Assembly (NCBI RefSeq): GCF_011386835.1 | Contig: NC_088802.1 | Coordinates: 2,232,001 to 2,296,000 of the forward strand | Direction: 5' to 3' | DNA: 64,000 nucleotides | Source: Chrysemys picta bellii | Taxonomy: Eukaryota | Part shown: positions 1 through 64,000 of the stretch, piece by piece | Position numbering within the stretch: the first letter of the stretch is position 1 | How the letters are laid out: each line of letters opens with the position of its first letter | Translations under genes and position numbers: made by a program | The notes under the pieces: generated by a model | What the model saw: the letters and a program-made list of their open reading frames with translations, nothing else | What the model was told of the DNA's origin: nothing | Database searches by the model: none

Positions 1-144
1 CCTAACTCTCCTCCCCCCCTTATCCGGCCCATCTCAGAGGTGCTGACCACAAACGCTTCCACCGGCCCTCGCAGACTGACGCTTCCGGAGGATGCTGAGG
101 CCTGAGCTGAGCGGGGCTGCGGAGCCGCCCAGAGAGCAGGGACC

Positions 145-3100
145 ATGGAGCAGCTGCCAGCCCTGAGCCCCGTCCTCTGCGCCGTCCTCCTCATCCCACC
201 TGGGCAGCAGGTATGTCAGCAAATCTTGGCTAGCTAACCTGGGGGTCAGTCTGTCTACTCCCCCAGGTCAATCTGTCCATCCCTCCTCGTCCCCACAGCC
301 ATATCTAGCCATCCCCATACATCCCCATCTAGCTCATCCAATCCATCCATCCTTCTTCTGCAGTATCCTCCAGCTTTCCGTTATCTATCCATCCACCCAT
401 CCTTTCCTCTATCTCTCCATCCTTCTGTTAACGTCTCCATCCATCCTTCCCTCGACAGTATCTGTCCCTCCATCCTTCCCCCCACAGTATCTATCCCTCC
501 CTCCCTCCTCAAGAGGTCTCTAATCTCTTGCTCCCCACACAAATCTTTAGCATGCTGCAAACAGAAAACGTGGAGCAGGGTAAACTAGACTGGATTTAAC
601 ATGGGATTAGCCAACCCAGGGCTGTTGTGCAGACTGGATCGTTCATTTCCTTACTGAATGTCTCACGACTGGAGAGTGCGAGTTGGGAGATCCTACTCTG
701 TGCTGATCTACCCAGAATACAACTTGCTACAGCCCCCAGCTCTTCTAGTTCAAGCTGTAGCAACTTGTGCTTTTAGATGTTGAGGTCCCCAGTTCAATCC
801 GCAGGGTGTTAGCCAAGGTGGCGGTCATCAGAAATGCACTAAACTCTTCTCATGGACTTTAAAGCCAAAAGGTACCTTCACGATTCCCTACTCTGACCTC
901 CTGCACATAGCAAGCTACAGAACCTCACCCACCCACGCCTGTTTTTTCATTCAAATGAAGCTATCGCAGAAATTCCAGTTGGTTGCAAGAGAGCGCCGAA
1001 CCCAAATGTGGGAGCATCCAGCCAGAAATCAGGTGAGTTTCCTGCGCAATTCAGGATATGGTTCTTGATAAGGTGAACACATTACTGGATTTATCCAGCA
1101 TCTAGGATTGCAGATCTTCCCTGGAGATAGATAAATCGATGTTGATCTAGGGGAACGAGGGACAAAAATGGAGAACAGATGTGAATTGAGAGACATGGTC
1201 TAGGAATGAAAGGTTGGATGGACGGTTCTAGGACTGGAGAATGGCTGGATGGGTCTATGGCTGGATGGATCTATAGATGGATAGAGCTAGGATGGATAAT
1301 GGATGGATCTAGGGTCGGAGATGGATGGATGAATCAAGGAGAATCCAGGAACAGAGAGACAGACACCACTACTAAACTAGCGAGAGGTGAAGGTTTAGCT
1401 CTGTACACAGGACCACAGCGGCTGACGCTCTCTCTAAAGGCCAGGACGGGTCTCTCCTGCCGCCCAGTGCTGCTGGTGTATGATGCGGGTTCTCTCTCTT
1501 CCTAGCTGGTCTGGGAGTTTCCCAGGAGCCCAAGTCCCTCAACGCAACAGCCGGGGAGAACGTGACCCTGAGCTGCACCTTCCAGAACAGAAATGGCAGC
1601 AGAGCCAAGGTGCTTTGGCTCAGGGGATCTGGAGAAGACGTGGTGCTGCATGCTAACCACCCCTTCTACCTGGGGCGGCTCCGTGTGTCCAGTCTGGATG
1701 AGATCAGTAAGGGGAACGCAACGCTGACTCTGTCTAAACTGGACGAGAGAGACTCTGGCCTCTATCAGTGCTGCATCGAAATCCAGAATGAGACAACAGG
1801 GATGGGAGGAGGCACCAATCTAAGAGTGATGAGGAGAAACCAGAGCGTGACTGGTAAGAGTCGGGGGGAGGGAGGGCATGCGGGACCTGTCCCCTCCAGG
1901 AGGCACTGGCGCCAATCTGGCCCCAAGGTCGGGGACGGGCTGGCTCTGGGCGTGGGGAATGGGAGATGGGGCTGGCTCCAAGCAGGAGTTGGAGATCAGG
2001 AATATCTGACCGACACTCATGCTGTGGGGGTGGGGGGGTGGAGGTCAGGTTTATATTAAACAATCTCCCGGCCGATTCGAGGCAGCTTTTCTGCCGAGTT
2101 GTCACTGGCTGCAGCTTTGGTCTGTCTCACATCCTGACAGCGCCTCGGGGTGAGAGAGGTGGTTAGAAACCCAGACCCCCACTTCTCCCGAGAGCCATCG
2201 TGCACTCAGAGACGTCTCTCTCTGTTCTCTTGCTATTGGCCCGGGTTGGCTCTGAGCTCTTTGGCCTGCCGCAGGTGAGGTTATGACCCGGCCCTGCTGA
2301 CTCACTGTGGGAAGATCAGACTCATAGTGGCAGCTGTGGAAGGGTTTGCAATAGGCGCCGGTGGAGACTGGGGAAGTTTTCTTGCAGTGTTTGTTGAAGA
2401 GGAAGTTGATTGCTTAATGCAGGAGTGAGTGAGGGACACACAACCCCAGAGCCAGAGACACAGAGAAGCACACGCAGCCCCAGAAATCAGTCACCTACAG
2501 CCCCATAGACACGCAGCCGCCGACCCAGAGAGAGACCAGAATGGCCCCGTGACCCACACGGCCCCACCACGCTCTCTACTGCACCAGTCACTTGAGATTC
2601 TCTCCCACTGGTCCCATGTATGAATGGAGGTTGCTGGCATTAGCCCAGACCCCAGGAGGGCAGCTGGCCACTAACACGCTGTACCAACCCGACCGGACCC
2701 ACCTCTGTGGCCTCTATTTGGGAGCAACTCCACAGACTTAACTGGGGTCACTCCAGAGTCACTGAGATCAGGATTTCGGACGGACTCCATTGGTGTCCGT
2801 GGGCTCACTCTGGATTCACACCAGAATCACTGAGATCAGTATACGGCCCTCATTTGGCATCAGTGGGGTCAGTCCAGATTTACATCAGACTCACAGAGAT
2901 CAGAATCCAGCCCTGACTCTGCTGACATCCATGGGGTTGCTCTGGCTTCACACTGGGATCATGTAGAACAGAATCCAGACTGGACTCCATTCACTGCAAT
3001 GGAGTTACTCCAGATTTACTTTGGAGCTCTGCGATCAGAATCCAACCCCGACTCCACTACCAGAGTCACTCTGCATTCACACTGGTACGGTACCAATTAA

Positions 3101-4614
3101 ATCAGAATCCAGTGCTACAACAAAGCACACAAGAAATGGCTTCCTATGGCTCTTCCCAGGATTCTTGCCACTGGAAACATTAACATCCTTCCTTTTATTT
3201 AGACGACAGAAAGGAATCGAAGCGGGATACCAGCACAGAACTCACCATCTACAGAGCCACGATTGCTCTGGCAGGCGTCAGCATCATCATCTTAGTTACC
3301 GCCCTCCTGCTGCGCAGACGCACAGGTATTTACTGCTCCTTCCGTGCTCATTCCATCTGCCCGTTCTTCCGGCGTTCAAAATGTACTTCTCTTCCGTCCT
3401 AATGGTGGAAGGGGGAATGGGAGCCTCCGATCTACATTCTCCAGTCTTCTGTTTAGTTTGTACACCTCCAGTCATCTCTTCCAACAATAACCCATGCCTC
3501 CTTCTTTCCTCCCCAGCAGCCTCCCCAGACACCCAACAGCAGCAGCCGGCAAAGGTGAGACCATTAAATTTGGAGCCTGAGTTTAACTGGGTGGTGGTGT
3601 CAGTTTCAAGACAGTGCTGAAGCATGGTCCGTGTGACTGTGGTAGAAACCTGACCAACAGAACACAGGAGAGGGTTAGGGATGCTTTAGCCATTAAATAT
3701 TACAATAACGGAAGCTGCAAAAGTACCAGATTATCTATCATCTAGACCGGTGGTTTTCAGCACCGAGGTCTTCAGTGGGTGCATCGATTCATTTAGATAT
3801 TTGAATAGGTTTACAACAGGCTATATAAAAAATACCAATAAAGTCAGTACAAACCTAAAATTTCATACAGACAGTTTCTTGTTTATACTGCTCCATACAC
3901 TCTACACTGAAATGTAACTACAATATTTATATTCCAATTGATTTATTTTAGAATTATATGGTAACAATGAGAGAGGCAGCAATTTCCCAGTAATAGTGTG
4001 GCTGTGACACTTTTGTATTTTGATGTCTGATTTTGTAAACTAGTAGTTTTTAAGTGAGGTGAAACTTGGGGAATGCGAGACAAATCAGACTCCTGAAAGG
4101 GGTACAGTAGTCTGGAAAGGTTGAGAACCACTGATCTAGACAGACAGACGTGCACATGGGGATCGGCAGACATGTACATACAGATCAGGGTGCAGAAAGA
4201 CAGGTGAACAGATAGAATCTCAACTCGCAGCCCCTCTGCTATTCCAGCCCTGGGCTCCCTTCTCCGCACACAGCTCTGCCGACCTGTATCCGCTTGGGGG
4301 TGGTCCCTCTGGGGGCTGAGTCACACCGGCGTGGGGCTATGTGTGCTGGGGACAATAGCACATGCAGATCCTCCAACACACAGCCAGGGGGTCTCCATTT
4401 TACCCACTTCCCCCTTAAATGCACTCACGGGGCTGGAAAGACGTCAGTGGAGATGGAAGCCGGGTGACTTGATTTGTGTCTTCAACAGGGGCACAGCAGA
4501 GCTGGTGGTAATGTGAGCAAGGGTCTGCACTACGCCGAGATCACTTTCAAGGCTCCAGCCTCCCACAGAATACGCCTCCATCCAGACCCAGCGGCTCTGA
4601 AGAGTCAGATCTGA
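145..4614 (+). CDS. NCR3 (NKp30)/XMIV-like single Ig V-domain immunoreceptor, 5 coding exons; possibly frameshifted (allele, pseudogene or assembly error)
   Basis: Exons: 145-210 (leader MEQLPALSPVLCAVLLIPP); 1506-1853 (V domain VSQEPKSL..VTLSC..VLWLRG..DSGLYQC..GGGTNLRV, phase 1/1); 3203-3325 (TM ELTIYRATIALAGVSIIILVTALLLRRR); 3517-3554; 4489-4614 (ITIM LHYAEI). All have GT/AG boundaries and exons 2-5 join in frame. Exon 1 ends in phase 0 but exon 2 starts in phase 1. Confidence 0.8.
270..510. repeat. Degenerate (CCAT)n/(CCTT)n simple repeat
   Basis: Runs of ccatccatcc/ctatccatcc in intron 1. Confidence 0.7.
1211..1335. repeat. Degenerate (GGAT)n simple repeat
   Basis: ggatggatgg runs; reverse complement of the 270-510 repeat type. 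Confidence 0.7.
3748..4133. mobile_element. hAT-type non-autonomous DNA transposon
   Basis: TIRs CGGTGGTTTTCA / TTGAGAACCACTG; 8-bp TSD ATCTAGAC at 3740-3747 and 4134-4141. Confidence 0.85.
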
Positions 4615-5326
4615 CTGTGCAGCAAAGGGAGACGCAGGGAACAGCAGGAGATCCCTTCATCACACAACCTTGGAGACATCTCCGAGGGTTAGTGCTAGCT
4701 TAGTCCACGGGCTGAGTCTTTTGCTTCAGGACAGTTACTTACAGATGACTGTGGTGATAGATGTGTGAGGCTGTGGGCCAGATCCCCAGCTAGTGTCAAT
4801 TGCTGTTGCTCTGGGGTGTTGATGGGCTAGTTCCCATCTGGTGTGAATTTGTGTCACTCCTCTCGGCAGGAGGGGAGGTACAGTTCAGCCCAGGAGCCTG
4901 GCCCACAGAAAAGGAGGCATCCAAACTTCAAAGTGGTGCCCCATGGGAGTTGTAACTCAGGTGTCTCACTCTCTATGGGGCAGGCTCCTTGGAAGAACTA
5001 CGTCTCCCATGATGCACCACGTTCTCCTCTCTCAATGAGGGGAGGGTGTTATAGGAGTCCCTAGCAGTGATGCATCATAGAAGATATACTCTGGCCCAAA
5101 GAGAACAAGGCTCTGGAATGACAACTCCTACATGGCCCTGCTTTGAATCAAAATTGTTCACTTTTTGAGATTTTGCCATAAAGTTGAAATTCTCCACAGA
5201 AAATAATCCATGAGAGTGTAAAATCTATTTGTTGAAATTTTCTGTGGAAAAAAAAAAAAATCCTTTTCTGCAGCCAATTCTGAATCTGAGATTACATTTT
5301 TTTTTCTGCTGCCTCTTTCTTGAAAG

Positions 5327-5332
5327 AATAAA
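5327..5332 (+). terminator. Candidate polyadenylation signal of the NCR3-like gene
   Basis: AATAAA ~710 nt after the stop codon. Confidence 0.45.
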
Positions 5333-6666
5333 ACAGACCAGCGGAAAGATGTTTCTAGGTCACGACCAACTTGATGGCTTCTGCTGGGTGTTATATATAG
5401 CCATGTAGTGGTCTGTGAGCGAAGGAGTTTCTACGTCCTTATCAAACACAAAATCAAACAGAACGAGAATGTGAGGTCAGGGTTTGTGAACAAAGCAGAG
5501 GAAACAGCAGCAAGAAAAAGCATCTGGACGCAAGGAAATAAAAGGCCCGTTTTGTTGACTTTACAAAAAAAAAGAAAGGGCTGGATGCTGATCTCAGTGA
5601 CCCTGAGCTAAATCCAAAGTAACCCCACTGATGTCAATGGAGCCAGGGACACATGGGGTAAATTTGGAATGTAATGGAGTCAGGGCTGGAGTCTGATCTT
5701 AGAGTAATTAGGAAATCCAGATCTCTTTGGAAACAGTAATTATTAGAGACATAAAACAACTAGTGAGGGACCATATTTATTCTCACTCAAAGATTTCAGA
5801 TCAAACAGAATCCTGACAACAAGTGAGGAGATTAGTTGCTCCCCCAATCAGTCAATGCAGCAAAATCCCCAGAGATCCAAAAGTCCTGCTGGCGTCTTTT
5901 CCCACCCAAATATCTCACTGCTTTCTACGTGGAAGGGAGGACAGAACACAGGCCACATTCCCATCACTGGATCGTCTCCTCTTGGGTTACAGGAGCGAGA
6001 GCTTCTGCACGTTGCTCTGGTCAGCAGATCTGGCGTTCTAAGACCCTCAGGAGTGCAGAGATGCGTCTCTTCCCTTATCACAACTGGCCCTTTAAGAAAA
6101 GTGATGTCATATCATTCTGCCAATCCAGGAATCCAATAGGCCAAATGCTTTAAAGAGCTGTAGGCTCACTGGTTAACGGTACAGCGATGCCACTGAGATG
6201 CCCCCGACTAATGGTCAACATTGTGTCAGGGGTTGGCGTCCAACCAGTCAAGGAAGTCAATTGGCTGAACATTTTCAAGGACCGTGCATTTATTAGTTAA
6301 TGGTGCACCACAGAGATGACATCACAGGTTAAAGGTCAACGCTCATGTAGACATGAGGGATCTGATTGGCTAAACAGTTTCAGGTTTGTTGGTTAACGTT
6401 ACAGATGTCAGAAGTACCACAGGTTGAAGTTCCCGAAAGGTACCCCATCTGGTTAATCCAATTGGTGACACGGTTTTAGAGTTATTGATTAGTCACTGGG
6501 GGTTAAAGGTCAGAGTTCATGTAGACACACCATCCCGGCAATTAAAATAGCTGAATGGTTATAGGACCTACTGATCATGAAAGGTTCAAGGTCAAAGTTC
6601 ACGTAGGTGCGCCATCCAAGCAATTCCAGTAGCCCAACGACTATAGGGGCTTTTGATCCCAAGAAT

Positions 6667-7957
6667 TCAAAGGTCAAGGTTCATGTAGGTGCGGAGGTCA
6701 CGCTCCCAGGCCTTTGCTTTGGCCTCTCTGCGACGGGCCTCTCTCTTCCCCACTGTAGCTGCCCGTTCTGTCCTAGGCTGCTGCTCCTTGGGCTGCGCCA
6801 CAGCACTGGGATCGTTAGCGTTGAAGTGGGTGACCTTGGGCCGGAGGTCGCTACGGAAGCCCAGGCCCTTCTGGTCCCTCTTGAGGACGGTCTGGACGGG
6901 GAATTTACGGCCGGTGCCCTCAGGCCCCAGCCCGGCCTCGCAGTCCCAGCCCCCCTTGACCATGAGCTGGAAGCCGACGTTGCTCTCGGGGATGTGGTAG
7001 CGGGTTGGAGGGAGCGGGTCGCGCCGGTTGAAGAGGTGGGCAGTGGAGCGTTCATGGAGCTCGACACTATCTTCGCTGTAATGTGTCTGGCAGACGGCAC
7101 AGTATTTTCTCTCCACTGGAATCCTCCTGATGGGGAGACAACGGGGTCAGCTGCTTCCAGGATGAGCATACTGGTTGACTCAGGGAGATGGGGAATGGGA
7201 CATGGGGCATTTCCCCTTTAGGGGCTGCTGGTTCCCATCCAGCCCCAAGTTGGGGGAACTGGCTGGTTAAGGCATGAGGGGAATGAGACATGGGGCCTTT
7301 CCTCTCTAGAGGTTGCTGTCTCCGATCCAGCCCCAGGGTGGGGGGACTGGCTGGGTCCAGGGCAGGGGAACAGAAGACTCACCTGGCCATCCTCTCCTCT
7401 GGCTGAACCGTTTCACGCTCCTGTAGGATCCTCACCACGTCCTGGTGCCCGGCTTCCTCGGCTAGGTCCACCGCGTCCCGCCCCTGCGACTCGCACACTC
7501 CCACCCATGCGGCTCCCCGGGTCAGCAGGTACCTCACAGCTTCCCCCCGGCCTGCGTAAGCGGCACACATCACCGCCGTCCAATAGTAACCGTCCCGATA
7601 GTTCACATCGCACCCCTCCCTCTCCAGCAGCCGCCGCAGGGTCCCCATGTCGCCCTCCTGGGCCGATCTCAGCAGGAGGTTCCCCCTACGAGGGTCCGTC
7701 TGCCCTGGCTGGGCGATGGGTGGCTCAGGCACCCCCGGGCGCCTCAGTGGGGCCTTGCGTTTCCGTGGGAGACTGGAGCTCTCGCCCGAGGCCAGGAGAC
7801 TCTCGTAGAAGCTCCGAGCTTCCTCGCCCTCCACGTCCCCCTCCTTTTCCCGGCGGTTGGCAGGGGAGCCGGCCCGTTTCCGGAGGTGCCCATCCTTCCA
7901 GCAGTCCGATTGCTCCCGGGCACGGGTGAAGGTGATGAGCTGGGGGCCGTGGTTCAT
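6667..7957 (-). CDS. GPANK1: G-patch domain and ankyrin repeat-containing protein 1, 344 aa, 2 coding exons
   Basis: Exons 7957-7383 and 7126-6667 (AG|gtgagt, cag|G; phase 2; 1035 nt). Motifs LITFTRA..WKDG, ankyrin region AWVGVCESQGRDAVDLAEEAGH, G-patch GGWDCEAGLGPEGTGR..VLKRDQKGLG and C-terminus AWERDLRTYMNLDL match human GPANK1 as recalled. Confidence 0.97.
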
Positions 7958-8329
7958 GGCTGGCGATGGAGACGGGGGATGGAGGTGGGTTACAGGGCGG
8001 GATCAGCCTGTTAAGGGGGCAGGAAAAAGGTCAGCAAATGAAGGTCACTGAGTGGTGATCCTCATAGCGGGCACTAGCGTCCTCGGGGTAACAGAGGACA
8101 AGGCCACGGGTGTGGGGACAGGTCTGGCAATTGGGGGTGCAGGGCTCGGGAGGGTGGGAGATGGGGCCAGGTCTCTGGGGGAAGGGTGGGGGCCAGGGGT
8201 TTCTGCGGGCCTGGGATATGTCCCTATAGGGGTGGGGCAGGGGCCCTAGGGGGTGGAGCCGGGGTCATGGGGGGAGCGGCGGGGCTAGGGCCATAGGGGA
8301 GGGATGGGGCAGGGCTAGATCCCTTGGGT

Positions 8330-9175
8330 GGGAGTGGGGCCAGGTCTCTGGGGGGTGGGGGCAGGGCCCTGGGGGGCGCGGTTAAGTGTCTGGGGGAGGG
8401 GGAAGGGCTAGGTCCTTGGGGGGCGGGGCTAGGTCCCTGGGGTGTTGGGGGGCGGGGTTAAGTGTCTGGGGGCGGGGGGAAGGGCTGTGACCCTGAGGGG
8501 CGGGGCTAGGTCCCTGGGGGGCGGGGCTAGGTCCCTGGGGGGCGGGGCTAGCTCCCTGGGGTGTTGGGGCGGGGTTAAGTGTCTGGGGGGCGGGGGGAAG
8601 GGCTGTGACCCGGAAGGGCGGGGCTAGGTCTCTGGGGTGGGGGCAGGGCTAGGACCCTGGGGCGTTGGGGGGCGGGGTTAAGTGTCTGGGGGGCGGCAGG
8701 AAGGGCTGTGACTCGGAAGGGCGGGGCTAGGTCCCTGAGGGGCGGGGCTAGGTCCCTGGGGGGCGGGGCTAGGTCCCTGGGGCAGTGGGGGGCGGGGTTA
8801 AGTGTCTGGGGGGCGGGGGAAGGACTGTGACCCTGAGGGGCGGGGCTAGGTCCCTGGGGGGCGGGGCTAGGTCCCTGGGGCAGTGGGGGGCGGGGTTAAG
8901 TGTCTGGGGGGCGGGGGAAGGACTGTGACCCTGAGGGGCGGGGCTAGGTCCATGGGGCGGTGGGGGGCGGGGTTAAGTGTCTGGGGGCGGGGGGAAGGGC
9001 TGTGACCCTGAGGGGCGGGGCTAGGACCCTGGGGGCGGGGCTAGGTCCATGGGGCGGTGGTGGGCGGGGTTAAGTGTCTGGGGGGCGGGGGAAGGGCTGT
9101 GACACTGAGGGGCGGGGCTAGGTCCATGGGGGCGGGGCCGGGCCCTGGGGCCCTGGGGGGCGGGGCTGGAACCCG
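8330..9175. repeat. G-rich minisatellite in GPANK1 intron 1
   Basis: Interleaved units GGGGCGGGGCTAGGTCCCTG and GGGGCGGGGTTAAGTGTCTGGGGGGCGGGGGAAGGGCTGTGACCCTGA. Confidence 0.9.
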
Positions 9176-9242
9176 GCCCCGGCCTTGACCAAACTCCCGC
9201 TCCCCTTGGCCTTCACCCAGAAGCCTCCGGGGCCCGACTCAC

Positions 9243-9350
9243 CATAGAGACGCCGGAGGCCGGAGCAGCGCGCCGCCGCCACCAGGCGGAGAGGTGACGC
9301 ATGCGCATTAGAAGGCGCCGGGGCGCTGGAGGCGCACGCGCGTTAGGCGC
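9243..9350 (-). other. GPANK1: Probable non-coding first exon of GPANK1 (5' end approximate)
   Basis: Minus-strand donor ATG|GTGAGT at 9243/9242 within the CpG island; matching acceptor cctttttcctgcccccttaacag| at 8008/8007. Confidence 0.6.
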
Positions 9351-9792
9351 CGCCGCGGCAGTGGCGCGTGAGGGCCGACGCCGGTCAGAGAGCAGCGCGC
9401 AGCCGCCGGATTCTGCTCTCGACATGCGCATTGGGAGCCGGGAGGCCGCGAGGGATTTGGATGCGCATGCTCAATAGGGAAGGAGGCTCGGACGTCTTCC
9501 TGCGTGGTAGTTACTCTGGGCAACAAATGGCGATCACCGCGCATGCGTATTACGCGCCCCCGAAGTGGCGACTGCCCACGCGCAGTGTGCAGCGGAGGGA
9601 AAAGCAAATTTTTACGCATGCGCACTCAGGCATCATCCCTGTGTGGGAGGGTCTAGACGCATGCGCACTGGAACACAGAGAAACAAAGGGAGTGGGCACA
9701 CGTGCCGCTGACTGCAAAGGGAACCGAAACTGAAATCAGGCGCATGCGCAAACCGCGCGCCCCCAACCCGGGGGTTAGCACAGCGCATGCGT
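9297..9792. promoter_or_regulatory. NRF1-motif cluster (8 sites)
   Basis: (G/A)CGCATGCG(C/T)-type sites at ~9297, 9422, 9462, 9538, 9614, 9657, 9740, 9783; YY1-like AAATGGCG at 9525. Confidence 0.7.
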
Positions 9793-10295
9793 CCGCGTCC
9801 CGCCCCCAACTGACCCTCTCACGTCCCCTAACGGCCACTGCCTGGAAGCGCGAGGCGCCTGTTCCCGACACGTTCTCCAGTCGCTGCGGCCGTTTAACTA
9901 ATTTGCATATTGCCCAGCATGCCGTTCCCCCTCCAACCCCGCCAGATAGCGTCATTTTTACCCCATTTCAATAAAAATTGAACTAAAAAAAATTAAAAGT
10001 ATTTACAGCCCATAACGATGTGATGTTACCCAAATTTCACTTCAGTAACTAAGACTATGTTATCTCACCCTAACCTCGATATATACTCGAAACATACCTA
10101 GGCATTGAGTTCTAATTAACATATTCATAATTAATCTTTAGGGGACTAGTTAGTTCACTAATAGGAGATGCTTGGTGCCAATTAACATTCTGGGGGCGGA
10201 TGAGCACAACGGGCGCCATGGAGTACAGCAGGGCCGGCAACCGGCGGAGCAGCAGCAGCGTCAGAGACGGTACAATAAGGCGAAGGCGTTCAGGA

Positions 10296-10486
10296 GGCCA
10301 CGCCCCGTCGGGGAGGCCACGCCCCCTTAGGGGCTAGACCGCGCCCATTCATTGGGCAGGCCACACCCCTTTGGGCAGGCCCCGCCCATCCCAGGAGAGG
10401 ACACACCCTCGTTGGGATGAGACCACACCCAATCATGTACACTGCTTTAAGAGAGGCCACGCCCCTCTTGGATTAGGCCACGCCCA
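10296..10486. promoter_or_regulatory. KLF/Sp motif cluster
   Basis: About 8 copies of GGCCAC(G/A)CCC or close variants. Confidence 0.6.
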
Positions 10487-10753
10487 TTTCTGATGGCTGC
10501 CAGTCCCACCCTGCTCTGACCCGCTAGACCCCACTCCCCTCCCAGTGCCAGGATAGAACCCAGGAGTCCGGGCCCCCTCCCCCCACATGTGTCTGTGCTG
10601 TAGTTCTCTGGTCTCCTGTTCCTATGCGCCTCAGTGGGGCACCTCCCATGATGCTCCACGCCCCTTCCCCGGGTCCCTCCCTTCCCTGCCCCCTCCTCTG
10701 AGCTTTGCAGTTTCACAGTGTCCAAATCCCCATTCACGCCAGGCAGCTACAGG

Positions 10754-11299
10754 ACTACAATTCCCATGGTGCCTTGCGGCTACATCGCCCCTCCCCCCGG
10801 GACACTTTGTATCATGGCGGTTGTAGTTTGATGGAGTCCAAAGCCCCATTCATCCCAATGGAGCTCTGGGAACGCAGGTACTACAACTCCCATAATGCCT
10901 TGCGGCACACCCCTGCGTCACTCAGGCCCCCTTCCTGCCTCGGGAGGGGTGTAGTTCTCGGGGACCCTGCTGCCCATGGAACCCTAGGAGGGCAATGCAG
11001 CCCGTGGACTACCAATCCCATACTGCCTTGCGGCACCGCCCCTGCACCGGGCTCCCCCGTGTGCACCACTCCCGGGGATGTAGTTCCGCGGGGCCCCGCT
11101 GACCAGTCATCCCAATGAGCCTCGGGCCGGTGGAGAACTACATCTCCCGCCACGCCCTGCGCCTCCCATCATTCTCCGCCCCTCGCCCCCCACGTGTCTT
11201 CCCGCTGTGCATTGTGGGAGCGATAGTTCCCGGGCGGCCCCGCTCCCGTCTTCCCCTATGGGGAGCCTCCGGCTGTAAAACTACATCCCCCGTGATGCC
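10754..11299. promoter_or_regulatory. ZNF143/THAP11 (SBS, ACTAYRnnnCCC) motif array upstream of CSNK2B exon 1
   Basis: Forward sites at 10754, 10880, 11008, 11137, 11280; reverse sites ending ~10828, 10956, 11085, 11227. Confidence 0.75.
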
Positions 11300-11919
11300 C
11301 CGCGTGCCGGTGCGTCTGCGCGCTGGGGGACAAGCGGGGCGGCCGGGGCCTGTGCGCGTTGGGCACCGCTTGCTGCTGAACGGGAGCTGAGAGCCCGGGG
11401 GTGAGTGGGGCGCGGCCCCCCCGTGCAAAGGGGGCGGGGGATCTGCCCTAGTGCGTGGGGGGCTGGGGGCGGACCCTCCAGTGCTGAGCGATCTGTCCCT
11501 AGTGCGGGGGGGAGGGGAGGAGGGAGCTGACCCTCCAGGGCGGAGGGGGCAGGGGGATTTGCACCCCAGTGCAATGTGGGGGAGCATTTACCCCTCACCT
11601 CCGCCTGGGCAATAGTTGGGGACGAGCTGGGGGGTGCAACGGGGGAAAGGGCCATTCACCCCCCCCCCCCCCAGTGCCGTGTGGGGGAGCCACGGGCCGG
11701 TGATTTCCCCCTCCCCCCATTGCAATCCGGAAAGTGGGGGGGAGGGTCATGGGGGGCAGGGGTTTCCTCTACTCCACAGCCAGGGGGGACCCCCTTGTCC
11801 CGGGGTGGATGGTTCAGGGAGCCCCCCCGTTGTGGCTGGGAATGGGGAGTTCCCAGCCTGTGGATGAAAGAGGAAGGGGTGCCCCGTCGTTCCTGAGCCA
11901 GTGGTAATTTTCTATGTTG

Positions 11920-12240
11920 ATTCGGGGGGGTCAGAGAGAGGTGTATAATTGACCCCCGTGCCATACCCCAGAGGCAGCTGCATCTCAGTGCCAGGCAAGG
12001 GGTCCCTGTATAACCGACTCCCATCCCTTCCCCAGAGCCAGCCACATCTCTGTAAGAGGCGAGGGGTCCCTGTATAACTGGCCCACCCCAGAACCAGCTG
12101 TGTCTTGGCGCCAGGCAAGAGTTTCCCATATAACTGACCCCTCTTGCGCCCCACCCCAGAGCTAGCCGCATCTCAGTGCTGGGTGAGGGGGTCCCTGTAT
12201 AACTAGTCCCCTGCCCCACCCCAGAGAGGGCACTTCTCAG
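11920..12240. repeat. Degenerate ~63-bp tandem repeat
   Basis: Recurrent GGGTCCCTGTATAACT..CCCCAGAG.CAGC.GCATCTCAGTGC. Confidence 0.65.
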
Positions 12241-12404
12241 CAGTGGCTGGGAGAGATTGTACTGTCTGTACTGGGAGCTTGCGTGAGTGTTGGCTTGTGG
12301 GGCTGCAGGCTGAGCCCCCCCCCTCCCCCCCGCTCATCACACAAGCGAGCAGGGCTTTGGTGCGGGCTGGGCTGATGCCGCCTCTCTCTGCAGAGGACGG
12401 GAAG

Positions 12405-15400
12405 ATGAGCAGCTCCGAGGAAGTGTCCTGGATTTCCTGGTTCTGTGGCCTGCGTGGAAATGAATTCTTCTGTGAGGTGAGCGGCGGGGCTGGGAGCCAG
12501 GACTCCTGGGTTCTCTCCTGGCTGTGGGAGGGGAGTCTAGTGGTCTGCGGGGGTGGGGGGGTGCACCCGGACTCCTGGGTTCTCATCCTGTCTCTCTCCC
12601 CCCCCAGGTGGACGAGGATTACATCCAGGACAAGTTTAACCTGACGGGGCTGAATGAGCAGGTCCCCCATTATCGCCAGGCGCTCGACATGATCCTCGAC
12701 TTGGAGCCAGGTGCCGGGGCGGGGGGGTCCCTGTCTGAGTCCCCTGGCCCCATCAGCTCCCCGCCTGCTTTGCGTGTGGCCTTTGTCTCCTTCCTTGTGG
12801 GCAGGGGCCCTGACATTGCCCCCCACCCCACCGAATGGACCAGCCCCAAACCTGCCACGCTTGGCACCTGCCCTTCGTTCAACTGACAGGCCAGGCTGCG
12901 TGTGGCACGGTTGTGTATGCGGCAGGGTGTGTGTGTGCGCATGTCTTGCACAAGCGTGGAGGAAGGGTGTGCATGGAGGACAGGGTTGTGAGTTTATCGC
13001 AGAGTTGTGTGTCTTGCACAAGTGTGGAGGAGGGGTGTGTGTGGGTCCATCGCATGGTTGTTTGCGGACAACAGATGCACATGGCACACCTGGATCTGAG
13101 CCCCTTGTCCCTTCTTGCACAACCGTGAGGGCGTGAATTGCTTGTGCCTGCCCTTTGCACAACAACAGGGGTCTGACTCGTGTATAGCTGCCCCTTCACA
13201 CGTGCGCAAGGAGCCCCAGCTTGCACGTTTCACACTGCGGAGGGGGGGCGGGGGGGGCGGGCTCAACGGAGGGCTCATCATGACCCCCTCACTGGGCAGT
13301 GGTTGCCCTCACACCCGGCCAGTTGTGCGAAAGCGGCATGGGTGTCTCAGCCATGCGATGGGCTGGGCTCGGGGGTGTCCGTCGCCTGAATCGCTGGGAC
13401 TGGGGCCCACCCTCTCCCGCCTCTTCCTTCCACTTTAATATGGCCAAATATAAGCCCGTGTGACCAGGAATAAAGCCCTCCGGCCAATGGGGTCCTGGGG
13501 GAGAATCAGCTGAACAGAATCTCCCCGCGTGACGTGGGTGAATGCGAGGCTGCGACGGAGATCCGAAGGTTTCAAGGCCAGAAGAGTCATTGATTCAGCG
13601 ACTCCAGCGTTCGAAGGGACCACGGTGCTCAGCTCACCTGCCCTCCCGGATCACGCAGCGCGGATCTGTTAGAAAAACAGCCCGGCTTGATGGGAAAACG
13701 GCTGGCGATGGAGAATCCGCCACGACCCCAGATCTTGTGCCGATGGTTCATTACGCTCCTGGGACAAATCTATGCTGGATATAAACAGGGGAATCGCAAG
13801 GTTCTTTTCCCTCCGGTGCGACCGCTGCTAGGATCCTGCGTCCGGTTCTGGTGGCTGCAGTTCCAGAAAGGAGGGTGATCGATTGGCGAGGGGCCGGACA
13901 AGAACCATGAGAATGAATAAAGGATTGGAGAACAGAGATTTCAGGAACTCACTCTGTTGAGCTTTAAAGCGCCCCGCGAGAATATTTTTTTAATTTCACT
14001 CTGACTTGCAATACCCACTCCCACCTGCTCCCGCATTGGTTCTTACATTTTTATTCCGCTTCCACCTGCAAAAAGCTTAGATCCTGCAAATCCTGCGAGT
14101 GAGACAGATTTCCACCGTGCTACCAAAACCAACCTCCCCCCACGGTCATTCAATATGGAATTCAGACACAATTTTTACCTCTAAAAGAATAAAACAAATC
14201 GTGCTTAAGTCATGTTAAAAAGAAAACAAAAATCTTTAACTCCTGTTATAACAGACCTCAAATCTTATTATCTGTCACTTAAATGAAGGTTTTAACATTT
14301 AAATTTAAAAAACCTTTATTTAAAAAAAAGCCACTTGCTTTATGCTGCTGAAATTCTATTTACGACCAACTGTTGTCGTGTGTAGATCGCACAGCACCTC
14401 AAACCAAATTGCGCCACTTTTTTGCCGTAAGTGCAGATTTTTTTTTTTAATGCTTATAAAAAGTAAGTTTAAAAAAAATCCGGGAGTTTTTTAAAACCAC
14501 GTTAACGCCGTTTTTACTCTATTGAAATGTACGATTCAAGTTATTTATATGTCGGGATTATTACGGCTTTTTGAAAAAACATTTACCAGGAAAACTGCTC
14601 CCAGCGCTAGAGTTTTTGGTCAAAATAAATCATAAAAAGCTCAAACTAAGTAGCTAAATGTGCGTTTTTGTTTTCCTTCAAATTCCTGCGGTCTGGTATT
14701 TTTGTCCATCCAATCCTGCCCACAACAAAGTCCATTTTCCCCTCTCCTGCTATTACGGCAGCAGGTCCTGCGGGATCCCAGCCCCGCTGCCGGGCTCTTC
14801 CTCACAGAGGGAAGGGAAAGGGGTGATTTGATCCTGTCTGGACGTGCCCCCGCGGAGGATAGATTTGGCAGTGGCTCTCCGATCTAGCAGACGGGGACCC
14901 CATGGGCGGAGGCGGACAGATGCTAGATGAATTCAGAGGGGAAGTAACACGCGCGTTGTAGGCACTGAGGAGGATTAAGCAGGGGGACGATTTGCGACGG
15001 GTCGGGGTGGATGTACGGTCGCTGGCGATGTTTAAATCCAGAGGGGCTGGTTTTTCTCCCCGATTCGCCGTAGGAATTAATTCCGGGCAGTCGTTGTGGT
15101 CAGACTGTACGGTTGGGTTGGGGTGACCCTGAGCGCCCAGCGTTCCCCCCGCCCCCCGGCTCTGTGGGGTCTCCCCCTCCTGTCTCTCTCACACAGCCCC
15201 TTTCCTTGCAGACGAGGAGCTGGAGGACAACCCCAACCAGAGCGACCTGATTGAACAGGCAGCAGAGATGCTGTATGGGCTGATCCACGCCCGGTACATC
15301 CTCACCAACCGCGGCATCGCCCAGATGGTGAGTGCCAGCCCCCGCCCCCCTGAGCCAGCCAGTCCCTGCCCTGGGGCTGGATGGAAGCCAGCACCCCCTA

Positions 15401-17254
15401 GAAGGGACAGGCCCCTGCCTCATACCCCATTCCCCACTCCCCCGAGCCAGCTAGTCCCTGCCCTGGGGCCGGATGGGAGCCGGCGCCCCCTAGAGGGGAC
15501 AGGCCCCTGCCCCCTTCCCCGCCCCCCGAGCCAGCCAGTCCCTGCCCTGGGGCTGGATCGGAGCCAGCACCCCCTAGAAGGGACAGGCCCCATGCCCCAC
15601 TCCCCCGAGCCAGCTAGTCCCTGCCCTGGGGTCGGATGGGAGCTGGCGCCCCCTAGAGGGGACAGGCCCCTGCCCTCTTCCCCGCCCCCCGAGCCAGCCA
15701 GTCCCCGTCCTGGGGCTGGGTGGGAGCTGGCGCCCCCTAGAGGAGGGAGGTCCCATTCCCAGCCCAGTGTCTCATCCTTTCTCTCTTTTCTTCCCAGCTT
15801 GAGAAGTACCAGCAGGGAGACTTCGGCTACTGTCCTCGTGTCTATTGTGAAAACCAGCCCATGCTGCCCATTGGTAAGTGCAGGAGGGCAGTGGGGCCTA
15901 GTGGTTAGAGCAGGAGGGGCTGGGAGCCAGGACTCCTGGGTTCTCTCCCGGCTCTGGGAGGGGAGTGGGGGCTAGTGGTTAGAGCAGGGTGGCTGGGAGC
16001 CAGGACTCCTGGGTTCTCTCCCGGCTCTGGGAAGGGAGTGGGGGCTAGTGGTTAGAGCAGGAGGGGCTGGGAGCCAGGACTCCTGGGTTCTCTCCCGGCT
16101 CTGGGAGGGGAGTGGGGCCTGGTGGTTAGAACTGGAGGGGGAGGGACACTGGGAGCCAGGACTCCTGGGTTCTCCCTGACCTCTCTCCCTCCCCCCAGGC
16201 CTGTCTGACATCCCCGGCGAGGCCATGGTGAAACTCTACTGCCCCAAGTGCATGGACGTCTACACCCCCAAGTCCTCCCGCCACCACCACACGGACGGGG
16301 CCTACTTCGGTACCGGCTTCCCCCACATGCTCTTCATGGTGCACCCCGAGTACAGGCCCAAGCGGCCAGCCAATCAGTTTGTCCCCAGGTGAGCTGCCAC
16401 CCGCTGCCATTGGCCGGGGCAGAGTCCAGTCCCAGCGGGTCGGGGAATCCAGCTCCGGGTTTTTTCCCCCGTCCTGATGGGCTGGAGCCCAAGTCTGTAC
16501 TGGGGCGGGCCAGCTCCACTTCTTCCCTCCCCTGGCAGGCTGTGGCTAGAGTCCGTTCCAGTGGACTCTGGATCCGCCTCCAGCTCTTCCATCTCCTCTG
16601 GAGAGCTGTATCTGGCAGCCCATTCTAGTGGATCCAGATATCCAGGTCTTCCATCCATTCCCCCGGGGGCTTGGCCCCCAATCCGGCTCGGCCCCCAATC
16701 CGGCTCCTCCTTCCTGCCCCTCATGGGCCAGTTCCCAGAGTCCATTCCAGCTGGGCACACGGATCTGGCTCCAGGTTTTCTCCTCCCTCCCCCATTGTGG
16801 CTGTGGCCGGACTCCGTTCCAGGGGGATCCAGCTCCTGTATTTCCCACCACTACTGATTGTAGCTGGGCTCCATTCCAGGGGGCATATGGGAATCTGGTT
16901 CCGGGTCTTCCTTCTCCCATGCACAAACTAGGGCTGCAGCTAGAGTCCATTCCCTTGGGCACAACTATGCCAATTCCGGCTCTTCCTCCTCATACAGATG
17001 ACCGTTGACTCTGGAACCTACTGATGTCCCCACAAACACCAGCTTGACAGAAATCTATGGCGGCTGCCTGGGGCTGTGGTGGGGGGCTTGTGGGCATGGC
17101 TGGGGCTTGGGTAACCCCCACCACTTACTCCCAAATGTTAACCCCTTCCTCTCCTTTTGGTAGGCTCTACGGCTTTAAGATCCACCCCATGGCGTATCAG
17201 CTGCAACTGCAAGCCGCCAGCAACTTCAAGAGCCCTGTCAAAACCATCCGCTGA
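12405..17254 (+). CDS. CSNK2B: Casein kinase II subunit beta, 215 aa, 6 coding exons
   Basis: Exons 12405-12476, 12608-12710, 15212-15327, 15798-15873, 16199-16388, 17164-17254 (72+103+116+76+190+91=648 nt), all GT/AG; protein [25 protein letters not shown]...[10 protein letters not shown]. Confidence 0.99.
13560..13900 (-). mobile_element. Old CR1 LINE 3' fragment (GC/CpG-shifted)
   Basis: ggatctgttagaaaaacagcccggcttgat..gatggagaatccgccacgaccc resembles the reverse complement of the turtle CR1 3' end as recalled. Confidence 0.55.
14880..15110 (+). mobile_element. Old CR1 LINE 3' fragment (GC/CpG-shifted)
   Basis: tcgctggcgatgtttaaatccaga..taggaattaatt resembles CR1 3' consensus tcactggcaatttttaaatcaaga..taggaattattt. 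Confidence 0.5.
15340..15760. repeat. Tandem GC-rich repeat in a CSNK2B intron
   Basis: GAGCCAGCCAGTCCCTGCCCTGGGG..CCCCCTAGAGGGGACAGGCCCC units, about 5 copies. Confidence 0.8.
15890..16180. repeat. Tandem ~70-bp repeat (tRNA/SINE-like unit) in a CSNK2B intron
   Basis: GGGGCTAGTGGTTAGAGCAGGAGGGGCTGGGAGCCAGGACTCCTGGGTTCTCTCCCGGCTCTGGGAGGGGA x4; dispersed copies at ~12490, 17560-17670, 22480-22620, 60120-60280, 63720-63830. Confidence 0.8.
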
Positions 17255-17498
17255 TCTTCCGCCTGGATGCCTGGGTCCCCATCTCCTAAGCCAGCCCCTT
17301 TTCCTCCATTTCCCCCTGGGACAGGGCCACTTCGGTTTGATTTTTTTGGGGTCCCCTTGGACTGGTCTGAGTCCCCACCTCCCTGCTTTCCTCTTATCGA
17401 GTCTGATTTTAGTTGCCTTTAAATTAATATTTCGTTCTCAGAAAAACACACATAAAACTCAGAAAAAGTTCAGAAGTATTCTTGTTTCTTTTTTCAAA

Positions 17499-17504
17499 AA
17501 TAAA
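17499..17504 (+). terminator. CSNK2B polyadenylation signal
   Basis: AATAAA ~245 nt after the stop codon. Confidence 0.65.
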
Positions 17505-17974
17505 TCGAGGAAGATTTGATTCTCAGCTGTGAAAGTGGGGTCCAGTGGGTTAGAGCAGGGGTGGGGAGGGCTGGCAGCCTGGATTTCTGGGTTCTATCCC
17601 AGCTCTGGGAGGGGAGTGGGGGCTAGTGGTTAGAGCAGGAGGGGCTGGGAGCCAGGACTCCTGGGTTCTGCCCACAACCTGTGCTCTGCAGCCGTTCCCT
17701 GGCTCCAGCCTGTTTGCTCTGGGTGCTGGGGTCTCTGTATGTGGTGTTCTTCCATTGGGCCCATGTCTGGCTGTCCTCACCCTTGGCCTGACCCTCACTG
17801 GGGAGTCCAGGGGCTATTTGAAAGCCCTGGGGGTGGGTGGTGTGGGGGGCTTGCCCCCTTTGCTAAGGGGGAGGAGCTACTGAGCCCAGCCTTCAGCTGA
17901 ACAGTGGGGACAAGGGAAGAGAAAACAGGTGTGGGGGTGAGGTTGAGGCTTGTAGTGAGGGCTCCAGAGGGGAA

Positions 17975-18509
17975 GCTGTGGTAGTCTGGAAATGTAAAAA
18001 GCGACAGAGTCCTGTGGCACCTTATAGACTAACAGATGTATTGGAGCATAAGCTTTTGTGGGTGAATGCCCACTTCACCAGATGCATGTGGTGGAAATTT
18101 CCAGGGGCAGGTATAAATATGCCGGCAAGAATCAGTCAGGAGATAATGAGGTTAGTTCAATTAGGGAAGATGAGGTTCTCTTCTAGCAGTTGAGGTGTGA
18201 ACACCAAGGGAGGAGAAACTGCTTTAGTAGTGGGCTAGCCAGTCACACTCTGTTTAATCCTGAGCTGATGGGGTCAAATTTGCTCAGGAGTTTCTCTTTG
18301 GAATCTGGTCCTGAAGTGTTTCTGCTGTAAGATGGCTACCTTTCCATCTGCTATTGTGTGGCCTGGGAGGTTGAAGTATTCTCCTACAGGTTTTTGTATA
18401 TTGCCATTCCTGATATCTGACTTGTGTCCACTTATCCTTTTACATAGGGACTGTGGAATTTAGCTGATGTACATAGAGGGGCATTGCTGGCACATGGCAC
18501 ACATTACAC
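17975..18509 (-). mobile_element. Penelope-like element 3' fragment (GIY-YIG endonuclease end plus terminal repeat)
   Basis: Minus-strand translation ..QSLCKRISGHKSDIRNGNIQKPVGEYFNLPGHTIAD..SGLNRVCDWLAHY; terminal motif GTCCTGTGGCACCTTATAGACTAAC. Confidence 0.85.
18046..18088 (-). ncRNA. Degenerate minimal hammerhead ribozyme of the Penelope terminal repeat
   Basis: Minus strand CATGCAT-CTGGTGA-A-GTGGG(cattca)CCCAC-AAAA-GCTTATGC; canonical core would be CTGATGA..GAAA with palindromic AAGCTT. Confidence 0.6.
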
Positions 18510-20012
18510 AGGGGACAGAGAGCAGAGACCCCCATGCTCTGCCCCAAGGCAGGACTATGCCAGGGAGTGGAAATAGACCCCCTGCTCACAGATCTCCTCC
18601 CCCTGCCCTGAAGGGATGGGGGTGCATCTTGGCTGGCACAGAGTAGAGGCTGATGAGATCCTGTGGCTTGGGGGCAGGGGGTGATCCTGGCTGGGGTGTG
18701 CCAGGCTGAAGTGGGGTGGGGAGAGGTGCCAGGTTCTCCCACTGCTGCAGAAAGGGCTGGGGATGTACCTGTGCCACAGCTCCGCAGAGGAGGCACCAGC
18801 TAGCCCCATGGCACCAGTAGGGAGCCCAGGCTGGCCCACTGGGGCCCCTCACCCACCTGGGGCAGCAGGTCCTGCTGCTCTGTGTCAGGGCAAGACACAA
18901 GGACAGGGTGGAGTTCACATGTGTAGAGCTGGTTCCTGGATGCAGTTTGGGGGCAGCTGGTGGGGCAGGGGCCCTGTGCCAAGGTGGGAGAGGGGCAGGC
19001 AGTGAGTGACCTCCCCCAGGGCCCTGCCCTGGCAGCTACTGGGTGAATGGTCTCTACGCAGGGCCCTGTGCTAAGGGGCTGCTGGGGAGGCCTGTGGGCA
19101 GGTCTGACCCCCTGGGTGTCTGGTGCCCACATCATGGGAAAGGGAGGGGACCCTGTTTCTATGGGGCTCCCTACATTTCAGCCCCTGCCCCATCCCTTCC
19201 ACAGCAGCTGGGTGAGTCCTGCTGTTTCCCCTGCAAACAGACCCCTACAGCCCCCTGCTAGCCCAGCCCTGGGCTCCCCCTGCCCCCACAGCTCCATTGG
19301 GGCCCCTCACTCCTGTACCCAGCCAAACAGCCCTCAAGGAAAGGGGGCAGTGGTGGGTCTGTCTGCACTAACCACGGGATCCCATTCTGCTCCCAGAGCT
19401 GGGAAGGGGATTCAGGCAGCTTGGCTCCCAGTCTCCCCTCCACTCCCCTCCCAGAGTCAGTGAGAACACAGGAGTCCCACTGCAGGTCCTGGGACACTTG
19501 TTCCTTATCACAGTAGTTTTGTGCCCTGGACGTTCTGAGCTGGGGATGGAAGTAGGGGGTTGGGAACACCACTGTCTATGGGCCATGTAAGGCCAGGGAA
19601 GAGAGGGGTGTGGGATAGGTGGATAGATAGAGGCATCTGTGGGGGTGGGAGAACCAGAAAGGGGGATGGATCCCATTTGGGGACCCCCCCCCCAAGTTCC
19701 CACCATCTACAGAAATGCAGGGATCCCCCTGAGTGAACCCAGCTACCCCAACAGCAGGGACTCTCAGGCCATTTATTAAGGGATGTCCAGGCACCCCTTC
19801 GGAGAAGGAAGTGTGGATCTCCAGAGGCAAAGTTTCAACTCACAGCTTAGTTCCCTCTTGGGATGTTGGAGATCTCCAATACTAGGAGTCACGCCAGCAG
19901 AGCCATGACCCATTCACACCAGCTGGGGACCCTGTCTCAGCCCATCATCGGGAAGACCCCACCCATGCAAAGACAGACACCAAATCCACATCCAGTCGAC
20001 AGATATTCAAGC

Positions 20013-20018
20013 TTTATT
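20013..20018 (-). terminator. Candidate polyadenylation signal of the one-domain gene A
   Basis: AATAAA on minus, ~670 nt downstream of the 20686 stop. Confidence 0.5.
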
Positions 20019-20685
20019 TGAGGGCCCCTGACTGACACCCAGGTAGCCTGGCAAATGCTAAAATCAAAAGGAAGTTTACATGGGGTTAAGATCTGTTGCA
20101 GCAGAAGTAGGGGCTCATTTGGGGTATGTCCAATGTCCACCCAGGGAAGCGATTACAGCTACCAGACTCCATCCCGAAGGGAGTGAAGATAGAGGCGAAG
20201 ACCGAGGTCGCTGGAGAGGGCGACAGAGATGAATAGACTGGTGTAAATCAGGATTAACCCTGTTTTCAGTGGAAACAAGGTCAGGATCAAGTCCTGAAAA
20301 GGCACCAGTTGTGGTTAGACAGGACTGAATCCTGACCTAGAACCCCAGCATGAATCCAGACCGAGTCCACCATCGTCAAAGGAGGCAATCCTTAAGTCAC
20401 ATCAACTTTTGAGTCTGTCTGGTTGACCTCTCACTGAGAGAAGGTCAAACTCTACCAACACCAGCAAACCTCAGAGCAGAATCCGGGTCATTGCCTGTAA
20501 CCCCCAAGACCCATTAGAATTATACCCAATATCTCTCACCCATGAACGTCTTCCACAATGGAAGAACAATGGTTTCTACTTTCTGGGGGAAGGGGAATCT
20601 GGGACAGTTTGCTTGTGAGTCTCTTCCACAATTAAACCATTCTGTTAATTGTACTTGGCTTGTTGAAGATCTAACCCCCCAGTAG

Positions 20686-21090
20686 CTAATACATCTTCTT
20701 CACCATCTCCAAGAGCGGTCCAGCCGGGATGTAGTTGACCATCTCCGCCACAGTCTTCACGATGTTCCTGCTGAAGACTCTGGCCACAGCAGTGTCCCAT
20801 CGGGGCATTTTGATGTTGTACTGGACTTGCCCTTCCACATGGAAGATGGATATTTCATTCTCCTGCGTGCCGGACACGAAGACCAGCACCGTGGTCTCGC
20901 TTTGGATGGTCATCCTGGCGTTCTGCTGGACACAAAGCGGCTCCTGGGAGAACTCACTCAGCGCTAGATTGAAACAGGCCTTGAGCTCCTCGGTCAGCCG
21001 CTTCCGGGACTCCAGACGCGTCCGGACCTGGAGAAGCCGCTCGATGCTCAGGGGTTCTGGGAGGGTGGATTTAACCACACACCCACCCAT
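20686..21090 (-). CDS. Uncharacterised 134-aa protein with one copy of the 98-aa domain (gene A)
   Basis: ORF MGGC..PEPLS..CF..A..F..EPLCVQQNARM..FVSG..ENEISI..G.VQY aligns with the repeats of 36065-38455; acceptor aatttccttcctttgtag| at 21142/21141; in-frame TGA two codons before cccATGG. Confidence 0.75.
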   Translation of the reverse strand: MGGCVVKSTLPEPLSIERLLQVRTRLESRKRLTEELKACFNLALSEFSQEPLCVQQNARMTIQSETTVLVFVSGTQENEISIFHVEGQVQYNIKMPRWDTAVARVFSRNIVKTVAEMVNYIPAGPLLEMVKKMY

Positions 21091-21981
21091 GGGTCATCCC
21101 CTGACCTTCACTGGGACTTGATCGCAGGAGACTAATACAATCTACAAAGGAAGGAAATTGGGGTTAGTTCCCTGGAGACCTGGGTTCACACCCATCCCCC
21201 CCTCACAAGTGAGATGAGTTTTCATTTGGTCTCAGCCTAGTTCGGTTAGTAGACCTAGTTGAAATAAACTGGAAACTGAGTAGACGGTCTTGTGACATGG
21301 ATGCTGCTGAGTTCAACACAATTTCTGGTCTCTACTTAGTCAGTGGAAGCCCCAGGGATAGAACCCAGGAGTCCTGGCTCCCAGCCCTCCCACTCAGAGT
21401 AGTCTATCTAAACATCCCATTTTACATACGGAGAAATGGAGGCACGGGCCGGGGGGGTGGGGAAGATACCTGACAAAGGTGGCTGGTGTTTTAAGATCTC
21501 CCAAGGGAATGCACCATTGTGTGGTCTTTAAGTCACCACCCTTGAGACTTCCAAGTGGGTCAGGAACGGGTGTCAGAACCTGGTGACTAGGGGTGGGCCC
21601 GAAATGGTTTTCCAATCCCAGAAACATTTGAGATGTCAAGAAAAATTCACTATTCTGCACTGGGATTGAGGTGAGCCCTTTCCGAGTCCTCTGTGTAAAA
21701 CCAGAGAGAGGCACCTGGTACGGACCCACCCCCTTATTTTGACCAAAAACTCCATCATGGACCCAAGTAATCGTCCCAACGAAGCAGTCTTTGACCCTTC
21801 CCCCTTCTGGCAGAAAGTTTCAGTTTCCACTAACTTTTGGGGGTCAAAATTCCCAGCCCGTCCTGCTCAATGCCCTTGCCCTCCCCATACTGCTGGGGCA
21901 GGGGGGTTAAAGTCCTGCTCCAGCTACATGGAAGAAAGCTACTGGCTTCCCCCCAGGTAGAGTTTCTCCAAGGTCGCTAAG

Positions 21982-22215
21982 GGTTACGTCTACACTGCAG
22001 TGCCAGCCCGCTGCACCGAATTGGAGTGCCCGGGTCAATTCGCTTGGGCTCAGAGCGACACAAGTGTAGACAGGCTCGGGCTAGAGACACGTCCACACCG
22101 CAGGGTTTGAGCCCAAGTCTAGCCCGAGCCTGACAACATCTACACTGCAATCTTATAGCCCCCAGCCAGCTGACCCAGGCCAGCCAGGGGGGTCTCATTG
22201 CCGTGTAGACGTACC
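21982..22215. mobile_element. PIF/Harbinger-type MITE
   Basis: TIRs GGTTACGTCTACAC / GTGTAGACGTACC; duplicate copy at 59630-59876. Confidence 0.75.
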
Positions 22216-22855
22216 TGGGGGCAGATACGTCCCCTCCACTCCAGGCTGTTCATGCTCAGCCAGAACCCCTGAACGTTCCCCATTACTCCCACACCATTGT
22301 TTGCCACTTAGCATGAAACCAGGGGTCAGATCCTCTCCCACACCCTAGGGATCAGCCCCCCTTTAACCAGCTGATTTACTTAGATTAACAGCAACTCAGG
22401 GCATGGACTATCCCAGCACAGCACAGCACAGCAGGTCCTGCAAGCTCAGATGGGACTAGATCCCAGGAGTCCTGACCCCCCACATGTGCTCTCCTCTAAC
22501 CCACTAGCCCCCACTCCCCTCCCAGAGCCAGGGAGAGAACCCAAGAGTCCTGGCTCCCAGCCCCCCTGCTCTAGCCACTGGGCCCCACTCCCCTCCCAGA
22601 GCTGGGGAGAGAACCCAGGCATCCTAGCCTTAAGCCCTACTATAATACACCTGTATACAGCAATTCCTCAGTTGACATACCCCCCCAGCAGTAGGTTCCA
22701 CAGGTTATTAAAGACACTCTTCAAGACACATTGGAAAGTTAAAGCATTCCTAGAACAGAGAACACAATACTAAAAGTTACAAGGGTTAAATAACAGGAAC
22801 AAGACTATAAGGACCCCTCTAGTCCTCCAAATCCTAGCCCCTCTTTAATCCTTAC

Positions 22856-23296
22856 CAGGTCAGGGGACTCTCCTGTAGCTTCCAGCCAAAAGAAAGACCA
22901 GACAACACATACCCCTCCAGCCACACACCTACACACAGCAATATAGTAGAACTAGTCACACTTGTGTCCTTTTTATAAGCAAGTGGCTCCCAAGGCAGGC
23001 TGGGAGTTGGGAGCTAGGAATGCTGGGAATTGTAGTTTCTTCATCAGTTTGCAAAAGGCTCCATTTCTGATTGGCCAGGGAACGAAAGGGATCCGGGCCC
23101 TACCATCTATCTAATACATTGGTCTTTTCTGCTCTTCCCTATCCAGGATATTAGCTCCGCTGTGATTGGCCCAGCCCACCCAGACAGCTGGGTCTCAAGG
23201 TTCTCCTGGCCACACCCTTCTCCTCTCTGATTGGTCAGTTCTTTAGAGCTTGGGGTGCCTGATTGGTCCCAAGGGGGGGTGTCCCAGCTATTTAAA
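22856..23296. promoter_or_regulatory. Divergent promoter of cassette A (minus-strand exon 1 plus galectin promoter)
   Basis: Minus TATAAAA at 22977-22971 and minus donor CTG|GTAAGG at 22856/22855; SBS GAATGCTGGGAATTGTAGT 23018-23036; ATTGG at 23070, 23118, 23165, 23230, 23262; plus TATTTAAA 23289-23296. Confidence 0.7.
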
Positions 23297-23369
23297 GCTC
23301 ATGGTTGGGTTAAGCCCCTATGGTGGTTGGTGCTGTGTGTGGTGTTGTGTTGTCTCTGGAGTAGCTGCA

Positions 23370-25775
23370 ATGGAGTGTGTGAGTTGTGGGAGTAGAGGGG
23401 TATTAAGGTTGGTTCTTTGGGGGGTGGGATGGGAGCTGTGGGAAGAGGTTGGTAGATATATAGGGCAGGAGGTCTGGTGGTAGGGGGTTGCTGGGTACTG
23501 GGGATATCTTTAATTCCTCTCCCTGGGCTGGGGGGGGGGCTGGTTGACCCCTAGTCCTGCCTCCTATCTGTATGGGGGAGTTGAGTCTGTCTCCTGGTAG
23601 CCAAGCCCCACCTGGTGACGGGGAAGCTGTGAGATCCCTGAGGTTGGGAGAGGGTGATTCCCTCTTCTAGGCCTGAGAGGGTCATGTTGAGGTGGGGGCA
23701 GGTGTAGTGGGCTGGAGGGGTCACAGCTTTGTTACCTGCAACCCTATGTGAAATTCATCTTCCTTGTTTGCTCCCCACCTGGTGCCCCCTAGAGGGGACA
23801 GGCCCCATTCCCTGAGCCAGCCAGTCCCTGCCCTGGGGCTGGATGGGTACTGGTGCCCCCTAGAGGGGACAGGCCCTTGCCCTATTCCCCCACCCCCTTG
23901 AGCCAGCCAGTCCCATGCCCTAGGGCTGGGTTGGGGCCTGTGCCCCATTCCCTGCCCCCTGTGGGGAGGGGTGCTGGGGGGTGCTCACCTCTCCCCCTTT
24001 CCCCAACCCCCAGGGGATGGTTCTGACCCACTTGAAGGTCCAGCCTGGTGAGTGCATTGCTGTGAAGGGGATGGTGCCACTGGATGCCAAGAGGTGAGTG
24101 TGGGCTGACGGGCATGGGGAGGGAAGGGTTAACCTGATCCTGGGGGGGGAATGCTGGGGTCCCCCTGCCCCCCAACAGCACAGTGGGGGACTCTCTGGGA
24201 CCCCAGGATGGGGCTCAGCCCCCCACAGGGGGCAGCATCTCCCTGCAGACCCCTCACCCCCTGGGTCTGCATCATCTCAGCCCCCCTGAATCCTCCAGGG
24301 CCCCCCTGCCTCAGCCCTGACCCCTTTCAGGGGGAGCTGTGGGGATGGGGTGTGTGCCAGTGGATTCCCCCATGGGATGGGGGGCTGGTCTCCTCAGGAC
24401 TGACCCCTGGGGTGTCCATGGCCCCAGCACCTTCTCTGTGGGGCTGGCTCTCAGTCCCCTGCATGGGATGAGCTCAGTGGGACAGAGCCCCACAGACTGT
24501 GGGGCCTGGGCTGCAGGGGGACTGGGGCTGGCGTTGGTCCCCTGATGCTCCTCTCCACCCCAGGAAGGGGCTGGAGGGTGGCAGAGAGGATGCTGGGAAA
24601 GCTGTGCCATAGGCTGGTGCATTGTGGGAAGCTCCCAGGTGATGCCCAGCAGGTGACCCTGCTGCTGAGGATGGTGGGAAACTGTCCCACAAGGCAGCAG
24701 GGCTGTGGCTTTAGCCCAGGGGATTCTGGGAGACCTGCCTGTGACCCAGAGCCTGTGGGGGTGACAGCAGGGGATGCTGGAGAATTCCCATGATGCAACG
24801 CATGTCACTGCAGGGGGCTCCATGATGCAGCACTGTCCCAGAGGATGCTGGGAAGCTTCCCACAATGCACCAGTGCAATAAATTGAGCAGAGGGAATTCT
24901 GGGAGATTCTCCCATGGTGCAGGGGGTGATGGGGAATTTCCCATGATCCCCTGTGTGGCAGAGGGGTGGCTGGAGGCTTCCCACAATGCAAAGTGAGTGG
25001 CTGTCCCTGTTTGGGGGTGGGTGGGGGGCTGGGGAAGCTGCCTGGCCCAGGTGGGGGGTCCCAGCCTGTCTCTCTCCCCTCCAGCTTTGCCCTGAACATG
25101 GGCCGGGCCGGCTCGGACCTGGCCCTTCACTTCAACCCCCGGTTCGAGAGCCATGGGGACGCTCGCATAATCATCTGCAACTCGCTGCAGGGCGGGGAGT
25201 GGGGGGAGGAGCAGCGGGAGCCGGACTTCCCCTTCCAGCCGGGGCAGGATACCAAGGTGAGGGGGGGACTGTCCAGGGGAAGATCACAGCTCCCATTCAT
25301 GATGTGAGATGGGTGGGGGGCAGGGCATTGTGGGGTGGGGGGAGAAGGCTACCCTCAAAGAGAGGGATCTACCATCTGTGGGGCACTGTCTGGGGAAGAC
25401 TGCAGCTCCCATTTGCTGGGGTCAACTGAATGGGGGGGAGGGGAGGCAGGGCACTGTGTGGGGAAGATCACAGCCACCCCATCTCAAGCAGATGAGTCTA
25501 TTGCAAGTGGGGGATGTCTCAGTCCTTGTTGGGATCAGGGGAGGGGGGTGTAAGGTTGGGATGATATTTAACCCTGTAGGGGGCAGGTGTCTCTGGCTCC
25601 ACCCCTCACCCTCTGGCTCCTCCCCCAGATCTGCATCTCCTTCGATGCCCAGGAGCTGACGGTGGCGCTGCCGGGGGAGCAGCAGCTGAAATTCCCCAAC
25701 AGGCTGGGGCTGGAGGCCATCGAATTCTTCTCAGTGGAGGGAGACTTCAGGGTCAAGTCCATCAAGTTCAAGTAG
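23370..25775 (+). CDS. Galectin-1-like prototype galectin, copy A, 135 aa
   Basis: Exons 23370-23378 (MEC), 24014-24093, 25085-25256, 25629-25775 = 9/80/172/147 nt, the LGALS1-type structure; sugar-binding residues H44 N46 R48 H52 N61 W68 E71 R73 all present; AATAAA 25828-25833. Confidence 0.95.
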
Positions 25776-26560
25776 CTCCTCCCCTTCCCCATGGCTCCAC
25801 CCCCTCCATGGGGGGTTAAAATCTACCAATAAACATGAATCTGCTCATCACCCTGTGCTGTCCCTGGGCTCGTTATTCACCCCAGTGCAGCCTGGGAGCT
25901 GGGATTGGGGCCTGGCCCATGGGAGCTGGCTGGGTGGAGCTGGGCAGGCAGGGGGCACTAGACCCCAGGGGGGTGTGTGTGTGTGTGGGGGGGGGGATTC
26001 TCCTTTGGGGACATGAATCCCTCTGGGATTCATACAGGGGAGGGGGGGAATCTAGGGGTGCAATACTAGAACATTGCCTTGTGGTTGGGAGCCAGGACTC
26101 CTGGGTTCTCTCCCTCCAGAGAGGTTTCCCCTGCCATGGCAGGGAGAGGACAGGGGGTGTCACACCATTTTTCACCTTCTCTTCCACGTTGAATTTTTAT
26201 CTTGACTGTCTCTCTGGCTAGTAGGCGCATGAGGTGAAAGGTCCTATTTCCCCCTTACCCTAGAGCCAGCTGCTGGCCTCATCCTGGGGCCAGATTAGAG
26301 CTAGGCCACCTATGGGGGAACAGGTCCCATTGCCTAAACCGGCTGTTCTCATGCTGGAGTCTGTGGGCCCAGGGGGTCCATGGACACTGCACAGGGGTCT
26401 ACAAAATAGTATGGGGGGGAACCTCACTGCTCACATGTGTTCAGAGCAGATGCATGGGAGGTGGGGGTGTCATCCTCTACATTTGTGCCTTCCATTAGCC
26501 CCTGGTGCTGATGGGGGGGGGGGGGGGGGGGCAGAGCAGGGGGGTCCCCTGGGTGAGCTT

Positions 26561-26675
26561 TGGGTGACCAGACAGCAAGTGTGAAAAATCAGGGTGGGGG
26601 TAAGGGGAGCCTATAGAAGAAAAAGACCCCCAAATTGGGACTGTCCCTATAAAATCAGGACATGTGGTCACCCTA
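26561..26675. mobile_element. Short hAT-type MITE
   Basis: TIRs GGGTGACCA / TGGTCACCC. Confidence 0.6.
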
Positions 26676-26836
26676 GGCTAGCTGCTGCCTGCTCCTGGAG
26701 TCCATGGCTTTGAGGCCACCTCTTAAGGCTGTGGCAGGGGGGTGGGAGAGAATATCTTCTGCAACAATGCTGGAATTCTTGGTGGGGGGCCCCCCCCCCA
26801 ACCCAGACAGACTGGATCATCTGCTGAGGTGAGTCG

Positions 26837-27380
26837 TGTTAGCCAAATGGGCTCGTTTCCCCCTGGAGCTGCCCAATTACCCCAAGGAGGCACGGGAGTC
26901 TAGAAGACGGCTTTAAGTTTTTATTGACCAGTCAGCTGAGTGGGTGCTCTCCTTGGCTAATGCCAGAGAGAGAGAGCCCCTTACAAGTACAGAGCAGCCT
27001 TTTTATACCTAGCAACAAACAACTTAGCATGCATACCTTATACGTATATGCGGAAGGAACATTTCAAAGGGCCTTGTATGCAGATTGAGAGAGGGGCAAG
27101 GGAATGGATACATAACAGGATGCGGTTTAACATTTTACTTGAACTTATCACCTCTTTCCTTAGCACCCCCCTCCTCTCCCCCCTGCACTCCACTCTGAGG
27201 CATATGTTAGACTAAAATAGCAGTGCCTGTCTGTCTCACCTAGGCTGGTGGTTTGGCCACCTTGTCTTATCGCATAATCTTGCTGCACAGAGGGCTGCAG
27301 CGGGTGTTTTGCAGAGACAGCCGTTGCTCCTGATATAACAGCTGGGCTTATAAGAAAATAGTTGACCTGTTGCTCTAACA
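26837..27380 (-). repeat. ERV1 3' LTR
   Basis: Direct repeat of 33425-33968; no mismatch seen by eye. Confidence 0.95.
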
Positions 27381-27413
27381 GGATTCTCCCCCCTTAAAAG
27401 CATTTTGAGAGCT

Positions 27414-29059
27414 TTATGGCCCCCAATCTTCAGCCTTCACTGGCTGGTACAGTGCTATCATTTGCTGGTATGCAATTTGATTAGTCATTCGTCTGATCAG
27501 TGCCACTATACAGGGAGCAAAGCAAGCTAGGATTAATAGGGTTACAATAAAGAGTACAAAGAGGAGGAAGCCTTTTCGAAGCCATCCCAGTTGCGGTAAC
27601 CAGGAAGTAACCCAGTCCATATTCCACCCTCCCCAGGTTTGGACGGGGACATGGGTTAACTTTCTCATTTCCTTTGTTAGCTGCTTTACCGCTTTTCCAT
27701 TATCGTCAATTTGTAAGCAGCAATTAGACTCATTTAATTTTGCACAAACCCCTCCTTCCTCCGCCAGTAAATAGTCAAGGACTATATGGTGCTGATAGAT
27801 TGCACTCCTCATTTGGGTTGATTGATCGGCCTAGAGATCGAGAGCTGCGGCTGTTTGGTTAGTTAAGATTTCCAAGACAGCCTGTAACCTAATTATTCGA
27901 TTTAGGTTATAAATAGGTTCTCTGGCCCCGGATAGTAACTCATTGGGATTCCAAGTGGCCGGTCCATAATGTTGTATAATCCTTTCGGGTGGCCACTCCT
28001 GAGCTCCCCACTTTTGGGAGCTTCCGGCAGTCAGGGTGGAATCCACAAACCACCTTTCTCTAATTAAATCATCATATACCTTAATTCCCAATTTATTTCC
28101 TGCATCTGGGGTAATAGAAAGAACAAGGGTCTTATATATCCAACATAACATATCCCAGACCAATTTGGAGGCAATCTTCGGTAGGCATAGGACCCGCAGA
28201 TCCAATAATGGCCCTTTAGAGCCCAGGTTCCATTAGCAAAGGGGCCATCCCAGGTTTCCTCGTTCTCGTCGTCCTTTAGATGGTCAAAATATAAAGGATT
28301 ACCTGGCCCTAAAGGTCCCCCCACCATCCCATCAGCTGAGTTGCAATAATTACATCTCCACGCCCCAGCTCCTGCTTTCCAGACACAATCGCAGCCCCAT
28401 TTTGGCTGTTTGGTGTTAGACCAGAATTGTTTAAAACCCCATACTCGAGTTCCATTCTGATTCTGCCATGCCCATTGAAACCACCGTACCACGTGGTCCT
28501 TACTAGTGGTATTGTCTAGCTGGCAACTCGGGAATAGGGCATCGAAGAACCCATCCCGTCCTACCACCCTGCAACCTTCGGTTGTAGGGTAGTATTGTTT
28601 GGAGCATTTCACCCAAGTATTATTGGTGAGCCTCACATGGGTCTGGTTCCATCGCCCCTGATATCTAGAACAGTCACACGGGCGACAATAAGGGTCCCAG
28701 CAGTCAAACCCTGGGGATAGAGTCCAATCACACTTGCTTTCTCCCAAGTACACTCCCTCCCGCCTTGTTCGATTAAGGCAGAGAATACCCATTCCAGAAG
28801 AATAAAGTCGCCAGGGGCTACTATCCTCAGTCCAAACTCCCGTTCCATCGTGGACTATACTCAAATTGCTGAGCCACCATTTGGGCTGTACCGGCTGGGC
28901 TACCCAAGGCCATTCATTTAATTCCCCGGGGCCTCCACACACCCAACAGTTACTGAGGTTAAAGGATTTTGCTATTGTCTCCCCCAGCTGTAAAAACCTA
29001 TTTTCCCAACCATAATAGTGGTGGAAGTACATAAACAAAGATATTAACAATAATTTCAT
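27414..29059 (-). pseudogene. env: ERV1 env (ERV3/HERV-I-like), one frameshift and one nonsense codon
   Basis: CWVCGG; WPPERIIQHYGPATW; immunosuppressive domain YQHHIVLDYLLAEEGGVC followed by a CX7CC motif; TM GFLLFVLFIVTLLILACF; frameshift near 28100; TAG at 27833-27831. Confidence 0.9.
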
Positions 29060-32034
29060 TATCTTTTTCTAAACAGTTCCTTTAGTCCGTCCAGTTGCTG
29101 ATACTCACAGGTGGAGTCTTCACCTGTGCCACCCCGGGCGTCCGGAGCCGGGGCGGGCAGAGGGCCGGTGTCCTCTTCCACTGGTTCAATCTCCGGGTTA
29201 GGGTTCAGAAACCGCTTTACCCGTGTATGGTGTGCCCATTTGTCACTCCCAAGAACTTTAACTGCAGCTTGGCTGATGAGCGAGACAGTGTGTGGGCCAT
29301 CCCACCGTGGTGTAAGGGGGTCACGCTGCCACTTCTGGAAAGGGTATGTGGCCCATGGCAGGCCTCCCATTGGGGTGGAAGGGCCACACCCCTTTTGGTT
29401 GGTTCGTTGACAAACAGGGCAATTACTAACAATTCTCTGGGCTTCCATGTGCATGCCCAGCCCCTTAAGGGATTGGGTGGCCAGATCAACCATTGCCCCT
29501 GACCCCATATGTCCCTCCTTATGTATGTGCCGAAGAATTTTCTGAAGCACTGTTTGGGGGACAAAAATCTCCCCCCCTGGTAATTTCCACCATCCAGAGG
29601 GAACCTGCCGGGCCCCCGCAGCCTGCGCGTGGCACACTTCCTCAGTTGTGTATTGAGGAGGGGAGTTTTGAACTTCTGTATCTTGAATCAAGAGGAGCCA
29701 TGAGGCCCCTTCCCGTGCGGCCTCCTTTGCGGCCTGATCAGCCAATTGATTATATCTACGTTGTTCGGCCTCCGGGGCCCTTCCATGGGCCTGCACATGT
29801 ATTACGGCGACCCGGAGGGGAAGCATTAGGGCCTCAAGAAATGTTTTGATGAGACTCCCATGTGCGATTCTTTGACCTGACGCTGTGATAAATCCCCTTT
29901 CTCTCCACAGGGTCCCGTGAGCATGTACCACCATGTAGGCATAGCGACTATCAGTATACAGGTTAATAGTTTTCCCGGTCCCCAACCGGAGAGCCTCAAT
30001 AAGAGCCACTAGTTCCGCTGCTTGGGCGGACAAATTAGGACTAAGTTTAAACTTGTATACTTCTTTGTCCTTAATTACTACTGCTGCTCCGGTATACCTT
30101 TTTCCATCTATCACATAACTGGACCCGTCAACGTATCCCTCAATTTCAGGATTGGGCCAAGGCAAGTCTGAGAGGTCAGGGCGGGGCTTGGTTTCCTGTT
30201 GTAAAACCTCAATACAGTCATGAGTGGGACCAGTCTCATGGGAGACTCGAGGATCGGGCAATAGGGTAGCTGGGTTGAGGGAGCTAACTGTCCTAAAGGT
30301 TAAGTTAGGGGCTAGTAAGAGCCCTACTTCATATCTGGTATGTCGGCTGGGATTTAGATGCTTTTCCCCAGCACCTGTCCCCAGTATTTGAGGCACCCCG
30401 GGGGGAACCAGAACCTCAGTGTTCCCCCCCAGGGTCAACTTTTCAGCCTCCTGTACAAGAAGAGCGGTGGCTGCCACGGCCCGTAAGCAGGCGGGCCACC
30501 CCTTGGCAACAGGGTCCAACACCTTTGAGTAATATCCAATGGGTCGCCAGGTTGGTCCCGACCTTTGACATAGAACTCCAGAAGCTACCCCTCCCCTTTC
30601 ATGAACGTATAGGGTAAATGGTCTCCAGGGGTCTGGCAGGGCTAGAGCGGGAGGCTGAACCAAGGCCTCTTTTAGCTCTCTAAATGCTTTTTCCATCTCT
30701 CTGGTCCATGTCCAATGGAGCAGACCTTCTTTAGTTAAATATTCATACAGTGGTTTGGCTCTTCCCCCGTAGTCAGGGATCCAGAGCCGACAAAAGCCAG
30801 TCAATCCCAGGAAGGCCCTTAATTCTCGGGGGTTCCGGGGTTGGGGACAATTAAGTATCACCTGGATTCTTTCTTTACCCAGACTACGACTTCCCTGACA
30901 CAAATAATACCCAAGGAAAGTGACCTGCTGCTTAACCAGTTGTGCTTTTTCCTTTGAGACCTTATATCCCTGTGCCCCAAGGTAATTAAGGAGTTCTATA
31001 GTTTGCTCTTGACAGGCTGCCTCTGTTTCAGAACTTAAGAGCAAATCATCACAACATTGGACTATGTTACATGAAGGGGGTTTAGCCAGGAATGGGGCGA
31101 GGTCCCTTCTTAACTGGCAACCAAAAATCTCAGGTGTAGAGGTAAGTCCTTGTGGGACAATGGTCCAAACGTATTGAGCTTTGTAGTGAGTATCTGGGTC
31201 CTCCCACTCAAAGGCAAACAGTCTCTGAGACTCCAGATCAAGGGGGATGGAAAAGAAGGCATCTTTTAAATCTATAACAGAGAACCAACTGTGATTTTTG
31301 GGAACTTGGCCCAGAATAGTATGGGGATTCGGGACAACTGGATAGGGGGCCTCTATTAACTTGTTAATCTGTCTTAGATCCTGGACCAACCGATACTGGC
31401 CATTAGGCTTAGGCACTCCCAGTATCGGAGTATTGTATGGGGACGTACCCTCCCTGAGCCATGTATACTGCAGAAACTTTTGAATCAGAGGTTTTAACCC
31501 GATTCTAGTGGTCAACTTAAGAGGGTATTGTCGAATTCGGACCGGCCTGCTTCCTTCCTTGAGGGAAATATGCACTGGGGAAGCATTCCGGGCCCGAGCG
31601 ACGCCTCCCTCCTCCGCCCAAACCTCAGGGTTAACTCCTGCCAATTGGCTCCCTCCATTCCTTCCCGGAAATTCCGGGGACTGATTTCTAGCGCTTGTCA
31701 GGGCCATCTGGTAATTGGAGGAGTGCTGTTTAGGAAGTCTAACTTCCATAGTCCCATTGTCGAATGAGATTTCTGCCTGCACTTTAGTAAGGATATCTCG
31801 ACCGAGGAGCGCGATGGGACAAGAGGGACTGCAAACAAACTGGTGGGAGATTTGACAGTCCCCTATTTTCACTAGAAGAGGCAAAGTTTTTTTTTTTTCC
31901 AAAGATGTAGTTTGTCCCTCTATGCCTTGGACCATGGCACGTCCCCGGGCTCTACCTCGGGGAGCCTTATTCATGGGGAGCAAACTAAGGGTGGCCCCAG
32001 TATCAATAAGGGCTTCAATTGGGCGGCCCTCCAC
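29059..32034 (-). pseudogene. pol: ERV1 pro-pol, open frame but RT motif altered and integrase core deleted
   Basis: Protease LIDTGA; RT with QCCDD in place of YxDD; RNase H YVDGSS/AELVAL/YTDSRY; integrase HHCC joined directly to C-terminal PRWDGPHTV. Confidence 0.92.
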
Positions 32035-32039
32035 TTTAA

Positions 32040-32150
32040 ATTTAACCGTGAGATCCAGACTGGCAACTTGCGCCGCCAGGAGGGGCCGCTGGGTCCCCCG
32101 GCCCCCCTTTCCTCACATCCTTCTCTCAGGGCCATGGCTAAAACACGGGC

Positions 32151-32181
<31 letters not shown>

Positions 32182-32655
32182 CCGAGAATGGGACATTCTG
32201 TTGTTTCCAATTATAGAGATCACTAGTAGTAAAGGGGACATATATCATAGTGAGGTCACCACCGGGGGTTACAGTTTCCCGCAGTGGACACAAATAATTC
32301 TGTCGCAGGGGCCCTTGGATTACCGGGCCATTAAGGTCTTAATACTTTGTGATTTACATTTCTGCAACCATAGGGGAGGATTGGCCACGAGGTCCTGCCA
32401 AATATTTATATGGGGATATTGGTTCCTATGCCCATCTCGGGTCACAATGGTATGTACTGCTTGTACAATCTCTGGTTTAAGTGTTCCTCCCTCGGGCCAT
32501 TCTACCCCAAATGTCGTCCATTCAAGAGTACAAAATTTTACAAGATTGTCTTTACATAATACAATTCCATAATCAGCCTGGCGTCTAAACGCCTTCCAAT
32601 TTTCCAACATACATGCCAGGGGTGTCCCGGAGAAGGTGCTTTGTCCGGACCCCAT
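32040..32655 (-). pseudogene. gag: ERV1 gag remnant (MA, start of CA, large deletions)
   Basis: MGSGQS..EWTTFGVEWPEGGT (MA); YVPFTTSDLYNWKQQN (CA start) followed by an A tract and the CA/NC end. Confidence 0.85.
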
Positions 32656-33405
32656 GATGCTTTATCCAAAGTTTTCTCTCTTTTTTTTTTTTCCTTCGAA
32701 ACAAAAATATCAAAAGGGAAAAGGGGAAGGTATCAGATATCCACTGGGTCACGAGGTTTGACTGACCCCCCTTGCAATCAAGATATCCTGGTCACCGGGT
32801 TTCCCCTCGCAGGAGTCTTGGGGCGGCTGAAGTCAGTTTAGCCTCAGACCTGTCAGTGGCACTCATTCAGCTTTCACACAGATCTTTTAGTCAGTTACAA
32901 TCTCAGTTTCCAACACATCATTAAAAAGAAATACAGAATTACCCATCCCAGAAACAAGAGTAATCCCTGAGATTACTCCAAGTCCCCACAATTATTACAA
33001 ACGACCCATAGATTTGTGGACTAAGTTACATTAGTCATTGGCCATTACTCTTTAACGAAAAACACAACAACAAGACATTTACAAAACGACAATAACGTTA
33101 ACATACCTTCCCGTATACAGGCTGCCTAGGGGATTTCCACCATGTCCGACCCACACCTCGGGGGCGTTATTCCTCAAACCCGGGAGGCAAACGCACTTTC
33201 CGCCCGAAGTGGCCGCGTCCGGCAGTCAGACTTCCCCTCCTTCTGAAGCCGTCTTGCTTCCGTGTCCTTCAGAGTTCTCTTCAGAGAGGACGCAGCCGCC
33301 CCGGCCGATTGTGACGATCTGAGGCCCGAGCAAACCAACAACTCGAGGTGGCCACTCCTCAGGATCGCCCTCGGCCGCTGGTCAGCGCCCTCTACAGGGA
33401 GAGAA

Positions 33406-33423
33406 GTCCCATCTGGGGTGCCA
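33406..33423 (-). other. ERV1 primer-binding site, tRNA-Arg(CCU)
   Basis: Plus-strand GTCCCATCTGGGGTGCCA equals the recalled 3' 18 nt of vertebrate tRNA-Arg-CCT; 1 nt from the 5' LTR. Confidence 0.85.
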
Positions 33424-33424
33424 T

Positions 33425-33968
33425 TGTTAGCCAAATGGGCTCGTTTCCCCCTGGAGCTGCCCAATTACCCCAAGGAGGCACGGGAGTCTAGAAGACGGCT
33501 TTAAGTTTTTATTGACCAGTCAGCTGAGTGGGTGCTCTCCTTGGCTAATGCCAGAGAGAGAGAGCCCCTTACAAGTACAGAGCAGCCTTTTTATACCTAG
33601 CAACAAACAACTTAGCATGCATACCTTATACGTATATGCGGAAGGAACATTTCAAAGGGCCTTGTATGCAGATTGAGAGAGGGGCAAGGGAATGGATACA
33701 TAACAGGATGCGGTTTAACATTTTACTTGAACTTATCACCTCTTTCCTTAGCACCCCCCTCCTCTCCCCCCTGCACTCCACTCTGAGGCATATGTTAGAC
33801 TAAAATAGCAGTGCCTGTCTGTCTCACCTAGGCTGGTGGTTTGGCCACCTTGTCTTATCGCATAATCTTGCTGCACAGAGGGCTGCAGCGGGTGTTTTGC
33901 AGAGACAGCCGTTGCTCCTGATATAACAGCTGGGCTTATAAGAAAATAGTTGACCTGTTGCTCTAACA
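33425..33968 (-). repeat. ERV1 5' LTR
   Basis: Adjacent to PBS; minus TATAAAAAG and AATAAA. Confidence 0.95.
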
Positions 33969-34719
33969 GTCGGGAGGCTGGAGCTGGTGCTCCTTCCCCA
34001 AGCTCTCAAATGTTTGGGGGTGGGGTGGGGTGGAGAGGACCATTTGAGGGGGAGCAGGGAGCTTGATCAAGGTGGGTGAATTAGCGCTGTCTGCATGGCT
34101 GCCTTTGTTGGGGAAACTTGTGCTGGTGAGGGGTGTTTCCCCCTCCCCTCCACCCCTCTGACCAACATAATGTTTTACTGATCAATGGGCTAGTGTAGAC
34201 ATAGCTTTAGTAAATGCTGGTTAACTTTTCTGGATGGCCCCCTGCAGACAAAGCCTGAGGTAAATGTACTCAGGCCTCCTCAGGGGCAGATTGTAGTTTT
34301 TTTATTATGAAACAAGCCACTAGAAGAACTTTTAAATAAGAGAAATAATTTACAGGGTTTTACAAAAGCACAGAGGGAATATTCCACATCCACCACCCAT
34401 GCACAATACCCCAACGCTTTCATTGTATCTAGCCCAACACCCCATTCCACGGGCTAACAACCACACACGTACAGGCAGGGGGCTCAAACTATTAACCGTG
34501 GGCATCCCTCAAACTGGACCCCTGAGTGTTAGTGTTTTCTACATCTGGCTGCTCTGCCTCCCAGCTGTTGTTAAGCTTGTCCCTTGGCTCTCACAGCTCT
34601 TGGATGGAACACAACATGCAGCTACGATGTTCTGAACTTTTCCCGCTGCTTCCAGCATGTCCCCTAAACAGCGTCATCTGCCCATCAGGTGGCCCAATGC
34701 ACACTTGCCCACCATCCAG

Positions 34720-36060
34720 TAGTTACTAGGGTGATAGTGAAATGTCCCTTTCTGGCCACATGGCCTGCATGTGGCCTCATTAATCAGGGTATCTGAGGGG
34801 AACCCAGCTCTCACAGAATAACGGGATCAACCTCCATGCAATTAATGTCCATAGTGTTCTAGGGGCAAACAGTTCTTCCTCTGTTAATTTAAAGAGCACG
34901 GAGTGTCAACAACTGCTACCAGCAGGGACCCTCCCAAACCACCCTGCCTGTCCGTCTTTGGTGCACCATGGAGAAATATCACTTTGTGTTTATAAATTCT
35001 GCACCCTGGTCGGGAGCGGGGCAAAGGAGAGGCACATGGTTCCCATCAGATGTCCTGACACAGTTTGGGAACCCCATGTGTGCAAAGCCACCAGTGATTT
35101 CCTGAGCATTACCCAGCAGCGTGACCTGGTTGGCCAGCACCTTGTCAATGGCACAGCCGTCCTGCCTGGGCATGGCCCCAAGAGTTGATCTCCCTGTGCC
35201 GAATTGGTTGGCTACAGACCAGTTACGTGGTGGGACGGCCAACTTCCAGAGGGCAGCGGTGAGCCATTTCTCCATGTGTGTGGGCACCGTGTGTCGCTAC
35301 GTGTCGCTGAAGCTCCGGAGTCCGTTCTGCACAGAGCTCAGACTAGGTAACCTTCCCCAGCCGGAGATTGTCTCACCACTGCTGGGTCGCCCCAGCCCTG
35401 CAGAACCGTCCTCTCCCGCCGACCTACGCCGGGTTCCCGGGCCCAGAAACAGCACTGAACCCTGTGTAGCTGATACAGGAACTGGTCAACAAGTTCCAAC
35501 AGCTCAGTATTGTCCTCTGCCTCCTGGTGCCACCAACACAGTGTGGTCTCAGCCGTAGAATATTCTCCTGCTCCGGCATCATCTGCTCGGTGGTGCAATG
35601 GGTGAAGTCCAAGGACAAATTGTCCAGCTTTGACTGCTGTAATACAGCCCAAGCTACCTCTGTGTACTGGCGGTTGTCCCATGGCAGAGGGGAGCAGTGT
35701 TGGATCCAGGCTGGCTGGCAGCAGGTTGACAATGGTGGAAGCCCAGGGTGAAAGGAACCACGGGGGTGCAGACAGTGGAAACCTGGGACTTTAAAAAAAA
35801 AACATTTGAACCCACCTGGCTTCCCACGATACACAGCAAAAGCAATCCCAGGATGCTCGCTGCTCAGGAGTGAAGCAAAGGACCCTGGGATGTCCCTGGA
35901 GGATGCTCTGCCGTCAGTGCATAGCAAATGGCCGCTGTGTGTTCCCATGATATGAACTGAAAATGGAACGGGAATGGGCCGTGTGTGGGCACGCGATTGC
36001 ATCCTGCAAGTTACCCGACATGCATCAAAGAACTTGGGATTACAGGCCCCATGTAGACAC
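34720..36060 (-). pseudogene. PIF/Harbinger transposase relic
   Basis: Fragments CFWARE, ALWKLA..SVANQFGTGRST..GFAHMGFPNC..DGNHVP..EFINTK and a DPAYPL-like region; TIR-like GTGTCTACA at ~36060. Confidence 0.8.
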
Positions 36061-36064
36061 ATAT

Positions 36065-38455
36065 TTAGTCCCTGCCAGACACTTTGTAGTTCATGAGAAG
36101 TCTAGCAATCCATGGCCAACCTCCTGACACCTGAACCGTGTACTGGATTCTCCCCTCTTCACCTTCACACACGGTGATTAAATTCTCCCCCCACCCGGAG
36201 ACAAACTCCAGCTCCTGCCCATCCCACCGGATCAGCAGCCTGGCGTTCTCCAGCACGCACCGGGGCTCCTGGCAGAAACCCTGCCAGGCTCGGTCAAAAC
36301 AGGTTCTCAGGGCGTCAGTGTCTCTATGACAGGACCCCAGTTCACTCAACACGCTCCGTAGGGTGTCAGCACTCAGTGACAGCCGGCGGGCGCGTAGCTG
36401 AGCCAGGTACACATGCACTGGGATCTTCACAACACGGTACTGGGCTTTCCTGTCCCTATAGCTCACGGAGATCTCACACTGCCCCTCCCCTGAGAGGAAC
36501 TGCAGGCTCCCCCCATCCCACCGGATCCTCATCCTGGCGTTCCCTTGCACCCACGGGGGCTCCTGGCTGAACTGGGAAATGGCCTCCCCAAAGCAGCCGC
36601 TCAGCTCCTCACCCAGCCCCCCCCAGCGCCACATTCTGTCCCGCACCCTCGCTAGGTCTGCGACACTCAGCGGTTCTGAGCTGGCATGTGACCAAGTCAC
36701 TGGCCTGTCCCCTCCCAGCTCTGTGATGTGATACTGGGGTCTCCCATCGGCGAGGAGCACCGAGATCTCACACTGCCCCTGGCCGGAGACAAACTCCAGC
36801 TCCTCCCCGCCCCACCGGATCAGCAGCCTGGCGTTCTCCTGCACACACCGGGGCTCCTGGCAGAAACCCTGCCAGGCGCAGTGAAAACAGGCTCTGAGAT
36901 CATCTCTGTCCCCCATACATGACCCCAGTTTGTCCCGCACTCTCCACAGCGTGTCAACGCTCACTGGTTCTGGGCGGGCGCGTAACCGAGCCAGGTACAT
37001 GTGCATAGGGAGCTCCCCAACCTCGTACTGGGGTGTCCCGTCCCTACAGTACACAGAGATCTCACACTGCCCCTCACCCGAGAGGAACTGCAGGTTCCCC
37101 CCGTCCCAGCGGATCAGCAGCCTGGCGTTCCCCTGCACACACCGGGGCTCCTCGCGGAAACCCTGCCAGGCACAGAGAAAACAGGCTCTCAGAGCGTCAG
37201 TGTCTCCATGACAGGACCCCAGTTCACTCAACACTCTCCGTAGGGTGTCAGCGCTCAGTGACTCTCGGCAGGTGTGTAGCCGAGCCAGGTACACAGGCAC
37301 TGGGATCTTCACAACACGGTACTGGGGTTTCCCATCCTCATAGCGCACAGTGATCTCACATTCCCCCTTCCCCGAGGTGAACTCCAGCTCCTCCCCACTC
37401 CACCGGATCAGCAGCCTGGCGTTCTCCTGCACACACCGGGGCTCCTGGCGGAAACCCTGCCAGGCGCAGTGAAAACAGGCTCTGAGATCATCTCTATCCC
37501 CCATACATGACCCCAGTTTGTCCCGCACACTCCACAGGGTGTCGGCACTCAGTGGTTCTGGGTGGGCGCGTAACCGAGCCAGGTACATGCGCATGGGGAG
37601 CTTCCCAATGTCATACTGGGGTCTCCCGTCCCTGTAGCGCACGGAGATCTCACATTCCCCGTCCCCTGAGAGGAACTCCAGGCTCCCCCTGTCCCACTGG
37701 ATCCCCATCCTGGCATTCCTCTGCATGCACGGGGGCTCCCGGCTGAACTGGGAAATGGCCTCCCCAAAGCAGACACTCAGTTCCTCACCCAGCGCCCCCC
37801 AGCGCCCCAGTCTGTCCCGCACCCTCGCTAGGTCTGCGACACTCAGCGGCTCTGGGCTGGTGTGTGACCAAGTCACTGGCCTGTCCCCTCCCAGCTCTGT
37901 GATGTGATACTGGGGTCTCAGCTCGGTGTGGAGCACCAAGATCTCACACTGCCCCTGGCCGGAGATGAACTCCAGCTCCCCCCCGTCCCAGCGGATCAGC
38001 AGCCTGGCGTTCTCCTGCACACACCGGGGTTCCCGGCAGAACCTCTCCAGGGCGAGGTCCAGGCAGCTGCCCAGCTCCTCGCCCAGCTCCCCGCATCGCT
38101 CCAGTCCGTCCTGCGCTCCCTGCAGGGTCTCCATGCTCAGCAGCTGGGGGCGGGCGCGTAACCTGGCCAGACACACATCCCCCGTGGGCTCAGCGACGTG
38201 GCACTGGGGCTCCCCATCGGTGTCACACACGCGCATCTCACACTCCCCGTCCCCTGAGGTGAGCATCAGCTCTGCCCCCTGGCTTGGGATGGCCCTCCTG
38301 CAGCTGCCCTGTACACCCGGGGGTTTTCTGGGGGACTCACACAGGCCCCGAGCCAAAGAGCTGCTCTGGGGTTTGGCCTTTTCCTCCCACATCTTCACTC
38401 TTGGCTGCACAGTCTGTTGTTTTTTCTCATTCTCCGTTTCCGGAGCCTGAACCAC
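36065..38455 (-). CDS. Uncharacterised tandem-repeat protein, 8 x 98-aa domain (gene B); first in-frame ATG at 38392
   Basis: 796-codon ORF; NAR motif at aa 149, 247, 345, 443, 541, 639, 737 and a degenerate unit at 51; no indels; homologous to gene A. Confidence 0.85.
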   Translation of the reverse strand: MVQAPETENEKKQQTVQPRVKMWEEKAKPQSSSLARGLCESPRKPPGVQGSCRRAIPSQGAELMLTSGDGECEMRVCDTDGEPQCHVAEPTGDVCLARLRARPQLLSMETLQGAQDGLERCGELGEELGSCLDLALERFCREPRCVQENARLLIRWDGGELEFISGQGQCEILVLHTELRPQYHITELGGDRPVTWSHTSPEPLSVADLARVRDRLGRWGALGEELSVCFGEAISQFSREPPCMQRNARMGIQWDRGSLEFLSGDGECEISVRYRDGRPQYDIGKLPMRMYLARLRAHPEPLSADTLWSVRDKLGSCMGDRDDLRACFHCAWQGFRQEPRCVQENARLLIRWSGEELEFTSGKGECEITVRYEDGKPQYRVVKIPVPVYLARLHTCRESLSADTLRRVLSELGSCHGDTDALRACFLCAWQGFREEPRCVQGNARLLIRWDGGNLQFLSGEGQCEISVYCRDGTPQYEVGELPMHMYLARLRARPEPVSVDTLWRVRDKLGSCMGDRDDLRACFHCAWQGFCQEPRCVQENARLLIRWGGEELEFVSGQGQCEISVLLADGRPQYHITELGGDRPVTWSHASSEPLSVADLARVRDRMWRWGGLGEELSGCFGEAISQFSQEPPWVQGNARMRIRWDGGSLQFLSGEGQCEISVSYRDRKAQYRVVKIPVHVYLAQLRARRLSLSADTLRSVLSELGSCHRDTDALRTCFDRAWQGFCQEPRCVLENARLLIRWDGQELEFVSGWGENLITVCEGEEGRIQYTVQVSGGWPWIARLLMNYKVSGRD

Positions 38456-39800
38456 AGCCCAGCCTGTGACTTGTACGTTACCCTAGACTTCTCCCCTCTC
38501 TGACCATGGAGACACACCCGCACCACGGGCCCGAGATCCGGGTCACAGTTTGGTTTTGTGTTGCCCTTAGTGGGGCTCTAGATCGGAGTCCTGCAGAGCG
38601 GGGCTGAAACGGGCTCTCAGCTCATCCGTCGCGTCCCCCTGGGATTGCAGCTTCCACCAGGTTCCCAGGGCGGAGCAGACGCAGGTCGCATGGATCCATG
38701 GTTTCCGGAGCATCCTCCTCCCAAGGGCCTCCGCTCAGCTCCTCTCCTGTCCTGCTCCAGCAGATACTGAGGAGAAAACAGGGGAATATTAGGGCTGGTC
38801 AGGGGGAGAGTCTGGAGTCTCCCAGAGCTGTAGGCCTCAGCCCCAGGCAATGGCCCATGGAGCAGACACAGGAGAGAAGTTTTTCTGTCTGTAATGGCAC
38901 CAGGCCGGGTGTCCAACATGCAGCCCGGGGCTGGATCCAGCCTTCGCTCTGCGTTTACGTGGCTGCACAACATGTTCAGCTTGTGCAGGGTTTGGGAGCG
39001 GAGACACTAAAGGAACGAGGGGCTGTGACGCTGAGTGTCACCACGCCTGACTTTCAGGTGTCTGGCAGATCACTGCCATTCACCGCGCCTGAGTTTGGTG
39101 CCTTGGCTCCTATACAATGAATGGGAAGAGCCAGGTGCTTGAGACTTCGATTCACACAAAAGCCAGCAGGTTAGGTAGGGGGACACGTAAGTCAGCCTGT
39201 CAAAATCTGCCCCTTACTGTTACATAAAGGCCACATCCTGCCATTGACCTGAGTGCGAGACCTGCTGTGCATTGTGGGAAGTGCGTAGTTCAGAATTTAA
39301 ACCCCAGCCCAGAGATCACAGCCCTAGAGGGAACCCGGCCCTGTGCTCTGAATGAGTCTGAAACCCCTGCCACAAGCGTTCTCACTTGTGTGAGAACATC
39401 TCACCCCACTGTGTCTCCTCCTGTTCTTCATCTCCTGTCCTCCTCCCCTGTGGTCTGAACGTTTCCATATCCCTGTACGTGTGTCTCTGCTGCCTGAACC
39501 CCTCTCCCCCTGCCACCTACACGCGTTTCCCTGCTAGCTCTGTCACCTGCATTCTCTCCTCATCTTCCTACACACCAGCTGTTTAGCAAAGGGGCCTAAA
39601 TACGTACATCCCATGCGGATGGGTCCCTGAAAGGCTGGGCCACTGGGGTGGTGGAGTGCTGCAGCGTTAAAGCCAGGAGCAGTGGGTTTAAGGGGGTGAG
39701 GGGTCTCTAAAGCAGGGGGTTTGGGGAAGGGAGTCCCTGTCCTGTCCTCCTTGAGCAGAGCAGGTGGAAGAAAGGATGCGACATGCAGAGTTCTCCTGTG

Positions 39801-40646
39801 ATAAGAACATAAGAGCATAACATAAGAATGGCCATACTGGGTCAGACCAAAGGTCCATCCAGCCCAGTATCCAATGCCAATCACTTAGTTTTTTGAGATC
39901 TTTTTGAAGTTCTTCACAGTCTGCTTTGGTCTTAACTATCTTGAGCAGTTTAGTATCGTCTGTAAACTTTGCCACCTCACTGTTTACCCCTTTCTCCAGA
40001 TTATTTATAAATAAGTTGAATAGGATTGGTGCTAGGACTGACCCTTGGGGAACATCACTAGTTACCCCTCTCCATTCTGAAAATTTACCATTTATTCCTA
40101 CCCATTATTCCCTGTCTTGTAACCAGTTCTTCTTATCCCATGACAATTTAATTTATGTAAGAGCCTTTGGTGAGGGACCTTTTCAAAAGCTTTCTGGAAA
40201 TCTAAATACACTATGTCCACTGGATCCCCCTTGTCCACATGTTTGTTGACCCCTTCAAAGAACTCTAATAGATTAGTCAGACATGATTTCCCTTTACAGA
40301 AACCATGTTGACTTTTGCCCAACAATTTATGTTCTTCTATGTGTCTGATAATTTTATTCTTTACTATCGTTTCAATTAATTTGCCCGGTACTGACGTTAG
40401 ACTTACCTGGTCTATAATTGCTGGGATCACCACTAGAGCCATTTTTAAATATTGGCGTTACATTAGCTATCTTCCAGTCATTGGGTACAGAAGCTGATTT
40501 AAAGGACAGGTTGCAAACCATAGTTAATAGTTCTGCAACTTCACATTTGAGTTCTTTCAGAACTCTTGGGTGAATGCCATCTGGTCCCGGTGACTTGTTA
40601 CTGTTAAGTTATCAATTAATTCCAAAACCTCCTCTAGTGACACCTC
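39801..40646 (-). mobile_element. CR1 LINE fragment, internally deleted
   Basis: RT pieces [28 protein letters not shown] and KFTDDTKL; 3' tail (TTCTTATG)n. Confidence 0.9.
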
Positions 40647-40858
40647 ATAAATAAAATAAAAATAATAAATGAATGGAGATATCCTATCTTGTAGAACTGG
40701 AAGGGACCTTGAAAGGTCATTGAGTCCAGCCCCCTGCCTTCACTAGCAGGACCAAGTACCAATTTTGCCCCAGATTCCTAGGTGGCCCCCAAAAGGATTG
40801 AGCTCACAACCCTGGGGTTCAGCAGACCAATGCCCAAACCGAGCTATCCCTCCTCCCC
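40647..40858 (-). mobile_element. Tortoise PolIII/SINE (tRNA-derived head, CR1 tail)
   Basis: Minus GGGAGGAGGGATAGCTC..GGTTGTGAGCTCAATCC..GGACTCAATGACCTTTCAAGGTCCCTTCCAGTTCT..(TTTA)n. Confidence 0.85.
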
Positions 40859-42229
40859 TAAATGCCTCAGATTTGTCACAGATTGAGTGGGGCTGAAATT
40901 TACCCTCACCGTGAGCTCAACTATAATTAGTATGCAAAAGTTCAAATAAAATGTTACAATCTAAAATAAGAAACGCTGAAGGGAAAAAGGTACAAATGAG
41001 AGACAGAAAGTCAGGAGTTAGTCCAAACAAAGGTGCCTCCTGATACAACCCAAGGATAGAGTTAAAATTCTGCTTGGTAAATGAGAAAATGTGGGTCTGG
41101 AAATTAATGAACCACAATCGGTGGGACGGATATTATGCCTAGTTGGTGGACAAAATAATGAGGGGATGGGCTACTCCTCCCATCACTCCCTTTTTGGGTT
41201 CTCGAAGAGAGAGACTTTGCGGGGGAAATACAGAAGAACAGAGGGAGGCTGTCATCATCATGGCTACCAACCCCCACCCTTTCCTGGGACCCTGGGCCTT
41301 CACCATCCCGATCCTGAGAAATGTTCTGACCAGACCGGGCTAGAGAGTCTGATCCAGATGACACCGCCTGAATCCCAAACACCATCTGAGATGAAAAAGG
41401 ATTGGACCTTAACAACAACTCCAATCCATCTCAACTAACTTCTTTTCTTTTCCCCAAGGGACAGTTATTACCATCTTCGCTACCCTCTAATAGACTGTCA
41501 AACAAACAGGTTTGTTCTTTAAAGATTCTCTCCAGCTAAAGGGAAAGTCAACAGGGGATGTTGTTACGATGAAAGCCTTACGTAATGCTTTCCATTTCCA
41601 ATGCTTCCACTGTTTTTCCTTCTTTTCTTTGTCTTTAAAGGTTTAAAGGATTTTTAATGGGGTGTTTGCCATGAGACTAGGCAGGCTGATGTCTCTAGAG
41701 ACCAAACACCAAACCATAATGCTGGGCAGGGGCTGGGTTATGATAACACCTTTGTAACATGTGTTCCTTCTAAATTAATTCCACAGCCCCCACCCCCAGA
41801 ATGTGGAGCACTTGAGAGCCCTGGTCGTCCTCTCCCCTCTACATGCTTCCCTGCCACTTGGCTCCTTTCTCCTCGCTCCCTTGGATCTACAGGGGTTTGC
41901 CAGACTTTCCGTTCTCCAGAATGCAGAGACATTGTTCTAATTAGACACAGCTTGCAGTAAGGGAGGATTAAATGTATGACAGGTTCATACACAGGGGTCA
42001 TGATGAAAAGTCGCGTCAAGAAACATAAAATTATGGGCATTAGGGGGAATTATGTTTTCTAAGAAGATCAGTAAAATTACTGGGAAATTTTACATGGTAT
42101 TAAAGTTAAATACTATTGTATTTGCTGTCAAATATTAATACTGCTGGTTTAAAAAAATTGCCAGTGGTTTCTTATAAAAGAGAGAAGTAGTTATATGGTT
42201 TGCTGGTACATGCTGACCCTATTGGTTAT

Positions 42230-42660
42230 GTAAAACCAGAACATTTTATCTAATCCTGCTCCTTGGAATTTCTCCTTATCGTGTAGTTATTGCATCCGTA
42301 TGATTCAAAGTACAAATTTCAACCATCCCTTCCCTGGCAGAAGGATTTCCATTGGTTGGGGGATAACATGTGATCCTTTCCTAATTACACAGATGAAATA
42401 TATGTTTGAATTGTACATAGTAGAGACCACCTGACCTTTGCTATGGAGAATTGCTGACCATCAATCTGCCGTTAGGAAGGGCGGTACCATCTCCCCTATT
42501 GCTGGTCATTTTATAGATCAAAACCATTCTGTTAGCCCCTTAGGATTTGGGGGGGGGGGGGGGTTGAATATAATTTTAGATCAAACAGAGGAGGAGAGAG
42601 AACTAACAAACTTCATCAAAGGGAGACGATTTATATTTAAAAACCTTGTCACTTCTTGGA
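42230..42660 (+). mobile_element. Old Penelope-like GIY-YIG relic
   Basis: CSYCIRMIQSTNFNHPF..ITCD and RIADHQSAVRK..SPIAGHF..NHS..FIFKNL. Confidence 0.65.
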
Positions 42661-43066
42661 CCGTAGGAATTCCCAGATGGGATCAGACCTGTTGTCCATG
42701 TTGCCCAGGCCCTTGTCCCTGAGGGAAGAGGCAAGGAACTCCAAAGTTACCTGGGACCCTAACAGCCCCTCAATCCCAGCTGGCAAAGAGTTCAGTCACA
42801 TAACAGCAACTCCTATCAGATCTGACAAACTCACCCAAACAACCTTAACTCTGCCCTTGTGTCATCCTCCTTAGAACAACTGAAAACAGCAAATAATCCT
42901 ATCCTTATAGAAACAAACATTGAAAAGTCTGAAAATACACAGTGCAAGTCACCAACACAACCTTAACTCTGCCCTCTAGTTGTTATTGTTAAACAGCTGA
43001 TTGTGCATGAAATAACTAACCTCCTCTCCAAACTAGAGTCCTCCTCCTTCAGATCTTCCTCTATCT

Positions 43067-43285
43067 CAGGGGTTCTCAAACCTTTTTTGCTGGGACCCCC
43101 TTTGAAAATATTTCAGGCTGTGATAACCCCTCTATAACAGGCCACCCTTACTTCTGTGCTGCTGCTGGCAGTGGTGCTGCTTTCAGAGCTGGGCATCCAA
43201 TTAGCAGCCACTGCTTTTGTGGCTCACCGCTACAATAGTCTTGCAACCCCCTTTTGGGTCGGGACCCCCAGTCTGAGAAACACGG
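43067..43285. mobile_element. hAT MITE
   Basis: TIRs CAGGGGTTCTCAAAC / TGAGAAACACGG; 8-bp TSD CTCTATCT (43059-43066, 43286-43293). Confidence 0.85.
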
Positions 43286-46247
43286 CTCTATCTCTTCTTC
43301 CTGGCTGAAGCCAGATCAGAAAACAAATGTAGCGTCTCTTGGCCAAACCCATTTTATCCGAGCTATGAAGGGGCAAAAATGTTTGGAAACTTTTTGAAAC
43401 TCTAGAAGAGCTTTTTCCTGGCTCCCCTGAATCTCAGTACTGCCTTGTCTGTTTCACCACAGATTTTCCATGAACATTCTCCCCTTCTAGAAACCCTTTC
43501 TGCCACTTTTCAGGCAGATTGGTTATGTTCTAGTGAAGTTAGAGAGGACACAACTGACCTGAAATTGAAATGAGAAAGTCTCATTTCATGTTTTAACAAC
43601 CACTATTGAAGGGGGAGGATTTACTTATCGTATCCTTTCACTGTGAAATGTAGCTGTTAGCCCTAGAATGAGAGAAAAGAGTGGGGCAAAGGGTCAAAAC
43701 ACCCTAGCACCTGCATCCATGCTGGCTGGGGCAGGAGGGGAAACACATGGCTGAGGATATCTGAATAGCCTGTTCTTCCTGCCCTGGGGACTGTGATTCC
43801 AGGTGGAGGGGAGAGTGACACAAATGACTGGGAGAAGAGAAATTCCTCATGGGATCCCTGGGTAGGAATCCCCTCCTACCCCTATAAAATCTCCCACTGG
43901 GACACTGGGGCCTCCTCCGAGCCCCTTCCCCTCCCAGCACAGACCCCTGCAGCTCAGCTCAGGGATGGTTATTATTTGTGTAGCCACAAAACCCTCTGGT
44001 AACTCGCAGTGACGTCTGCTGAGCTCTGTTCCCAGCCAGGCTAAAGCATCTCACCCCCTTACTAAAAACACCCAAACAACTAAGGGCATCACGAGCTAAG
44101 GTGACAATCCTAATGTTCTGCGCCCAAACAGCCTTAACTCTGCCCCTGCAACAAAACATGCCCACCCTAAAACTGTCTCTCCTAAAGGACATAAACACTT
44201 TAATCCCTCTCTCTTCTCCCAAAGTCAAAGTTATTCATTTAAAAAAACAGTTAATATTGTCAAGTGACAACAAGGTACCTAAACAGCTAAAATGAAGATG
44301 CATCAACACAGCTGTGTTGGGGGAGCCCAGGTCTGGGCTAGCAGTGCCTGCAGGTTGGTATTGAGAGGCACCAGCAGAACTGTGTGGGGAGCCCAGGACT
44401 GGGATAGCAGGGGGCTGTGGGTTGGGATTAAGGGGTACCAGCAGAATTGAGGATTGTGGGGGAGGCCAGGGTTGGGATAGCTCATTGGGATTGAGGGACA
44501 TCAGCAAAACTGGGGGGAGGAATAGCTGGGAGGACAGAAATGTGGGGGGACACAAACATGGGGGACATCTGAGGACAGACATAAAAGGGCAAGAGAGACC
44601 ATGGGATTTAAAGACGAGAAATGAGGGAGACCTCAAAGGCAGAGAGAGATGGGAACACTGTAGGAAGAGAGGGGTGGGTGGGCTAAGCCCTATGTCTTCT
44701 CAGGAGACAGAGAAATGGGAGAACCCCTTTACCACAGGCTGGGAAGGGAGAGGAGAAGAAGCACCCGAAAATGCTGAGGGGTGGGAAGAGGCTCACAATG
44801 TGAGGAGTGGGGACAGGTCATTCCATACCCGGTGCCGGGCGCAGCAGAGGGGCCTCCCGCAAACTCCCACAGGGAACAAGAAACTCCTCAGCGGTGGGGG
44901 CAGTTGGTGGGGCTGGGGGACCAGGGGTGGCTCAGTTCCCATCTCCCAAAGCCAGCGCCTCCCCCCACTCTCTGAAAATCTTGGGTGAAATGCTGGGAGT
45001 TTTCCCGCTGACTTCAGTGGGGCCTGGACTTCATCCTTTTCTGCGTAGGAGAGGGAACAAGAGACAACAGAGAGAGAGACCCTGAGACTAGGTCACCTAC
45101 TTACCGGGTTAGTGAGGATTTGAAGAGAGACCTTGAAATCTCCCTGATTCCTTCCTCTCTTTTAGGGATCGGCCGACGGGCTCTGCTCTGGCCTCAAATC
45201 CCCCATTATCCTCATGACACGTCTTGGTTTCCAAATGCCTCTGGAGCCTTTTCTGGATCAGCACAGACTTTGAGCTCAGGTTAGAGCTGCCCTTTGCCCA
45301 CAACTGGGCTGGGTCAGGAGAGACACACGGTGGAGGACTAAGGGCCTTTCGCCTGCCCTGATACACCTCCCCTGCGGACTTTGATTCCAGGTGGAGGGGA
45401 AAGAGATAAAGAAATGACTGGGAGAAGAGAGACACCCCATGGGAGCCTGGCCCAGCAGTCCTGGATTTCCCATGCTGATGTGTCCCAGTTCAGATGCTGG
45501 CTCCAGCCCCTGCCGCCCAGCTGGGATTAGCTGTTGTTAATTATCGGCCTGTCATGTACCCCTTGCACCAACCATCACGCTGCCCGCACAGCTCGTTAGC
45601 TTATTGATAAATGCCATTCACAGCCACGCTAAACTCTCCCACCCCTCCCTAACACCCAGACATCTCTGCTGCTGTGGAGAGCCCCAGGGGCCGGTCCCTG
45701 CCCAGCTCACCCTCCAGCCGGAGATCCCGGCACAGAGCGGGGTTTTATAGTAATGCTGCTCTTCCAGCTTGTGGCCATCCGGGGGGTTGAACTCTCACAA
45801 CTGGCCCCATCACCTGCTTCTTGCAATGCACAGCAGCCTGCCCACCCCACCCTGAGCATCCCTGCAGAGCTGGGGAGAGGGGAAGACGGGACCCATGGCC
45901 GGGATTCTCTAAGGAACGGGGGAGAAACAGACTCAGATGGGCCTGGGGTGCTGGGAGAGGGGTGCAGAAGAACTAGGCCGGGGTAGTCAATTTTTGTTGT
46001 CAAGGTTCAAATCTCTTGGTCAAGGTACAGTCAAGGTCCAGACTCCAGAGAAACATTTTCCACGTCGACATAACAATAATGATACTCATAAGTAAATAAA
46101 AATATGTTGTGGTCTGTTTAAATATGTCTGGTGGTCCGGATTTGGCCCACAGTCTGCCTATTGACTCCCCTGAACCAGGTGGTGTGAGGAAGAGTTGTAG
46201 AATGAAAGAGAAGAGGCCATGTAATTTACTGGGTCAGTGTATTCCAG

Positions 46248-46640
46248 GTGCCATGGAAACCAAACCTGGCCACAGGGAATCTAGGTGCCATGGAAACCAG
46301 GCCTGAGAGAAACCAGTTGACATGGAAACCAGGCCGCTCAGAAACCTGGTGTCATGGAAACCAAGTTGTACAGAAGTTGGGCTTCAATGACAACGCAAGC
46401 CTCAGGGAAACAGGCCTACAAAAAAGCCAGGTGCCATGGAAACGAGATCTTAGGGAAACTGGGCCTCAAAGAAAACGGGCTGTGTAGAAACCAGGCCTCA
46501 GAAACCAGGTTTCAATGACTACAGGCCTGTGGGAAATTGGGTGCCATGGAAACTAAGCCATAGGGAAACCAGGCTATACAGAAACCAGGCATCAGGGAAA
46601 CTAGTACCTTAGCAACCAGGCTTCAGGGAAAGTGGGTAAC
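46248..46640. repeat. Degenerate array of G(T/C)GCCATGGAAACCAGG units
   Basis: At least 6 CATGGAAAC copies; the same motif at 54376 and 54440. Confidence 0.7.
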
Positions 46641-47539
46641 AGAGAAAATTATTGCCCCAAAAGGCCATCAAGACACCAGGCCCCAGATAAAGCAGCTCAT
46701 GGCGTCAGCTGTCCTGACAGTGTTGGCCAAATAGGGCCCGTTTCCCCCCGGAGCTTACCTAATTACACCAAGGAGGCACAGAGAGACAAGAAGACGGGTA
46801 CCAGGTCCTTTATTTGTCAGTCAGCTGAGAGGGTGCTCCTCGGCTCATGCCAGAAGAGACACACCTTACATGGGCAACATAGGCCCTTTTTATAACCAGT
46901 AACAAACAATTCAGTTCTCATCCTTTTTACGTCATTATGCTGACCGATAGATAATAGGTTACACAGAATACATATATTATTTTGGGGACGGGGGATACAA
47001 GAGACATCTGTTGCGGATACATTTATCATGTTGAAGGGAGAACAAGGTACATCCCTTGACCCTTTGCACTAAATGCCTTGGGGATATATGGGAAAGCGGC
47101 TGCAAACTAACTATTTCTCTCTGTTCCCTCTTCCTTATCTCTATTATTTCTGCTAATATGAGTGAAACTACAGCCATCTGCCAGAAACGCTGACCAATAC
47201 ATTTCTGCTTTAACATGTAAGCAGTTAGCATAGAAGTAGGTGAGAGTTCCCAAGATGGAGTCACTGTGGTTCACAGATAGGCCCAGAGCAAAAGAGTTTC
47301 ATCGACACTTTGGCTTTCCACTCTCCCGAGTTACCTGGTAGCTATGCCTAGTGGATCCCAACAATCCCCCCTTTGAGAATACTCAACAAACCTTTGTCAG
47401 AGTTTTCTCATACTCTAAAGACAAAATGCGATTAAGCTCCATGCAATCAGGATTATCATTGAAAATAAAACCAATGCTCAGGGTTCTCGCGGGGAGTATG
47501 CCGTGACTATTCAGAAAGATCACAACGCATTCCCAGTGA

Positions 47540-50190
47540 CCCTTACTGTCTTTTGAATAGCAGCTTAAGTCCCAAATCGTCGTTAGCAGTCTTCTCTGCA
47601 GGCTGGACAGTTCACTGTTCAGGAGTGGGCACTGCTTTCAGTCGAGAGTGATGAATCCAGTTCTTGTGTCCTTCGACCTTTGCCACTGTATGGGTGACAA
47701 GCAGGATGGTGTGGGGTCCCTTCCACTTCTCTTGGAGAGGCTCATCCTTCCAGGTTCGCACGAGAACGGAGTCACCAGGCTGCAGGGAGTGGACCCGGAG
47801 TATCCAGTAGAAGAGGCTGTGAATCTTTGGTGTGCCTGTGAAGAAAAGAAAGAACAGCAGACAGAGGGCACATGTACTGAGACAAGAAACCATACCCCAT
47901 CTCCCACTCCCCTGCCAGAACTGGGGTACCATTCATAGGCCATGCTCTTCCAAACATAATCTCGAAGGGACTAAGCCCTATCCTGCCCTTAGGGAGAGCA
48001 CAAATGCGAAGTAACACAAGGGGCAAAGCATCAGGCCACTCAAGAGAGGCCTCCTGACAGACCTTTGAGAGGTGTCGCTTGAGTGTCTGATTTGTGCGTT
48101 CCACTACTCCACTGGCTTGTGGTCGCCAGGGTGTGTGGAGTTTCCAGGGCATTTGCAGAGCACTTGATATCTTTTGAACCATTTGAGATGTGAAGTGTGT
48201 TTCATTGTCAGATTCCATCCACTGAGGAAGGCCGAAGCGAGGAATGATCTCCTTAACAAACTTAAGAGCCACTGTCTTGGCAGTGTTGTTGCGACATGGG
48301 AAGGCTTCAGGCCGCCCGCTGAATCGATCCACTAAGACGAGAAGGTACCTGTACTCTTGAGTCCTGGGAAACTCAGTAAAGTCTATTTGCCGCACCAATC
48401 CTGGGCCTGGGGTAGGTTCCAGGGTGGCTGGTGGCACTGCTACTTCTGGTCGAGGGTTATTCTTTTGGCAGATTAAACCTTCAGCTTGTACCTGTGATGC
48501 TAGTGGTTTAAGTCCAGAGGTTAGAAAATATTTATTCATGAGCTGGATAAGAGCCTCTCTGCCTGCGTGTGTGGTTTGATGCAGTTTCTGCAACACTGGT
48601 TGAATCAGGCCCTTGGGCAGGAGGATTTTTCCCTCTGTGGAATAAAGCCATCCCTCCCTGCGTGTGTGGTTTGATGCAGTTTCTGCAACACTGGTTGAAT
48701 CAGGCCCTTGGGCAGGAGGATTTTTCCCTCTGTGGAATAAAGCCATCCCTCCCTTTCCTGGAGACCGAGACTGTCAGCCAGGTTTCTGTCCTCTTGGGAG
48801 TACTGAGGGGCTGCAAGCTCACCCACTGATGGGATGAGGGCATGCATTTGGGCATTCTCCTCAGTTGCTGATTTCAGGGTAGCAGCTCGCTTAGCTTCCC
48901 TGTCTGCTCTGGCATTGCCCTTGGTTACATTTTGATCTTCCCTTTGATGGGCTTTGCAATGCACCACTGCTACTGCTGAGGGGAGTTGTACTGCTTCTAA
49001 CAGCCGGAGAATTTGAGACCCATGGTTGACCGGGGAGCCTTGGGCTGTTAGCATCCCCCTTTGCTTCCACAAACCAGCGTGAGCATGCAATACCCCAAAA
49101 GCATACTTCGAGTCAGTAAAGATATTAACCCGTTTGTCTTTTGCCAGCTTGAGTGCCCGAGTCACGGCCACTAGTTCAGCAAGCTGGGCCGACGTTCCTG
49201 CTGGTAAACTCTCAGCTTCCACGGTATCATGAAGAGACACAATAGCATAACCAGCCCTCCTTTGCCCATCCACAACAGTACTACTTCCATCTGTATACCA
49301 TTCCAAGTCAGCATTTGGGAGTGGCTGATCTTTTAGATCTGGGCGGCTAGAATACTGAACATCTATGATTTCTAAACAGTCATGTTCCTGGTTTTCTGTC
49401 TCTGGTAGCAATGTAGCTGGATTAAGGGAGGGACAGGTCTGCAGGGTGATTTCAGGATTCTCTAACAGCTTCGCGTGGTACTGAGCAACCCGAGCCTGTG
49501 TGAGCCAAAGACCACCCTTAGTGTCCAGCAAGGCTCAGACCATATGGGGAATATACACTTGGACAGTTCCTCCCAGTGTCAGTTTCTCCGCTTCCCCAAG
49601 CACTAGAGCAGTAGCTGCGACCGCCCTCAAACAGGCTGGCCATCCCTTTGAAACTTGATCCAGTTGCTTAGGAAAGTATGCCACAGGATGCTTCCAGGCA
49701 CCTAATAGCTGAAATGCCCTGTCCGCTTCTGGGGACCAGTGAAAGGGGTCATGTTCCGCTCCCTTAACACATTCATACAGAGGTTTAGCCCACAGTCCAA
49801 ACTCTGGAATCCATATTCTGCAAAAACCTGCCATGCCCAGGAATGCCCTAAGCCGTTTGCTGGGGATGGGAACTTGGCAGATAGCCTCCTTTCTTTCGTT
49901 TGAGAGCTGTCTCTCTCCCTGCCTGATGTGAAATCCCAGATATTGAACCTCTGAAACAGCAATTTGGGCTTTGCTTTGAGATACCCTGTATCCTCGCAGT
50001 TTAATAAAGTTTAGGAGACTCACAGTAGCTCTGAGACAAGGGATTAGATCCACAGCAGCAATTAGCAAGTCATCTACATATTGCAGCAGGAGGGCTCTGT
50101 CTGAATTATCCCACTTCTCCAAGTCTCTGACCAAAGCCTGTCCGAACAGAGTGGGGGAATTTTTAAATCCTTGAGCCAATACTATCCAGC
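47540..50190 (-). pseudogene. pol: ERV2 pol (partial RT, RNase H, integrase), frameshifted
   Basis: QGFKNSP..QYVDDLL; WYTDGSS..AELVA..FTDSKY; QIDFTE..LVDRFSG..ESDNETHF..SGVVERTNQTLK. Confidence 0.92.
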
Positions 50191-51484
50191 AAAGCTACTT
50201 TTTAACCCTTCTGTTGTCCTCATTATGCCTTGCAGTATTTTGCAGATCTCATAGTTGGTTGGGCACATTCAAGCCCCCCTTTCTTGGTTGTCAGCAAAGT
50301 TTTGGCTGTGTGTACAATGTCCTTGGACTGAGGCCAGCTGTATTTTCCTCTCAGTTAACTCATTCTGTGTTTTTTTTTTCTTCTTCTCCCTTTCTCGGCT
50401 TCTTCTAACTTTCAAAGGAACCTTCTACTCTTCACTTATACACCTTTTCTCTAACCATTAACACATACTCATTGCCATCATACACCTTTCCAGTAACATA
50501 ACTTCTGTGCAAAGCTTTGAAGCAACAAACCAGGACAAGCACACTCACTTCTGAGGATTTCACTCTGTACAACCTCTGGTGTCCAATAGCTTTCCCTTTT
50601 TAAACCTTAAATGCCTTCTCTCTCTTTACCAGATCTTTTATCTGCTATTTTGTTACCCAAAAACAAATTCAAATCTTTTATTCTTCTGGCTTTAACTACC
50701 CTGCTGCAGCCACAACCTTTGGTCTTTAGTTAAAACATTTTAAATCTTGTAAAGCGTTAAGTCACCTTAAGGATTAAATGCTAAATACCTTAAACAACAC
50801 TAGTTTCCTGTGTCTGGCAAAAGTATTCTCAGTTTTGCAACTTTAAAACAATACCGATTCATCTCAAACTTATAAAACACAGATTGTATATAGCAGGAGT
50901 GTTCTTCAGCAAATTAGACTAACGTATTCATAGTCAAATAATTCCACTTAAATAACCTCTTGCCTGAATTACTTACAGACATTCCTACCAAGTTTCACTG
51001 CTTGATTCCCTCTAGCAACTACAGAGTTAACTTCTCACTCTCTTTTCTTAAATCACTTGCTTGTCTCCCAAAACGACACCCAATCAACTCAGATTTTACC
51101 ATTCCAATTATTGTCCTGGGGATTTGAAATCCCCATGCTTATAATTACTTACTCCTTTCCTTCCACTATGCCCTCAAAGTTTCCAACCTGTTTTCCAATC
51201 TCTCTATCTGTTGCCTACCCGCTTGGGCCCGATCCTGCTTTTTTTTTTTTTTTCACTGAACCGTCCCTTCCATGGGCACCGGCTTTTTTTTCCACTACCA
51301 ATTTAGCTAGGAGGGTGGGTTTCTCAACTAGCCCCCACCCTTCCTGGTCTCTTCCCTTAAACATTCTTACTCATAAGGCTACCCGAGTCCTCCCTCGTGA
51401 GGCTTATGGCTAGCTAGACAACATTCAAAGATAGAAATGAACTTGCTTGGATTCGTTGAGAATTCTCCTGCCTCTGCCTTAGAC

Positions 51485-51600
51485 ACATAGACTCATAGAC
51501 TCTAAGGTCAGAAGGGACCATTATGATCATCTGGTCTGACCCCCTGCATGCTGCAGGCCACAAAACCGTCCCTACCCTTCCCTTGATTCTGCTGATAAAA
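51485..51600 (-). mobile_element. CR1 3'-end fragment inside ERV2 gag
   Basis: CATAGACTCATAGACTCTAAGGTCAGAAGGGACCATTATGATCATCTGGTCTGACC (reverse CR1 tail). Confidence 0.8.
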
Positions 51601-52576
51601 GCAGCCAGATGTTAAAAGCAACATGACACAAGATCCTGTGTTCCTGGATGGGCTAACACACTCTCAGTAATCAACGGATACAATCCCACCAAGGGGGGGG
51701 GGGTTACTCTCTAAAGCCTGTGGGGGTGAAGGAGCCGAAGGGGACACCGATTCTGGCATTACAACAGTGGGAGGGTTCTGGGGTTTAGCAGCCGTTACTA
51801 CCGAGCCTGTCGGAGTCAAATGGCACTTGAACAAAATATCAGATCATTTTTACATAATACCATTCCATAATCAGCCTGGCGTCTAAACGCCTTCCAATTA
51901 TTTAACATACATTCCAAGGGTGTCCCAGCATATGTGCTTTGTCCGGACCCCATTATGCTCGTGTTTAATTAAACCTGGTCACGGGTTCAACCGACCCCCC
52001 TTGCGATCAAGATATCCTGGTCACGGGGTTTCCCCTCGCAGGAGTCTCGGTGCGGCTAGAGTCGGTTTAAGTCCTAGACCTGGTTATCACAATTTTGGCT
52101 TCCAGCATATCATTAGTATGAAAAAGAACAATACCCCTGCCAAGAATAAAAGCAAGCCCTGGGGCTTTTCTACGTCCCAGTAATTGTCCAATACGGTCCA
52201 CAGACTAGGGAAGTTAGTGAAATTATTTATTAACCGTTGCCTGGCTTAGTTATCATGACCACAAAACATTTGTCCATTTACAGTACCTTTCCACACAGGG
52301 ATTACCCAAAGGGTCCAATTCTACACTGCGGGGGCGTTATCCCTCAAACCCAAGAGGTAAACGCACTTACCGCCCGGAGTGGCCGCGTCCGGCTGTTGGA
52401 CCTTCCCCTTCTTCTGGTACCGTCTTATCGCCGTGTCGTTAGGAGTTCTCTTTAGAGAGGACACAGCCGCCCCGACCGATTGTGACGACCCGAGGCCCGA
52501 GCAAACCAACAGCTCGAGGTGGCCACTCCTCGGAATCGCCCTCGGTCGTCGGTCAGTGCCCTCCACAGGGAGAGAA

Positions 52577-52594
52577 GTCCCGGCGGAGTCGCCA
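52577..52594 (-). other. ERV2 primer-binding site, tRNA-Arg(UCU)
   Basis: Plus-strand GTCCCGGCGGAGTCGCCA equals the recalled 3' 18 nt of vertebrate tRNA-Arg-TCT. Confidence 0.85.
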
Positions 52595-54959
52595 ATTTGT
52601 TGGCCAAATAGGGCCCGTTTCCCCCCGGAGCTTACCTAATTACACCAAGGAGGCACAGAGAGACAAGAAGACGGGTACCAGGTCCTTTATTTGTCAGTCA
52701 GCTGAGAGGGTGCTCCTCGGCTCATGCCAGAAGAGACACACCTTACATGGGCAACATAGGCCCTTTTTATAACCAGTAACAAACAATTCAGTTCTCATCC
52801 TTTTTACGTCATTATGCTGACCGATAGATAATAGGTTACACAGAATACATATATTATTTTGGGGACGGGGGATACAAGAGACATCTGTTGCGGATACATT
52901 TATCATGTTGAAGGGAGAACAAGGTACATCCCTTGACCCTTTGCACTAAATACCTTGGGGATATATGGGAAAGCGGCTGCAAACTAACTATTTCTCTCTG
53001 TTCCCTCTTCCTTATCTCTATTATTTCTGCTAATATGAGTGAAACTACAGCCATCTGCCAGAAACGCTGACCAATACATTTCTGCTTTAACATGTAAGCA
53101 GTTAGCATAGAAGTAGGTGAGAGTTCCCAAGATGGAGTCACTGTGGTTCACAGATAGGCCCAGAGCAAAAGAGTTTCATCGACACTTTGGCTTTCCACTC
53201 TCCCGAGTTACCTGGTAGCTATGCCTAGTGGATCCCAACAACAGCGAGTCTGTTTTTATTATTATTTTACAGCAAATAAGGTGCCAGGTACTGTAGGTAA
53301 TTATCAGGGGGCCCCCAGGTGTCTGATCTCCTCCCACAGCAGGTGATTGTATAGGACATGGGCTGGTTGGGCCGACCCTCTCTGCACTGCTGGTCTGGCC
53401 GTCCTGGCTGTGAATGGGAAGCCGGACGGGGAGTCCTTTGTTCCTGTGTAGGCGAGTGGAATATCCTGCTTCAGTGTTGAGTCCGGCTTTGCTGAATATT
53501 CGTAGACACGCTGGGTTAAATTCTGATGACATTTATACTAGCGTAAAACTAGAGTAACTCCAGAGTCCAACGTTTTGCATCCATATGGTGGACCAGATTC
53601 CCCACTGTGTGACTCTGGTTTCACACCGGTAGAACCCCTCTGATTTACACCGGACTCTAACTGGTGTAAACCTGGAGTAACACAGTAGCGAGTCAGGCCT
53701 GTGTTTGGGTCTGTGTCTGATCGCTGATACATGAAGGATCCTAGTGACAACTGCAGCTAACGTTCCCCCATGAGCCTCTACACCCACCCCCTCCCAGGAC
53801 CCCTGCCTCTCCCACCCCGCTCCTTACCCCTGCCAGCGAGTCTTGGGTCCCTCCCACTTCCCAGCCCTCAGCACCAAGAGACAACGCCGTGGGTTCAGAA
53901 GGGCCCGGCCTGCAGAGCAGGACCCAGGTGCCGGCCGTGCTCTCAGCCATGTGATGTGTGTAGTAGTGACAAGATCACTGCGCAGCCAGACGTGTGCACA
54001 GCTTACAGGGAACCCTGCTCCGGGCACCTAGCGGGGCTCAGCCGGAGTGCGAGGTGCGGGTGCCTTTCCCAGGCACGTCCCCCACAGCCATGTTCAGTCT
54101 GACAACCACCCTGGCAGAAATCTGTGGGGGCGGGGGGGCACATGACCCTGCATGCCACCCCTCCCCAGGGCTCCCGCTGTCAGCCCTGGGTGGCTGCCCC
54201 CCCCCCCCCCCCCCCCCCGTCAGCCTCACGGGGCTGAAACAAAAAAATCCGACATTTAAGAGTTCTATCGCGAGATCATGAGTGAGGCTTAATTTCCCTC
54301 AGAAATCATGTCTCTCGTGAAAACTTCCTGAGAGTTGGCATGGCTGCTAAGGGCCGTCAGGCCCCAGTGAACCAAGTCGCCATGGAAACCAGGCTGGGCA
54401 GTGAACAGGCCTAAAGGCCAACAGGCTGCAGTGAATCCAGTCGCCATGGAAACCAGGCCAGTCTGTGATTTAATTTTTTAATTTGTCACAGGCCACCAGG
54501 TGCTGAGCTGTCGGTGACAATACAGGACCCGCCCGGGGACCAGTCGCTACCTCCCCCGTCAGGAGCCGTGATGCTGTTGGACCAGGGCTGGTTGGGCCGA
54601 CTCCATGGGGCAGCTGGTTTACTAGTCCTGGCCAGGAATGGGAGGTGTCCAAGGCAGCCCTTTGCTCCTGCCGCAGCGAGGGCCCAGCCAGCTTCGGGGC
54701 CACGGCTTTGTGCATCGCTCAGGGTAGTCCCAATCTCCACATGCACCGTGAGGAACAAAGATCCCGTTTGCGTTCTGTATTGTTATTATCGATAGCCCAG
54801 GGAACCCACAGTCCCCCCACAAACCAGATCCCGTGGCACTCAGTGCTGTACGAACATATGTTAACAGACAGTCCCTGCCCCGACGAGCCTACATCTAAGA
54901 CACCATGTCACATGCGGGTGCAACAAAGAAAAGGGGCTGGTGGAGGGTGAGGGGACAGG

Positions 54960-55250
54960 ACCATGTTTTTACAGAGACTAGCTCTACCTACAACTTGTAG
55001 GGATATGAGATTTTGTAGTTGGTTGGTGTTTTTTATGGGAGATCTTGTAAGTTTTACAATGTGTAAGATGATGGGACACTCTGGTGATGTGTGTGGCATC
55101 AATACCCAGGTAAGGCCAAGATTAGAGTATTCAAACCACAATGTGGTGCTGTTTTCTACCTTCGTTACTGTAGTGTGATAGCCGATTGACTCTGGAGGAA
55201 TCATAATTTCATTAAACGGGAAATGGATGATAAATACACCCCCTGTTCTA
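54960..55250 (-). mobile_element. Possible L1/Tx1-clade LINE ORF2 relic
   Basis: SIGYHTTVTKVE (cf. SGYKIN.SKSE), YLGI in an adjacent frame, ISLQVVGRASLCKNMVL (cf. LSL.GRI.L.K..L). Confidence 0.35.
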
Positions 55251-55254
55251 TGTA

Positions 55255-55915
55255 TTTCGCCGCCCCAAGCACGGCAGGCAGGCTGCCTTTGGTGGCATGC
55301 CTGTGGGAGGTCCGCTGGCACTGCGGATTCGGCGGCATGCCTGCGGGAGGTCCGCCGGTCCTGCGCCTTTGGCGTACCTGCCGCCGAATTGCCGCTGAAG
55401 CCGTGGGACTGACAGACCTCCTGCAGGCATGCCGCCAAAGGCAGCCTGACTGCCGCCCTGACACCGACCGTCAGGCCGCCCCCCCCGCGGCTTGCCGCCC
55501 CAGGCACGTGCTTGGAGCACCCTGCTTCCAGGAGCTGCTTGAGGTAAGCGCTGCCCTGAGCCTGCACCCCTGAGCCACCCCCCTCCGTGCCCCAACCCCC
55601 TGCCTCAGCCCTGATCCCCCTCCCACCCTCGGTCCCAGCCCTGAGCACCCTCTTGTACCCCCAAACCATCATTACCAGCCTCACCCCAGAGCCCACACCC
55701 GCAGCCAGAGCCCACCCTCCATCCCCTGCCCCACCCTCGAGCCCCCTCCCACACCTTGAACTCCAAATTTCTGACCCCACCCCAGAGCCTGCACCCAAGC
55801 CAGAGCCCTTACCCCCCTCTCCTGCTCCAACCCCAATTTCATGAGCATTCAGGGCCTGCCATAGAATTTCTATTCCCAGATGCAGCCCTCGGGCCAAAAA
55901 GTTTGCCCTCCCCTG
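55255..55915. mobile_element. hAT-type non-autonomous element(s), GC-rich
   Basis: GCCGCCCCAAGCACG/GCCGCCCCAGGCACG subterminal repeats; right end AAAAAGTTTGCCCTCCCCTG. Confidence 0.5.
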
Positions 55916-56039
55916 CTCTAGGGACCCCTAGATGGCCTGATGTGACTGCCTGGGCCTGACAATGGCCAGACATTTTTAACTTGACAGCAGTGGGGTCCAC
56001 CCTCTGCAAGAGCCAGCCGGCTGTCACACCCAGAGGTGA

Positions 56040-56500
56040 GGTGCAGGCCCAGCTGACTTGTTAGCCCAGGAAAGGGACAAAGGATGGAGCAGGGGCAAAT
56101 GGATGGGCAGCTGGAAACTGGGGATTCTCCTGTAGGGAGTTGTGGGGAGACCACATGTTTTGGGGGCAAGACTCCCACAGTGTCTCTGAGGGCAGCTTCC
56201 ACCTTTCTCTCATCTCTGGGGAACTGTGTGGCACTGCCTGGGGAAGATTGCAGCTCCCCTTTGCTGGGGTCAACTGAGCAGGGGGGAGGGGGCAGGGCAC
56301 TGTGTGGGGAAGATCACAGCTACCCCCTCTCTGGCAGATAAATCTGTATCTTTCTAGGATGGTATCTCCAGTCCTAAGTCAGATGGGGGAGAGGGGTGGA
56401 GGGAAACCTCAGGGTCAAGTCCATAGAGTTCAAGTAGTTCCTCCCTTTCCCTGATGTCTTCTCCCCCTCCATGGGGAGCTAAAACCTACCAGTAAACATG
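56040..56500 (+). pseudogene. Galectin copy B relic (intron 3-like sequence plus last 9 codons and 3'UTR)
   Basis: AGGGTCAAGTCCATAGAGTTCAAGTAG (RVKSIEFK*) at 56411-56437; poly(A) signal changed to AGTAAA at 56491; flanks match copies A and C. Confidence 0.85.
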
Positions 56501-57217
56501 AATCTCCTCATCACCCTGCGCTGTCCCTGGACTAGTTATTCACCCCAGTGCATCCTGGGAGCTGGGATTGGGGACCTGGCCCCCATCTCAACTGGCCCAG
56601 AGGAACTGGCTGGGTGGAGGCTGGGCAGGCAGGGAGCGCTAGACCAGGGTGTGTGGTGGTGGGGATTCTCCTTTAGGTACACGGATCCTTCCAGAATTCA
56701 TACAGTGGATGGGGGAAATCTAGGGGTGTAATACTGAGTTAAATGCACTAAGGACTCATGATGGACGGATTGTAAATGGTTTTTATTATGGAACAAGCCC
56801 TCCGAAAATCTTTTAAATAAAGGCGGAATAATTCACAGGGTTTTACAAAAGCACAGAGGGAATATTCCACATCCACCACCCATGCACAATACCCCAACGC
56901 TTTCATTGTATCTATCCCAACACCCCATTCCCCAGGCTAACAACCACACGTGTACAGGCATGGGGCTCAAATTATTAACAATTGGCATCCCTGACGCAGG
57001 TCCCCCAGGTGTTACTGTTTTCTATGGCTACTCTGCCTCCCAGCTGTTAAGCTTGTCCCTTTGCTCTCACAGCTAGTGGGTGGAACACAACATACAGCTA
57101 TGATATTCTGAACTTTTCCTGCTGCTTCCAGCCTGTCCCTTAAACAGTGTCATCTTCCCATCAGATGGTCCAATGCACACTTGTTCACCATCCAGCAGTT
57201 ACCAGGGTGATAGTTAA

Positions 57218-58811
57218 ATGTTTCTTCTTAGCAACAAGAAGAAAGTCAAGGAAAGTGTGGGCCCCTTACTGAATGAGGGAGGCAACCTAGTGACAGAGGA
57301 TGTGGAAAAAGCTAATGTACTCAATGCTTTTTTTGCCTCTGTCTTCACAAACAAGGTCAGCTCCCAGACTGCTGGACTGGGCAGCACAGTATGGGGAGGA
57401 GGTGACCAGCCCTCTGTGGAGAAAGAAGTGATTCGGGACTATTTAGAAAACCTGGACGAGCACAAGTCCATGGGGCCAGATGCGCTGCATCCGAGGGTGC
57501 TAAAGGAGTTGGCGAATGTGATTGCAGAGCCATTGGCCATTATCTTTGAAAACTCATGGCGATCGGGGGAGGTCCTGGATGACTGGAAAAAGGCTAATGT
57601 AGTGCCTATCTTTAGAAAAGGGAAGGAGGAGGATCCGGGGAACTACAGGCCAGTCAGCCTCACCTCAGTCCCTGGAAAAATCATGGAGCAGGTCCTCAAG
57701 GAATCAATTATGAAACGTTTAGAGGAGAGGAAAGTGATCAGGAACAGTCAGCATGGATTCACCAATGGGAAGTCGTGCCTGACTAACCTAATTGCCTTCT
57801 ATGAGGAGATAACTGGCTCTGTGGATGAGGGGAAAGCAGTGGATATGTTATTCCTTGACTTTGGCAAAGCTTTTGATACGGTCTCCCACAGTATTCTTGC
57901 CGGCAAGTTAAAGAAGTATGGGCTGGATGAATGGACTGTAAGGTGGATAGAAAGCTGGCTAGATCGTCGGGCTCAACGGGTAGTGATCAATGGCTCCATG
58001 TCTAGTTGGCAGCTGGTTTCAAGCGGAGTGCCCCAAGGGTCAGTCCTGGGGCTGGTTTTGTTTAATATCTTCATTAATGATCTGGAGGATGGTGTGGACT
58101 GCACTCTCAGCAAGTTTGCAGATGACACTAAACTAGGAGGCGAGGTAGATACACTAGAAGGTAGGGATCGGATAGAGAGGGACCTAGACAAATTAGAGGA
58201 TTGGGCCAAAAGAAACCTGATGAGGTTCAACAAGAACAAGTGCAGAGTTCTGCACTTAGGACGGAAGAATCCCATGCACTGCTACAGACTAGGGACCGAA
58301 TGGCTAGGTAGCAGTTCTGCAGAAAAGGACCTAGGGGTCACAGTGGACGAGAAGCTGGATATGAGTCAACAGTGTGCTCTTGTTGCCAAGAAGGCTAACG
58401 GCATTTTGGGCTGTATAAGTAGGGGCATTGCCAGCAGATCGAGGAACGTGATCGTTCCCCTCTATTTGACATTGGTGAGACCTCATCTGGAGTACTGTGT
58501 CCAGTTTTGGGCCCCACACTACAAGAAGGATGTGGAAATATTGGAAAGAGTCCAGCGGAGGGCAACAAAAATGATTAGGGGGCTGGAGCACATGACTTAT
58601 GAGGAGAGGCTGAGGGAACTGGGATTGTTTTGTCTGCAGAAGAGAAGAGTGAGGGAGGATTTGATAGCTGCTTTCAACTACCTGAAGGGGGGTTCCAAAG
58701 AGGATGGAGCTCGGCTGTTCTCAGTGGTGGCAGATGACAGAACAAGGAGCAATGGTCTCAAGTTGCAGTGGGGGAGGTCCAGGTTAGATATTAGGAAACA
58801 CTGTTTCACTA
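57218..58811 (+). mobile_element. CR1 LINE ORF2 (RT) segment, truncated at both ends
   Basis: 546-aa open frame with [39 protein letters not shown]; ends at TTTCACTA before the 3'UTR. Confidence 0.95.
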
Positions 58812-59629
58812 TTTCACCATCACAAAGTGAGATGAGTTTTCATGTGGTCTCAGCCTAGTTGTTAGTAGACCTAGTTGAAATAAACTGACCAGTTTCCCTC
58901 CCCCTCCTTGTGACATGTATGGTGCTGAGTTGAACATCATTTCTGGTCTCCACTTAGAGGAGTCTAGTGGGTTAGAGTGGGGGGGGGGGAGGAGGAGGAG
59001 CCAGGATTCCTGGGTTCTCACCCCAGCTCAGGGAGGGGAGGGGCGGGGCAGGGCAGCTGGGAGCTAGGACTCTTAGGTTCTATCCCTGGGCCTTCCACTG
59101 ACTGTATAAATGTCCCATTTTGCAGATGGAGAAATGAAGGCACAGGGGGGGGGGCGGGGAGAGAAGATACTTGACAAAGGTGGCTGCTGTTTTAAGATCT
59201 CCCAAGGGAATGCACCATTGTGTGGCCTTTAAGTCACCACCCTTGAGACTGCCGTATTGGCGAACCGGGAAGTGGGTCAGGAATGGGCATCAGAACCTGG
59301 TGACTAGGGATGGGCCCAAAATGGTTTTCCTATCACAGAAACATTTCAGATTTCAAGAAAACTTCGCTATTCTACACCGGGATTGAGGTGATCCCTTTCC
59401 AAGTCCTCTGTGTAAAACCAGAGAGAGGCTCCTGGGACGGACCCTGCCCCCTTCTGGCTGAAAGTTTCAGTTTCCACTAACTTTTGGGGGTCAAAATTCC
59501 CAGCCCATTCTGCTCGATGCCCCTGCCTTTCCCATACTGCTGGGGCAGGGGGGTTTAAGTCCTGGTCCAGCTACATGGAAGAAAACTACTGGCTCCTCCC
59601 CTAGGTAGAGTTTCTCCAAGGTCACTAAG

Positions 59630-59876
59630 GGTTACGTCTACACTGCAGTGCCAACCCGCTGCACCAAATTAGAGTGCCCAGGTCGATTCGCTTGGGCTCG
59701 GAGCTACAAGTGTGTAGACATTAGGGCTCGGGCTAGAGCCAGGCCCACCCTGCAGGGTTTGAGCCCAGGTCTAGCCCAAGCCTGAACATCTACACTGCAA
59801 TCTTATAGCCCCCAGCCCACACCCCAGTCAGCTGATCCAGTCCAGCCAGGGGGCCTCATTGCCGTGTAGACGTACC
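59630..59876. mobile_element. PIF/Harbinger-type MITE (duplicate of 21982-22215)
   Basis: TIRs GGTTACGTCTACAC / GTGTAGACGTACC. Confidence 0.75.
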
Positions 59877-60482
59877 TGTGTTCAGATACTGCCCCTCCAC
59901 TCCAGGCTGTTCATGCTCAGCCAGAACCCCAGAACTTTCCCAATGATTCCCACACACTCTTGTTTGCTACTTGCACAAAACCGGGGGTCAGATCATCCCC
60001 CACACCCTAGGGATCAGTCCCCCTTTAACCATCTGATTTACTCAGATTAACAGCAACTCAGGGCATGGACTGTCTCTGCACAGCATGGCAGGTCCTGAAA
60101 GCTCAGATGGGAATAGAACCCAGGAGTCCTGACCCCCCACATGTGCTCTCCTCTAACCCACTAGCCCCCATTCCCTTCCCAGAGCTGGGGAGAGAACCCA
60201 GGAGCCCTAGCTCCCAGCTCCCCCTGCTCTAACCCACCCAACCCCACTCCCCTCCCAGAGCCAGGGAGAGAACCCAGGCATCCTAGCCTTAAGCCCTACT
60301 GTAATACACCTGTCTGCAGCAATCCCTCAGTTAAAGTACCCCCCAGACATGGGTATTAAAGACACTCATCAAGACACATTGGAAAGTTAAAGCATTCTTA
60401 GGAAAAAGTACTAAAAGTGATAAAAGTTAAATAACAAGAACAAGCCTATAAGAACCCCACCCCTCAAATCCTAACCCCTTAC

Positions 60483-60937
60483 CAGGTCAGGGGACTCTCC
60501 TGTATCTTCCAGCCAAAAGAAAGACCAGACAGCACATACCCCTTCAGCCACACAACTGCATACAACTGCACACAGCAATATAGTGAAACCAGCCCCATTT
60601 GTGTCCTTTTTATAAGCAAGTAGCTCCCAAGGCAGGCTGGGAGTTGGGAGCTAGGAATGCTGGGAATTGTAGTTTCTTCATCAGTTTGCAAAAGGCTCCA
60701 TTTCTGATTGGCCAGGGAATGAAAGGGGTCCGGGCCCTAGACACCATCTGTCTAATACATTGGTCTTTTCTGCTCTTCCCTAGCTGGGAATATGAGCTCC
60801 ACTGTGATTGGCCCAGCCCACCCAGACAGCTGGAGCTCAAGGTTCCCCTGGCCACACCCCTCTCCTCTCTGATTGGTCAGTTCTTTAGGGCTTGGGATGC
60901 CTGATTGGTCCCAAGGGGGGTGTCCCAGCTATTTAAA
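60483..60937. promoter_or_regulatory. Divergent promoter of cassette C
   Basis: Minus donor at 60483/60482; minus TATAAAA 60614-60608; SBS 60655-60673; five ATTGG; plus TATTTAAA 60930-60937. Confidence 0.7.
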
Positions 60938-61000
60938 GCTCATGGTTGGGCTAAGCCCCTATGGTGGTTGGAACTGGGTGTTGTGTCTGGAGTAGTTATA

Positions 61001-61151
61001 ATGGAGTGTGTGAGTTGTGGAAGCAGAGGGGTGTTAAGGCTGGTTCTCTGGGGGTAAGATGAGAGCTGTGGGAAAAGATTGGTTGATATGTGGGGCTGGA
61101 GGCCTGATGGCAGGGGGTTGCTGGGTACTGGGGGTATCTTTAATTCCTCTC

Positions 61152-61191
<40 letters not shown>

Positions 61192-63445
61192 GGGGGGGGT
61201 GGGTGGGTTGACCCCTAGTCCTGCCCCCTGTCTGTATTGGGGAGTTGAGTCTGTCTCCTGGTAGCCAAGCCCCACCTGGTGACTGGGAAGCTGTGAGTTC
61301 CCTGAGGTTGGGGGAGGGTGATGTTGTGGGGGGGCAGGTGTAGTGGGCTGGAGGGGTCACAGCTTTGTCACCTGCAACCTTGTGTGAAATTCATCTTCCT
61401 TGTCTGCTCCCCATCTAGTGCCCCCTAGAGGGGACAGGCCCTATTCCTGGTCCCCCTGAGCCAGCCAGTCCCTGCTCTAGGGCTGGATTGGGGTCTCTGC
61501 CCCCTGTGGGAAGGGGTGGTGGGAGTGACTGGGGGTGCTCACCTTTCCCCCACCCCCAGGGGATGGTTCTGACCCACTTGAAGGTCCAGCCCGGCGAGTG
61601 CATCGCCGTGAAGGGGATGGTGCTGCCGGATGCCAAGAGGTGAGTCTGGGCTGATGGGTGTGAGGAGGGAAGGGTTAACTTGATCCCTGGGGGGCAATGC
61701 TGGGGTTCCCCTGCCCCCCAACAGCACAGTGGGGGAGTCTCTGGGACCTATACATCTCCCTGAAGGCATCTCAGTCCTGGATCTGCATCCTCAGACCCCC
61801 CTGAATCCTCCAGGGTCCCCTGCCTCTGCCCTGACCCCCTTCAGGGGGAGCTGTGGGGATGGGGTGTGTACCAGTGGACTCCCCCATGGGATGGGGGATG
61901 GTCTCCCCAGGACTGACCCCTGAGGTGTCTATGGCCCCAGCCCCTTCTGTGGGGCTGGCTCTCAACCCCTGCATGGGGTGAGCTCAGTGGGACAGAGCCC
62001 CACAGACTGGGGGGCCTGGGCTGCAGGGGGACTGGGGCTGCGTTGGGCCCGTTGATGCTCCTCTCCACCCTGGGAAGGGGCCGGAGGGCGGCAGAGGCGA
62101 TGCTGGGAAAGCTGTGCCATAGGCTGGTGCAATGTGGGAAGCTCCCAGGTGATGCCCAGCAGGTGACCCTGCTGCTGAGGATGGTGGGAAACTTTCCCAC
62201 AAGGCAGCAGGGCTGTGGCTTTCTCCCAGGGGATTCTGGGAGACTAGCCTGTGACCCAGAGCCTGTGGGGGTGACAGCAGGGGATGCTGGAGAATTCCCA
62301 TGATGCAACACATGTCACTGCAGGGGGCTCCATGATGCAGCACTGTCCCAGAGGATGCTGGGAAGCTTCCACCAGTGCAACAAATCGAGCAGAGGGAATT
62401 CTGGGAGATTTTCCCATGGTGCAGGGCAGCAGGGGATGATGAGGAATTTCCCATGATGCTCTGCATGGCACAGGGGTGGCTGGAGGCTTCCCACAATGCA
62501 AAGCAAGTAGCTGTCCCTGTTTGTGGGGGGGCCCTGGGGTGGGATCCCCGCTGGCCCCTGGGGAAGCTGCCTGGCCCAGGCAGCGGGTCCCAGCCTGTCT
62601 CTCTCCCCTCCAGTTTTGCCCTGAACATGGGCCGGGCTGGCTCAGACCTGGCCCTTCACTTCAACCCCCGGTTCGAGAGCCACGGGGACGCCCGCATCAT
62701 CATCTGCAACTCGCTGCAGGGTGGGGAGTGGGGGGAGGAGCAGCAGGAGCTGGACTTCCCCTTCCAGCCGGGGCAGGACACCAAGGTGAGGGGGGCACTG
62801 CCTGGCGGGAGATCCCAGCTCTCCCTCTGTGGGGTGGACTGATTGTGTGTGTGTGTGTGTGTGTGTATGAATCTTGAGCTCCTTGGTAGCAAACACAGCC
62901 CTCTTCTCTCCTAGCTAGGGTGGGGTGATGGGTACTGTTTGGGGGAAGATCACAGCTCCTGTTCATGATGTGAGATGGGCGGGGGGCAGGGCATTGTGGG
63001 GTGAGGGTAGATCCCTCTCTTTGAGGGCAGCCTTCTTCCATCTCTGGGGGACTGTGGGGGAAAATCACAGCTCCCGTTTGCTGGGGTCAGCTGAACGAGG
63101 GGGAGGAGGCAGGGCACTGTGTGGGGAAGACTGCAGCCACCCCATCTTGAGCAGATGAGTCTATTGCTAGTGGGGATGTCTCCAGTCCTGCTTGGGATGT
63201 GAGGGGGGGGGTGGGGGGTGTAAGGTTGGGATGATATTTAACCCTGTAGGGAGCAGGTGTCTCTGGCTCCACCCCTCACCCTCTGGCTCCTCCCCCAGGT
63301 CTGCATCTCCTTCAATGCCCAGGAGCTGACGGTGGCGCTGCCGGGGGAGCAGCAGCTGAAATTCCCCAACCGGCTGGGGCTGGAGGCTGTTGAATTCTTC
63401 TCAGTGGAGGGAGACTTCAGGGTCAAGTCCATCAAGTTCAAGTAG
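61001..63445 (+). CDS. Galectin-1-like prototype galectin, copy C, 135 aa, R73Q
   Basis: Exons 61001-61009, 61560-61639, 62614-62785, 63299-63445; intact frame and splice sites; WGEEQQEL instead of WGEEQREP; AATAAA 63520-63525. Confidence 0.93.
61155..61188. repeat. (GT)n microsatellite
   Basis: About 17 GT units in galectin C intron 1. Confidence 0.95.
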
Positions 63446-64000
63446 CTCCACCCCTTTCCTGCTGGCTCCTCCCCTTCCCTGATGGCTCCGCCCCCTCCAT
63501 GGGGAGTTAAAAACCTACCAATAAACATGAATCTGCTCGTCACCTTGCGCTGTCCCTGGGCTCGTTATTCACCCCAGTGCAGCCTGGCTGGGTGGAGGCC
63601 AGGCAGGCAGGGGGCGCTAGACCTGTGTTTGTGGGGGGGATTCTCCTTTGGGGACAAGGATCCCTCTGGGACTTGTATAGAGGATGGAGGAATCTAGGGG
63701 TGCAATACTGGAACATGGTCTAGTGGCTGGGAGCCAGGACTCCTGGGTTCCCTCCCTGGCTCTGGGAGGGGAGTGGGGTCTGGGGATTATGGGATGGGGG
63801 GGGCTGGGAGCCAGGACTCCTGGGTTCTCTCCTTGCCATGGTAAGGGAAAATGGAGAGAGAGGAAAGGGGGTTGCACCCTTTTCACCTTCTCCTCTCCCA
63901 CTTTGAATTTTTTTATCTTTACCTTCTCACTGTCTAGTAGCCCCTTGAGGAACAAGGTCCCATTTTTCCCCCCCACCCTGGGGCCTGATTAGAGCCAGGC

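Follow-up and report, generated by a model that had tools for sequence, protein, structure and literature searches.

A prototype galectin head-to-head with a single-domain gene in the turtle MHC, probably at the edge of a large undescribed reptile gene family

What is a galectin gene doing beside CSNK2B in the turtle MHC, and does it form, with the gene transcribed away from it, a unit that has been duplicated as such? The MHC class III region is usually regarded as a conserved gene set. In the 64,000-nucleotide stretch of Chrysemys picta bellii that we analyzed (the window), the upstream part comprises a V-set exon, GPANK1 and CSNK2B, and class I genes reside on the same contig, supporting an assignment of the region to MHC class III and bearing out the MHC location claimed by the initial annotation. 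We propose that a large reptile gene family, undescribed so far and built on a domain of ~98 residues, has its proximal end in the window. Its oldest recognizable unit would be a divergent pair just downstream of CSNK2B, consisting of gene A, with an invariant Met-Gly-Gly-Cys start, and a prototype galectin, served by a compact common promoter. This pair would multiply by segmental duplication and decay copy by copy, with copy C lacking the partner exon and copies B and D reduced to stumps of galectin exon 4; gene B would represent another, faster-evolving branch, whose members are arrays of 7-20 domains within one exon and are spread across ~1 Mb linked to the MHC. For what is shown directly (how the genes are built and spliced, the conserved promoter, synteny, selection on gene A and the extent of the family) together with co-regulation of the pair, but not for any functional link, we put the probability at about 0.72.

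Gene A, on the minus strand, is a transcribed, spliced two-exon gene with an abundant mRNA. Its non-coding exon 1 (22856-22940; 5' end approximate, with contigs reaching 22920 and the minus-strand TATA box at 22970-22977) is followed by an intron (21142-22855), whose splice sites are read in the sequence and whose joint (21141/22856) is present in RNA runs X1 and X2, and by exon 2 (20013-21141), which runs from the acceptor at 21141 through the coding sequence and 3' UTR to an AATAAA at 20013-20018; RNA contigs cover 20300-21141 of this exon and contain the minus-strand GT..AG joint from 21141 to 22856. The coding sequence (20686-21090) specifies 134 residues, with an MGGC N-terminus, one 98-residue domain (~residues 10-107) and C-terminal helices. 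On the plus strand, galectin A comprises exon 1 (23326-23378, with the ATG at 23370 opening Met-Glu-Cys), exon 2 (24014-24093), exon 3 (25085-25256), encoding the sugar-binding domain core, and exon 4 (25629-25775, including the stop codon), as read from RNA joints and sequence, with GT..AG RNA joints at all three introns (23378/24014, 24093/25085, 25256/25629). The initial annotation had described a one-domain minus-strand gene beside a canonical plus-strand galectin, and both are indeed spliced RNAs lying truly head-to-head.

Between them lies the shared bidirectional promoter (22941-23325), delineated from a five-sequence turtle alignment and motif positions. On the minus strand it contains a TATA box, TATAAAAA, at 22970 and a ZNF143/SBS-like motif, ACTACAATTCCCAGCA, at 23021; these are followed by ATTGG/CCAAT boxes at 23070, 23118, 23165, 23230 and 23262, a CACCC box at 23210 and a second TATA box, TATTTAAA, at 23289. 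The two TATA boxes are ~320 bp apart and the estimated start sites ~385 bp. Gene A exon 1 extends on the minus strand to 22920 or beyond, and a galectin A RNA contig with adapter begins at 23331, which puts the divergent start sites less than 1 kb apart, as in a bidirectional pair. The promoter blocks are near-invariant among Chrysemys A, Chrysemys C, Lepidochelys, Emydura and Carettochelys. In addition, k-mer depth exceeded 1000 for both gene A and the galectin in runs X1 and X3 and was at most 4 for both in X2 and X14, although the depth of contigs tracks expression level poorly and these four contig sets, from two studies, were chosen for containing gene A. On this evidence, one shared promoter probably co-regulates gene A and galectin A. 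A comparable arrangement is TAP1-PSMB9, two head-to-head MHC genes a few hundred bp apart that share one short regulatory core and whose products act in one pathway. The turtle pair resembles it in MHC location, orientation, spacing and a single short core, but differs in that each gene has its own TATA box and no interferon-type elements were identified in the promoter; moreover, a functional link within the turtle pair, like an immune role, is one that we infer.

The pair is found in all four turtle lineages sampled, including Chrysemys. After CSNK2B, the cryptodire Lepidochelys, the pleurodire Emydura and the trionychian Carettochelys all have an MGGC single-domain ORF on the minus strand, then a galectin on the plus strand. 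The pair thus goes back to the ancestor shared by all living turtles. The small ORF of gene A is unannotated in these three assemblies. Among the turtle orthologues compared, gene A shows dN/dS of 0.17-0.30 across the deepest turtle split, and substitution patterns indicate purifying selection on both gene A and the galectin. Copy number is less constant: Lepidochelys has at least three intact tandem modules, whereas the present genome retains a single intact module, a half module and relics, a difference that fits birth-and-death evolution. That part of the earlier proposal holds; an obligate two-gene module for the family as a whole does not.

Galectin A, with 135 residues encoded by four exons, the first coding exon being very short, is of the prototype (Gal-1) type. 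Exon 3 matches Pfam PF00337 in both copy A (E 8e-15) and copy C (E 7e-14), both spliced products being 135 residues long with no other domain, and the sugar contacts of galectin A (His, Asn, Arg, Asn, Trp, Glu, Arg) are all present. In sauropsids, gal-1a is located at shroom3/sowahb and gal-1b at gal-2 (PMC4224342). Neither neighborhood was found here, where the neighbors are GPANK1 and CSNK2B in the window and CSNK2B in the three other turtles; the galectin beside CSNK2B is therefore a third prototype-galectin locus, away from those of gal-1a and gal-1b. It shares with galectin-1 (LGALS1; gal-1a/CG-16, gal-1b/CG-14) the length of 135 residues, a single PF00337 domain, four exons with a three-codon first, the lack of a signal peptide and, in copy A, all canonical sugar-binding residues. 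In contrast to these genes, the turtle MHC galectin adjoins CSNK2B, has a promoter in common with an unrelated gene and carries, in copy C, an Arg to Gln replacement.

Copy C is a clear paralogue of copy A, with 21409-26261 aligning to 59107-63979 by self-BLAST at 82-90% identity over ~4.9 kb. Its galectin (61001-63445, plus strand; exons 61001-61009, 61560-61639, 62614-62785 and 63299-63445) retains an intact ORF of 135 residues and intact splice sites, and differs from galectin A at 7 residues (dN 0.023, dS 0.199, dN/dS 0.11). One of these is R74Q at 62744-62746 in its own numbering (human R73, hence R73Q in the initial annotation), which replaces the last of the sugar-contact Arg residues; the equivalent Arg is invariant in 17 aligned galectins. 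The left part of the copy (58820-61000) comprises a remnant of the gene A 5' region (58820-58887), a homologue of the gene A intron, an exon 1 homologue with splice donor (~60477-60600) and the full promoter (motifs at 60607-60930). The gene A coding exon is missing, and the point of its loss adjoins a CR1-type LINE reverse-transcriptase ORF (57218-58858, plus strand). Copy C had been described as the same promoter with an R-to-Q galectin and a deleted partner ORF, and all of this is seen. Repeated post-galectin flanks had also been claimed and recur in self-BLAST, with 25264-26261 matching 62930-63979, and 25734-26067 together with 34255-34745 matching 56396-57221. Flank A is split by a young endogenous retrovirus (26837-33969, minus strand) with 545-bp LTRs that are 100% identical, a 4-bp target duplication (GTCG) and pol domains; the corresponding flank of copy C, continuous in locus E, lacks this provirus.

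Gene B (36065-38455, minus strand) is one open frame of eight tandem 98-residue domains with its first ATG at ~38392; an NAR motif recurs exactly every 98 residues, seven times, and the family HMM gives eight full matches (E 1e-36 to 1e-46). RNA-sized runs contain 24-48% of its sampled words. Galectin relic B (56224-57221, plus strand) retains part of intron 3 (56224-56345), the final 13 exon-4 codons (56396-56434) and downstream flanking sequence. It and gene B lie 18 kb apart, and the interval includes a second provirus (46721-53241, minus strand; LTRs 99.8% identical, target duplication ACAG, integrase domain). Copy D, outside the window (C12:2378309-2380249), is laid out in the same way: its domain gene is on the minus strand, and upstream of it a stump of galectin exon 4 is on the plus strand.

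The domain itself is far more widespread than the galectin. In this genome, 130 scored matches put the number of domain copies at 130 or more; they fall into ~27 loci, all of them in the 2.25-3.24 Mb interval of contig C12 (~1 Mb), with open frames of up to 1,947 residues. A profile search returned 75 family representatives at E<=1e-3. Thirty homologues that were looked up came from non-avian reptiles, one hemichordate and two bacterial Ig-repeat proteins judged spurious, or were unnamed, and none of the 30 had a functional name; the named ones, from non-avian reptiles and the hemichordate, are all "uncharacterised". Against Pfam, gene A had no match, gene B had scattered, repeat-inflated matches lacking an aligned stretch, and none of 77 family domains had a meaningful match. 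The AlphaFold2 model of gene A, with pLDDT of ~97 over the domain, predicts a four-stranded beta-meander against which two to three helices pack. No fold match emerged from the PDB (best Foldseek E 0.43; best VIA Z 4.3 vs. 48,161 chains; profile vs. PDB sequences, E above 0.1) or from Swiss-Prot, and structural matches in AFDB were solely to uncharacterised reptile, mollusc, coral and ciliate proteins. The nearest structural neighbors, none of them significant, were the REDD1/DDIT4 and OTU folds, which are of similar size and also two-layered, with helices and beta-sheet, but were rejected as relatives at a VIA Z of only 4.3 and Foldseek E above 0.1; an OTU-type cysteine protease was likewise rejected, given the weak fold matches and an alignment of 77 sequences with no conserved His and no conserved His/Cys catalytic pair. 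The claim of an unknown 98-residue domain therefore stands, in that it has neither a Pfam family nor a PDB fold match.

On a rival reading, that of the initial annotation, the window would record an obligate lectin/partner immune module, triplicated as a unit with A, B and C as its diverging copies. The 4.9-kb paralogy of A and C, the shared layout of B and D and the retention of the A-type pair in the four turtle lineages would all agree with such a history, but we consider it unlikely. A relic of just 13 exon-4 codons plus flank, 18 kb away, does not establish B as a module copy, although B is an eight-domain gene with a galectin relic, as had been described; B has no promoter sequence in common with A, and gene B with its upstream flank (38796-43557) is duplicated at 91-93% identity as gene E (C12:2304660-2313974), with no galectin relic. 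The domain of gene A is only 36-45% identical to the gene B repeats, making B an old, separate branch and no recent derivative of A. Furthermore, C12 carries ~27 family loci but no more than two galectin genes plus two exon-4 relics, and just four domain loci are near a galectin or relic. Most family loci are thus galectin-free and the homologues usually unlinked to galectins, an outcome that the initial annotation had named as refuting its proposal; this applies to the family as a whole but not to the A-type orthologue, which keeps the head-to-head arrangement. A stronger contender, which we rate at somewhat below even odds, is that the pair is kept solely by its common promoter elements, the products having unrelated functions and the spread of the family being a by-product of local segmental duplication. 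Bidirectional promoters often join unrelated genes; no galectin accompanies most family members or a second single-domain paralogue (A2) in Caretta and Mauremys, indicating that the domain does not need the lectin; and in copy C a galectin under selection persists with its partner gone. Set against this, the arrangement has survived on both sides of the deepest turtle split, purifying selection acts on both ORFs, and Lepidochelys has duplicated the two genes jointly at least three times.

That genes A and B are not genuine, being chance or repeat-derived ORFs or pseudogenes, is highly improbable. Such a view could draw on the missing Pfam match and the small ORF left out of three turtle annotations and, for gene B, on the loss of the start codon used by other turtles and dN/dS of ~0.6-1.6 among its repeats. 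For gene A it is largely refuted by a spliced, abundant mRNA and low dN/dS across the deepest turtle split; the 805-codon open frame of gene B has P ~1e-12 by composition (longest ORF in 500 shuffles, 240 codons), and the family has a confident fold prediction and RefSeq models in several reptiles. We also doubt that the arrays belong outside the cell or in the lumen as receptor- or mucin-like surface molecules, a view on which the MGGC start of gene A is irrelevant. A hydrophobic segment does precede the domains, and in some cases also follows them, in several lizard, crocodilian and softshell-turtle members, and weak profile matches to bacterial Ig-like repeats exist; these, however, cover only positions 55-90, the beta half, at E above 1e-7, and were rejected as spurious. 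An N-terminal hydrophobic segment is absent from gene A and the giant turtle arrays, the domain has only one near-invariant Cys in the 77-sequence alignment, and in Anolis P0018 positive charges after the N-terminal anchor would place the domains in the cytosol.

We surmise instead, at about even odds, that the domain acts at membranes from the cytosolic side, tethered by N-terminal acylation or, in paralogues, by hydrophobic anchors. Gly2 and Cys4 are invariant in 8 turtle sequences. In the galectin-linked orthologues, Chrysemys included, the residue at position 6 is Val or Ile, a poor fit to the PROSITE myristoylation pattern, vs. Ser, Gly or Cys in paralogues P0003, P0005, P0011 and P0043, which fit a canonical N-myristoylation start. 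Several paralogues have hydrophobic N- or C-terminal segments, and where these flank the domains on both sides, luminal placement could follow. More tentatively, the gene A product may act in the same pathway as the cytosolic galectin, e.g. in its membrane recruitment or unconventional export. We would only speculate that reptile proteins with this domain form a new class, encoded in the MHC, cytosolic and tethered to membranes, and that they work with a dedicated MHC-linked galectin, for example in marking or repairing glycan-exposing damaged membranes or in controlling lectin export, with the giant, fast-diverging and apparently polymorphic arrays being multivalent variants under pathogen pressure.

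After CSNK2B, the turtle MHC thus has a third locus for a prototype galectin, a partner gene that is deeply conserved but overlooked by annotation pipelines, and a domain family of at least 130 copies that databases leave undescribed. The domain is an obvious subject for structure determination, having a confident fold prediction that no solved structure matches; the compact conserved bidirectional promoter is directly testable, and galectin C offers a natural experiment, being under selection despite losing an invariant sugar-binding Arg. The family would also represent a new lineage-specific MHC expansion alongside the chicken BG and TRIM/B30.2 clusters, which it resembles in having dozens of paralogues confined to an MHC-linked region and copy turnover between species; unlike those clusters, its new domain has no Ig, B30.2 or coiled-coil features, and single exons encode up to 20 tandem domains. 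In Mauremys and Anolis, family members adjoin TRIM genes.

The small minus-strand gene that we call gene A encodes, in an open frame of 134 aa (20686-21090), an MGGC protein with a single 98-residue domain; its short, non-coding exon 1 starts near 22940, a 1,714-bp GT..AG intron (21142-22855) follows, and the poly(A) signal lies at 20013. Head-to-head with it on the plus strand is galectin A, whose splice joints (23378/24014, 24093/25085 and 25256/25629) are carried by RNA contigs and give a 135-aa product with a Met-Glu-Cys start and all canonical sugar-contact residues. Canonical splice joints in the four small contig sets (X1, X2, X3 and X14) showed that these are RNA, and one galectin contig with a sequencing adapter has 23331 as its first base. 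The TATA boxes of the pair lie at 22970 (minus strand) and 23289 (plus strand); the interval of about 320 bp contains a ZNF143-type ACTACAATTCCCAGCA element, a CACCC box and five ATTGG/CCAAT boxes. K-mer depth was alike for gene A and galectin A, exceeding 1000 in X1 and X3 and reaching 4 at most in X2 and X14, a concordance which, coming from four runs selected for holding gene A, is suggestive of co-transcription.

Orthologues of this CSNK2B-linked galectin are present across all major turtle lineages. In Lepidochelys kempii, Emydura macquarii and Carettochelys insculpta, the galectin is positioned about 6.5 kb 3' of CSNK2B on the same strand, and a one-domain MGGC ORF of 133-136 aa runs in the other direction 1.8-2.4 kb 5' of the galectin start, with Lepidochelys harboring at least three tandem modules of gene A and galectin. 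These gene A orthologues, intact and conserved, are unannotated (loci L034, 7247-7651 and 15286-15690, L036, 7682-8089, and L037, 7806-8234, in the Lepidochelys, Emydura and Carettochelys assemblies). Gene A shares 96% identity with its Lepidochelys and 88% with its Emydura counterpart, at dN/dS of 0.17-0.30, and the promoter core can be aligned nearly base for base over five sequences. Pleurodires and cryptodires separated roughly 200 million years ago; since the pair is found on both sides of this split, it was already present in the turtle ancestor. A second single-domain MGGC paralogue, having no galectin within 10 kb, is intact in Caretta (P0002), Mauremys (P0004) and Chelydra (P0003) and frameshifted in Chrysemys (C12:2471378-2471668, locus L013, on the contig of the window); the Caretta and Mauremys proteins, considered as gene A orthologues, were rejected as such, being orthologous to this second paralogue instead. 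Family members also occur at three alligator loci (L038, L039 and L044) and one Anolis locus (L045), where no galectin was found within 10 kb; for the alligator galectin P0118, no genomic position was obtained. In Mauremys (L033, 14501-20450) and Anolis (L045, 15027-20969), family members adjoin RING-B-box-PRY/SPRY (TRIM) genes.

Self-comparison of the window showed that copies A (21409-26261) and C (59107-63979) are paralogous at 82-90% identity, and it agreed with the three matching post-galectin flanks that had been reported in the initial annotation. That annotation had also described copy C as the same promoter with an R73Q galectin and a deleted partner ORF, and this is what we found: copy C retains the entire promoter and a homologue of gene A exon 1 with its splice donor, while the gene A coding exon is absent, with a CR1 LINE adjoining the site of loss. 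In galectin C the splice sites and the ORF are intact, and seven residues differ from galectin A, among them a Gln (R74Q, or R73Q in human numbering) in place of an Arg that all of 17 aligned galectins share. Given a dN of 0.023 and a dS of 0.199 against galectin A (ratio 0.11), galectin C has remained under purifying selection. As to its transcription, one X3 contig carried C-type letters at 25154 and 25163 and none at the R74Q site, exon 3 of galectin C being 94.8% identical to that of A and so just below the 95% identity required for placing reads.

Gene B (minus strand, 36065-38455) had been read as an eight-domain gene and, in addition, as the diverged second copy of the module. The former reading was borne out, as the 805-codon open frame, with a chance probability of about 1e-12, comprises eight full domain matches (E 1e-36 to 1e-46) and an NAR motif that recurs exactly every 98 residues, its domains being 36-45% identical to that of gene A. 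The latter was not, because the galectin relic assigned to this copy (an intron 3 piece at 56224-56345, the final 13 exon 4 codons at 56396-56434 and flank) is 18 kb away with a provirus in between, the sequence upstream of gene B contains nothing like the copy A promoter, and gene B with 5 kb of its upstream flank is duplicated just past the window as the 13-domain gene E, without the relic. On the other hand, another array gene on the same contig, gene D (C12:2378309-2380249, 673-aa frame), has a stump of galectin exon 4 lying 4.8 kb upstream, and it is therefore possible that array genes were anciently associated with galectin copies. Also outside the window, in copy D (C12:2384292-2385214, loci L040/L042), a plus-strand domain fragment is located about 400 bp 5' of an intact-looking galectin exon 4, which may represent a rearrangement joining both gene types.

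Gene B is probably transcribed, since RNA-sized runs contained 24-48% of its sampled words, near the 52-56% found in whole-genome DNA runs from that study. In these DNA runs, labelled as the same species, the share of sampled 31-mers was 52-56% for gene B (36000-38600) vs. 92-99% for gene A (20500-21400), which suggests that the array gene varies much more between alleles or in copy number. The dN/dS among gene B repeats, unlike that of gene A, was about 0.6-1.6.

The broader finding is a hitherto undescribed domain family, massively expanded in the turtle MHC-linked region. In this genome we obtained 130 scored profile matches at about 27 loci, all of which map to the 2.25-3.24 Mb interval of C12; the open frames measure 516, 522, 673, 805, 1283, 1355, 1746 and 1947 aa, and the contig has only two galectin genes and two stumps. 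Accordingly, the proposed triplicated two-gene module stands as a conserved lectin/partner pair with birth-and-death evolution and suggestive co-transcription, and not as a triplicated obligate unit. Neither gene A, gene B nor the 77 family domains matched a Pfam family; Glyco_hydro_65C and other Pfam matches on gene B were rejected as summed repeat noise lacking an aligned stretch, and a PP1_inhibitor match in Pelodiscus P0012 had no aligned stretch either. An exhaustive profile search yielded 75 representative proteins, 30 of which were looked up; the named and accepted homologues among these, all labelled uncharacterised or hypothetical, came from turtles, crocodilians, lizards, geckos, snakes and the hemichordate Ptychodera, with none from birds, mammals or amphibians among the proteins examined. 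Two bacterial Ig-like proteins (P0062 and P0064), highly repetitive and matching at positions 55-90 only, were judged spurious. A word-indexed search with the 77-sequence profile returned only five already-known small turtle proteins.

AlphaFold2, run on the 77-sequence alignment, predicted the domain with a pLDDT of about 97 as three helices (16-28, 34-47 and 52-55), then four strands and a long helix. Against the PDB this model gave nothing significant (best Foldseek E 0.43, best VIA Z 4.3), the similarity to REDD1 and OTU being insignificant, and the same was true of Swiss-Prot models and of the ESM Atlas, where a shape search gave TM below 0.4 throughout; a protein atlas search by features gave no usable match. 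Among AlphaFold DB clusters, the only matches were uncharacterised reptile proteins and, more weakly, proteins of scallop, oyster, coral and Stentor.

As for the probable mode of action, Gly2 and Cys4 show no variation among eight turtle single-domain proteins, canonical N-myristoylation starts occur in paralogues P0003, P0005, P0011 and P0043, other members have hydrophobic segments at the N- or C-terminus, and the giant arrays have no signal peptide. Judging from these sequence features, we favour a domain that would be cytosolic and tethered to membranes; in members with two hydrophobic segments it may instead be luminal. Galectins are likewise synthesized in the cytosol. A putative common pathway for the gene A product and the galectin is plausible, given that the two genes share a promoter, have been duplicated together in Lepidochelys and have long been retained as a pair. 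In a complex prediction of gene A with the Lepidochelys galectin (P0106), gene A was unfolded in the model (pLDDT 34-36), which therefore speaks neither for binding nor against it.

In sauropsids, gal-1a adjoins shroom3/sowahb and gal-1b adjoins gal-2 (PMC4224342); with these loci elsewhere, the CSNK2B-linked gene constitutes a third prototype-galectin locus. No description of the locus, of the gene pair or of the domain family turned up when the open literature was searched. The nearest analogues, by analogy and not by membership, are bidirectional MHC pairs (for instance TAP1-PSMB9) in the case of the gene A/galectin pair and lineage-specific MHC families (for instance chicken BG) in that of the domain family.

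The assignment of the region to MHC class III, made at the outset, is supported by its neighbours: 5' of the pair are, in this order, a V-set Ig exon at 1562-2059 (Pfam E 7.5e-10), GPANK1 (G-patch plus ankyrin) and CSNK2B, and MHC class I exons are found elsewhere on C12, at 0.8-1.2 and 2.0-2.1 Mb. The window itself spans C12:2232001-2296000, and the nearest relatives at the protein level are turtles throughout. Provirus 1 (26837-33969), with 545-bp LTRs that are 100% identical, a 4-bp GTCG target duplication, env-like ORFs and an ORF of 991 aa for protease, RT, RNaseH and integrase, interrupts the downstream flank of copy A; as the equivalent flank of copy C is continuous without it, the insertion is very recent. 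Provirus 2 (46721-53241), which separates gene B from the relic, has 644-bp LTRs at 99.8% identity, an ACAG target duplication and fragmented pol ORFs. Finally, GC-rich, G-skewed tandem repeat blocks (GC 0.68, skew +0.30) are located at 8336-9165, in the GPANK1-CSNK2B interval, and at 15340-16174, in the CSNK2B region.

Follow-up and report, generated by a model that had tools for sequence, protein, structure and literature searches.

The window analyzed here, a stretch of 64,000 nucleotides from the genome of the painted turtle Chrysemys picta bellii, contains a short gene, designated Gene A, together with the following genes and elements (all coordinates are those of the window):

1484-2056: NKp30-like V-set exon
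6670-7146, minus strand: G-patch gene
about 12.5-16 kb: exons of CSNK2B
23331..25772, plus strand: prototype galectin gene, head-to-head with Gene A, recognized by Pfam Gal-bind_lectin on exon translations
29062-32112: endogenous retrovirus with a long open pol frame
36065-38455: Gene B, tandem copies of the domain found in Gene A
about 61.4-63.8 kb: second galectin gene

The NKp30-like exon, the G-patch gene, and CSNK2B indicate an MHC class III setting. LINE fragments are also present in the window. The Gal-bind_lectin matches of the galectin gene lie at 24930-25304 (E 1e-14) and 25572-25772 (E 2e-7), and a galectin contig starts at 23331, after the adapter, and departs from the genome at 23379 for letters matching 24016, where exon 2 is located; the lectin-domain exons follow at ~25.1 and 25.6 kb. 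Self-comparison revealed that the segment 21200-26115, which holds the intron, exon 1, and promoter of Gene A along with the galectin gene, is duplicated at 58817-63757 with 81-85% identity, and that a LINE reverse-transcriptase ORF adjoins the duplication breakpoint. This duplicate contains no second coding exon of Gene A.

Gene A comprises the following features:

20686..21090, minus strand: coding region of 134 codons plus TAG, beginning MGGCVVKS
22856..22942 (5' end approximate), minus strand: exon 1, a noncoding 5' UTR, with contigs joining 22856 to 21141
21142..22855, minus strand: intron in the 5' UTR, GT..AG, holding dispersed repeats
19995 (about)..21141, minus strand: exon 2, with 51 nt of 5' UTR, the entire coding sequence, and ~690 nt of 3' UTR
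20013..20018, minus strand: polyadenylation signal AATAAA, with contig ends 12-22 nt downstream
22971..22977, minus strand: TATA box TATAAAA, read from the sequence ~30 nt upstream of the inferred transcript start
22978..23330, no strand assigned: bidirectional promoter serving both Gene A and the galectin gene, with five CCAAT boxes
22860..22910, minus strand: upstream ORF (uORF) in exon 1, 16 codons plus TGA, beginning MCCL and ending RVP
21095..21097, minus strand: upstream ATG out of frame with the main ATG and 7 nt ahead of it, opening an 8-codon overlapping uORF
21070..21090, minus strand: N-terminal heptapeptide MGGCVVK, candidate lipidation site
20767..21060, minus strand: domain of 98 residues (11-108), from the HMM envelope and AlphaFold pLDDT
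20689..20766, minus strand: C-terminal tail (residues 109-134), predicted amphipathic helix with a conserved YIP motif

The gene structure was derived from contigs of four public runs placed on positions 19800-23400, whose RNA status is presumed and whose strand was taken from the splice sites. The 5' UTR was analyzed exon by exon, while the coding region is contained in a single exon. The joint from 21141 to 22856 skips 1714 bases that end in CT..AC on the plus strand, equivalent to GT..AG on the minus strand, and it is present in runs X1 and X4, which come from different organisms and two studies. As read from the sequence, the donor at the end of exon 1 (22856) is GTAAGG, and the acceptor is a pyrimidine tract followed by TAG. 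Contig depth lies between hundreds and about a thousand over 19995-21141 and 22825-22945 and falls to ~0-4 in unique intron sequence, a contrast that is expected for RNA. Record 24 of run X5 spans 19991-21143 with no internal joint, so the coding sequence and the 3' UTR form one exon, and contigs from three runs have their 3' ends at 19991-20001.

The pieces placed on exon 1 extend to 22930. Additional information on the 5' end came from a distant turtle (59% protein identity), for which six transcript contigs, drawn from six runs, have matching 5' ends ~131 nt upstream of the same ATG; three of the six are fused directly to sequencing adapter. The 5' ends of L002-L004, some of which carry adapter, align to about 22942. 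Because the leader of the distant turtle aligns to exon 1 of the painted turtle, the transcript is expected to start near 22942. Caretta retains exon 1 at 82% identity and has a TATA-like box at the same place, and its promoter piece, exon 1, splice sites, and coding exon are collinear with the painted-turtle locus. The TATA boxes of Gene A and the galectin gene are separated by ~350 bp, an interval that includes the five CCAAT boxes.

An antisense ORF of 128 aa overlaps that of Gene A, so the length of the ORF is not significant by itself, and the reality of the gene is instead established by homology and transcription. The ORF reported by the initial annotation at 20686-21090 (minus strand, 134 codons) is genuine, as homologues exist and spliced transcripts cover the locus. 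The proposed start at the MGGC codon also holds in the transcripts: exon 1 is noncoding, an in-frame TGA lies two codons before the main ATG in the mature mRNA, and this ATG is the first in-frame start. Gene A is thus a genuine TATA-driven, two-exon turtle gene, spliced and polyadenylated, whose entire protein is encoded by exon 2.

The leader carries two further ATG codons. The uORF of exon 1 has an identical start and end in Caretta (16 codons) and in the distant-turtle transcripts L002-L007, where it is 13 codons long. L001 shares the out-of-frame ATG close to the main start, Caretta has one at another position, and Mauremys and L002 have none. Around the main ATG, Caretta, Mauremys, and L002 carry A at -3 together with G at +4, while the painted turtle and L001, the other two of the five sequences read, carry C at -3.

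The protein encoded by Gene A has a size of 15 kDa. A word-indexed protein search returned five orthologues, from turtles only (Caretta, Chelydra, Mauremys, and two run assemblies), with 59-95% identity and E-values of 3e-77 to 2e-43. They are 127-149 aa long, collinear, and aligned with no internal gaps, and every one of them starts with MGGC. A second word search with the orthologue alignment gave the same five proteins and no orthologue outside turtles. Comparison with the 95%-identical sequence (7 synonymous and 8 nonsynonymous changes) gives a Nei-Gojobori dN/dS ratio of 0.33, and comparison with the most distant turtle gives 0.75-0.80. A value of 0.75 over the deep turtle divergence shows weak constraint, and Gene A is, judging from these comparisons, kept open yet evolving fast, as many immune-region genes do.

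The initial annotation connected the Gene A protein with galectins, which can act on the cytosolic membranes where it placed the protein. In this genome the adjacency and the bidirectional promoter stand, but the pairing is absent in Caretta and Mauremys: no galectin exon was found within 10 kb of the Caretta or Mauremys orthologue, or of the gecko relative. The pairing is therefore a feature of the lineage of this genome, and it is weak evidence for a functional link. The Gene A protein has no Gal-bind_lectin domain according to Pfam, this domain occurring only in the neighboring gene. A TRIM gene is located downstream of the Mauremys orthologue.

A tblastn search of the window with the Gene A protein detected seven further copies of the domain (residues ~9-108), arranged in tandem on the same strand at 36128-38149, with 37-50% identity to Gene A and E-values of 1e-22 to 9e-14; these are the repeats of Gene B. 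A profile combining Gene A and its orthologues with the repeats of Gene B was then searched against 1.84 billion cluster representatives, of which 72 matched at E<=1e-3 and 33 at E<=1e-30, with E-values down to 0. Many matches were run assemblies, and 30 of the 72 were looked up for organism. The named representatives come from turtles (Chelonia, Caretta, Eretmochelys, Lepidochelys, Pelodiscus, Chelonoidis, Gopherus, and Mauremys), a crocodilian (Alligator), and squamates (Paroedura, Elgaria, Anolis, Pogona, Phrynocephalus, Hemicordylus, Thamnophis, and Naja), and all of these reptile proteins are labeled uncharacterized or hypothetical. The one exception to the non-avian reptiles is the acorn worm Ptychodera flava, whose protein matches moderately well (hhalign probability 92.5%, E 5e-7 across 75 columns), and no bird, mammal, amphibian, or fish occurs among the 30 representatives looked up. 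On the basis of these comparisons, Gene A almost certainly belongs to the reptile domain family typified by Gene B, which extends over turtles, crocodilians, and squamates.

The alignment of 105 domains has the consensus PxPLS..L..VR..L....L..CF..A...F..EP.CVQ.NARL.I...G..L.F.SG.G..EI.V....G...Y, so that the residue pattern recorded by the initial annotation turns out to be that of the family. Conserved columns include L14 (96%), C39 (88%), E50 (93%), P51 (86%), N57 (88%), F71 (90%), G74 (92%), and Y91 (91%). The suggestion that Gene A encodes a single-domain protein was borne out by one HMM envelope, residues 11-108, which scores 160 bits for the 95%-identical orthologue P0001 and 146.7-160.3 bits across P0001-P0005, the set on which the scores were taken and to which the window's own protein does not belong. 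The same annotation could name no family for the domain, and this agrees with the database searches, since the Gene A protein matched zero Pfam families at E<=10 and zero NCBIfam families at E<=1, and PDB sequences gave no match with either the protein or the 105-domain profile. Matches of long repeat proteins of the family to DUF6374, Peripla_BP_7, HTH_HVO_0163_N, bDLD1, and Glyco_hydro_65C proved to be sums of ~20-residue fragments, none of which passes alone. A description of the domain family in connection with turtle MHC or galectin genes was not found in the literature.

AlphaFold was run with 13 sequences and then with the alignment of 105 diverse domains, and pLDDT was 80-91 for residues 11-98 in the former case and 91-96 for residues 11-100 in the latter. 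The second model predicts helices at 16-28, 34-47, and 52-55, followed by strands at 58-63, 68-72, 78-85, and 88-94; helices at 98-120 and 124-133 are predicted with low-to-middling confidence, and the N-terminal 8-10 residues are unstructured. The domain is thereby shown, at the level of prediction, as an alpha/beta unit of ~98 residues in which three helices pack on a four-stranded meander. The three helices had been anticipated correctly, but the expected number of about five strands was one too many. A Foldseek search with the AlphaFold model returned nothing at E<=1e-3 in the PDB or in BFVD, which contains predicted viral folds, and there is a strong suspicion that the domain may represent a new fold.

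Some individual candidates were compared with the model. Its structural similarity to the C-terminal domain of REDD1/RTP801 (PDB 3LQ9) does not rise well above background over the domain. OTU proteases are listed repeatedly in the weak Foldseek rows, and the fold has no catalytic Cys-His pair of the kind found in OTU or other papain-like cysteine proteases. A disulfide between Cys39 and Cys53 was also rejected: Cys53 is conserved in 51% of the domains as opposed to 88% for Cys39, and 48 of the 105 domains have the first residue and not the second, so that the lone conserved Cys39, lacking a conserved partner, gives no indication of a disulfide.

The initial annotation regarded Gene A as the founder of its family, a view that the domain tree does not uphold. 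In the maximum-likelihood tree of the 105 domains (98 columns), which is poorly resolved and unrooted, the six Gene A sequences form a single clade (SH-aLRT 97) that is nested, not basal, within a group of loose support that also holds the final, membrane-proximal domains from paralogues of Pelodiscus, Alligator, and snakes, while the Gene B-type repeats form a separate clade. In addition, orthologues of Gene A are known only from turtles, while the family also occurs in crocodilians and squamates. Gene A could equally be a derived, trimmed-down paralogue, and no feature identifies it as ancestral.

The N-terminus had been read as compatible with myristoylation plus palmitoylation. The motif of N-myristoyltransferase (NMT) is M-G-[^DEFRWY]-X-[^DEKR]-[ACGST]-[KR], from Castrec et al. 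2018 as quoted in PMC9018777. M1, G2, G3, C4, and K7 are invariant in the six turtle sequences; Gly2 and Gly3 agree with the motif, position 5 is Val or Ala and thus none of the excluded D, E, K, or R, and Lys7 agrees with the motif at position 7, where Lys or Arg is favorable and not obligatory. Position 6 is Val in the painted turtle, and its orthologues read Ile, Pro, Ser, Pro, and Ser there, so four of the six turtles fall outside [ACGST]. Cys4 is placed as dual acylation demands, since a Cys within positions 3-6 stands beside the first anchor, the modification itself being putative. Hence Gly2, Cys4, and Lys7 are present as the proposal had it, and they are invariant as well, but position 6 departs from the NMT motif in most of the turtles.

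Experiments on the heptapeptide of G-alpha-o bear on both positions. Replacement of Ser6 with Val (and also with Arg, Asn, or Phe) left the G-alpha-o N-terminal heptapeptide largely cytosolic and nuclear (PMC9018777), while earlier work cited in the same paper had Val tolerated at position 6. When the Cys was moved to position 4 (MGNC), the construct was palmitoylated as well as the wild type, and it shifted to the plasma membrane and endocytic compartments (PMC9018777). Relatives of Gene A display a variety of N-termini: the N-terminus of a gecko paralogue with three domains reads MGACIPK and continues in a stretch very similar to Gene A, a sea-turtle single-domain paralogue begins MGNCWCSC and fits the full NMT motif, a Chelonia four-domain paralogue begins MGQTNGK, and some squamate relatives keep the Cys and have Asp at position 2 (MDKC..., MMDPC...). 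Conservation of the N-terminus does not exceed that of the whole protein, with five of the first ten columns invariant against 61 of 134 overall. Taken together, N-myristoylation of the Gene A protein would be doubtful, and association with membranes through Cys4, the tail, or both has somewhat better prospects, a little short of even.

Membrane anchoring is a recurrent theme in the family. For the Pelodiscus, tortoise, and alligator members, hydropathy scans predict two transmembrane (TM) segments that bracket the domain array, one ahead of it and one immediately behind, and for many squamate members they predict a single TM segment ahead of the array; Anolis and others have an N-terminal hydrophobic segment, and several members have hydrophobic or amphipathic tails. 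Gene A has neither a signal peptide nor a TM segment. The helical hydrophobic moment of its protein peaks in the tail (residues ~93-125; 0.49-0.56 for windows starting at 93-108), which aligns in position with the second TM segment of the paralogues and has in common with it an Arg-Asn...Ile-Pro spacing. Acidic di-leucine motifs in the N-termini of the paralogues do not match the canonical spacing, and no claim is made for them.

The topology of the relatives introduces a complication. The charges flanking the first TM segment follow the positive-inside rule, with a cytosolic N-terminus, and this rule predicts that the domains of the TM paralogues lie outside the cytosol. N-glycosylation sequons are ~9-fold denser per residue in the domain regions of TM members, mainly those of snakes, than in members that lack a TM segment (0.85 vs 0.09 per 100 residues). 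Gene A, lacking signal peptide and TM segment, is expected to be made in the cytosol, and it would then act on the cytosolic face of membranes or leave the cell by an unconventional route. A cytosolic location would differ from that of the membrane-spanning relatives, and this topology question is the main weakness of any mechanism offered for Gene A.

The preferred reading, to which we assign a probability of about 45%, is that the product of Gene A is a small peripheral membrane protein that presents one binding domain at a membrane surface. S-palmitoylation of Cys4 would anchor the protein, whether or not Gly2 is N-myristoylated too, and the amphipathic tail, sited where the paralogues have a TM helix, would add to the hold on the membrane. 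The putative binding site would consist of the conserved polar residues Ser15, Cys39, Glu50, Gln55, Asn57, Ser73, Tyr91, and Arg104. This mechanism is favored by the invariance of Gly2, Cys4, and Lys7 in an N-terminus that is otherwise predicted to be disordered and is variable, by the comparable starts of the gecko, sea-turtle, and Chelonia paralogues, by the palmitoylation of Cys4 in the MGNC construct, by the TM or hydrophobic-tail anchors predicted in many paralogues, and by the hydrophobic moment and placement of the tail; Val6, outside the NMT set, the unexceptional conservation of the N-terminus, the predicted extracytosolic position of the domain in TM paralogues, and the weak constraint speak against it. 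The setting in the MHC class III region, near galectin and NKp30-like genes, and the fast evolution suggest that the role may be immune-related.

Alternatively, Gene A may encode a soluble cytosolic or nuclear protein that has no lipid anchor, its MGGC..K being kept by initiation context, N-terminal processing, or contact with the domain, which seems rather unlikely overall. A G at +4 is favored by the Kozak context as well, but this context cannot account for Cys4 and Lys7, and a Gly2 accompanied by a Cys close by is seen in three distinct branches of the family, whose members are commonly membrane-anchored. Solubility would nevertheless suit the residues at position 6 in four of the six turtles, the cytosolic S6V model peptide (PMC9018777), the unexceptional conservation of the N-terminus, and the Asp2 of some squamate relatives. 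A different solution to the topology question is that the protein is acylated and then exported independently of a signal peptide to the outer face of the cell, as is the HASPB protein of Leishmania, and acts beside the galectin, itself unconventionally secreted. Such export would bring the domain to the same side as in the TM paralogues and would fit the head-to-head arrangement of the two genes; yet it is entirely inferential and improbable, given that Caretta and Mauremys lack the galectin pairing, that myristoylation itself is doubtful, and that the lone Cys39, with no conserved partner, gives no hint of an oxidizing compartment. Equally speculative is a broader scenario in which the domain would be a new fold used by reptiles on both sides of the membrane, with Gene A as a lipid-anchored form exported to the surface or the endolysosomal lumen, where it would cooperate with or control the co-transcribed galectin and the TM paralogues in an MHC-linked recognition module that has no mammal or bird counterpart.

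The remaining alternatives question the gene rather than its location. The ORF might be a decaying or nonfunctional remnant, one repeat split off from a Gene B-type gene and still transcribed although its protein is unneeded. The dN/dS of 0.75-0.80 against the most distant turtle points in this direction, as do the upstream ATGs, which could reduce translation, and the absence of the painted-turtle protein itself from the protein collection searched. A remnant is nonetheless very improbable: six turtle sequences that range down to 59% identity all keep the ORF intact, with a similar length and the same start, the closest sequence gives a dN/dS of 0.33, Caretta retains the promoter, exon 1, the uORF, and the splice sites, and the context of the main ATG is strong in three of the five sequences read. 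Least credible of all is that the ORF represents a known domain family or a transposon or viral gene; the endogenous retrovirus and LINE reverse-transcriptase ORFs within the window and the recurrence of OTU proteases in weak Foldseek rows lean toward it, and the Pfam, NCBIfam, PDB, and BFVD searches described above away from it.

What is new at this locus is a protein domain, modeled with high confidence, for which neither sequence searches (Pfam, NCBIfam, PDB) nor fold searches (PDB, predicted viral folds) detected a relative. Across reptiles it occurs in several architectures, namely as a single copy, as 2-20 tandem copies, with a lipid motif, and with one or two TM segments, and Gene A is the smallest natural unit of the family, which makes it the obvious construct for work on structure and ligands. 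Gene A lies in the MHC class III region with CSNK2B on one side and the galectin gene on the other, in the company of NKp30-like and repeat-domain genes, and may therefore mark a reptile-specific immune gene system. If the protein is lipidated despite its noncanonical position 6, it would offer a natural test case for the limits of NMT recognition.

Some features of Gene A recall systems that are already known. The N-terminal acylation motif of HASPB reportedly consists of a Gly and a Cys. Like Gene A, Leishmania HASPB (PMC3491706) is a small hydrophilic protein that has no signal peptide, but the two have no sequence relationship, and export of the Gene A protein is conjecture. The SH4-type N-termini of Src-family kinases, G-alpha, and the MGNC-Nt7 construct (PMC9018777) have Gly2, Cys4, Lys7, and allowed residues at positions 3 and 5 as in Gene A, which differs in having Val at position 6 (Ile, Pro, or Ser in the orthologues), an unrelated domain, and an acylation that is putative. 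The systems that have the ~98-residue domain and its consensus in common with Gene A are the uncharacterized tandem proteins of reptiles, that is Gene B and the LOC entries of Pelodiscus, Chelonoidis, Alligator, Anolis, Thamnophis, and Paroedura, among others. These tandem paralogues contain 2-20 copies of the domain and often TM segments, whereas Gene A combines one copy with an MGGC start, a predicted amphipathic tail, and orthologues known only in turtles.

Gene A and the galectin gene are transcribed divergently, and three features lie at this locus:

22978-23330: intergenic interval separating Gene A from the divergent galectin gene
22860-22910, minus strand: upstream open reading frame (uORF) in Gene A's 5′ UTR exon, with counterparts at about 7730-7780 of the Caretta locus sequence (L008) and in the 5′ leader of a transcript contig from a distant turtle (L002)
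20735-21121, plus strand: long open reading frame opposite Gene A, found in Caretta at 9967-10341 of L008 (minus strand in the locus)

The intergenic interval has a TATA box at either end and five CCAAT boxes, all of them on one strand, and the galectin transcript starts at 23331, its first exon ending at about 23378. On the other side of the interval, the uORF in the leader of Gene A retains its start (MCCL) and its end (RVP followed by the stop codon) in the painted turtle, Caretta, and the distant turtle, with lengths of 16, 16, and 13 codons, respectively. This frame may function as a regulatory peptide uORF. The frame antisense to Gene A is open in Caretta as well; since the Gene A strand is the one supported by splice orientation, by the poly(A) signal, and by homology, this antisense frame looks like the ordinary mirror ORF of a coding exon.

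Part of this locus occurs twice, as positions 58817-63757 and 21200-26115 form a segmental duplication with 81-85% identity. The duplicated segment carries the intron, exon 1, and promoter of Gene A together with the galectin gene, without the Gene A coding exon, and a LINE reverse-transcriptase ORF (57218-58855) adjoins the breakpoint. The orphan copy of exon 1 may splice to other sequence or be dead. Within the Gene A intron, the stretches 21252-21493 and 22462-22703 have depths in the thousands to tens of thousands in all runs and are linked to each other by many spurious joints in the run contigs; both are dispersed repeats, with further copies at 15.9-16.2, 17.5, 59-60, and 63.7 kb. The window also holds an endogenous retrovirus (27417-32112, minus strand), whose 1017-codon open frame encodes protease, reverse transcriptase, RNase H, and integrase domains and is followed by more long open frames.

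Other reptiles likewise show clustering of the domain family, with several members sharing one scaffold of about 200-250 kb in the alligator (KYO32677, KYO32682, KYO32684, and KYO32685) and in the garter snake Thamnophis sirtalis (LOC106551329 and LOC106551331). In the paralogues P0012 (Pelodiscus), P0022 (Chelonoidis/Gopherus), and P0025 (Alligator), a predicted transmembrane helix flanks the domain array on both sides, and the C-termini are short, basic, and Cys-containing. In the predicted topology, their domains lie outside the cytosol, in contrast to Gene A. Beyond the reptiles, a 795-aa protein of the acorn worm Ptychodera flava (P0050) matches the reptile domain profile at residues 555-629 and in two weaker stretches (summed E value of 5e-16; hhalign probability of 92.5%). 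If this match is real, the domain would be far older than the reptiles, and elsewhere it would have been lost or have diverged past recognition.

What the first reader, a model, noticed from the sequence alone, without database searches (positions are those of the whole stretch)
22856..23296. Compact ~320-bp back-to-back promoter with a TATA box at each end
Minus TATAAAA with a short first exon and strong donor, a near-canonical ZNF143 site, five reverse CCAAT boxes and plus TATTTAAA ~80 bp before the galectin ATG. Every element is retained in copy C (60483-60937) despite surrounding divergence. TATA boxes at both ends are uncommon in bidirectional promoters and argue for co-regulation.
Basis: partly seen in the sequence, partly recalled or inferred. 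Interest (0 to 1): 0.7.

Follow-up and report, generated by a model that had tools for sequence, protein, structure and literature searches.

The report
Conserved two-TATA divergent turtle promoter
A roughly 375-bp stretch between a small orphan turtle gene and a galectin gene is a real head-to-head promoter with a TATA box at each end, and it is kept across all major turtle lineages; this layout is uncommon but of a known kind, and co-regulation of the two genes is not yet shown.

Summary

**Minus side.** RNA-derived contigs from 3 runs (2 studies, 2 organism labels) carry exactly the predicted minus-strand splice, 22856 joined to 21141. In the one strongly expressing run, depth falls from about 1086 to about 2 between 22920 and 22960. 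That is where the minus TATAAAAA (22977-22970) predicts a start.

**Conservation.** The module is conserved in copy C and in the orthologous loci of Caretta, Emydura (a side-necked turtle) and Carettochelys. It comprises both TATA boxes, the minus donor, the ACTACANNTCCC/ZNF143-type site, a second SBS-like block, three to five inverted CCAAT boxes, an E-box, a CACCC box and the ATG mini-exon. The TATA-to-TATA distance is 289-333 bp. Two paralogous loci without a galectin keep the minus TATA and donor, but the plus TATA and the galectin donor have decayed. This ties each TATA to its own gene.

**Not shown.**
- The galectin start site: no contig covering exon 1 was displayed.
- Factor binding.
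- Sharing of elements, or co-regulation. One run has gene A without spliced galectin.
- An exclusive minus start. Low-level transcripts also cross the minus TATA or splice in from an upstream exon.

**Verdict.** This is a new member of a known kind, of moderate interest. The scan had not noted it on other DNA.

The parts
20686..21141 (-). Gene A exon 2: acceptor at 21141, 51-nt 5'UTR, CDS 21090-20686 (134 aa, no Pfam family)
   Evidence: ORF. No Pfam hit. Joint 21141/22856. The acceptor polypyrimidine-AG is conserved in Caretta, Emydura and Carettochelys (read on the reverse strand for the last two).
22856..22947 (-). Gene A noncoding exon 1. The 3' end at 22856 is shown by reads. The 5' end near 22947 is inferred from TATA spacing and an Inr-like CTACTAT.
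   Evidence: joint with CT..AC ends (minus GT..AG) in X1 (depth 1086, 65 nt on this side), X2 (53 nt) and X5 (72 nt). The X1 contig stops at 22920, and depth in 22961-23157 is 1.96.
22970..22977 (-). Minus-strand TATA box TATAAAAA
   Evidence: Identical in copy C, Caretta and Emydura; TATAAAAG in Carettochelys. Kept as TATAAAAA or TATTAAAA in the galectin-less paralog loci L004 and L002.
22989..23006 (-). Second SBS-like site (CTCCCAGCCTGCCTTGGG) inside a palindromic block. This is the most conserved 30 bp of the promoter.
   Evidence: CCCR at positions 3-6 and C at position 12; 87% of columns 22980-23009 are invariant in 5 sequences.
23012..23036 (-). ACTACAA plus an 18-bp Staf/ZNF143-type binding site (SBS)
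   Evidence: It matches ACTACANNTCCC exactly and meets the CCCR and C12 criteria quoted from PMC3082894. Identical in C and Caretta; ACTACAGCTCCC in Emydura; ACTTCAACTCCC in Carettochelys.
23070..23266 (-). Array of five inverted CCAAT boxes (ATTGG starting at 23070, 23118, 23165, 23230, 23262). Four share the form TGATTGGYC.
   Evidence: Boxes 1, 3 and 4 are conserved in all five orthologous sequences. Box 2 is lost in Emydura and Carettochelys. Box 5 is deleted in Carettochelys.
23185..23190 (.). Conserved E-box CAGCTG
   Evidence: invariant in all five sequences.
23210..23217 (+). Conserved CACCC/GC-type box (CCACACCC; CCACGCCC in Emydura, CCATGCCC in Carettochelys)
23289..23296 (+). Plus-strand TATA box TATTTAAA, 82 bp before the galectin ATG
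   Evidence: Identical in all five orthologous sequences. Decayed to TATCTAGA in paralog loci without a galectin.
23371..23379 (+). Galectin A coding exon 1 (ATGGAGTGT), with donor GTGAGT at 23380
   Evidence: Conserved with GTRAGT in all orthologs. The annotated 135-aa galectin genes of Caretta, Emydura and Carettochelys begin at the homologous ATG.
24014..24093 (+). Galectin A exon 2
   Evidence: Sequence. Joint 24091->25083 (GT..AG, cut +2) in X1, X2 and X5.
25085..25256 (+). Galectin A exon 3 (Gal-bind_lectin)
   Evidence: Pfam PF00337, E=7e-15. Joints.
25629..25775 (+). Galectin A exon 4 with stop codon
   Evidence: Pfam PF00337, E=1.7e-7. Joint 25254->25627 (cut +2) in X1 and X5.
60483..61009 (.). 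Copy C of the whole module: TTTTATA at 60608, ZNF143 pattern at 60654-60673, ATTGG at 60707/60759/60807/60872/60904, TATTTAAA at 60930-60937, ATG at 61001

Best explanation
The interval from about 22947 to about 23320 is a genuine, anciently conserved divergent (head-to-head) RNA polymerase II promoter region.

- **Minus side.** A TATAAAAA box directs initiation about 30 nt downstream. This gives a 92-nt noncoding first exon that is spliced (22856 to 21141) onto the single coding exon of the orphan gene A. Two ZNF143/Staf-type sites, one carrying the ACTACA extension, lie 45-90 bp upstream of that start.
- **Plus side.** A TATTTAAA box lies about 30 nt before the inferred start of a galectin-1-like (16-kDa lectin-like) gene. 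Inverted CCAAT boxes (presumed NF-Y sites) sit at about -58 and -90, with a CACCC box and an E-box behind them.
- **Class.** The region is CpG-poor and has a TATA box at both ends, so it belongs to the regulated, focused-initiation class of promoter and not to the usual CpG-island bidirectional class.

Shown here: the motifs, their deep conservation, the minus-strand splice, and a 5' end within 22920-22960 in the high-expressing sample. Inferred: the exact start sites, the galectin start, binding by NF-Y and ZNF143, and any sharing of the central elements between the two genes.
For: **Reads.**
- The joint 21141/22856 with minus-strand GT..AG occurs in X1 (depth 1086), X2 and X5. These are two studies and two organism labels.
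- The X1 exon-1 contig ends at 22920. The next bin (22961-23157) has depth 1.96, so more than 99% of transcripts there end within about 27 nt of the TATA-predicted start.
- Galectin joints 24093/25085 and 25256/25629 are present in the same runs. The X1 exon 3 contig matches copy A with 1 difference in 163.

**Statistics.** All 60 motif positions are identical in copy C and Caretta, a result reached by none of 2578 shifted constellations. The core is the most conserved noncoding 340 bp of the locus in both comparisons.

**Orthologs.**
- Gene A and the galectin lie head to head next to CSNK2B in Caretta, Emydura and Carettochelys.
- Both TATA boxes, the donor, the SBS block, CCAAT 1, 3 and 4, the E-box, the CACCC box and the ATG mini-exon are retained.
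- The TATA-to-TATA distance is 326-333 bp, or 289 bp in Carettochelys.

**Natural deletion test.** Paralog loci L002 and L004 have no galectin exons within 7-10 kb. They keep the minus TATA and donor, while the plus TATA became TATCTAGA and the galectin donor GT became GA.

**Other.** No Rfam family lies in the region. Literature: ACTACANNTCCC/ZNF143 and NF-Y motifs are among the few motifs enriched in bidirectional promoters (PMC3082894), and a CCAAT array bound by NF-Y drives the Mrps12/Sarsm pair (PMC1802594).
Against: - Only assembled contigs were available. They carry no strand or true end information, so the minus start is bracketed, not mapped.
- No displayed contig covers galectin exon 1 (23371-23379) or a joint to 24014, so the plus start is untested.
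- In the low-expressing runs, contigs of similar depth to the spliced form run across the minus TATA (X2 22892-23131, X5 22919-23090).
- One X5 contig joins 22927/8 to 24738-24799, which would be a GC-AG intron. Some transcripts therefore start upstream.
- X4 shows gene A (depth 78) without spliced galectin, which argues against strict co-expression.
- Copy C keeps the minus half although no gene-A-like coding exon follows it within the duplicated segment.
Confidence: 0.78

Rival explanations
1. Two independent unidirectional promoters merely abut. Gene A uses TATA plus the SBS block (and perhaps CCAAT1). The galectin uses TATTTAAA plus CCAAT3-5, CACCC and the E-box. No element is shared and the genes are not co-regulated.
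For: The motifs partition spatially. The SBS sites lie 45-90 bp from the minus start and about 300 bp from the plus start, while CCAAT4/5 lie at -58 and -90 from the plus start. X4 has gene A at depth 78 but only an unspliced low-depth galectin contig, and X5 has more galectin than gene A. Paralogs without a galectin still keep the minus core promoter.
Against: X1 and X2, from the same study, go up and down together for both genes (about 1000 and 670-1875, against 3.9 and 2.5). Depths of contigs are a poor measure, however. The TATA-to-TATA spacing is held at 326-333 bp in four of the five sequences over a long time. The galectin-less paralogs also lost the SBS block, and they kept CCAAT1 and CCAAT5, so the halves are not cleanly separable. 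NF-Y is reported to act bidirectionally (PMC1802594).
Confidence: 0.35
2. The minus TATA is not the working start. Gene A is transcribed from further upstream (inside or beyond the galectin gene, antisense to it), and 22856-22928 is an internal exon.
For: X5 contig 24 links 20890-21141, 22856-22927 and 24738-24799. An AG lies at 22930-22929, and a GC donor is possible at 24738-24737. X2 and X5 contigs cross the TATA.
Against: All of this evidence is at depth about 5. In X1 the exon is at depth 1086, while 22961-23157 is at 1.96 and 24734-24930 is at 1.09, and the X1 contig has no unlaid letters. The TATA is conserved in seven sequences, including the paralogs. The 24738-24799 stretch is only 66-87% identical in Caretta.
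Confidence: 0.1
3. The motif cluster is a chance or repeat-derived coincidence in the upstream region of a galectin gene and has no function on the minus strand.
For: Single TATA-like heptamers are common: 14 TATAAAA in 64 kb counting both strands. SINE-like repeats flank the region.
Against: The promoter bins have low, non-repeat depth in all runs. Conservation extends to side-necked turtles. A spliced minus-strand RNA is observed.
Confidence: 0.02

Closest known systems
Vertebrate histone H2A/H2B divergent gene pairs (Sturm, Dalton & Wells 1988, cited in PMC2670823; architecture recalled from my own knowledge, paper not held)
   Same: A short shared intergenic promoter of a few hundred bp, with a TATA box at each end and several CCAAT boxes between them. 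It is one of the few known classes with TATA boxes in both orientations.
   Different: The histone pairs carry an octamer/H2B box and are S-phase regulated. No ATTTGCAT is present here. Here the partners are an orphan gene and a galectin, the minus gene has a spliced noncoding first exon, and ZNF143-type sites are present.
Mouse and human Mrps12/Sarsm bidirectional promoter (PMC1802594)
   Same: A compact divergent promoter governed by an array of CCAAT boxes (4 there, 3-5 here) that bind NF-Y. The authors describe NF-Y as inherently bidirectional.
   Different: That promoter is under 200 bp and of housekeeping, proliferation-linked type. This one is CpG-poor and has TATA boxes at both ends. 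NF-Y binding has not been tested here.
ZNF143/Staf-dependent human bidirectional promoters carrying the ACTACANNTCCC motif (PMC3082894)
   Same: An exact ACTACANNTCCC match followed by an SBS with CCCR at positions 3-6 and C at position 12. There are two adjacent SBS-like sites, as in the BUB1B construct used in that paper.
   Different: Those promoters are mostly GC-rich, CpG-island and TATA-less. Here CpG observed/expected is 0.09 and both sides have a TATA box.
Galectin-1 family gene structure (my own knowledge; hits are named '16 kDa beta-galactoside-binding lectin-like' or 'galectin-1-like')
   Same: A four-exon gene with a tiny first coding exon (9 nt here), an 80-nt exon 2 and a 172-nt exon 3, with a TATA-type proximal promoter.
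   Different: In turtles the gene lies beside CSNK2B in the MHC class III neighbourhood, head to head with a reptile orphan gene, and is tandemly duplicated.

Membership tests
Bidirectional (divergent) promoter, positional definition | Two genes on opposite strands, head to head, with starts less than 1 kb apart | tested here: met
   Minus exon 1 ends at 22856 and its 5' end lies between 22920 and 22960. The galectin ATG is at 23371. The same arrangement holds in L005, L012 and L013.
Bidirectional (divergent) promoter, positional definition | Transcription actually initiates in both directions from the interval | tested here: inconclusive
   The minus side is bracketed by contigs only, with no true 5' ends. 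For the plus side, no contig over exon 1 was displayed.
Bidirectional promoter, functional definition (shared elements, co-regulation) | Common cis elements drive both genes, and their expression is correlated | tested here: inconclusive
   Contig depths are concordant in X1, X2 and X5 and discordant in X4. The tool warns that depth cannot rank genes.
CpG-island, TATA-less bidirectional promoter class | GC-rich, overlapping a CpG island, no TATA box | tested here: not met
   GC is 51% and CpG observed/expected is 0.09-0.12. A TATA box is present on both sides.
Staf/ZNF143 binding site | An 18-bp SBS with CCCR at positions 3-6 and C at position 12, with an optional ACTACAN directly 5' (PMC3082894) | tested here: met
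   TTCCCAGCATTCCTAGCT preceded by ACTACAA. A second site is CTCCCAGCCTGCCTTGGG; the pattern is unique to copies A and C.
Staf/ZNF143 binding site | Occupied by ZNF143 in cells | not testable with these tools
   This needs ChIP or EMSA in turtle cells.
NF-Y multi-CCAAT promoter | CCAAT pentamers with NF-Y-type flanks, clustered within about 60-250 bp of a start | tested here: met
   There are five ATTGG, and four have the form TGATTGGYC. Boxes 4 and 5 lie at about -90 and -58 from the inferred plus start.
NF-Y multi-CCAAT promoter | Bound by NF-Y | not testable with these tools
   This needs EMSA or ChIP.
Histone H2A/H2B-type double-TATA divergent promoter | Octamer / H2B-specific element between the TATA boxes | tested here: not met
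   No ATTTGCAT or ATGCAAAT lies in 22800-23400.
snRNA-type (Pol III type 3) promoter with Staf site and TATA | A small structured RNA gene directly downstream of the TATA box | tested here: not met
   No Rfam match lies in 22000-23500 even at E<=1. The downstream sequence is a spliced exon.

The most novel reading that the evidence does not exclude
The two-TATA, CpG-poor divergent promoter is a functional coupling device held for more than 200 million years. On this reading it co-induces a secreted or cytosolic galectin together with an orphan reptile protein of unknown fold in the MHC, which would imply that the two products work together. The galectin-less paralogs and the gene-A-less copy C would then be natural uncoupling experiments.
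Probability: 0.2. Interest if true: 0.6.

Novelty: new member of a known kind. Interest (0 to 1): 0.4.

Why it matters
**Rarity of the type.** Bidirectional promoters are overwhelmingly CpG-island and TATA-less. A deeply conserved CpG-poor example with a TATA box on each side is a rare, well-delimited case. It also carries two of the motifs reported as enriched in bidirectional promoters: ACTACANNTCCC/ZNF143 and CCAAT/NF-Y.

**Use for experiments.** It could be used to ask how directionality and co-induction are set in focused, regulated promoters.

**Use for annotation.**
- It gives the orphan gene A a defined promoter and a first exon.
- It gives a likely expression partner, the galectin. 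That is the only functional lead so far for this reptile gene family.

Tried and rejected
- **Exact look-up of the gene A protein** found nothing.
- **Logan contigs as transcripts.** The contigs carrying gene A or galectin relatives (L001, L006-L011, L014, from runs SRR336775xx) looked at first like unspliced transcripts. They are colinear with the genome across introns and 96-97% identical to Caretta, so they are DNA of a sea turtle and say nothing about splicing.
- **First 'orthologs'.** L002 (Caretta), L003 (Mauremys) and L004 (Chelydra) turned out to be paralog loci without a galectin. L003 aligned too poorly to use.
- **MHC SXY (RFX/CREB/NF-Y) module** upstream of the Y-box-like CCAAT1. 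I considered this by eye and rejected it, because no X1/X2-like sequence sits at the right spacing.
- **Octamer/H2B box:** absent.
- **Small-RNA gene behind the Staf site and TATA:** none.
- **Paper search** for a turtle MHC galectin description found nothing relevant. The Sturm 1988 paper is not held.
- **Spliced galectin model.** Exon 3 was searched through an unspliced ORF reference. The full-length protein search, and any look-up of mRNA contigs by the joined product, were left out.
- **Reads rules.** Read laying was given 5901 letters.

Full report
**Setting.** The window is vertebrate DNA with no N runs. Earlier notes of this scan call it painted-turtle MHC. My own searches fit a turtle: the nearest relatives of both genes are turtle sequences.

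A segment of about 5 kb, 21200-26115 (copy A), is repeated at 58817-63757 (copy C) with about 84% identity. Each copy carries a four-exon galectin-1-like gene on the plus strand. Pfam PF00337 matches exons 3 and 4, and splice joints are seen. Copy A has gene A on the minus strand: a 134-aa ORF at 21090-20686 with no Pfam family. Gene A-like domains otherwise occur only in gene B, at 36.1-38.1 kb on the minus strand.

**The observation.**
- TATAAAAA lies on the minus strand at 22977-22970.
- The minus donor is CCTG|GTAAGG, with exon 1 ending at 22856.
- ACTACAA followed by an 18-bp Staf/ZNF143-type site lies on the minus strand at 23036-23012.
- ATTGG boxes start at 23070, 23118, 23165, 23230 and 23262.
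- TATTTAAA lies at 23289-23296, and the ATG at 23371.

The first coding exon is 9 nt (ATGGAGTGT|GTGAGT). That makes the four exons (9+80+172+147 nt) add up to 135 codons plus a stop.

The cluster is not a chance event.
- The ZNF143 pattern with up to 3 mismatches occurs only in copies A and C, against an expectation of 0.00.
- All eight TGATTGGYC in the 64 kb lie in the two promoters, against 1.7 expected.
- Five same-orientation ATTGG within 200 bp were reached in only 5 of 300 shuffles.

The interval is CpG-poor, with observed/expected 0.09 at 51% GC. It shows ordinary, non-repeat depth in all runs, whereas the flanking SINE-like repeats show very high depth.

There is a second SBS-like site at 23006-22989 inside a palindromic block, an E-box CAGCTG at 23185, and a CACCC box at 23210.

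**RNA evidence.** Only Logan contigs were available, so strand, level and true ends cannot be read directly.

Splicing.
- The joint 21141/22856, skipping 1714 nt with CT..AC ends (GT..AG on the minus strand), is present in X1 (depth 1086), X2 and X5. These are two studies and two organism labels.
It also shows that these runs are RNA.

The 5' end in the high-expressing run.
- In X1 the exon-1 side of the contig runs to 22920.
- The mean depth of bin 22764-22960 (358) is fully explained by that one contig.
- The next bin has depth 1.96.
- In that sample more than 99% of gene A transcripts therefore end between 22920 and 22960.
- A start 30 nt from the T of the TATA box would be A22947, in an Inr-like CTACTAT.

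Other starts in low-expressing runs.
- In X2 and X5, contigs of about the same depth as the spliced form (about 5) cross the TATA box (22892-23131 and 22919-23090). Both match copy A, not copy C.
- One X5 contig joins 22927/8 to 24738-24799, inside galectin intron 2. This is only interpretable as a GC-AG intron.
- I read this as weak upstream, antisense-to-galectin initiation on top of a strong regulated TATA-proximal start. That reading is an inference.

The galectin side.
- The joints 24093/25085 and 25256/25629 are confirmed.
- The X1 exon 3 contig differs from copy A at 1 of 163 positions, so galectin A itself is expressed there.
- No displayed contig covers exon 1, so the plus-side start remains untested.

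Depths across runs.
- Gene A against galectin depths are about 1000 and 670-1875 in X1, 3.9 and 2.5 in X2, 5-7 and 27-35 in X5, and 78 and about 3.6 in X4. The X4 galectin contig is unspliced.
- This hints at co-expression in one study and shows discordance in another.
- The tool itself warns against ranking by contig depth.

**Conservation within the genome and with Caretta.**
- Against copy C and against the orthologous Caretta locus L005, all 60 motif positions are identical. None of 2578 rigidly shifted motif constellations reaches 60; the maximum is 58.
- The core 22960-23299 is 95% identical to C and 91% to Caretta. Other noncoding sequence is 80% and 81% with gaps counted, or 88.6% and 86% for substitutions only.
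- No other 340-bp noncoding window of the locus is as conserved (0 of 2374).

**Deep conservation.** Homologue searches and locus look-ups gave three loci.
- Caretta, L005.
- Emydura macquarii, a side-necked turtle, L012.
- Carettochelys insculpta, L013.

In all three, a gene A orthologue and a 135-aa galectin lie head to head beside CSNK2B. The five-sequence alignment keeps the following:
- both TATA boxes;
- the minus donor CTTACC;
- the SBS block, where 87% of columns 22980-23009 are invariant;
- the ACTACA-type site, with one mismatch in Carettochelys;
- CCAAT 1, 3 and 4, the E-box and the CACCC box;
- ATGGAGTGT|GTRAGT.

CCAAT2 is lost in Emydura and Carettochelys, and CCAAT5 is deleted in Carettochelys. 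The distance from TATA to TATA is 326-333 bp in four sequences and 289 bp in Carettochelys. The exon 2 acceptor of gene A is also conserved. From my own knowledge, the split between side-necked and hidden-necked turtles is roughly 200 million years old.

**A natural experiment.** Two paralogous gene-A-like loci, L002 in Caretta and L004 in Chelydra, have no galectin exons within 7-10 kb.
- The minus TATA survives there, as TATTAAAA in L002 and TATAAAAA in L004.
- The donor, CCAAT1 and CCAAT5 also survive.
- The SBS block and CCAAT3 are deleted, and CCAAT2 is mutated.
- The plus TATA has become TATCTAGA, and the galectin donor GT has become GA.

This ties the plus TATA to the galectin and the minus TATA to the gene-A-like gene.

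Conversely, copy C keeps the whole minus half, although its duplicated segment stops at about 58820. That is just short of where a gene-A-like exon would be, and repeat-like sequence follows. What its minus exon joins to, if anything, is unknown.

**Comparison with what is known.**
- Published surveys state that most bidirectional promoters lack TATA, are GC-rich and coincide with CpG islands.
- They list the motifs over-represented in them as GABPA, NRF1, YY1, NF-Y and ACTACANNTCCC. The last of these is part of the ZNF143/Staf site (PMC3082894).
- An array of four CCAAT boxes bound by NF-Y drives the Mrps12/Sarsm pair (PMC1802594).
- The nearest architectural analogue with two TATA boxes and several CCAAT boxes is the histone H2A/H2B pair. 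This rests on my own knowledge; the Sturm 1988 paper is not held. Its octamer element is absent here.
- A Pol III snRNA-type reading (Staf site plus TATA) is excluded by the splice and by the lack of any Rfam match.

**Verdict.** This is a real, ancient, CpG-poor divergent promoter with a TATA box at each end. Co-regulation through shared elements, the exact start sites (especially on the galectin side) and factor binding remain inferences. It is a new member of a known kind, of moderate interest.

- I did not build a joined (spliced) galectin protein. Exons were handled by reference only.
- Read laying received 5901 letters.

Noticed in passing
window 24738-24799 (minus) and 24600-24850: One low-depth X5 contig joins gene A exon 1 (from 22927/8) to 24738-24799, inside galectin intron 2 and antisense to the galectin. 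The only canonical reading is a GC-AG intron. The same stretch is 95-99% identical between copies A and C but only 66-87% identical to Caretta.
   Followed up: partly
window 22984-23008: A near-palindrome (GCTCCCAAGG CAGG CTGGGAGTT) is the most conserved part of the whole promoter, with 87% of columns invariant across five turtle sequences. That is more conserved than any CCAAT box. It contains a second SBS-like site.
   Followed up: partly
window 58500-58820 and 36065-38455: Copy C keeps the minus TATA, exon-1-like sequence and donor. Its duplicated segment ends at about 58820 in repeat-like sequence, with no gene-A-like coding exon. The next gene-A-like sequence on that strand is the multi-repeat gene B, about 20 kb further on.
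   Followed up: no
L002:7290-7850 and L004:4690-5240: Caretta and Chelydra carry a paralogous gene-A-like locus (76-77% protein identity) with a relic of the galectin promoter and mini-exon but no galectin exons. In Chelydra the exon 2 acceptor AG reads AT.
   Followed up: partly
L005:1-2604 and 9695-11250: Caretta also has two tandem gene-A-like copies about 8 kb apart, each about 86% identical to window 20402-22600. Tandem duplication of this unit is therefore not confined to the window's species.
   Followed up: no
window 22910-22860 (minus): Gene A exon 1 holds a short upstream ORF (ATG at 22910, TGA at 22862-22860). The ATG is kept in Caretta but not in Emydura.
   Followed up: partly
window 25169: All four runs read C where the window has A, in galectin exon 3. 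The window base is either a private allele or an assembly error.
   Followed up: no
window 21340-21400, 22458-22640, 23780-23950, 25960-26110: A short GC-rich interspersed repeat (…GGGAGAGAACCCAGGAGTCCTGGCTCCCAGCC…) recurs many times in the window and draws depths in the thousands in every run. It breaks most contigs at these places.
   Followed up: no

Follow-up and report, generated by a model that had tools for sequence, protein, structure and literature searches.

Genes of the filaggrin and mucin types carry many near-identical units in one giant exon, with a variable number of units, and the units themselves are of low complexity, disordered, or processed to monomers. A second kind of expanding system is found in MHC-linked multigene families such as the TRIM clusters and the BG genes of the chicken, which evolve by birth and death. 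The locus described here lies in a 64,000-nucleotide stretch of the genome of the turtle Chrysemys picta bellii (contig NC_088802.1, positions 2,232,001 to 2,296,000; hereafter the window, whose own numbering is used below). It holds a tandem-repeat gene, termed gene B (36065..38455, reverse strand), which we consider, with a probability of about 0.6, to be a genuine protein-coding gene of one exon that belongs to an undescribed family and encodes a leader, a part-unit, and seven units joined without linkers.

Gene B consists of 796 uninterrupted codons and a stop codon (36065-36067); its frame contains no internal stop, while the remaining five frames of the same interval contain 14-33 stops. 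A single coding exon is supported by this uninterrupted frame, together with contigs from sequencing runs that are collinear with the genome over both ends of the ORF. Exact contigs occur in two small runs over 35400-39142 and not over 39143-39733, and a large DNA-like run covers all of these positions; transcription of gene B is suggested at most, because the RNA nature of the runs is a guess and their contigs show neither strand nor ends. The frame begins at a GTG, 21 codons before its first ATG (38390..38392, reverse strand; residue 22, MWEEK...), which is the probable start codon and the point at which two public records begin: an Atlas record and P0004, a 775-residue model identical to the gene B product. 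From this ATG, the product is acidic, with a mass of ∼88 kDa, and the composition of the gene is rich in GC (61%), with arginine high relative to lysine. A syntenic orthologue is present in the turtle Platysternon (P0002, at L023:6001-9279), with 11 units in an open frame, the same leader and cap unit, and a convergent galectin gene downstream, as in Chrysemys. This orthologue begins MVQAPE, with an ATG at the position of the Chrysemys GTG.

All parts of gene B are read from the reverse strand. Residues 1-60 of the frame form the leader (38276..38389 after the start codon), which is unrelated to the repeated unit and is kept in Platysternon; the Cp1-Pm1 comparison of the two turtles gives 81% identity. 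An AGG at 38294-38296 occupies the position of the start methionine (MADPSEG...) of the large paralogues. Part-unit 1 (38150..38275) comprises the C-terminal portion only (strands 2-4 and the last helix), with recognisable homology limited to residues ∼61-102; its HMM match spans profile positions 10-97, and the score is driven by the C-terminal part. The complete units, seven in number and spanning residues 103-789, follow as unit 2 (37856..38149), unit 3 (37562..37855), unit 4 (37268..37561), unit 5 (36974..37267), unit 6 (36680..36973), and unit 7 (36386..36679), each of 98 amino acids, and unit 8 (36089..36385), a cap unit of 99 amino acids. A tail of seven residues (36068-36088) precedes the stop codon. 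The first-pass annotation had described eight exact 98-residue repeats with no indel in their register. The 98-residue period and the open frame are borne out, but the count becomes seven complete units and a part-unit, and the extra codon in the last unit contradicts the strict register.

The period of the array is evident from the self-identity of the product, which reaches 45% when the sequence is shifted by exactly 98 residues vs. 4-9% at neighbouring offsets, and from the 294 bp period returned by TRF. Pairwise identity among the units of gene B is 34-71%. Against a profile made from units of turtle, alligator, and paralogues, units 2-8 score i-E values of 1e-37 to 1e-43, and the part-unit 1e-16. 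An alignment of 34 units from turtle, alligator, and paralogues (A1) takes in every unit of gene B. F37 and E40 never vary in it, and conservation reaches at least 90% at L4, S5, L9, C29, P41, N47, F61, S63, G64, G66, and Y81; the core motifs recognized at first reading (C-F, F..EP.CVQ.NAR, F.SG.G.CEI, and PQY) are real. The cap unit is distinguished by GEN.I in place of G.CEI and by its ending, W..IARL, and these features (GEN.I, W..IAR) are common to unit 8, to the single-unit gene A elsewhere in the window, and to the last units of relatives with two and four units. An initial observation that the last unit is nearest to gene A holds for these cap motifs but not for overall identity, in which unit 3 stands nearest to gene A (45%) and the last unit farthest from it (37%).

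Gene A (20686..21090, reverse strand) is a 134-codon ORF that starts with MGGC and encodes one cap-type unit and a C-terminal tail that is conserved; a relative with the same start and tail is found in P0055. Sequences of gene A are present in many small runs under several species labels. It lies head-to-head with a galectin exon at ∼25.1 kb (25059..25292, forward strand), located by tblastn, which is convergent with gene B, divergent from gene A, and 94% identical to a second copy (62555..62842, forward strand; Pfam Gal-bind_lectin, E 6.6e-14). The placement of gene B beside a lectin in the MHC is confirmed, with galectin exons as its neighbours and a location in MHC class III (GPANK1, CSNK2B); no evidence for a functional tie between gene B and the neighbouring galectin was found in this analysis. 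The next array gene, a frame of 1283 codons, starts ∼7 kb past the window end. Between 2.25 and 3.25 Mb of the contig (C12) there are more than 80 matches to the family, including frames of 673-1947 codons that hold 7-20 units, and the Chrysemys paralogues within ∼1 Mb have 1, 2, 4, 7, 13, 14, 18, and 20 units; stops are present in some paralogue copies. Galectin genes interleave with the array paralogues, as do TRIM exons outside the window. The earlier description of a 1-to-8 expansion in valency understates the family, because paralogues of up to 20 units occur in the same genome (those with 2, 4, 7, 13, 14, and 18 fall between), and alligators and squamates have genes of 2-5 units.

An exhaustive profile search returned 81 cluster representatives only, and the named matches are from turtles, alligators, and squamates, with distant tandem copies in a hemichordate. 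The reptile relatives are annotated as "uncharacterized protein" and include Chrysemys LOC135974677 and LOC101940633, Pelodiscus LOC142825960, Alligator sinensis LOC112548570, Anolis LOC100554454, and Thamnophis LOC106551331. Like gene B, they have the same 98-residue domain, the core motifs, a cap unit, and tandem units without linkers; they differ in unit number, which is 1-5 in alligators and squamates vs. 6-20 in turtles (Chrysemys also has paralogues of 1, 2, and 4 units), and in their anchor, which may be an acylation-type start, a membrane segment, a hydrophobic tail, or none. Several Platysternon copies are misnamed in public records, as dTDP-4-dehydrorhamnose reductase, MoeA, coproporphyrinogen oxidase, and DnaK. 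In the hemichordate Ptychodera flava, P0066 (E 1e-16), P0085, and P0094 each contain several tandem copies with the C..., NAR.xI, F.SG, and Y motifs. Uncharacterised proteins from scallop, oyster, and coral have TM scores of 0.67-0.74 to the unit, a homology drawn from predicted folds only; identity of the hemichordate, mollusc, and coral proteins to the unit is very low, and they carry no accompanying Pfam domain. At its low-scoring end, the profile search yielded false matches, including P0087 (TPR/NB-ARC) and P0091 (bacterial Ig/RTX), with others matching positions 55-90 only. No paper on the family of the 98-residue domain came up in the literature, whether searched by locus name or by topic. 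By sequence comparison, gene B evidently belongs to a fast-changing, undescribed reptile gene family.

The predicted fold of the unit is helix-helix-four strands-helix. AlphaFold2 modelled a single unit (unit 5) with pLDDT 85.5 and pTM 0.74, and three units together with pLDDT 92.2 and pTM 0.74; the unit model superposes on AlphaFold DB models of family members from Pogona, Thamnophis, Alligator, and Platysternon with TM scores of 0.88-0.91 and rmsd of 1.3-1.9. The domain matches no described family or solved structure. None of the 34 single units matched a Pfam-A family, and searches of the PDB by phmmer and by profile gave no match (E at least 0.08). For the one- and three-unit models, Foldseek against the PDB gave nothing credible (E at least 0.14), VIA-align against 48,161 PDB chains gave best Z scores of 4.4 and 4.0, and fold searches of the Swiss-Prot AlphaFold models and the ESM Atlas gave no credible match; a feature search of the ESM Atlas returned no usable match for either gene B or gene A. 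On the whole protein, Pfam rows for GH65C (29 residues), DUF2867, and bDLD1 are short, scattered chance matches. The OTU and tymovirus-type deubiquitinases and REDD1 have a loosely similar helix-plus-sheet arrangement, and were rejected as fold relatives (Foldseek E at least 0.16, TM ∼0.3, VIA-align Z at most 4.4). An OTU-type cysteine protease was likewise rejected: C29, the one Cys that is widely conserved, lies inside helix 2, not at a helix start, and a conserved His is absent. The domain, and probably its fold, would be without a described relative if this assessment is correct, and would offer a confident structural target that lacks a template. The initial picture of beads on a string is doubtful, since the units are joined without a linker and the three-unit pTM is 0.74, both of which suggest a fairly rigid rod.

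The short paralogues and relatives of gene B start with MGxC, have a membrane segment at the N-terminus, or end in a hydrophobic tail. The MGxC starts occur as MGGC (gene A, P0055), MGNC (P0057), and MGAC (P0033) and probably mark acylation, although gene A is without the usual small residue at position 6 expected for putative N-myristoylation. The hydrophobic starts of some relatives could be cleaved signal peptides. These starts, the cysteine-rich unit, and a galectin neighbourhood kept between species would fit a secreted or cell-surface form of gene B, an extracellular beads-on-a-string protein acting perhaps with the neighbouring galectin, but this alternative appears unlikely. Neither a signal peptide nor a membrane segment is present in gene B or in its paralogues of the MADPSEG type (hydropathy over 19 residues peaks at 0.58 in gene B), and gene B lacks N-x-S/T sequons. 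Gene B has 39 cysteines, yet C29 is the only one conserved family-wide, and cap units drop C68 without the loss of a partner. The MGxC starts and hydrophobic C-tails of the other relatives would, moreover, put the domain in the cytosol.

Less probable again, and in our judgement improbable, is that gene B represents the last exon of a TRIM-type gene, with upstream RING, B-box, and coiled-coil exons spliced on and the array replacing the PRY-SPRY. P0011, an 886-residue MetaClust protein, combines a B-box and coiled coil with an array whose first 120 residues are near-identical to gene B, a pyrimidine-rich acceptor candidate ("cccccag", ∼38327-38335) lies inside the stretch where similarity to P0011 begins, and the contig holds more than 150 TRIM exon matches. 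A tblastn search with the B-box and coiled coil of P0011, however, found no TRIM exon in the window, and the nearest on the same strand is ∼84 kb upstream, with an array gene between. The candidate acceptor is also crossed unbroken by a sequencing contig (38051-38447, run X2), and the leader upstream of it (beyond ∼38327) is conserved in frame in Platysternon, where the gene model is single-exon; P0011 itself is possibly a chimeric prediction or a different paralogue.

Comparison of the two turtle orthologues indicates how the array has changed. The repeat number is eight units in gene B vs. 11 in Platysternon; the end units are orthologous (73% identity for unit 2, 79% for the last unit), and the inner units are reshuffled. 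Within gene B, the N-half of unit 3 is 85% identical to that of unit 7, that of unit 4 is 90% identical to that of unit 6, and that of unit 5 is 80% identical to that of unit 8, while the tail of unit 6 is 94% identical to the tail of unit 2. The tail of one unit and the N-half of the next recur as three pairs, each seen twice. These patterns show that the array changes via unequal crossing-over, with breakpoints in the unit's conserved core, so that each tail moves together with the helical half of the following unit. Gene B would be a clean natural case of crossovers within the conserved core of a folded unit.

In their flanks, the orthologues are 9.3% apart by substitution and have 7.2 indel events per kb, and 80% of these indels are not a multiple of three. 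On this basis, ∼5 frame-breaking indels would be expected in the 906 bases of the end units; none is seen, and neither orthologue contains a frameshift or stop. The simulated probability of no stop is 0.013 (one lineage, 4.65% divergence). The orthologous end units have a dN/dS of 0.99, the units inside gene B have 0.86 among themselves, and pN/pS is 0.62 over 36 independent closest unit pairs. Taken alone, the first two values resemble neutrality. Site-wise constraint was assessed from the same 36 pairs, and 34 of the 98 unit columns are under-substituted (p < 0.01) with synonymous codons segregating (e.g., L9, F37, E40, P41, N47, and Y81); no site of positive selection remained after correction for 98 tests, the best being column 57 (p = 0.002). 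Given these three ratios, constraint is site-specific, not general: the comparisons indicate that the frame and the residues of the fold core are held by selection, and that most other positions change at approximately the neutral rate. The first-pass annotation had proposed selection on the protein, which the intact frame in both turtles and the 34 constrained columns uphold but a mean dN/dS of ∼1 does not; it had also named a ratio near 1 with disrupted orthologues as grounds for refutation, and the ratio is indeed near 1 at the end units, but the Platysternon orthologue is intact. The least probable alternative, that gene B is a decaying or functionless ORF whose tandem repeat stays open only through recent duplication and GC-rich composition, would accommodate that ratio, the high arginine, the stops in paralogue copies, and the fact that no run is recorded as RNA for gene B, but we regard it as very improbable against old end units that stay in frame despite differing by 9-16% in nucleotides between two turtle families, the missing indels and stops, strong column-specific constraint alongside synonymous change, core residues that are the same in alligator, squamates, and hemichordate, and confident AlphaFold2 models. 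All told, gene B is, on this evidence, a real coding gene and not a satellite.

The models and relatives together allow a proposal for the form and role of the gene B protein. In the three-unit model, which is the sole basis for this point, the units would stack as a continuous rod. The domain would act in the cytosol, a placement proposed because the short relatives are apparently membrane-tethered and gene B is without a secretion signal; we infer both the rod shape and the location from models and relatives. The arrays may bind or scaffold in a multivalent manner, each displaying one binding surface in many slightly varied copies. A part in immunity is speculative; it would fit where the family lies, among galectin genes and with TRIM exons further along the contig, and its evolution by birth and death. 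The most extended version of this proposal is doubtful: that the unit is an ancient deuterostome domain of unsolved fold, restricted among named amniote matches to non-avian reptiles, and that turtles have turned it into polyvalent recognition proteins, MHC-linked and cytosolic, with as many as 20 units, and with module shuffling diversifying the binding surfaces. If true, these proteins would be innate immune sensors or restriction factors of a new class, with a logic like that of TRIM or LRR-based systems. The domain would be old enough to be shared with hemichordates, and confined among named amniote matches to turtles, crocodilians, and squamates. The turtle arrays, with single exons of up to 1947 codons, would be among the longest regular domain arrays of the MHC region, and the family would be a new candidate for reptile immunogenetics, amid galectin genes and TRIM exons of the same contig.

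Set beside the described systems, gene B is unlike the filaggrin and mucin types in that each unit is a compact predicted fold, and in that its units are 34-71% identical rather than near-identical. The two are alike in the large single exon, the head-to-tail units, the change of copy number between species and paralogues, the conserved ends, and the shuffled inner units. To the TRIM clusters and the chicken BG genes there is no relation of sequence or fold, and RING, B-box, SPRY, and Ig domains are all absent from gene B. The likeness here is in genomic behaviour: like these families, that of gene B is clustered and turns over quickly in the MHC region, in its case in the company of galectin genes and, outside the window, of TRIM exons.

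Gene B, the array gene at 36065-38455 on the minus strand, consists of one uninterrupted 796-codon frame; in this interval, the five alternative frames contain 14-33 stops each, and the longest open run among them is 180 codons. The protein is 45% identical to itself at an offset of exactly 98 residues, versus 4-9% at offsets of 90-109, and Tandem Repeats Finder places a 294-bp period across 36204-38041. A 60-residue leader is followed by a part-unit (approximately residues 61-102) that is limited to the C-terminal strands and the last helix of the unit, and then by seven complete units, the last of which carries one extra codon and precedes seven tail residues. The first-pass annotation, which described eight exact repeats with no indel, was close in this respect but inexact in counting the part-unit as complete and in missing the extra codon; its observation of the repeats is largely confirmed, and its interpretation (a beads-on-a-string protein kept by selection) is partly supported. 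The first ATG is codon 22 (38392-38390, minus strand), and a 775-residue model starting there is present, identical, in public protein sets, where the closest proteins to gene B come from Chrysemys picta bellii. The product from this ATG is 87.7 kDa with a pI of 5.6, 39 cysteines, no N-x-S/T sequon, and a maximum hydropathy over 19-residue windows of only 0.58.

An AlphaFold2 model of one unit (98 residues), built with 34 aligned units, has a mean pLDDT of 85.5 and a pTM of 0.74, and the predicted fold consists of two long helices and a short one, a four-stranded antiparallel sheet, and one further helix at the end. For a three-unit segment the pLDDT is 92.2 and the pTM 0.74, the latter value suggesting, as far as a model can, that the units make defined contacts and are not free beads.

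The syntenic orthologue of gene B is the Platysternon protein P0002 (L023:6001-9279), which has 11 units, the same leader and cap (the distinctive last unit), and a convergent galectin gene downstream, as at gene B. The first, second, and last units pair between the two species at 81, 73, and 79% identity, respectively; no inner unit has a one-to-one partner in the orthologue. Across the three orthologous end units, dN is 0.131 and dS is 0.132 (ratio 0.99), and the median dN/dS among units inside gene B is 0.86, so that by dN/dS taken alone the gene would look neutral. The first-pass annotation had named dN/dS near 1 with disrupted orthologues as the outcome that would speak against selection; the ratios do lie near 1, but the frames are intact. 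In the non-coding flanks, the two species are separated by 9.3% substitutions and 7.2 indel events per kb; of these indels, four fifths have lengths that are not multiples of three. The expected number of frame-breaking indels is approximately five for the 906 aligned end-unit bases and approximately seven for the whole of gene B on one lineage, and none is seen in either; under simulated neutral change at 4.65%, the frame stays stop-free in only 1.3% of trials.

For a site-wise test, 73 complete units from this genome were used to form 36 independent closest pairs, which give a pN/pS of 0.62 with strong heterogeneity. Significantly too few amino-acid changes occur in 34 of the 98 unit columns, yet synonymous differences are present in the same columns (e.g., no non-synonymous and six synonymous at both L9 and Y81). 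A few columns lie above the neutral rate, such as column 57 (1.96, p = 0.002), although none of the 98 survives correction. The unit, we conclude, is a folded domain whose core is firmly kept and whose surface changes freely and is possibly diversifying.

In the gene B array, the helical N-halves match best between units 3 and 7, 4 and 6, and 5 and 8 (80-90% identity), while the C-terminal tails pair as 2 and 6, 3 and 5, and 4 and 7 (72-94%), such that the tail of one unit together with the N-half of the next forms three module types in two copies each. This pattern puts the crossover breakpoints within the conserved central part of the unit (EP.CVQ.NAR to G.CEI), and is the one expected from unequal crossing-over between misaligned units, which also explains the conserved end units and the differences in unit number among orthologues and paralogues.

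The window lies in an MHC class III neighborhood of this 2.37-Gb genome, and includes a V-set Ig exon, casein kinase II beta, and G-patch and ankyrin exons that we read as GPANK1. Two galectin exons on the plus strand (25059-25292 and 62555-62842), 94% identical in protein, alternate with array genes, and the next array gene (1283 codons) lies ∼7-12 kb beyond the window end; the exon duplication and this alternation suggest a repeated galectin-plus-array segment. The first galectin copy is head-to-head with gene A, the one-unit relative (20686-21090, minus strand), and convergent with gene B. Between the genes lie two endogenous retroviruses and a CR1 element. The first retrovirus (28064-32034, minus strand), between the galectin exon and gene B, has a pol-like frame of 991 codons and an env-like frame of 331 codons, both open; the second (47772-50179, minus strand) consists of three pol pieces; and the CR1-type reverse-transcriptase ORF has 546 codons (57218-58858, plus strand). 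Immediately upstream of gene B, an element of very high copy number (39734-40915) has a contig depth of 10^3-10^6 in all sequencing runs.

More than 80 family matches occur in this genome, all at 2.25-3.25 Mb of contig C12. Six large open frames of 673, 796, 1283, 1355, 1746, and 1947 codons contain 7, 8, 13, 14, 18, and 20 profile matches, respectively, and there are smaller paralogues with one, two, or four units. Two-unit paralogues were found at loci L013, L022, L014, and L017-L019 (2.54-3.24 Mb), some with a membrane segment both before and after the units; frameshifts or stops in several copies indicate that the family also includes pseudogenes. A TRIM B-box plus coiled-coil query has more than 150 matches on the same contig (2.35-5.5 and 9.7-30.8 Mb), many at 75-91% identity, a sign that TRIM genes have expanded very greatly on the chromosome piece that carries the 98-residue family.

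None of the sequencing runs is recorded as RNA, and the type of two small runs from one study (∼110-130 million letters) is only guessed as such. These two runs give exact contigs over 35400-39142, with pieces crossing both ends of the gene B frame, and nothing over 39143-39733, while a 2,000-million-letter run covers every bin of the region. Random DNA reads in so small a data set could not have assembled into a unique region of a 2.4-Gb genome, so this footprint resembles that of a transcript or, possibly, of a captured target. A candidate splice acceptor near 38327 showed no joint, and one contig passes straight across it. Under a related species label, gene B pieces have 2-4 differences per 200-330 bases; near-identical gene A words occur in many small runs under at least five species labels, indicating that gene A is much better conserved than gene B.

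Gene A starts with MGGC and has a C-terminal tail that is conserved (..YIP.GP....KK..), a layout shared by P0055, a 136-residue relative from short assembled contigs. Starts of MGGC, MGNC, or MGAC occur in one-unit and three-unit proteins, and other relatives have a hydrophobic segment ahead of two units or a hydrophobic C-terminal tail after four; no anchors were found in the large arrays. These acylation-type starts and tail anchors place the unit in the cytosol, and the conservation of only one cysteine family-wide argues against a disulfide-stabilized extracellular module. The inference we favor is a binding domain that is cytosolic and in part membrane-associated, to which tandem arrays would lend avidity and a range of variant surfaces. 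Any immune role is speculative; the only hints of one are the location (among galectin genes, with TRIM exons further along the contig) and the birth-and-death pattern. In P0011, an 886-aa MetaClust protein, a B-box and coiled coil are fused to an array whose start is almost identical to that of gene B; it may be a genuine fusion of TRIM and array genes in some turtle, or a chimeric prediction, and no B-box or coiled-coil exons lie within reach of gene B.

Relatives, sought by word-indexed and exhaustive profile searches, are present in all of the sampled turtle lineages (Pelodiscus, Platysternon, Mauremys, Malaclemys, Macrochelys, Chelonia, Caretta, Dermochelys, Gopherus, and Chelonoidis), in both alligator species, and among squamates (Anolis, Pogona, Phrynocephalus, Paroedura, Hemicordylus, Thamnophis, and Naja); outside turtles, no member exceeds five units. 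The exhaustive search matched only 81 of 1.84 billion cluster representatives, with no bird or mammal among the named ones. The hemichordate Ptychodera flava has tandem copies that are distant but convincing (P0066, E 1e-16) and share the motifs C, NAR.xI, F.SG, and Y with the family, and an eel gives a weak profile match. Five Platysternon megacephalum members (P0002, P0003, P0007, P0009, and A0A4D9DF47) are misnamed in the deposited annotation as dTDP-4-dehydrorhamnose reductase, matrix-remodeling-associated protein 8, MoeA, coproporphyrinogen III oxidase, and DnaK, names for which the sequences give no basis.

The AlphaFold and Foldseek check proposed at the outset yielded confident models but no PDB relative below E 0.14. 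VIA-align against 48,161 PDB representatives gave best Z scores of 4.4 and 4.0, under the usual background of 7-8; Swiss-Prot AlphaFold models and the ESM Atlas held no fold match, Pfam and PDB profile searches were empty, and literature searches by locus names and topic found no paper on the domain. Among AlphaFold DB clusters, uncharacterized reptile proteins align at TM 0.88-0.91 (one fragmentary Chelonia entry at 0.70), and uncharacterized proteins of scallop, oyster, and coral do so at TM 0.67-0.74. The 98-residue domain represents an undescribed family and is not a variant of a known one.
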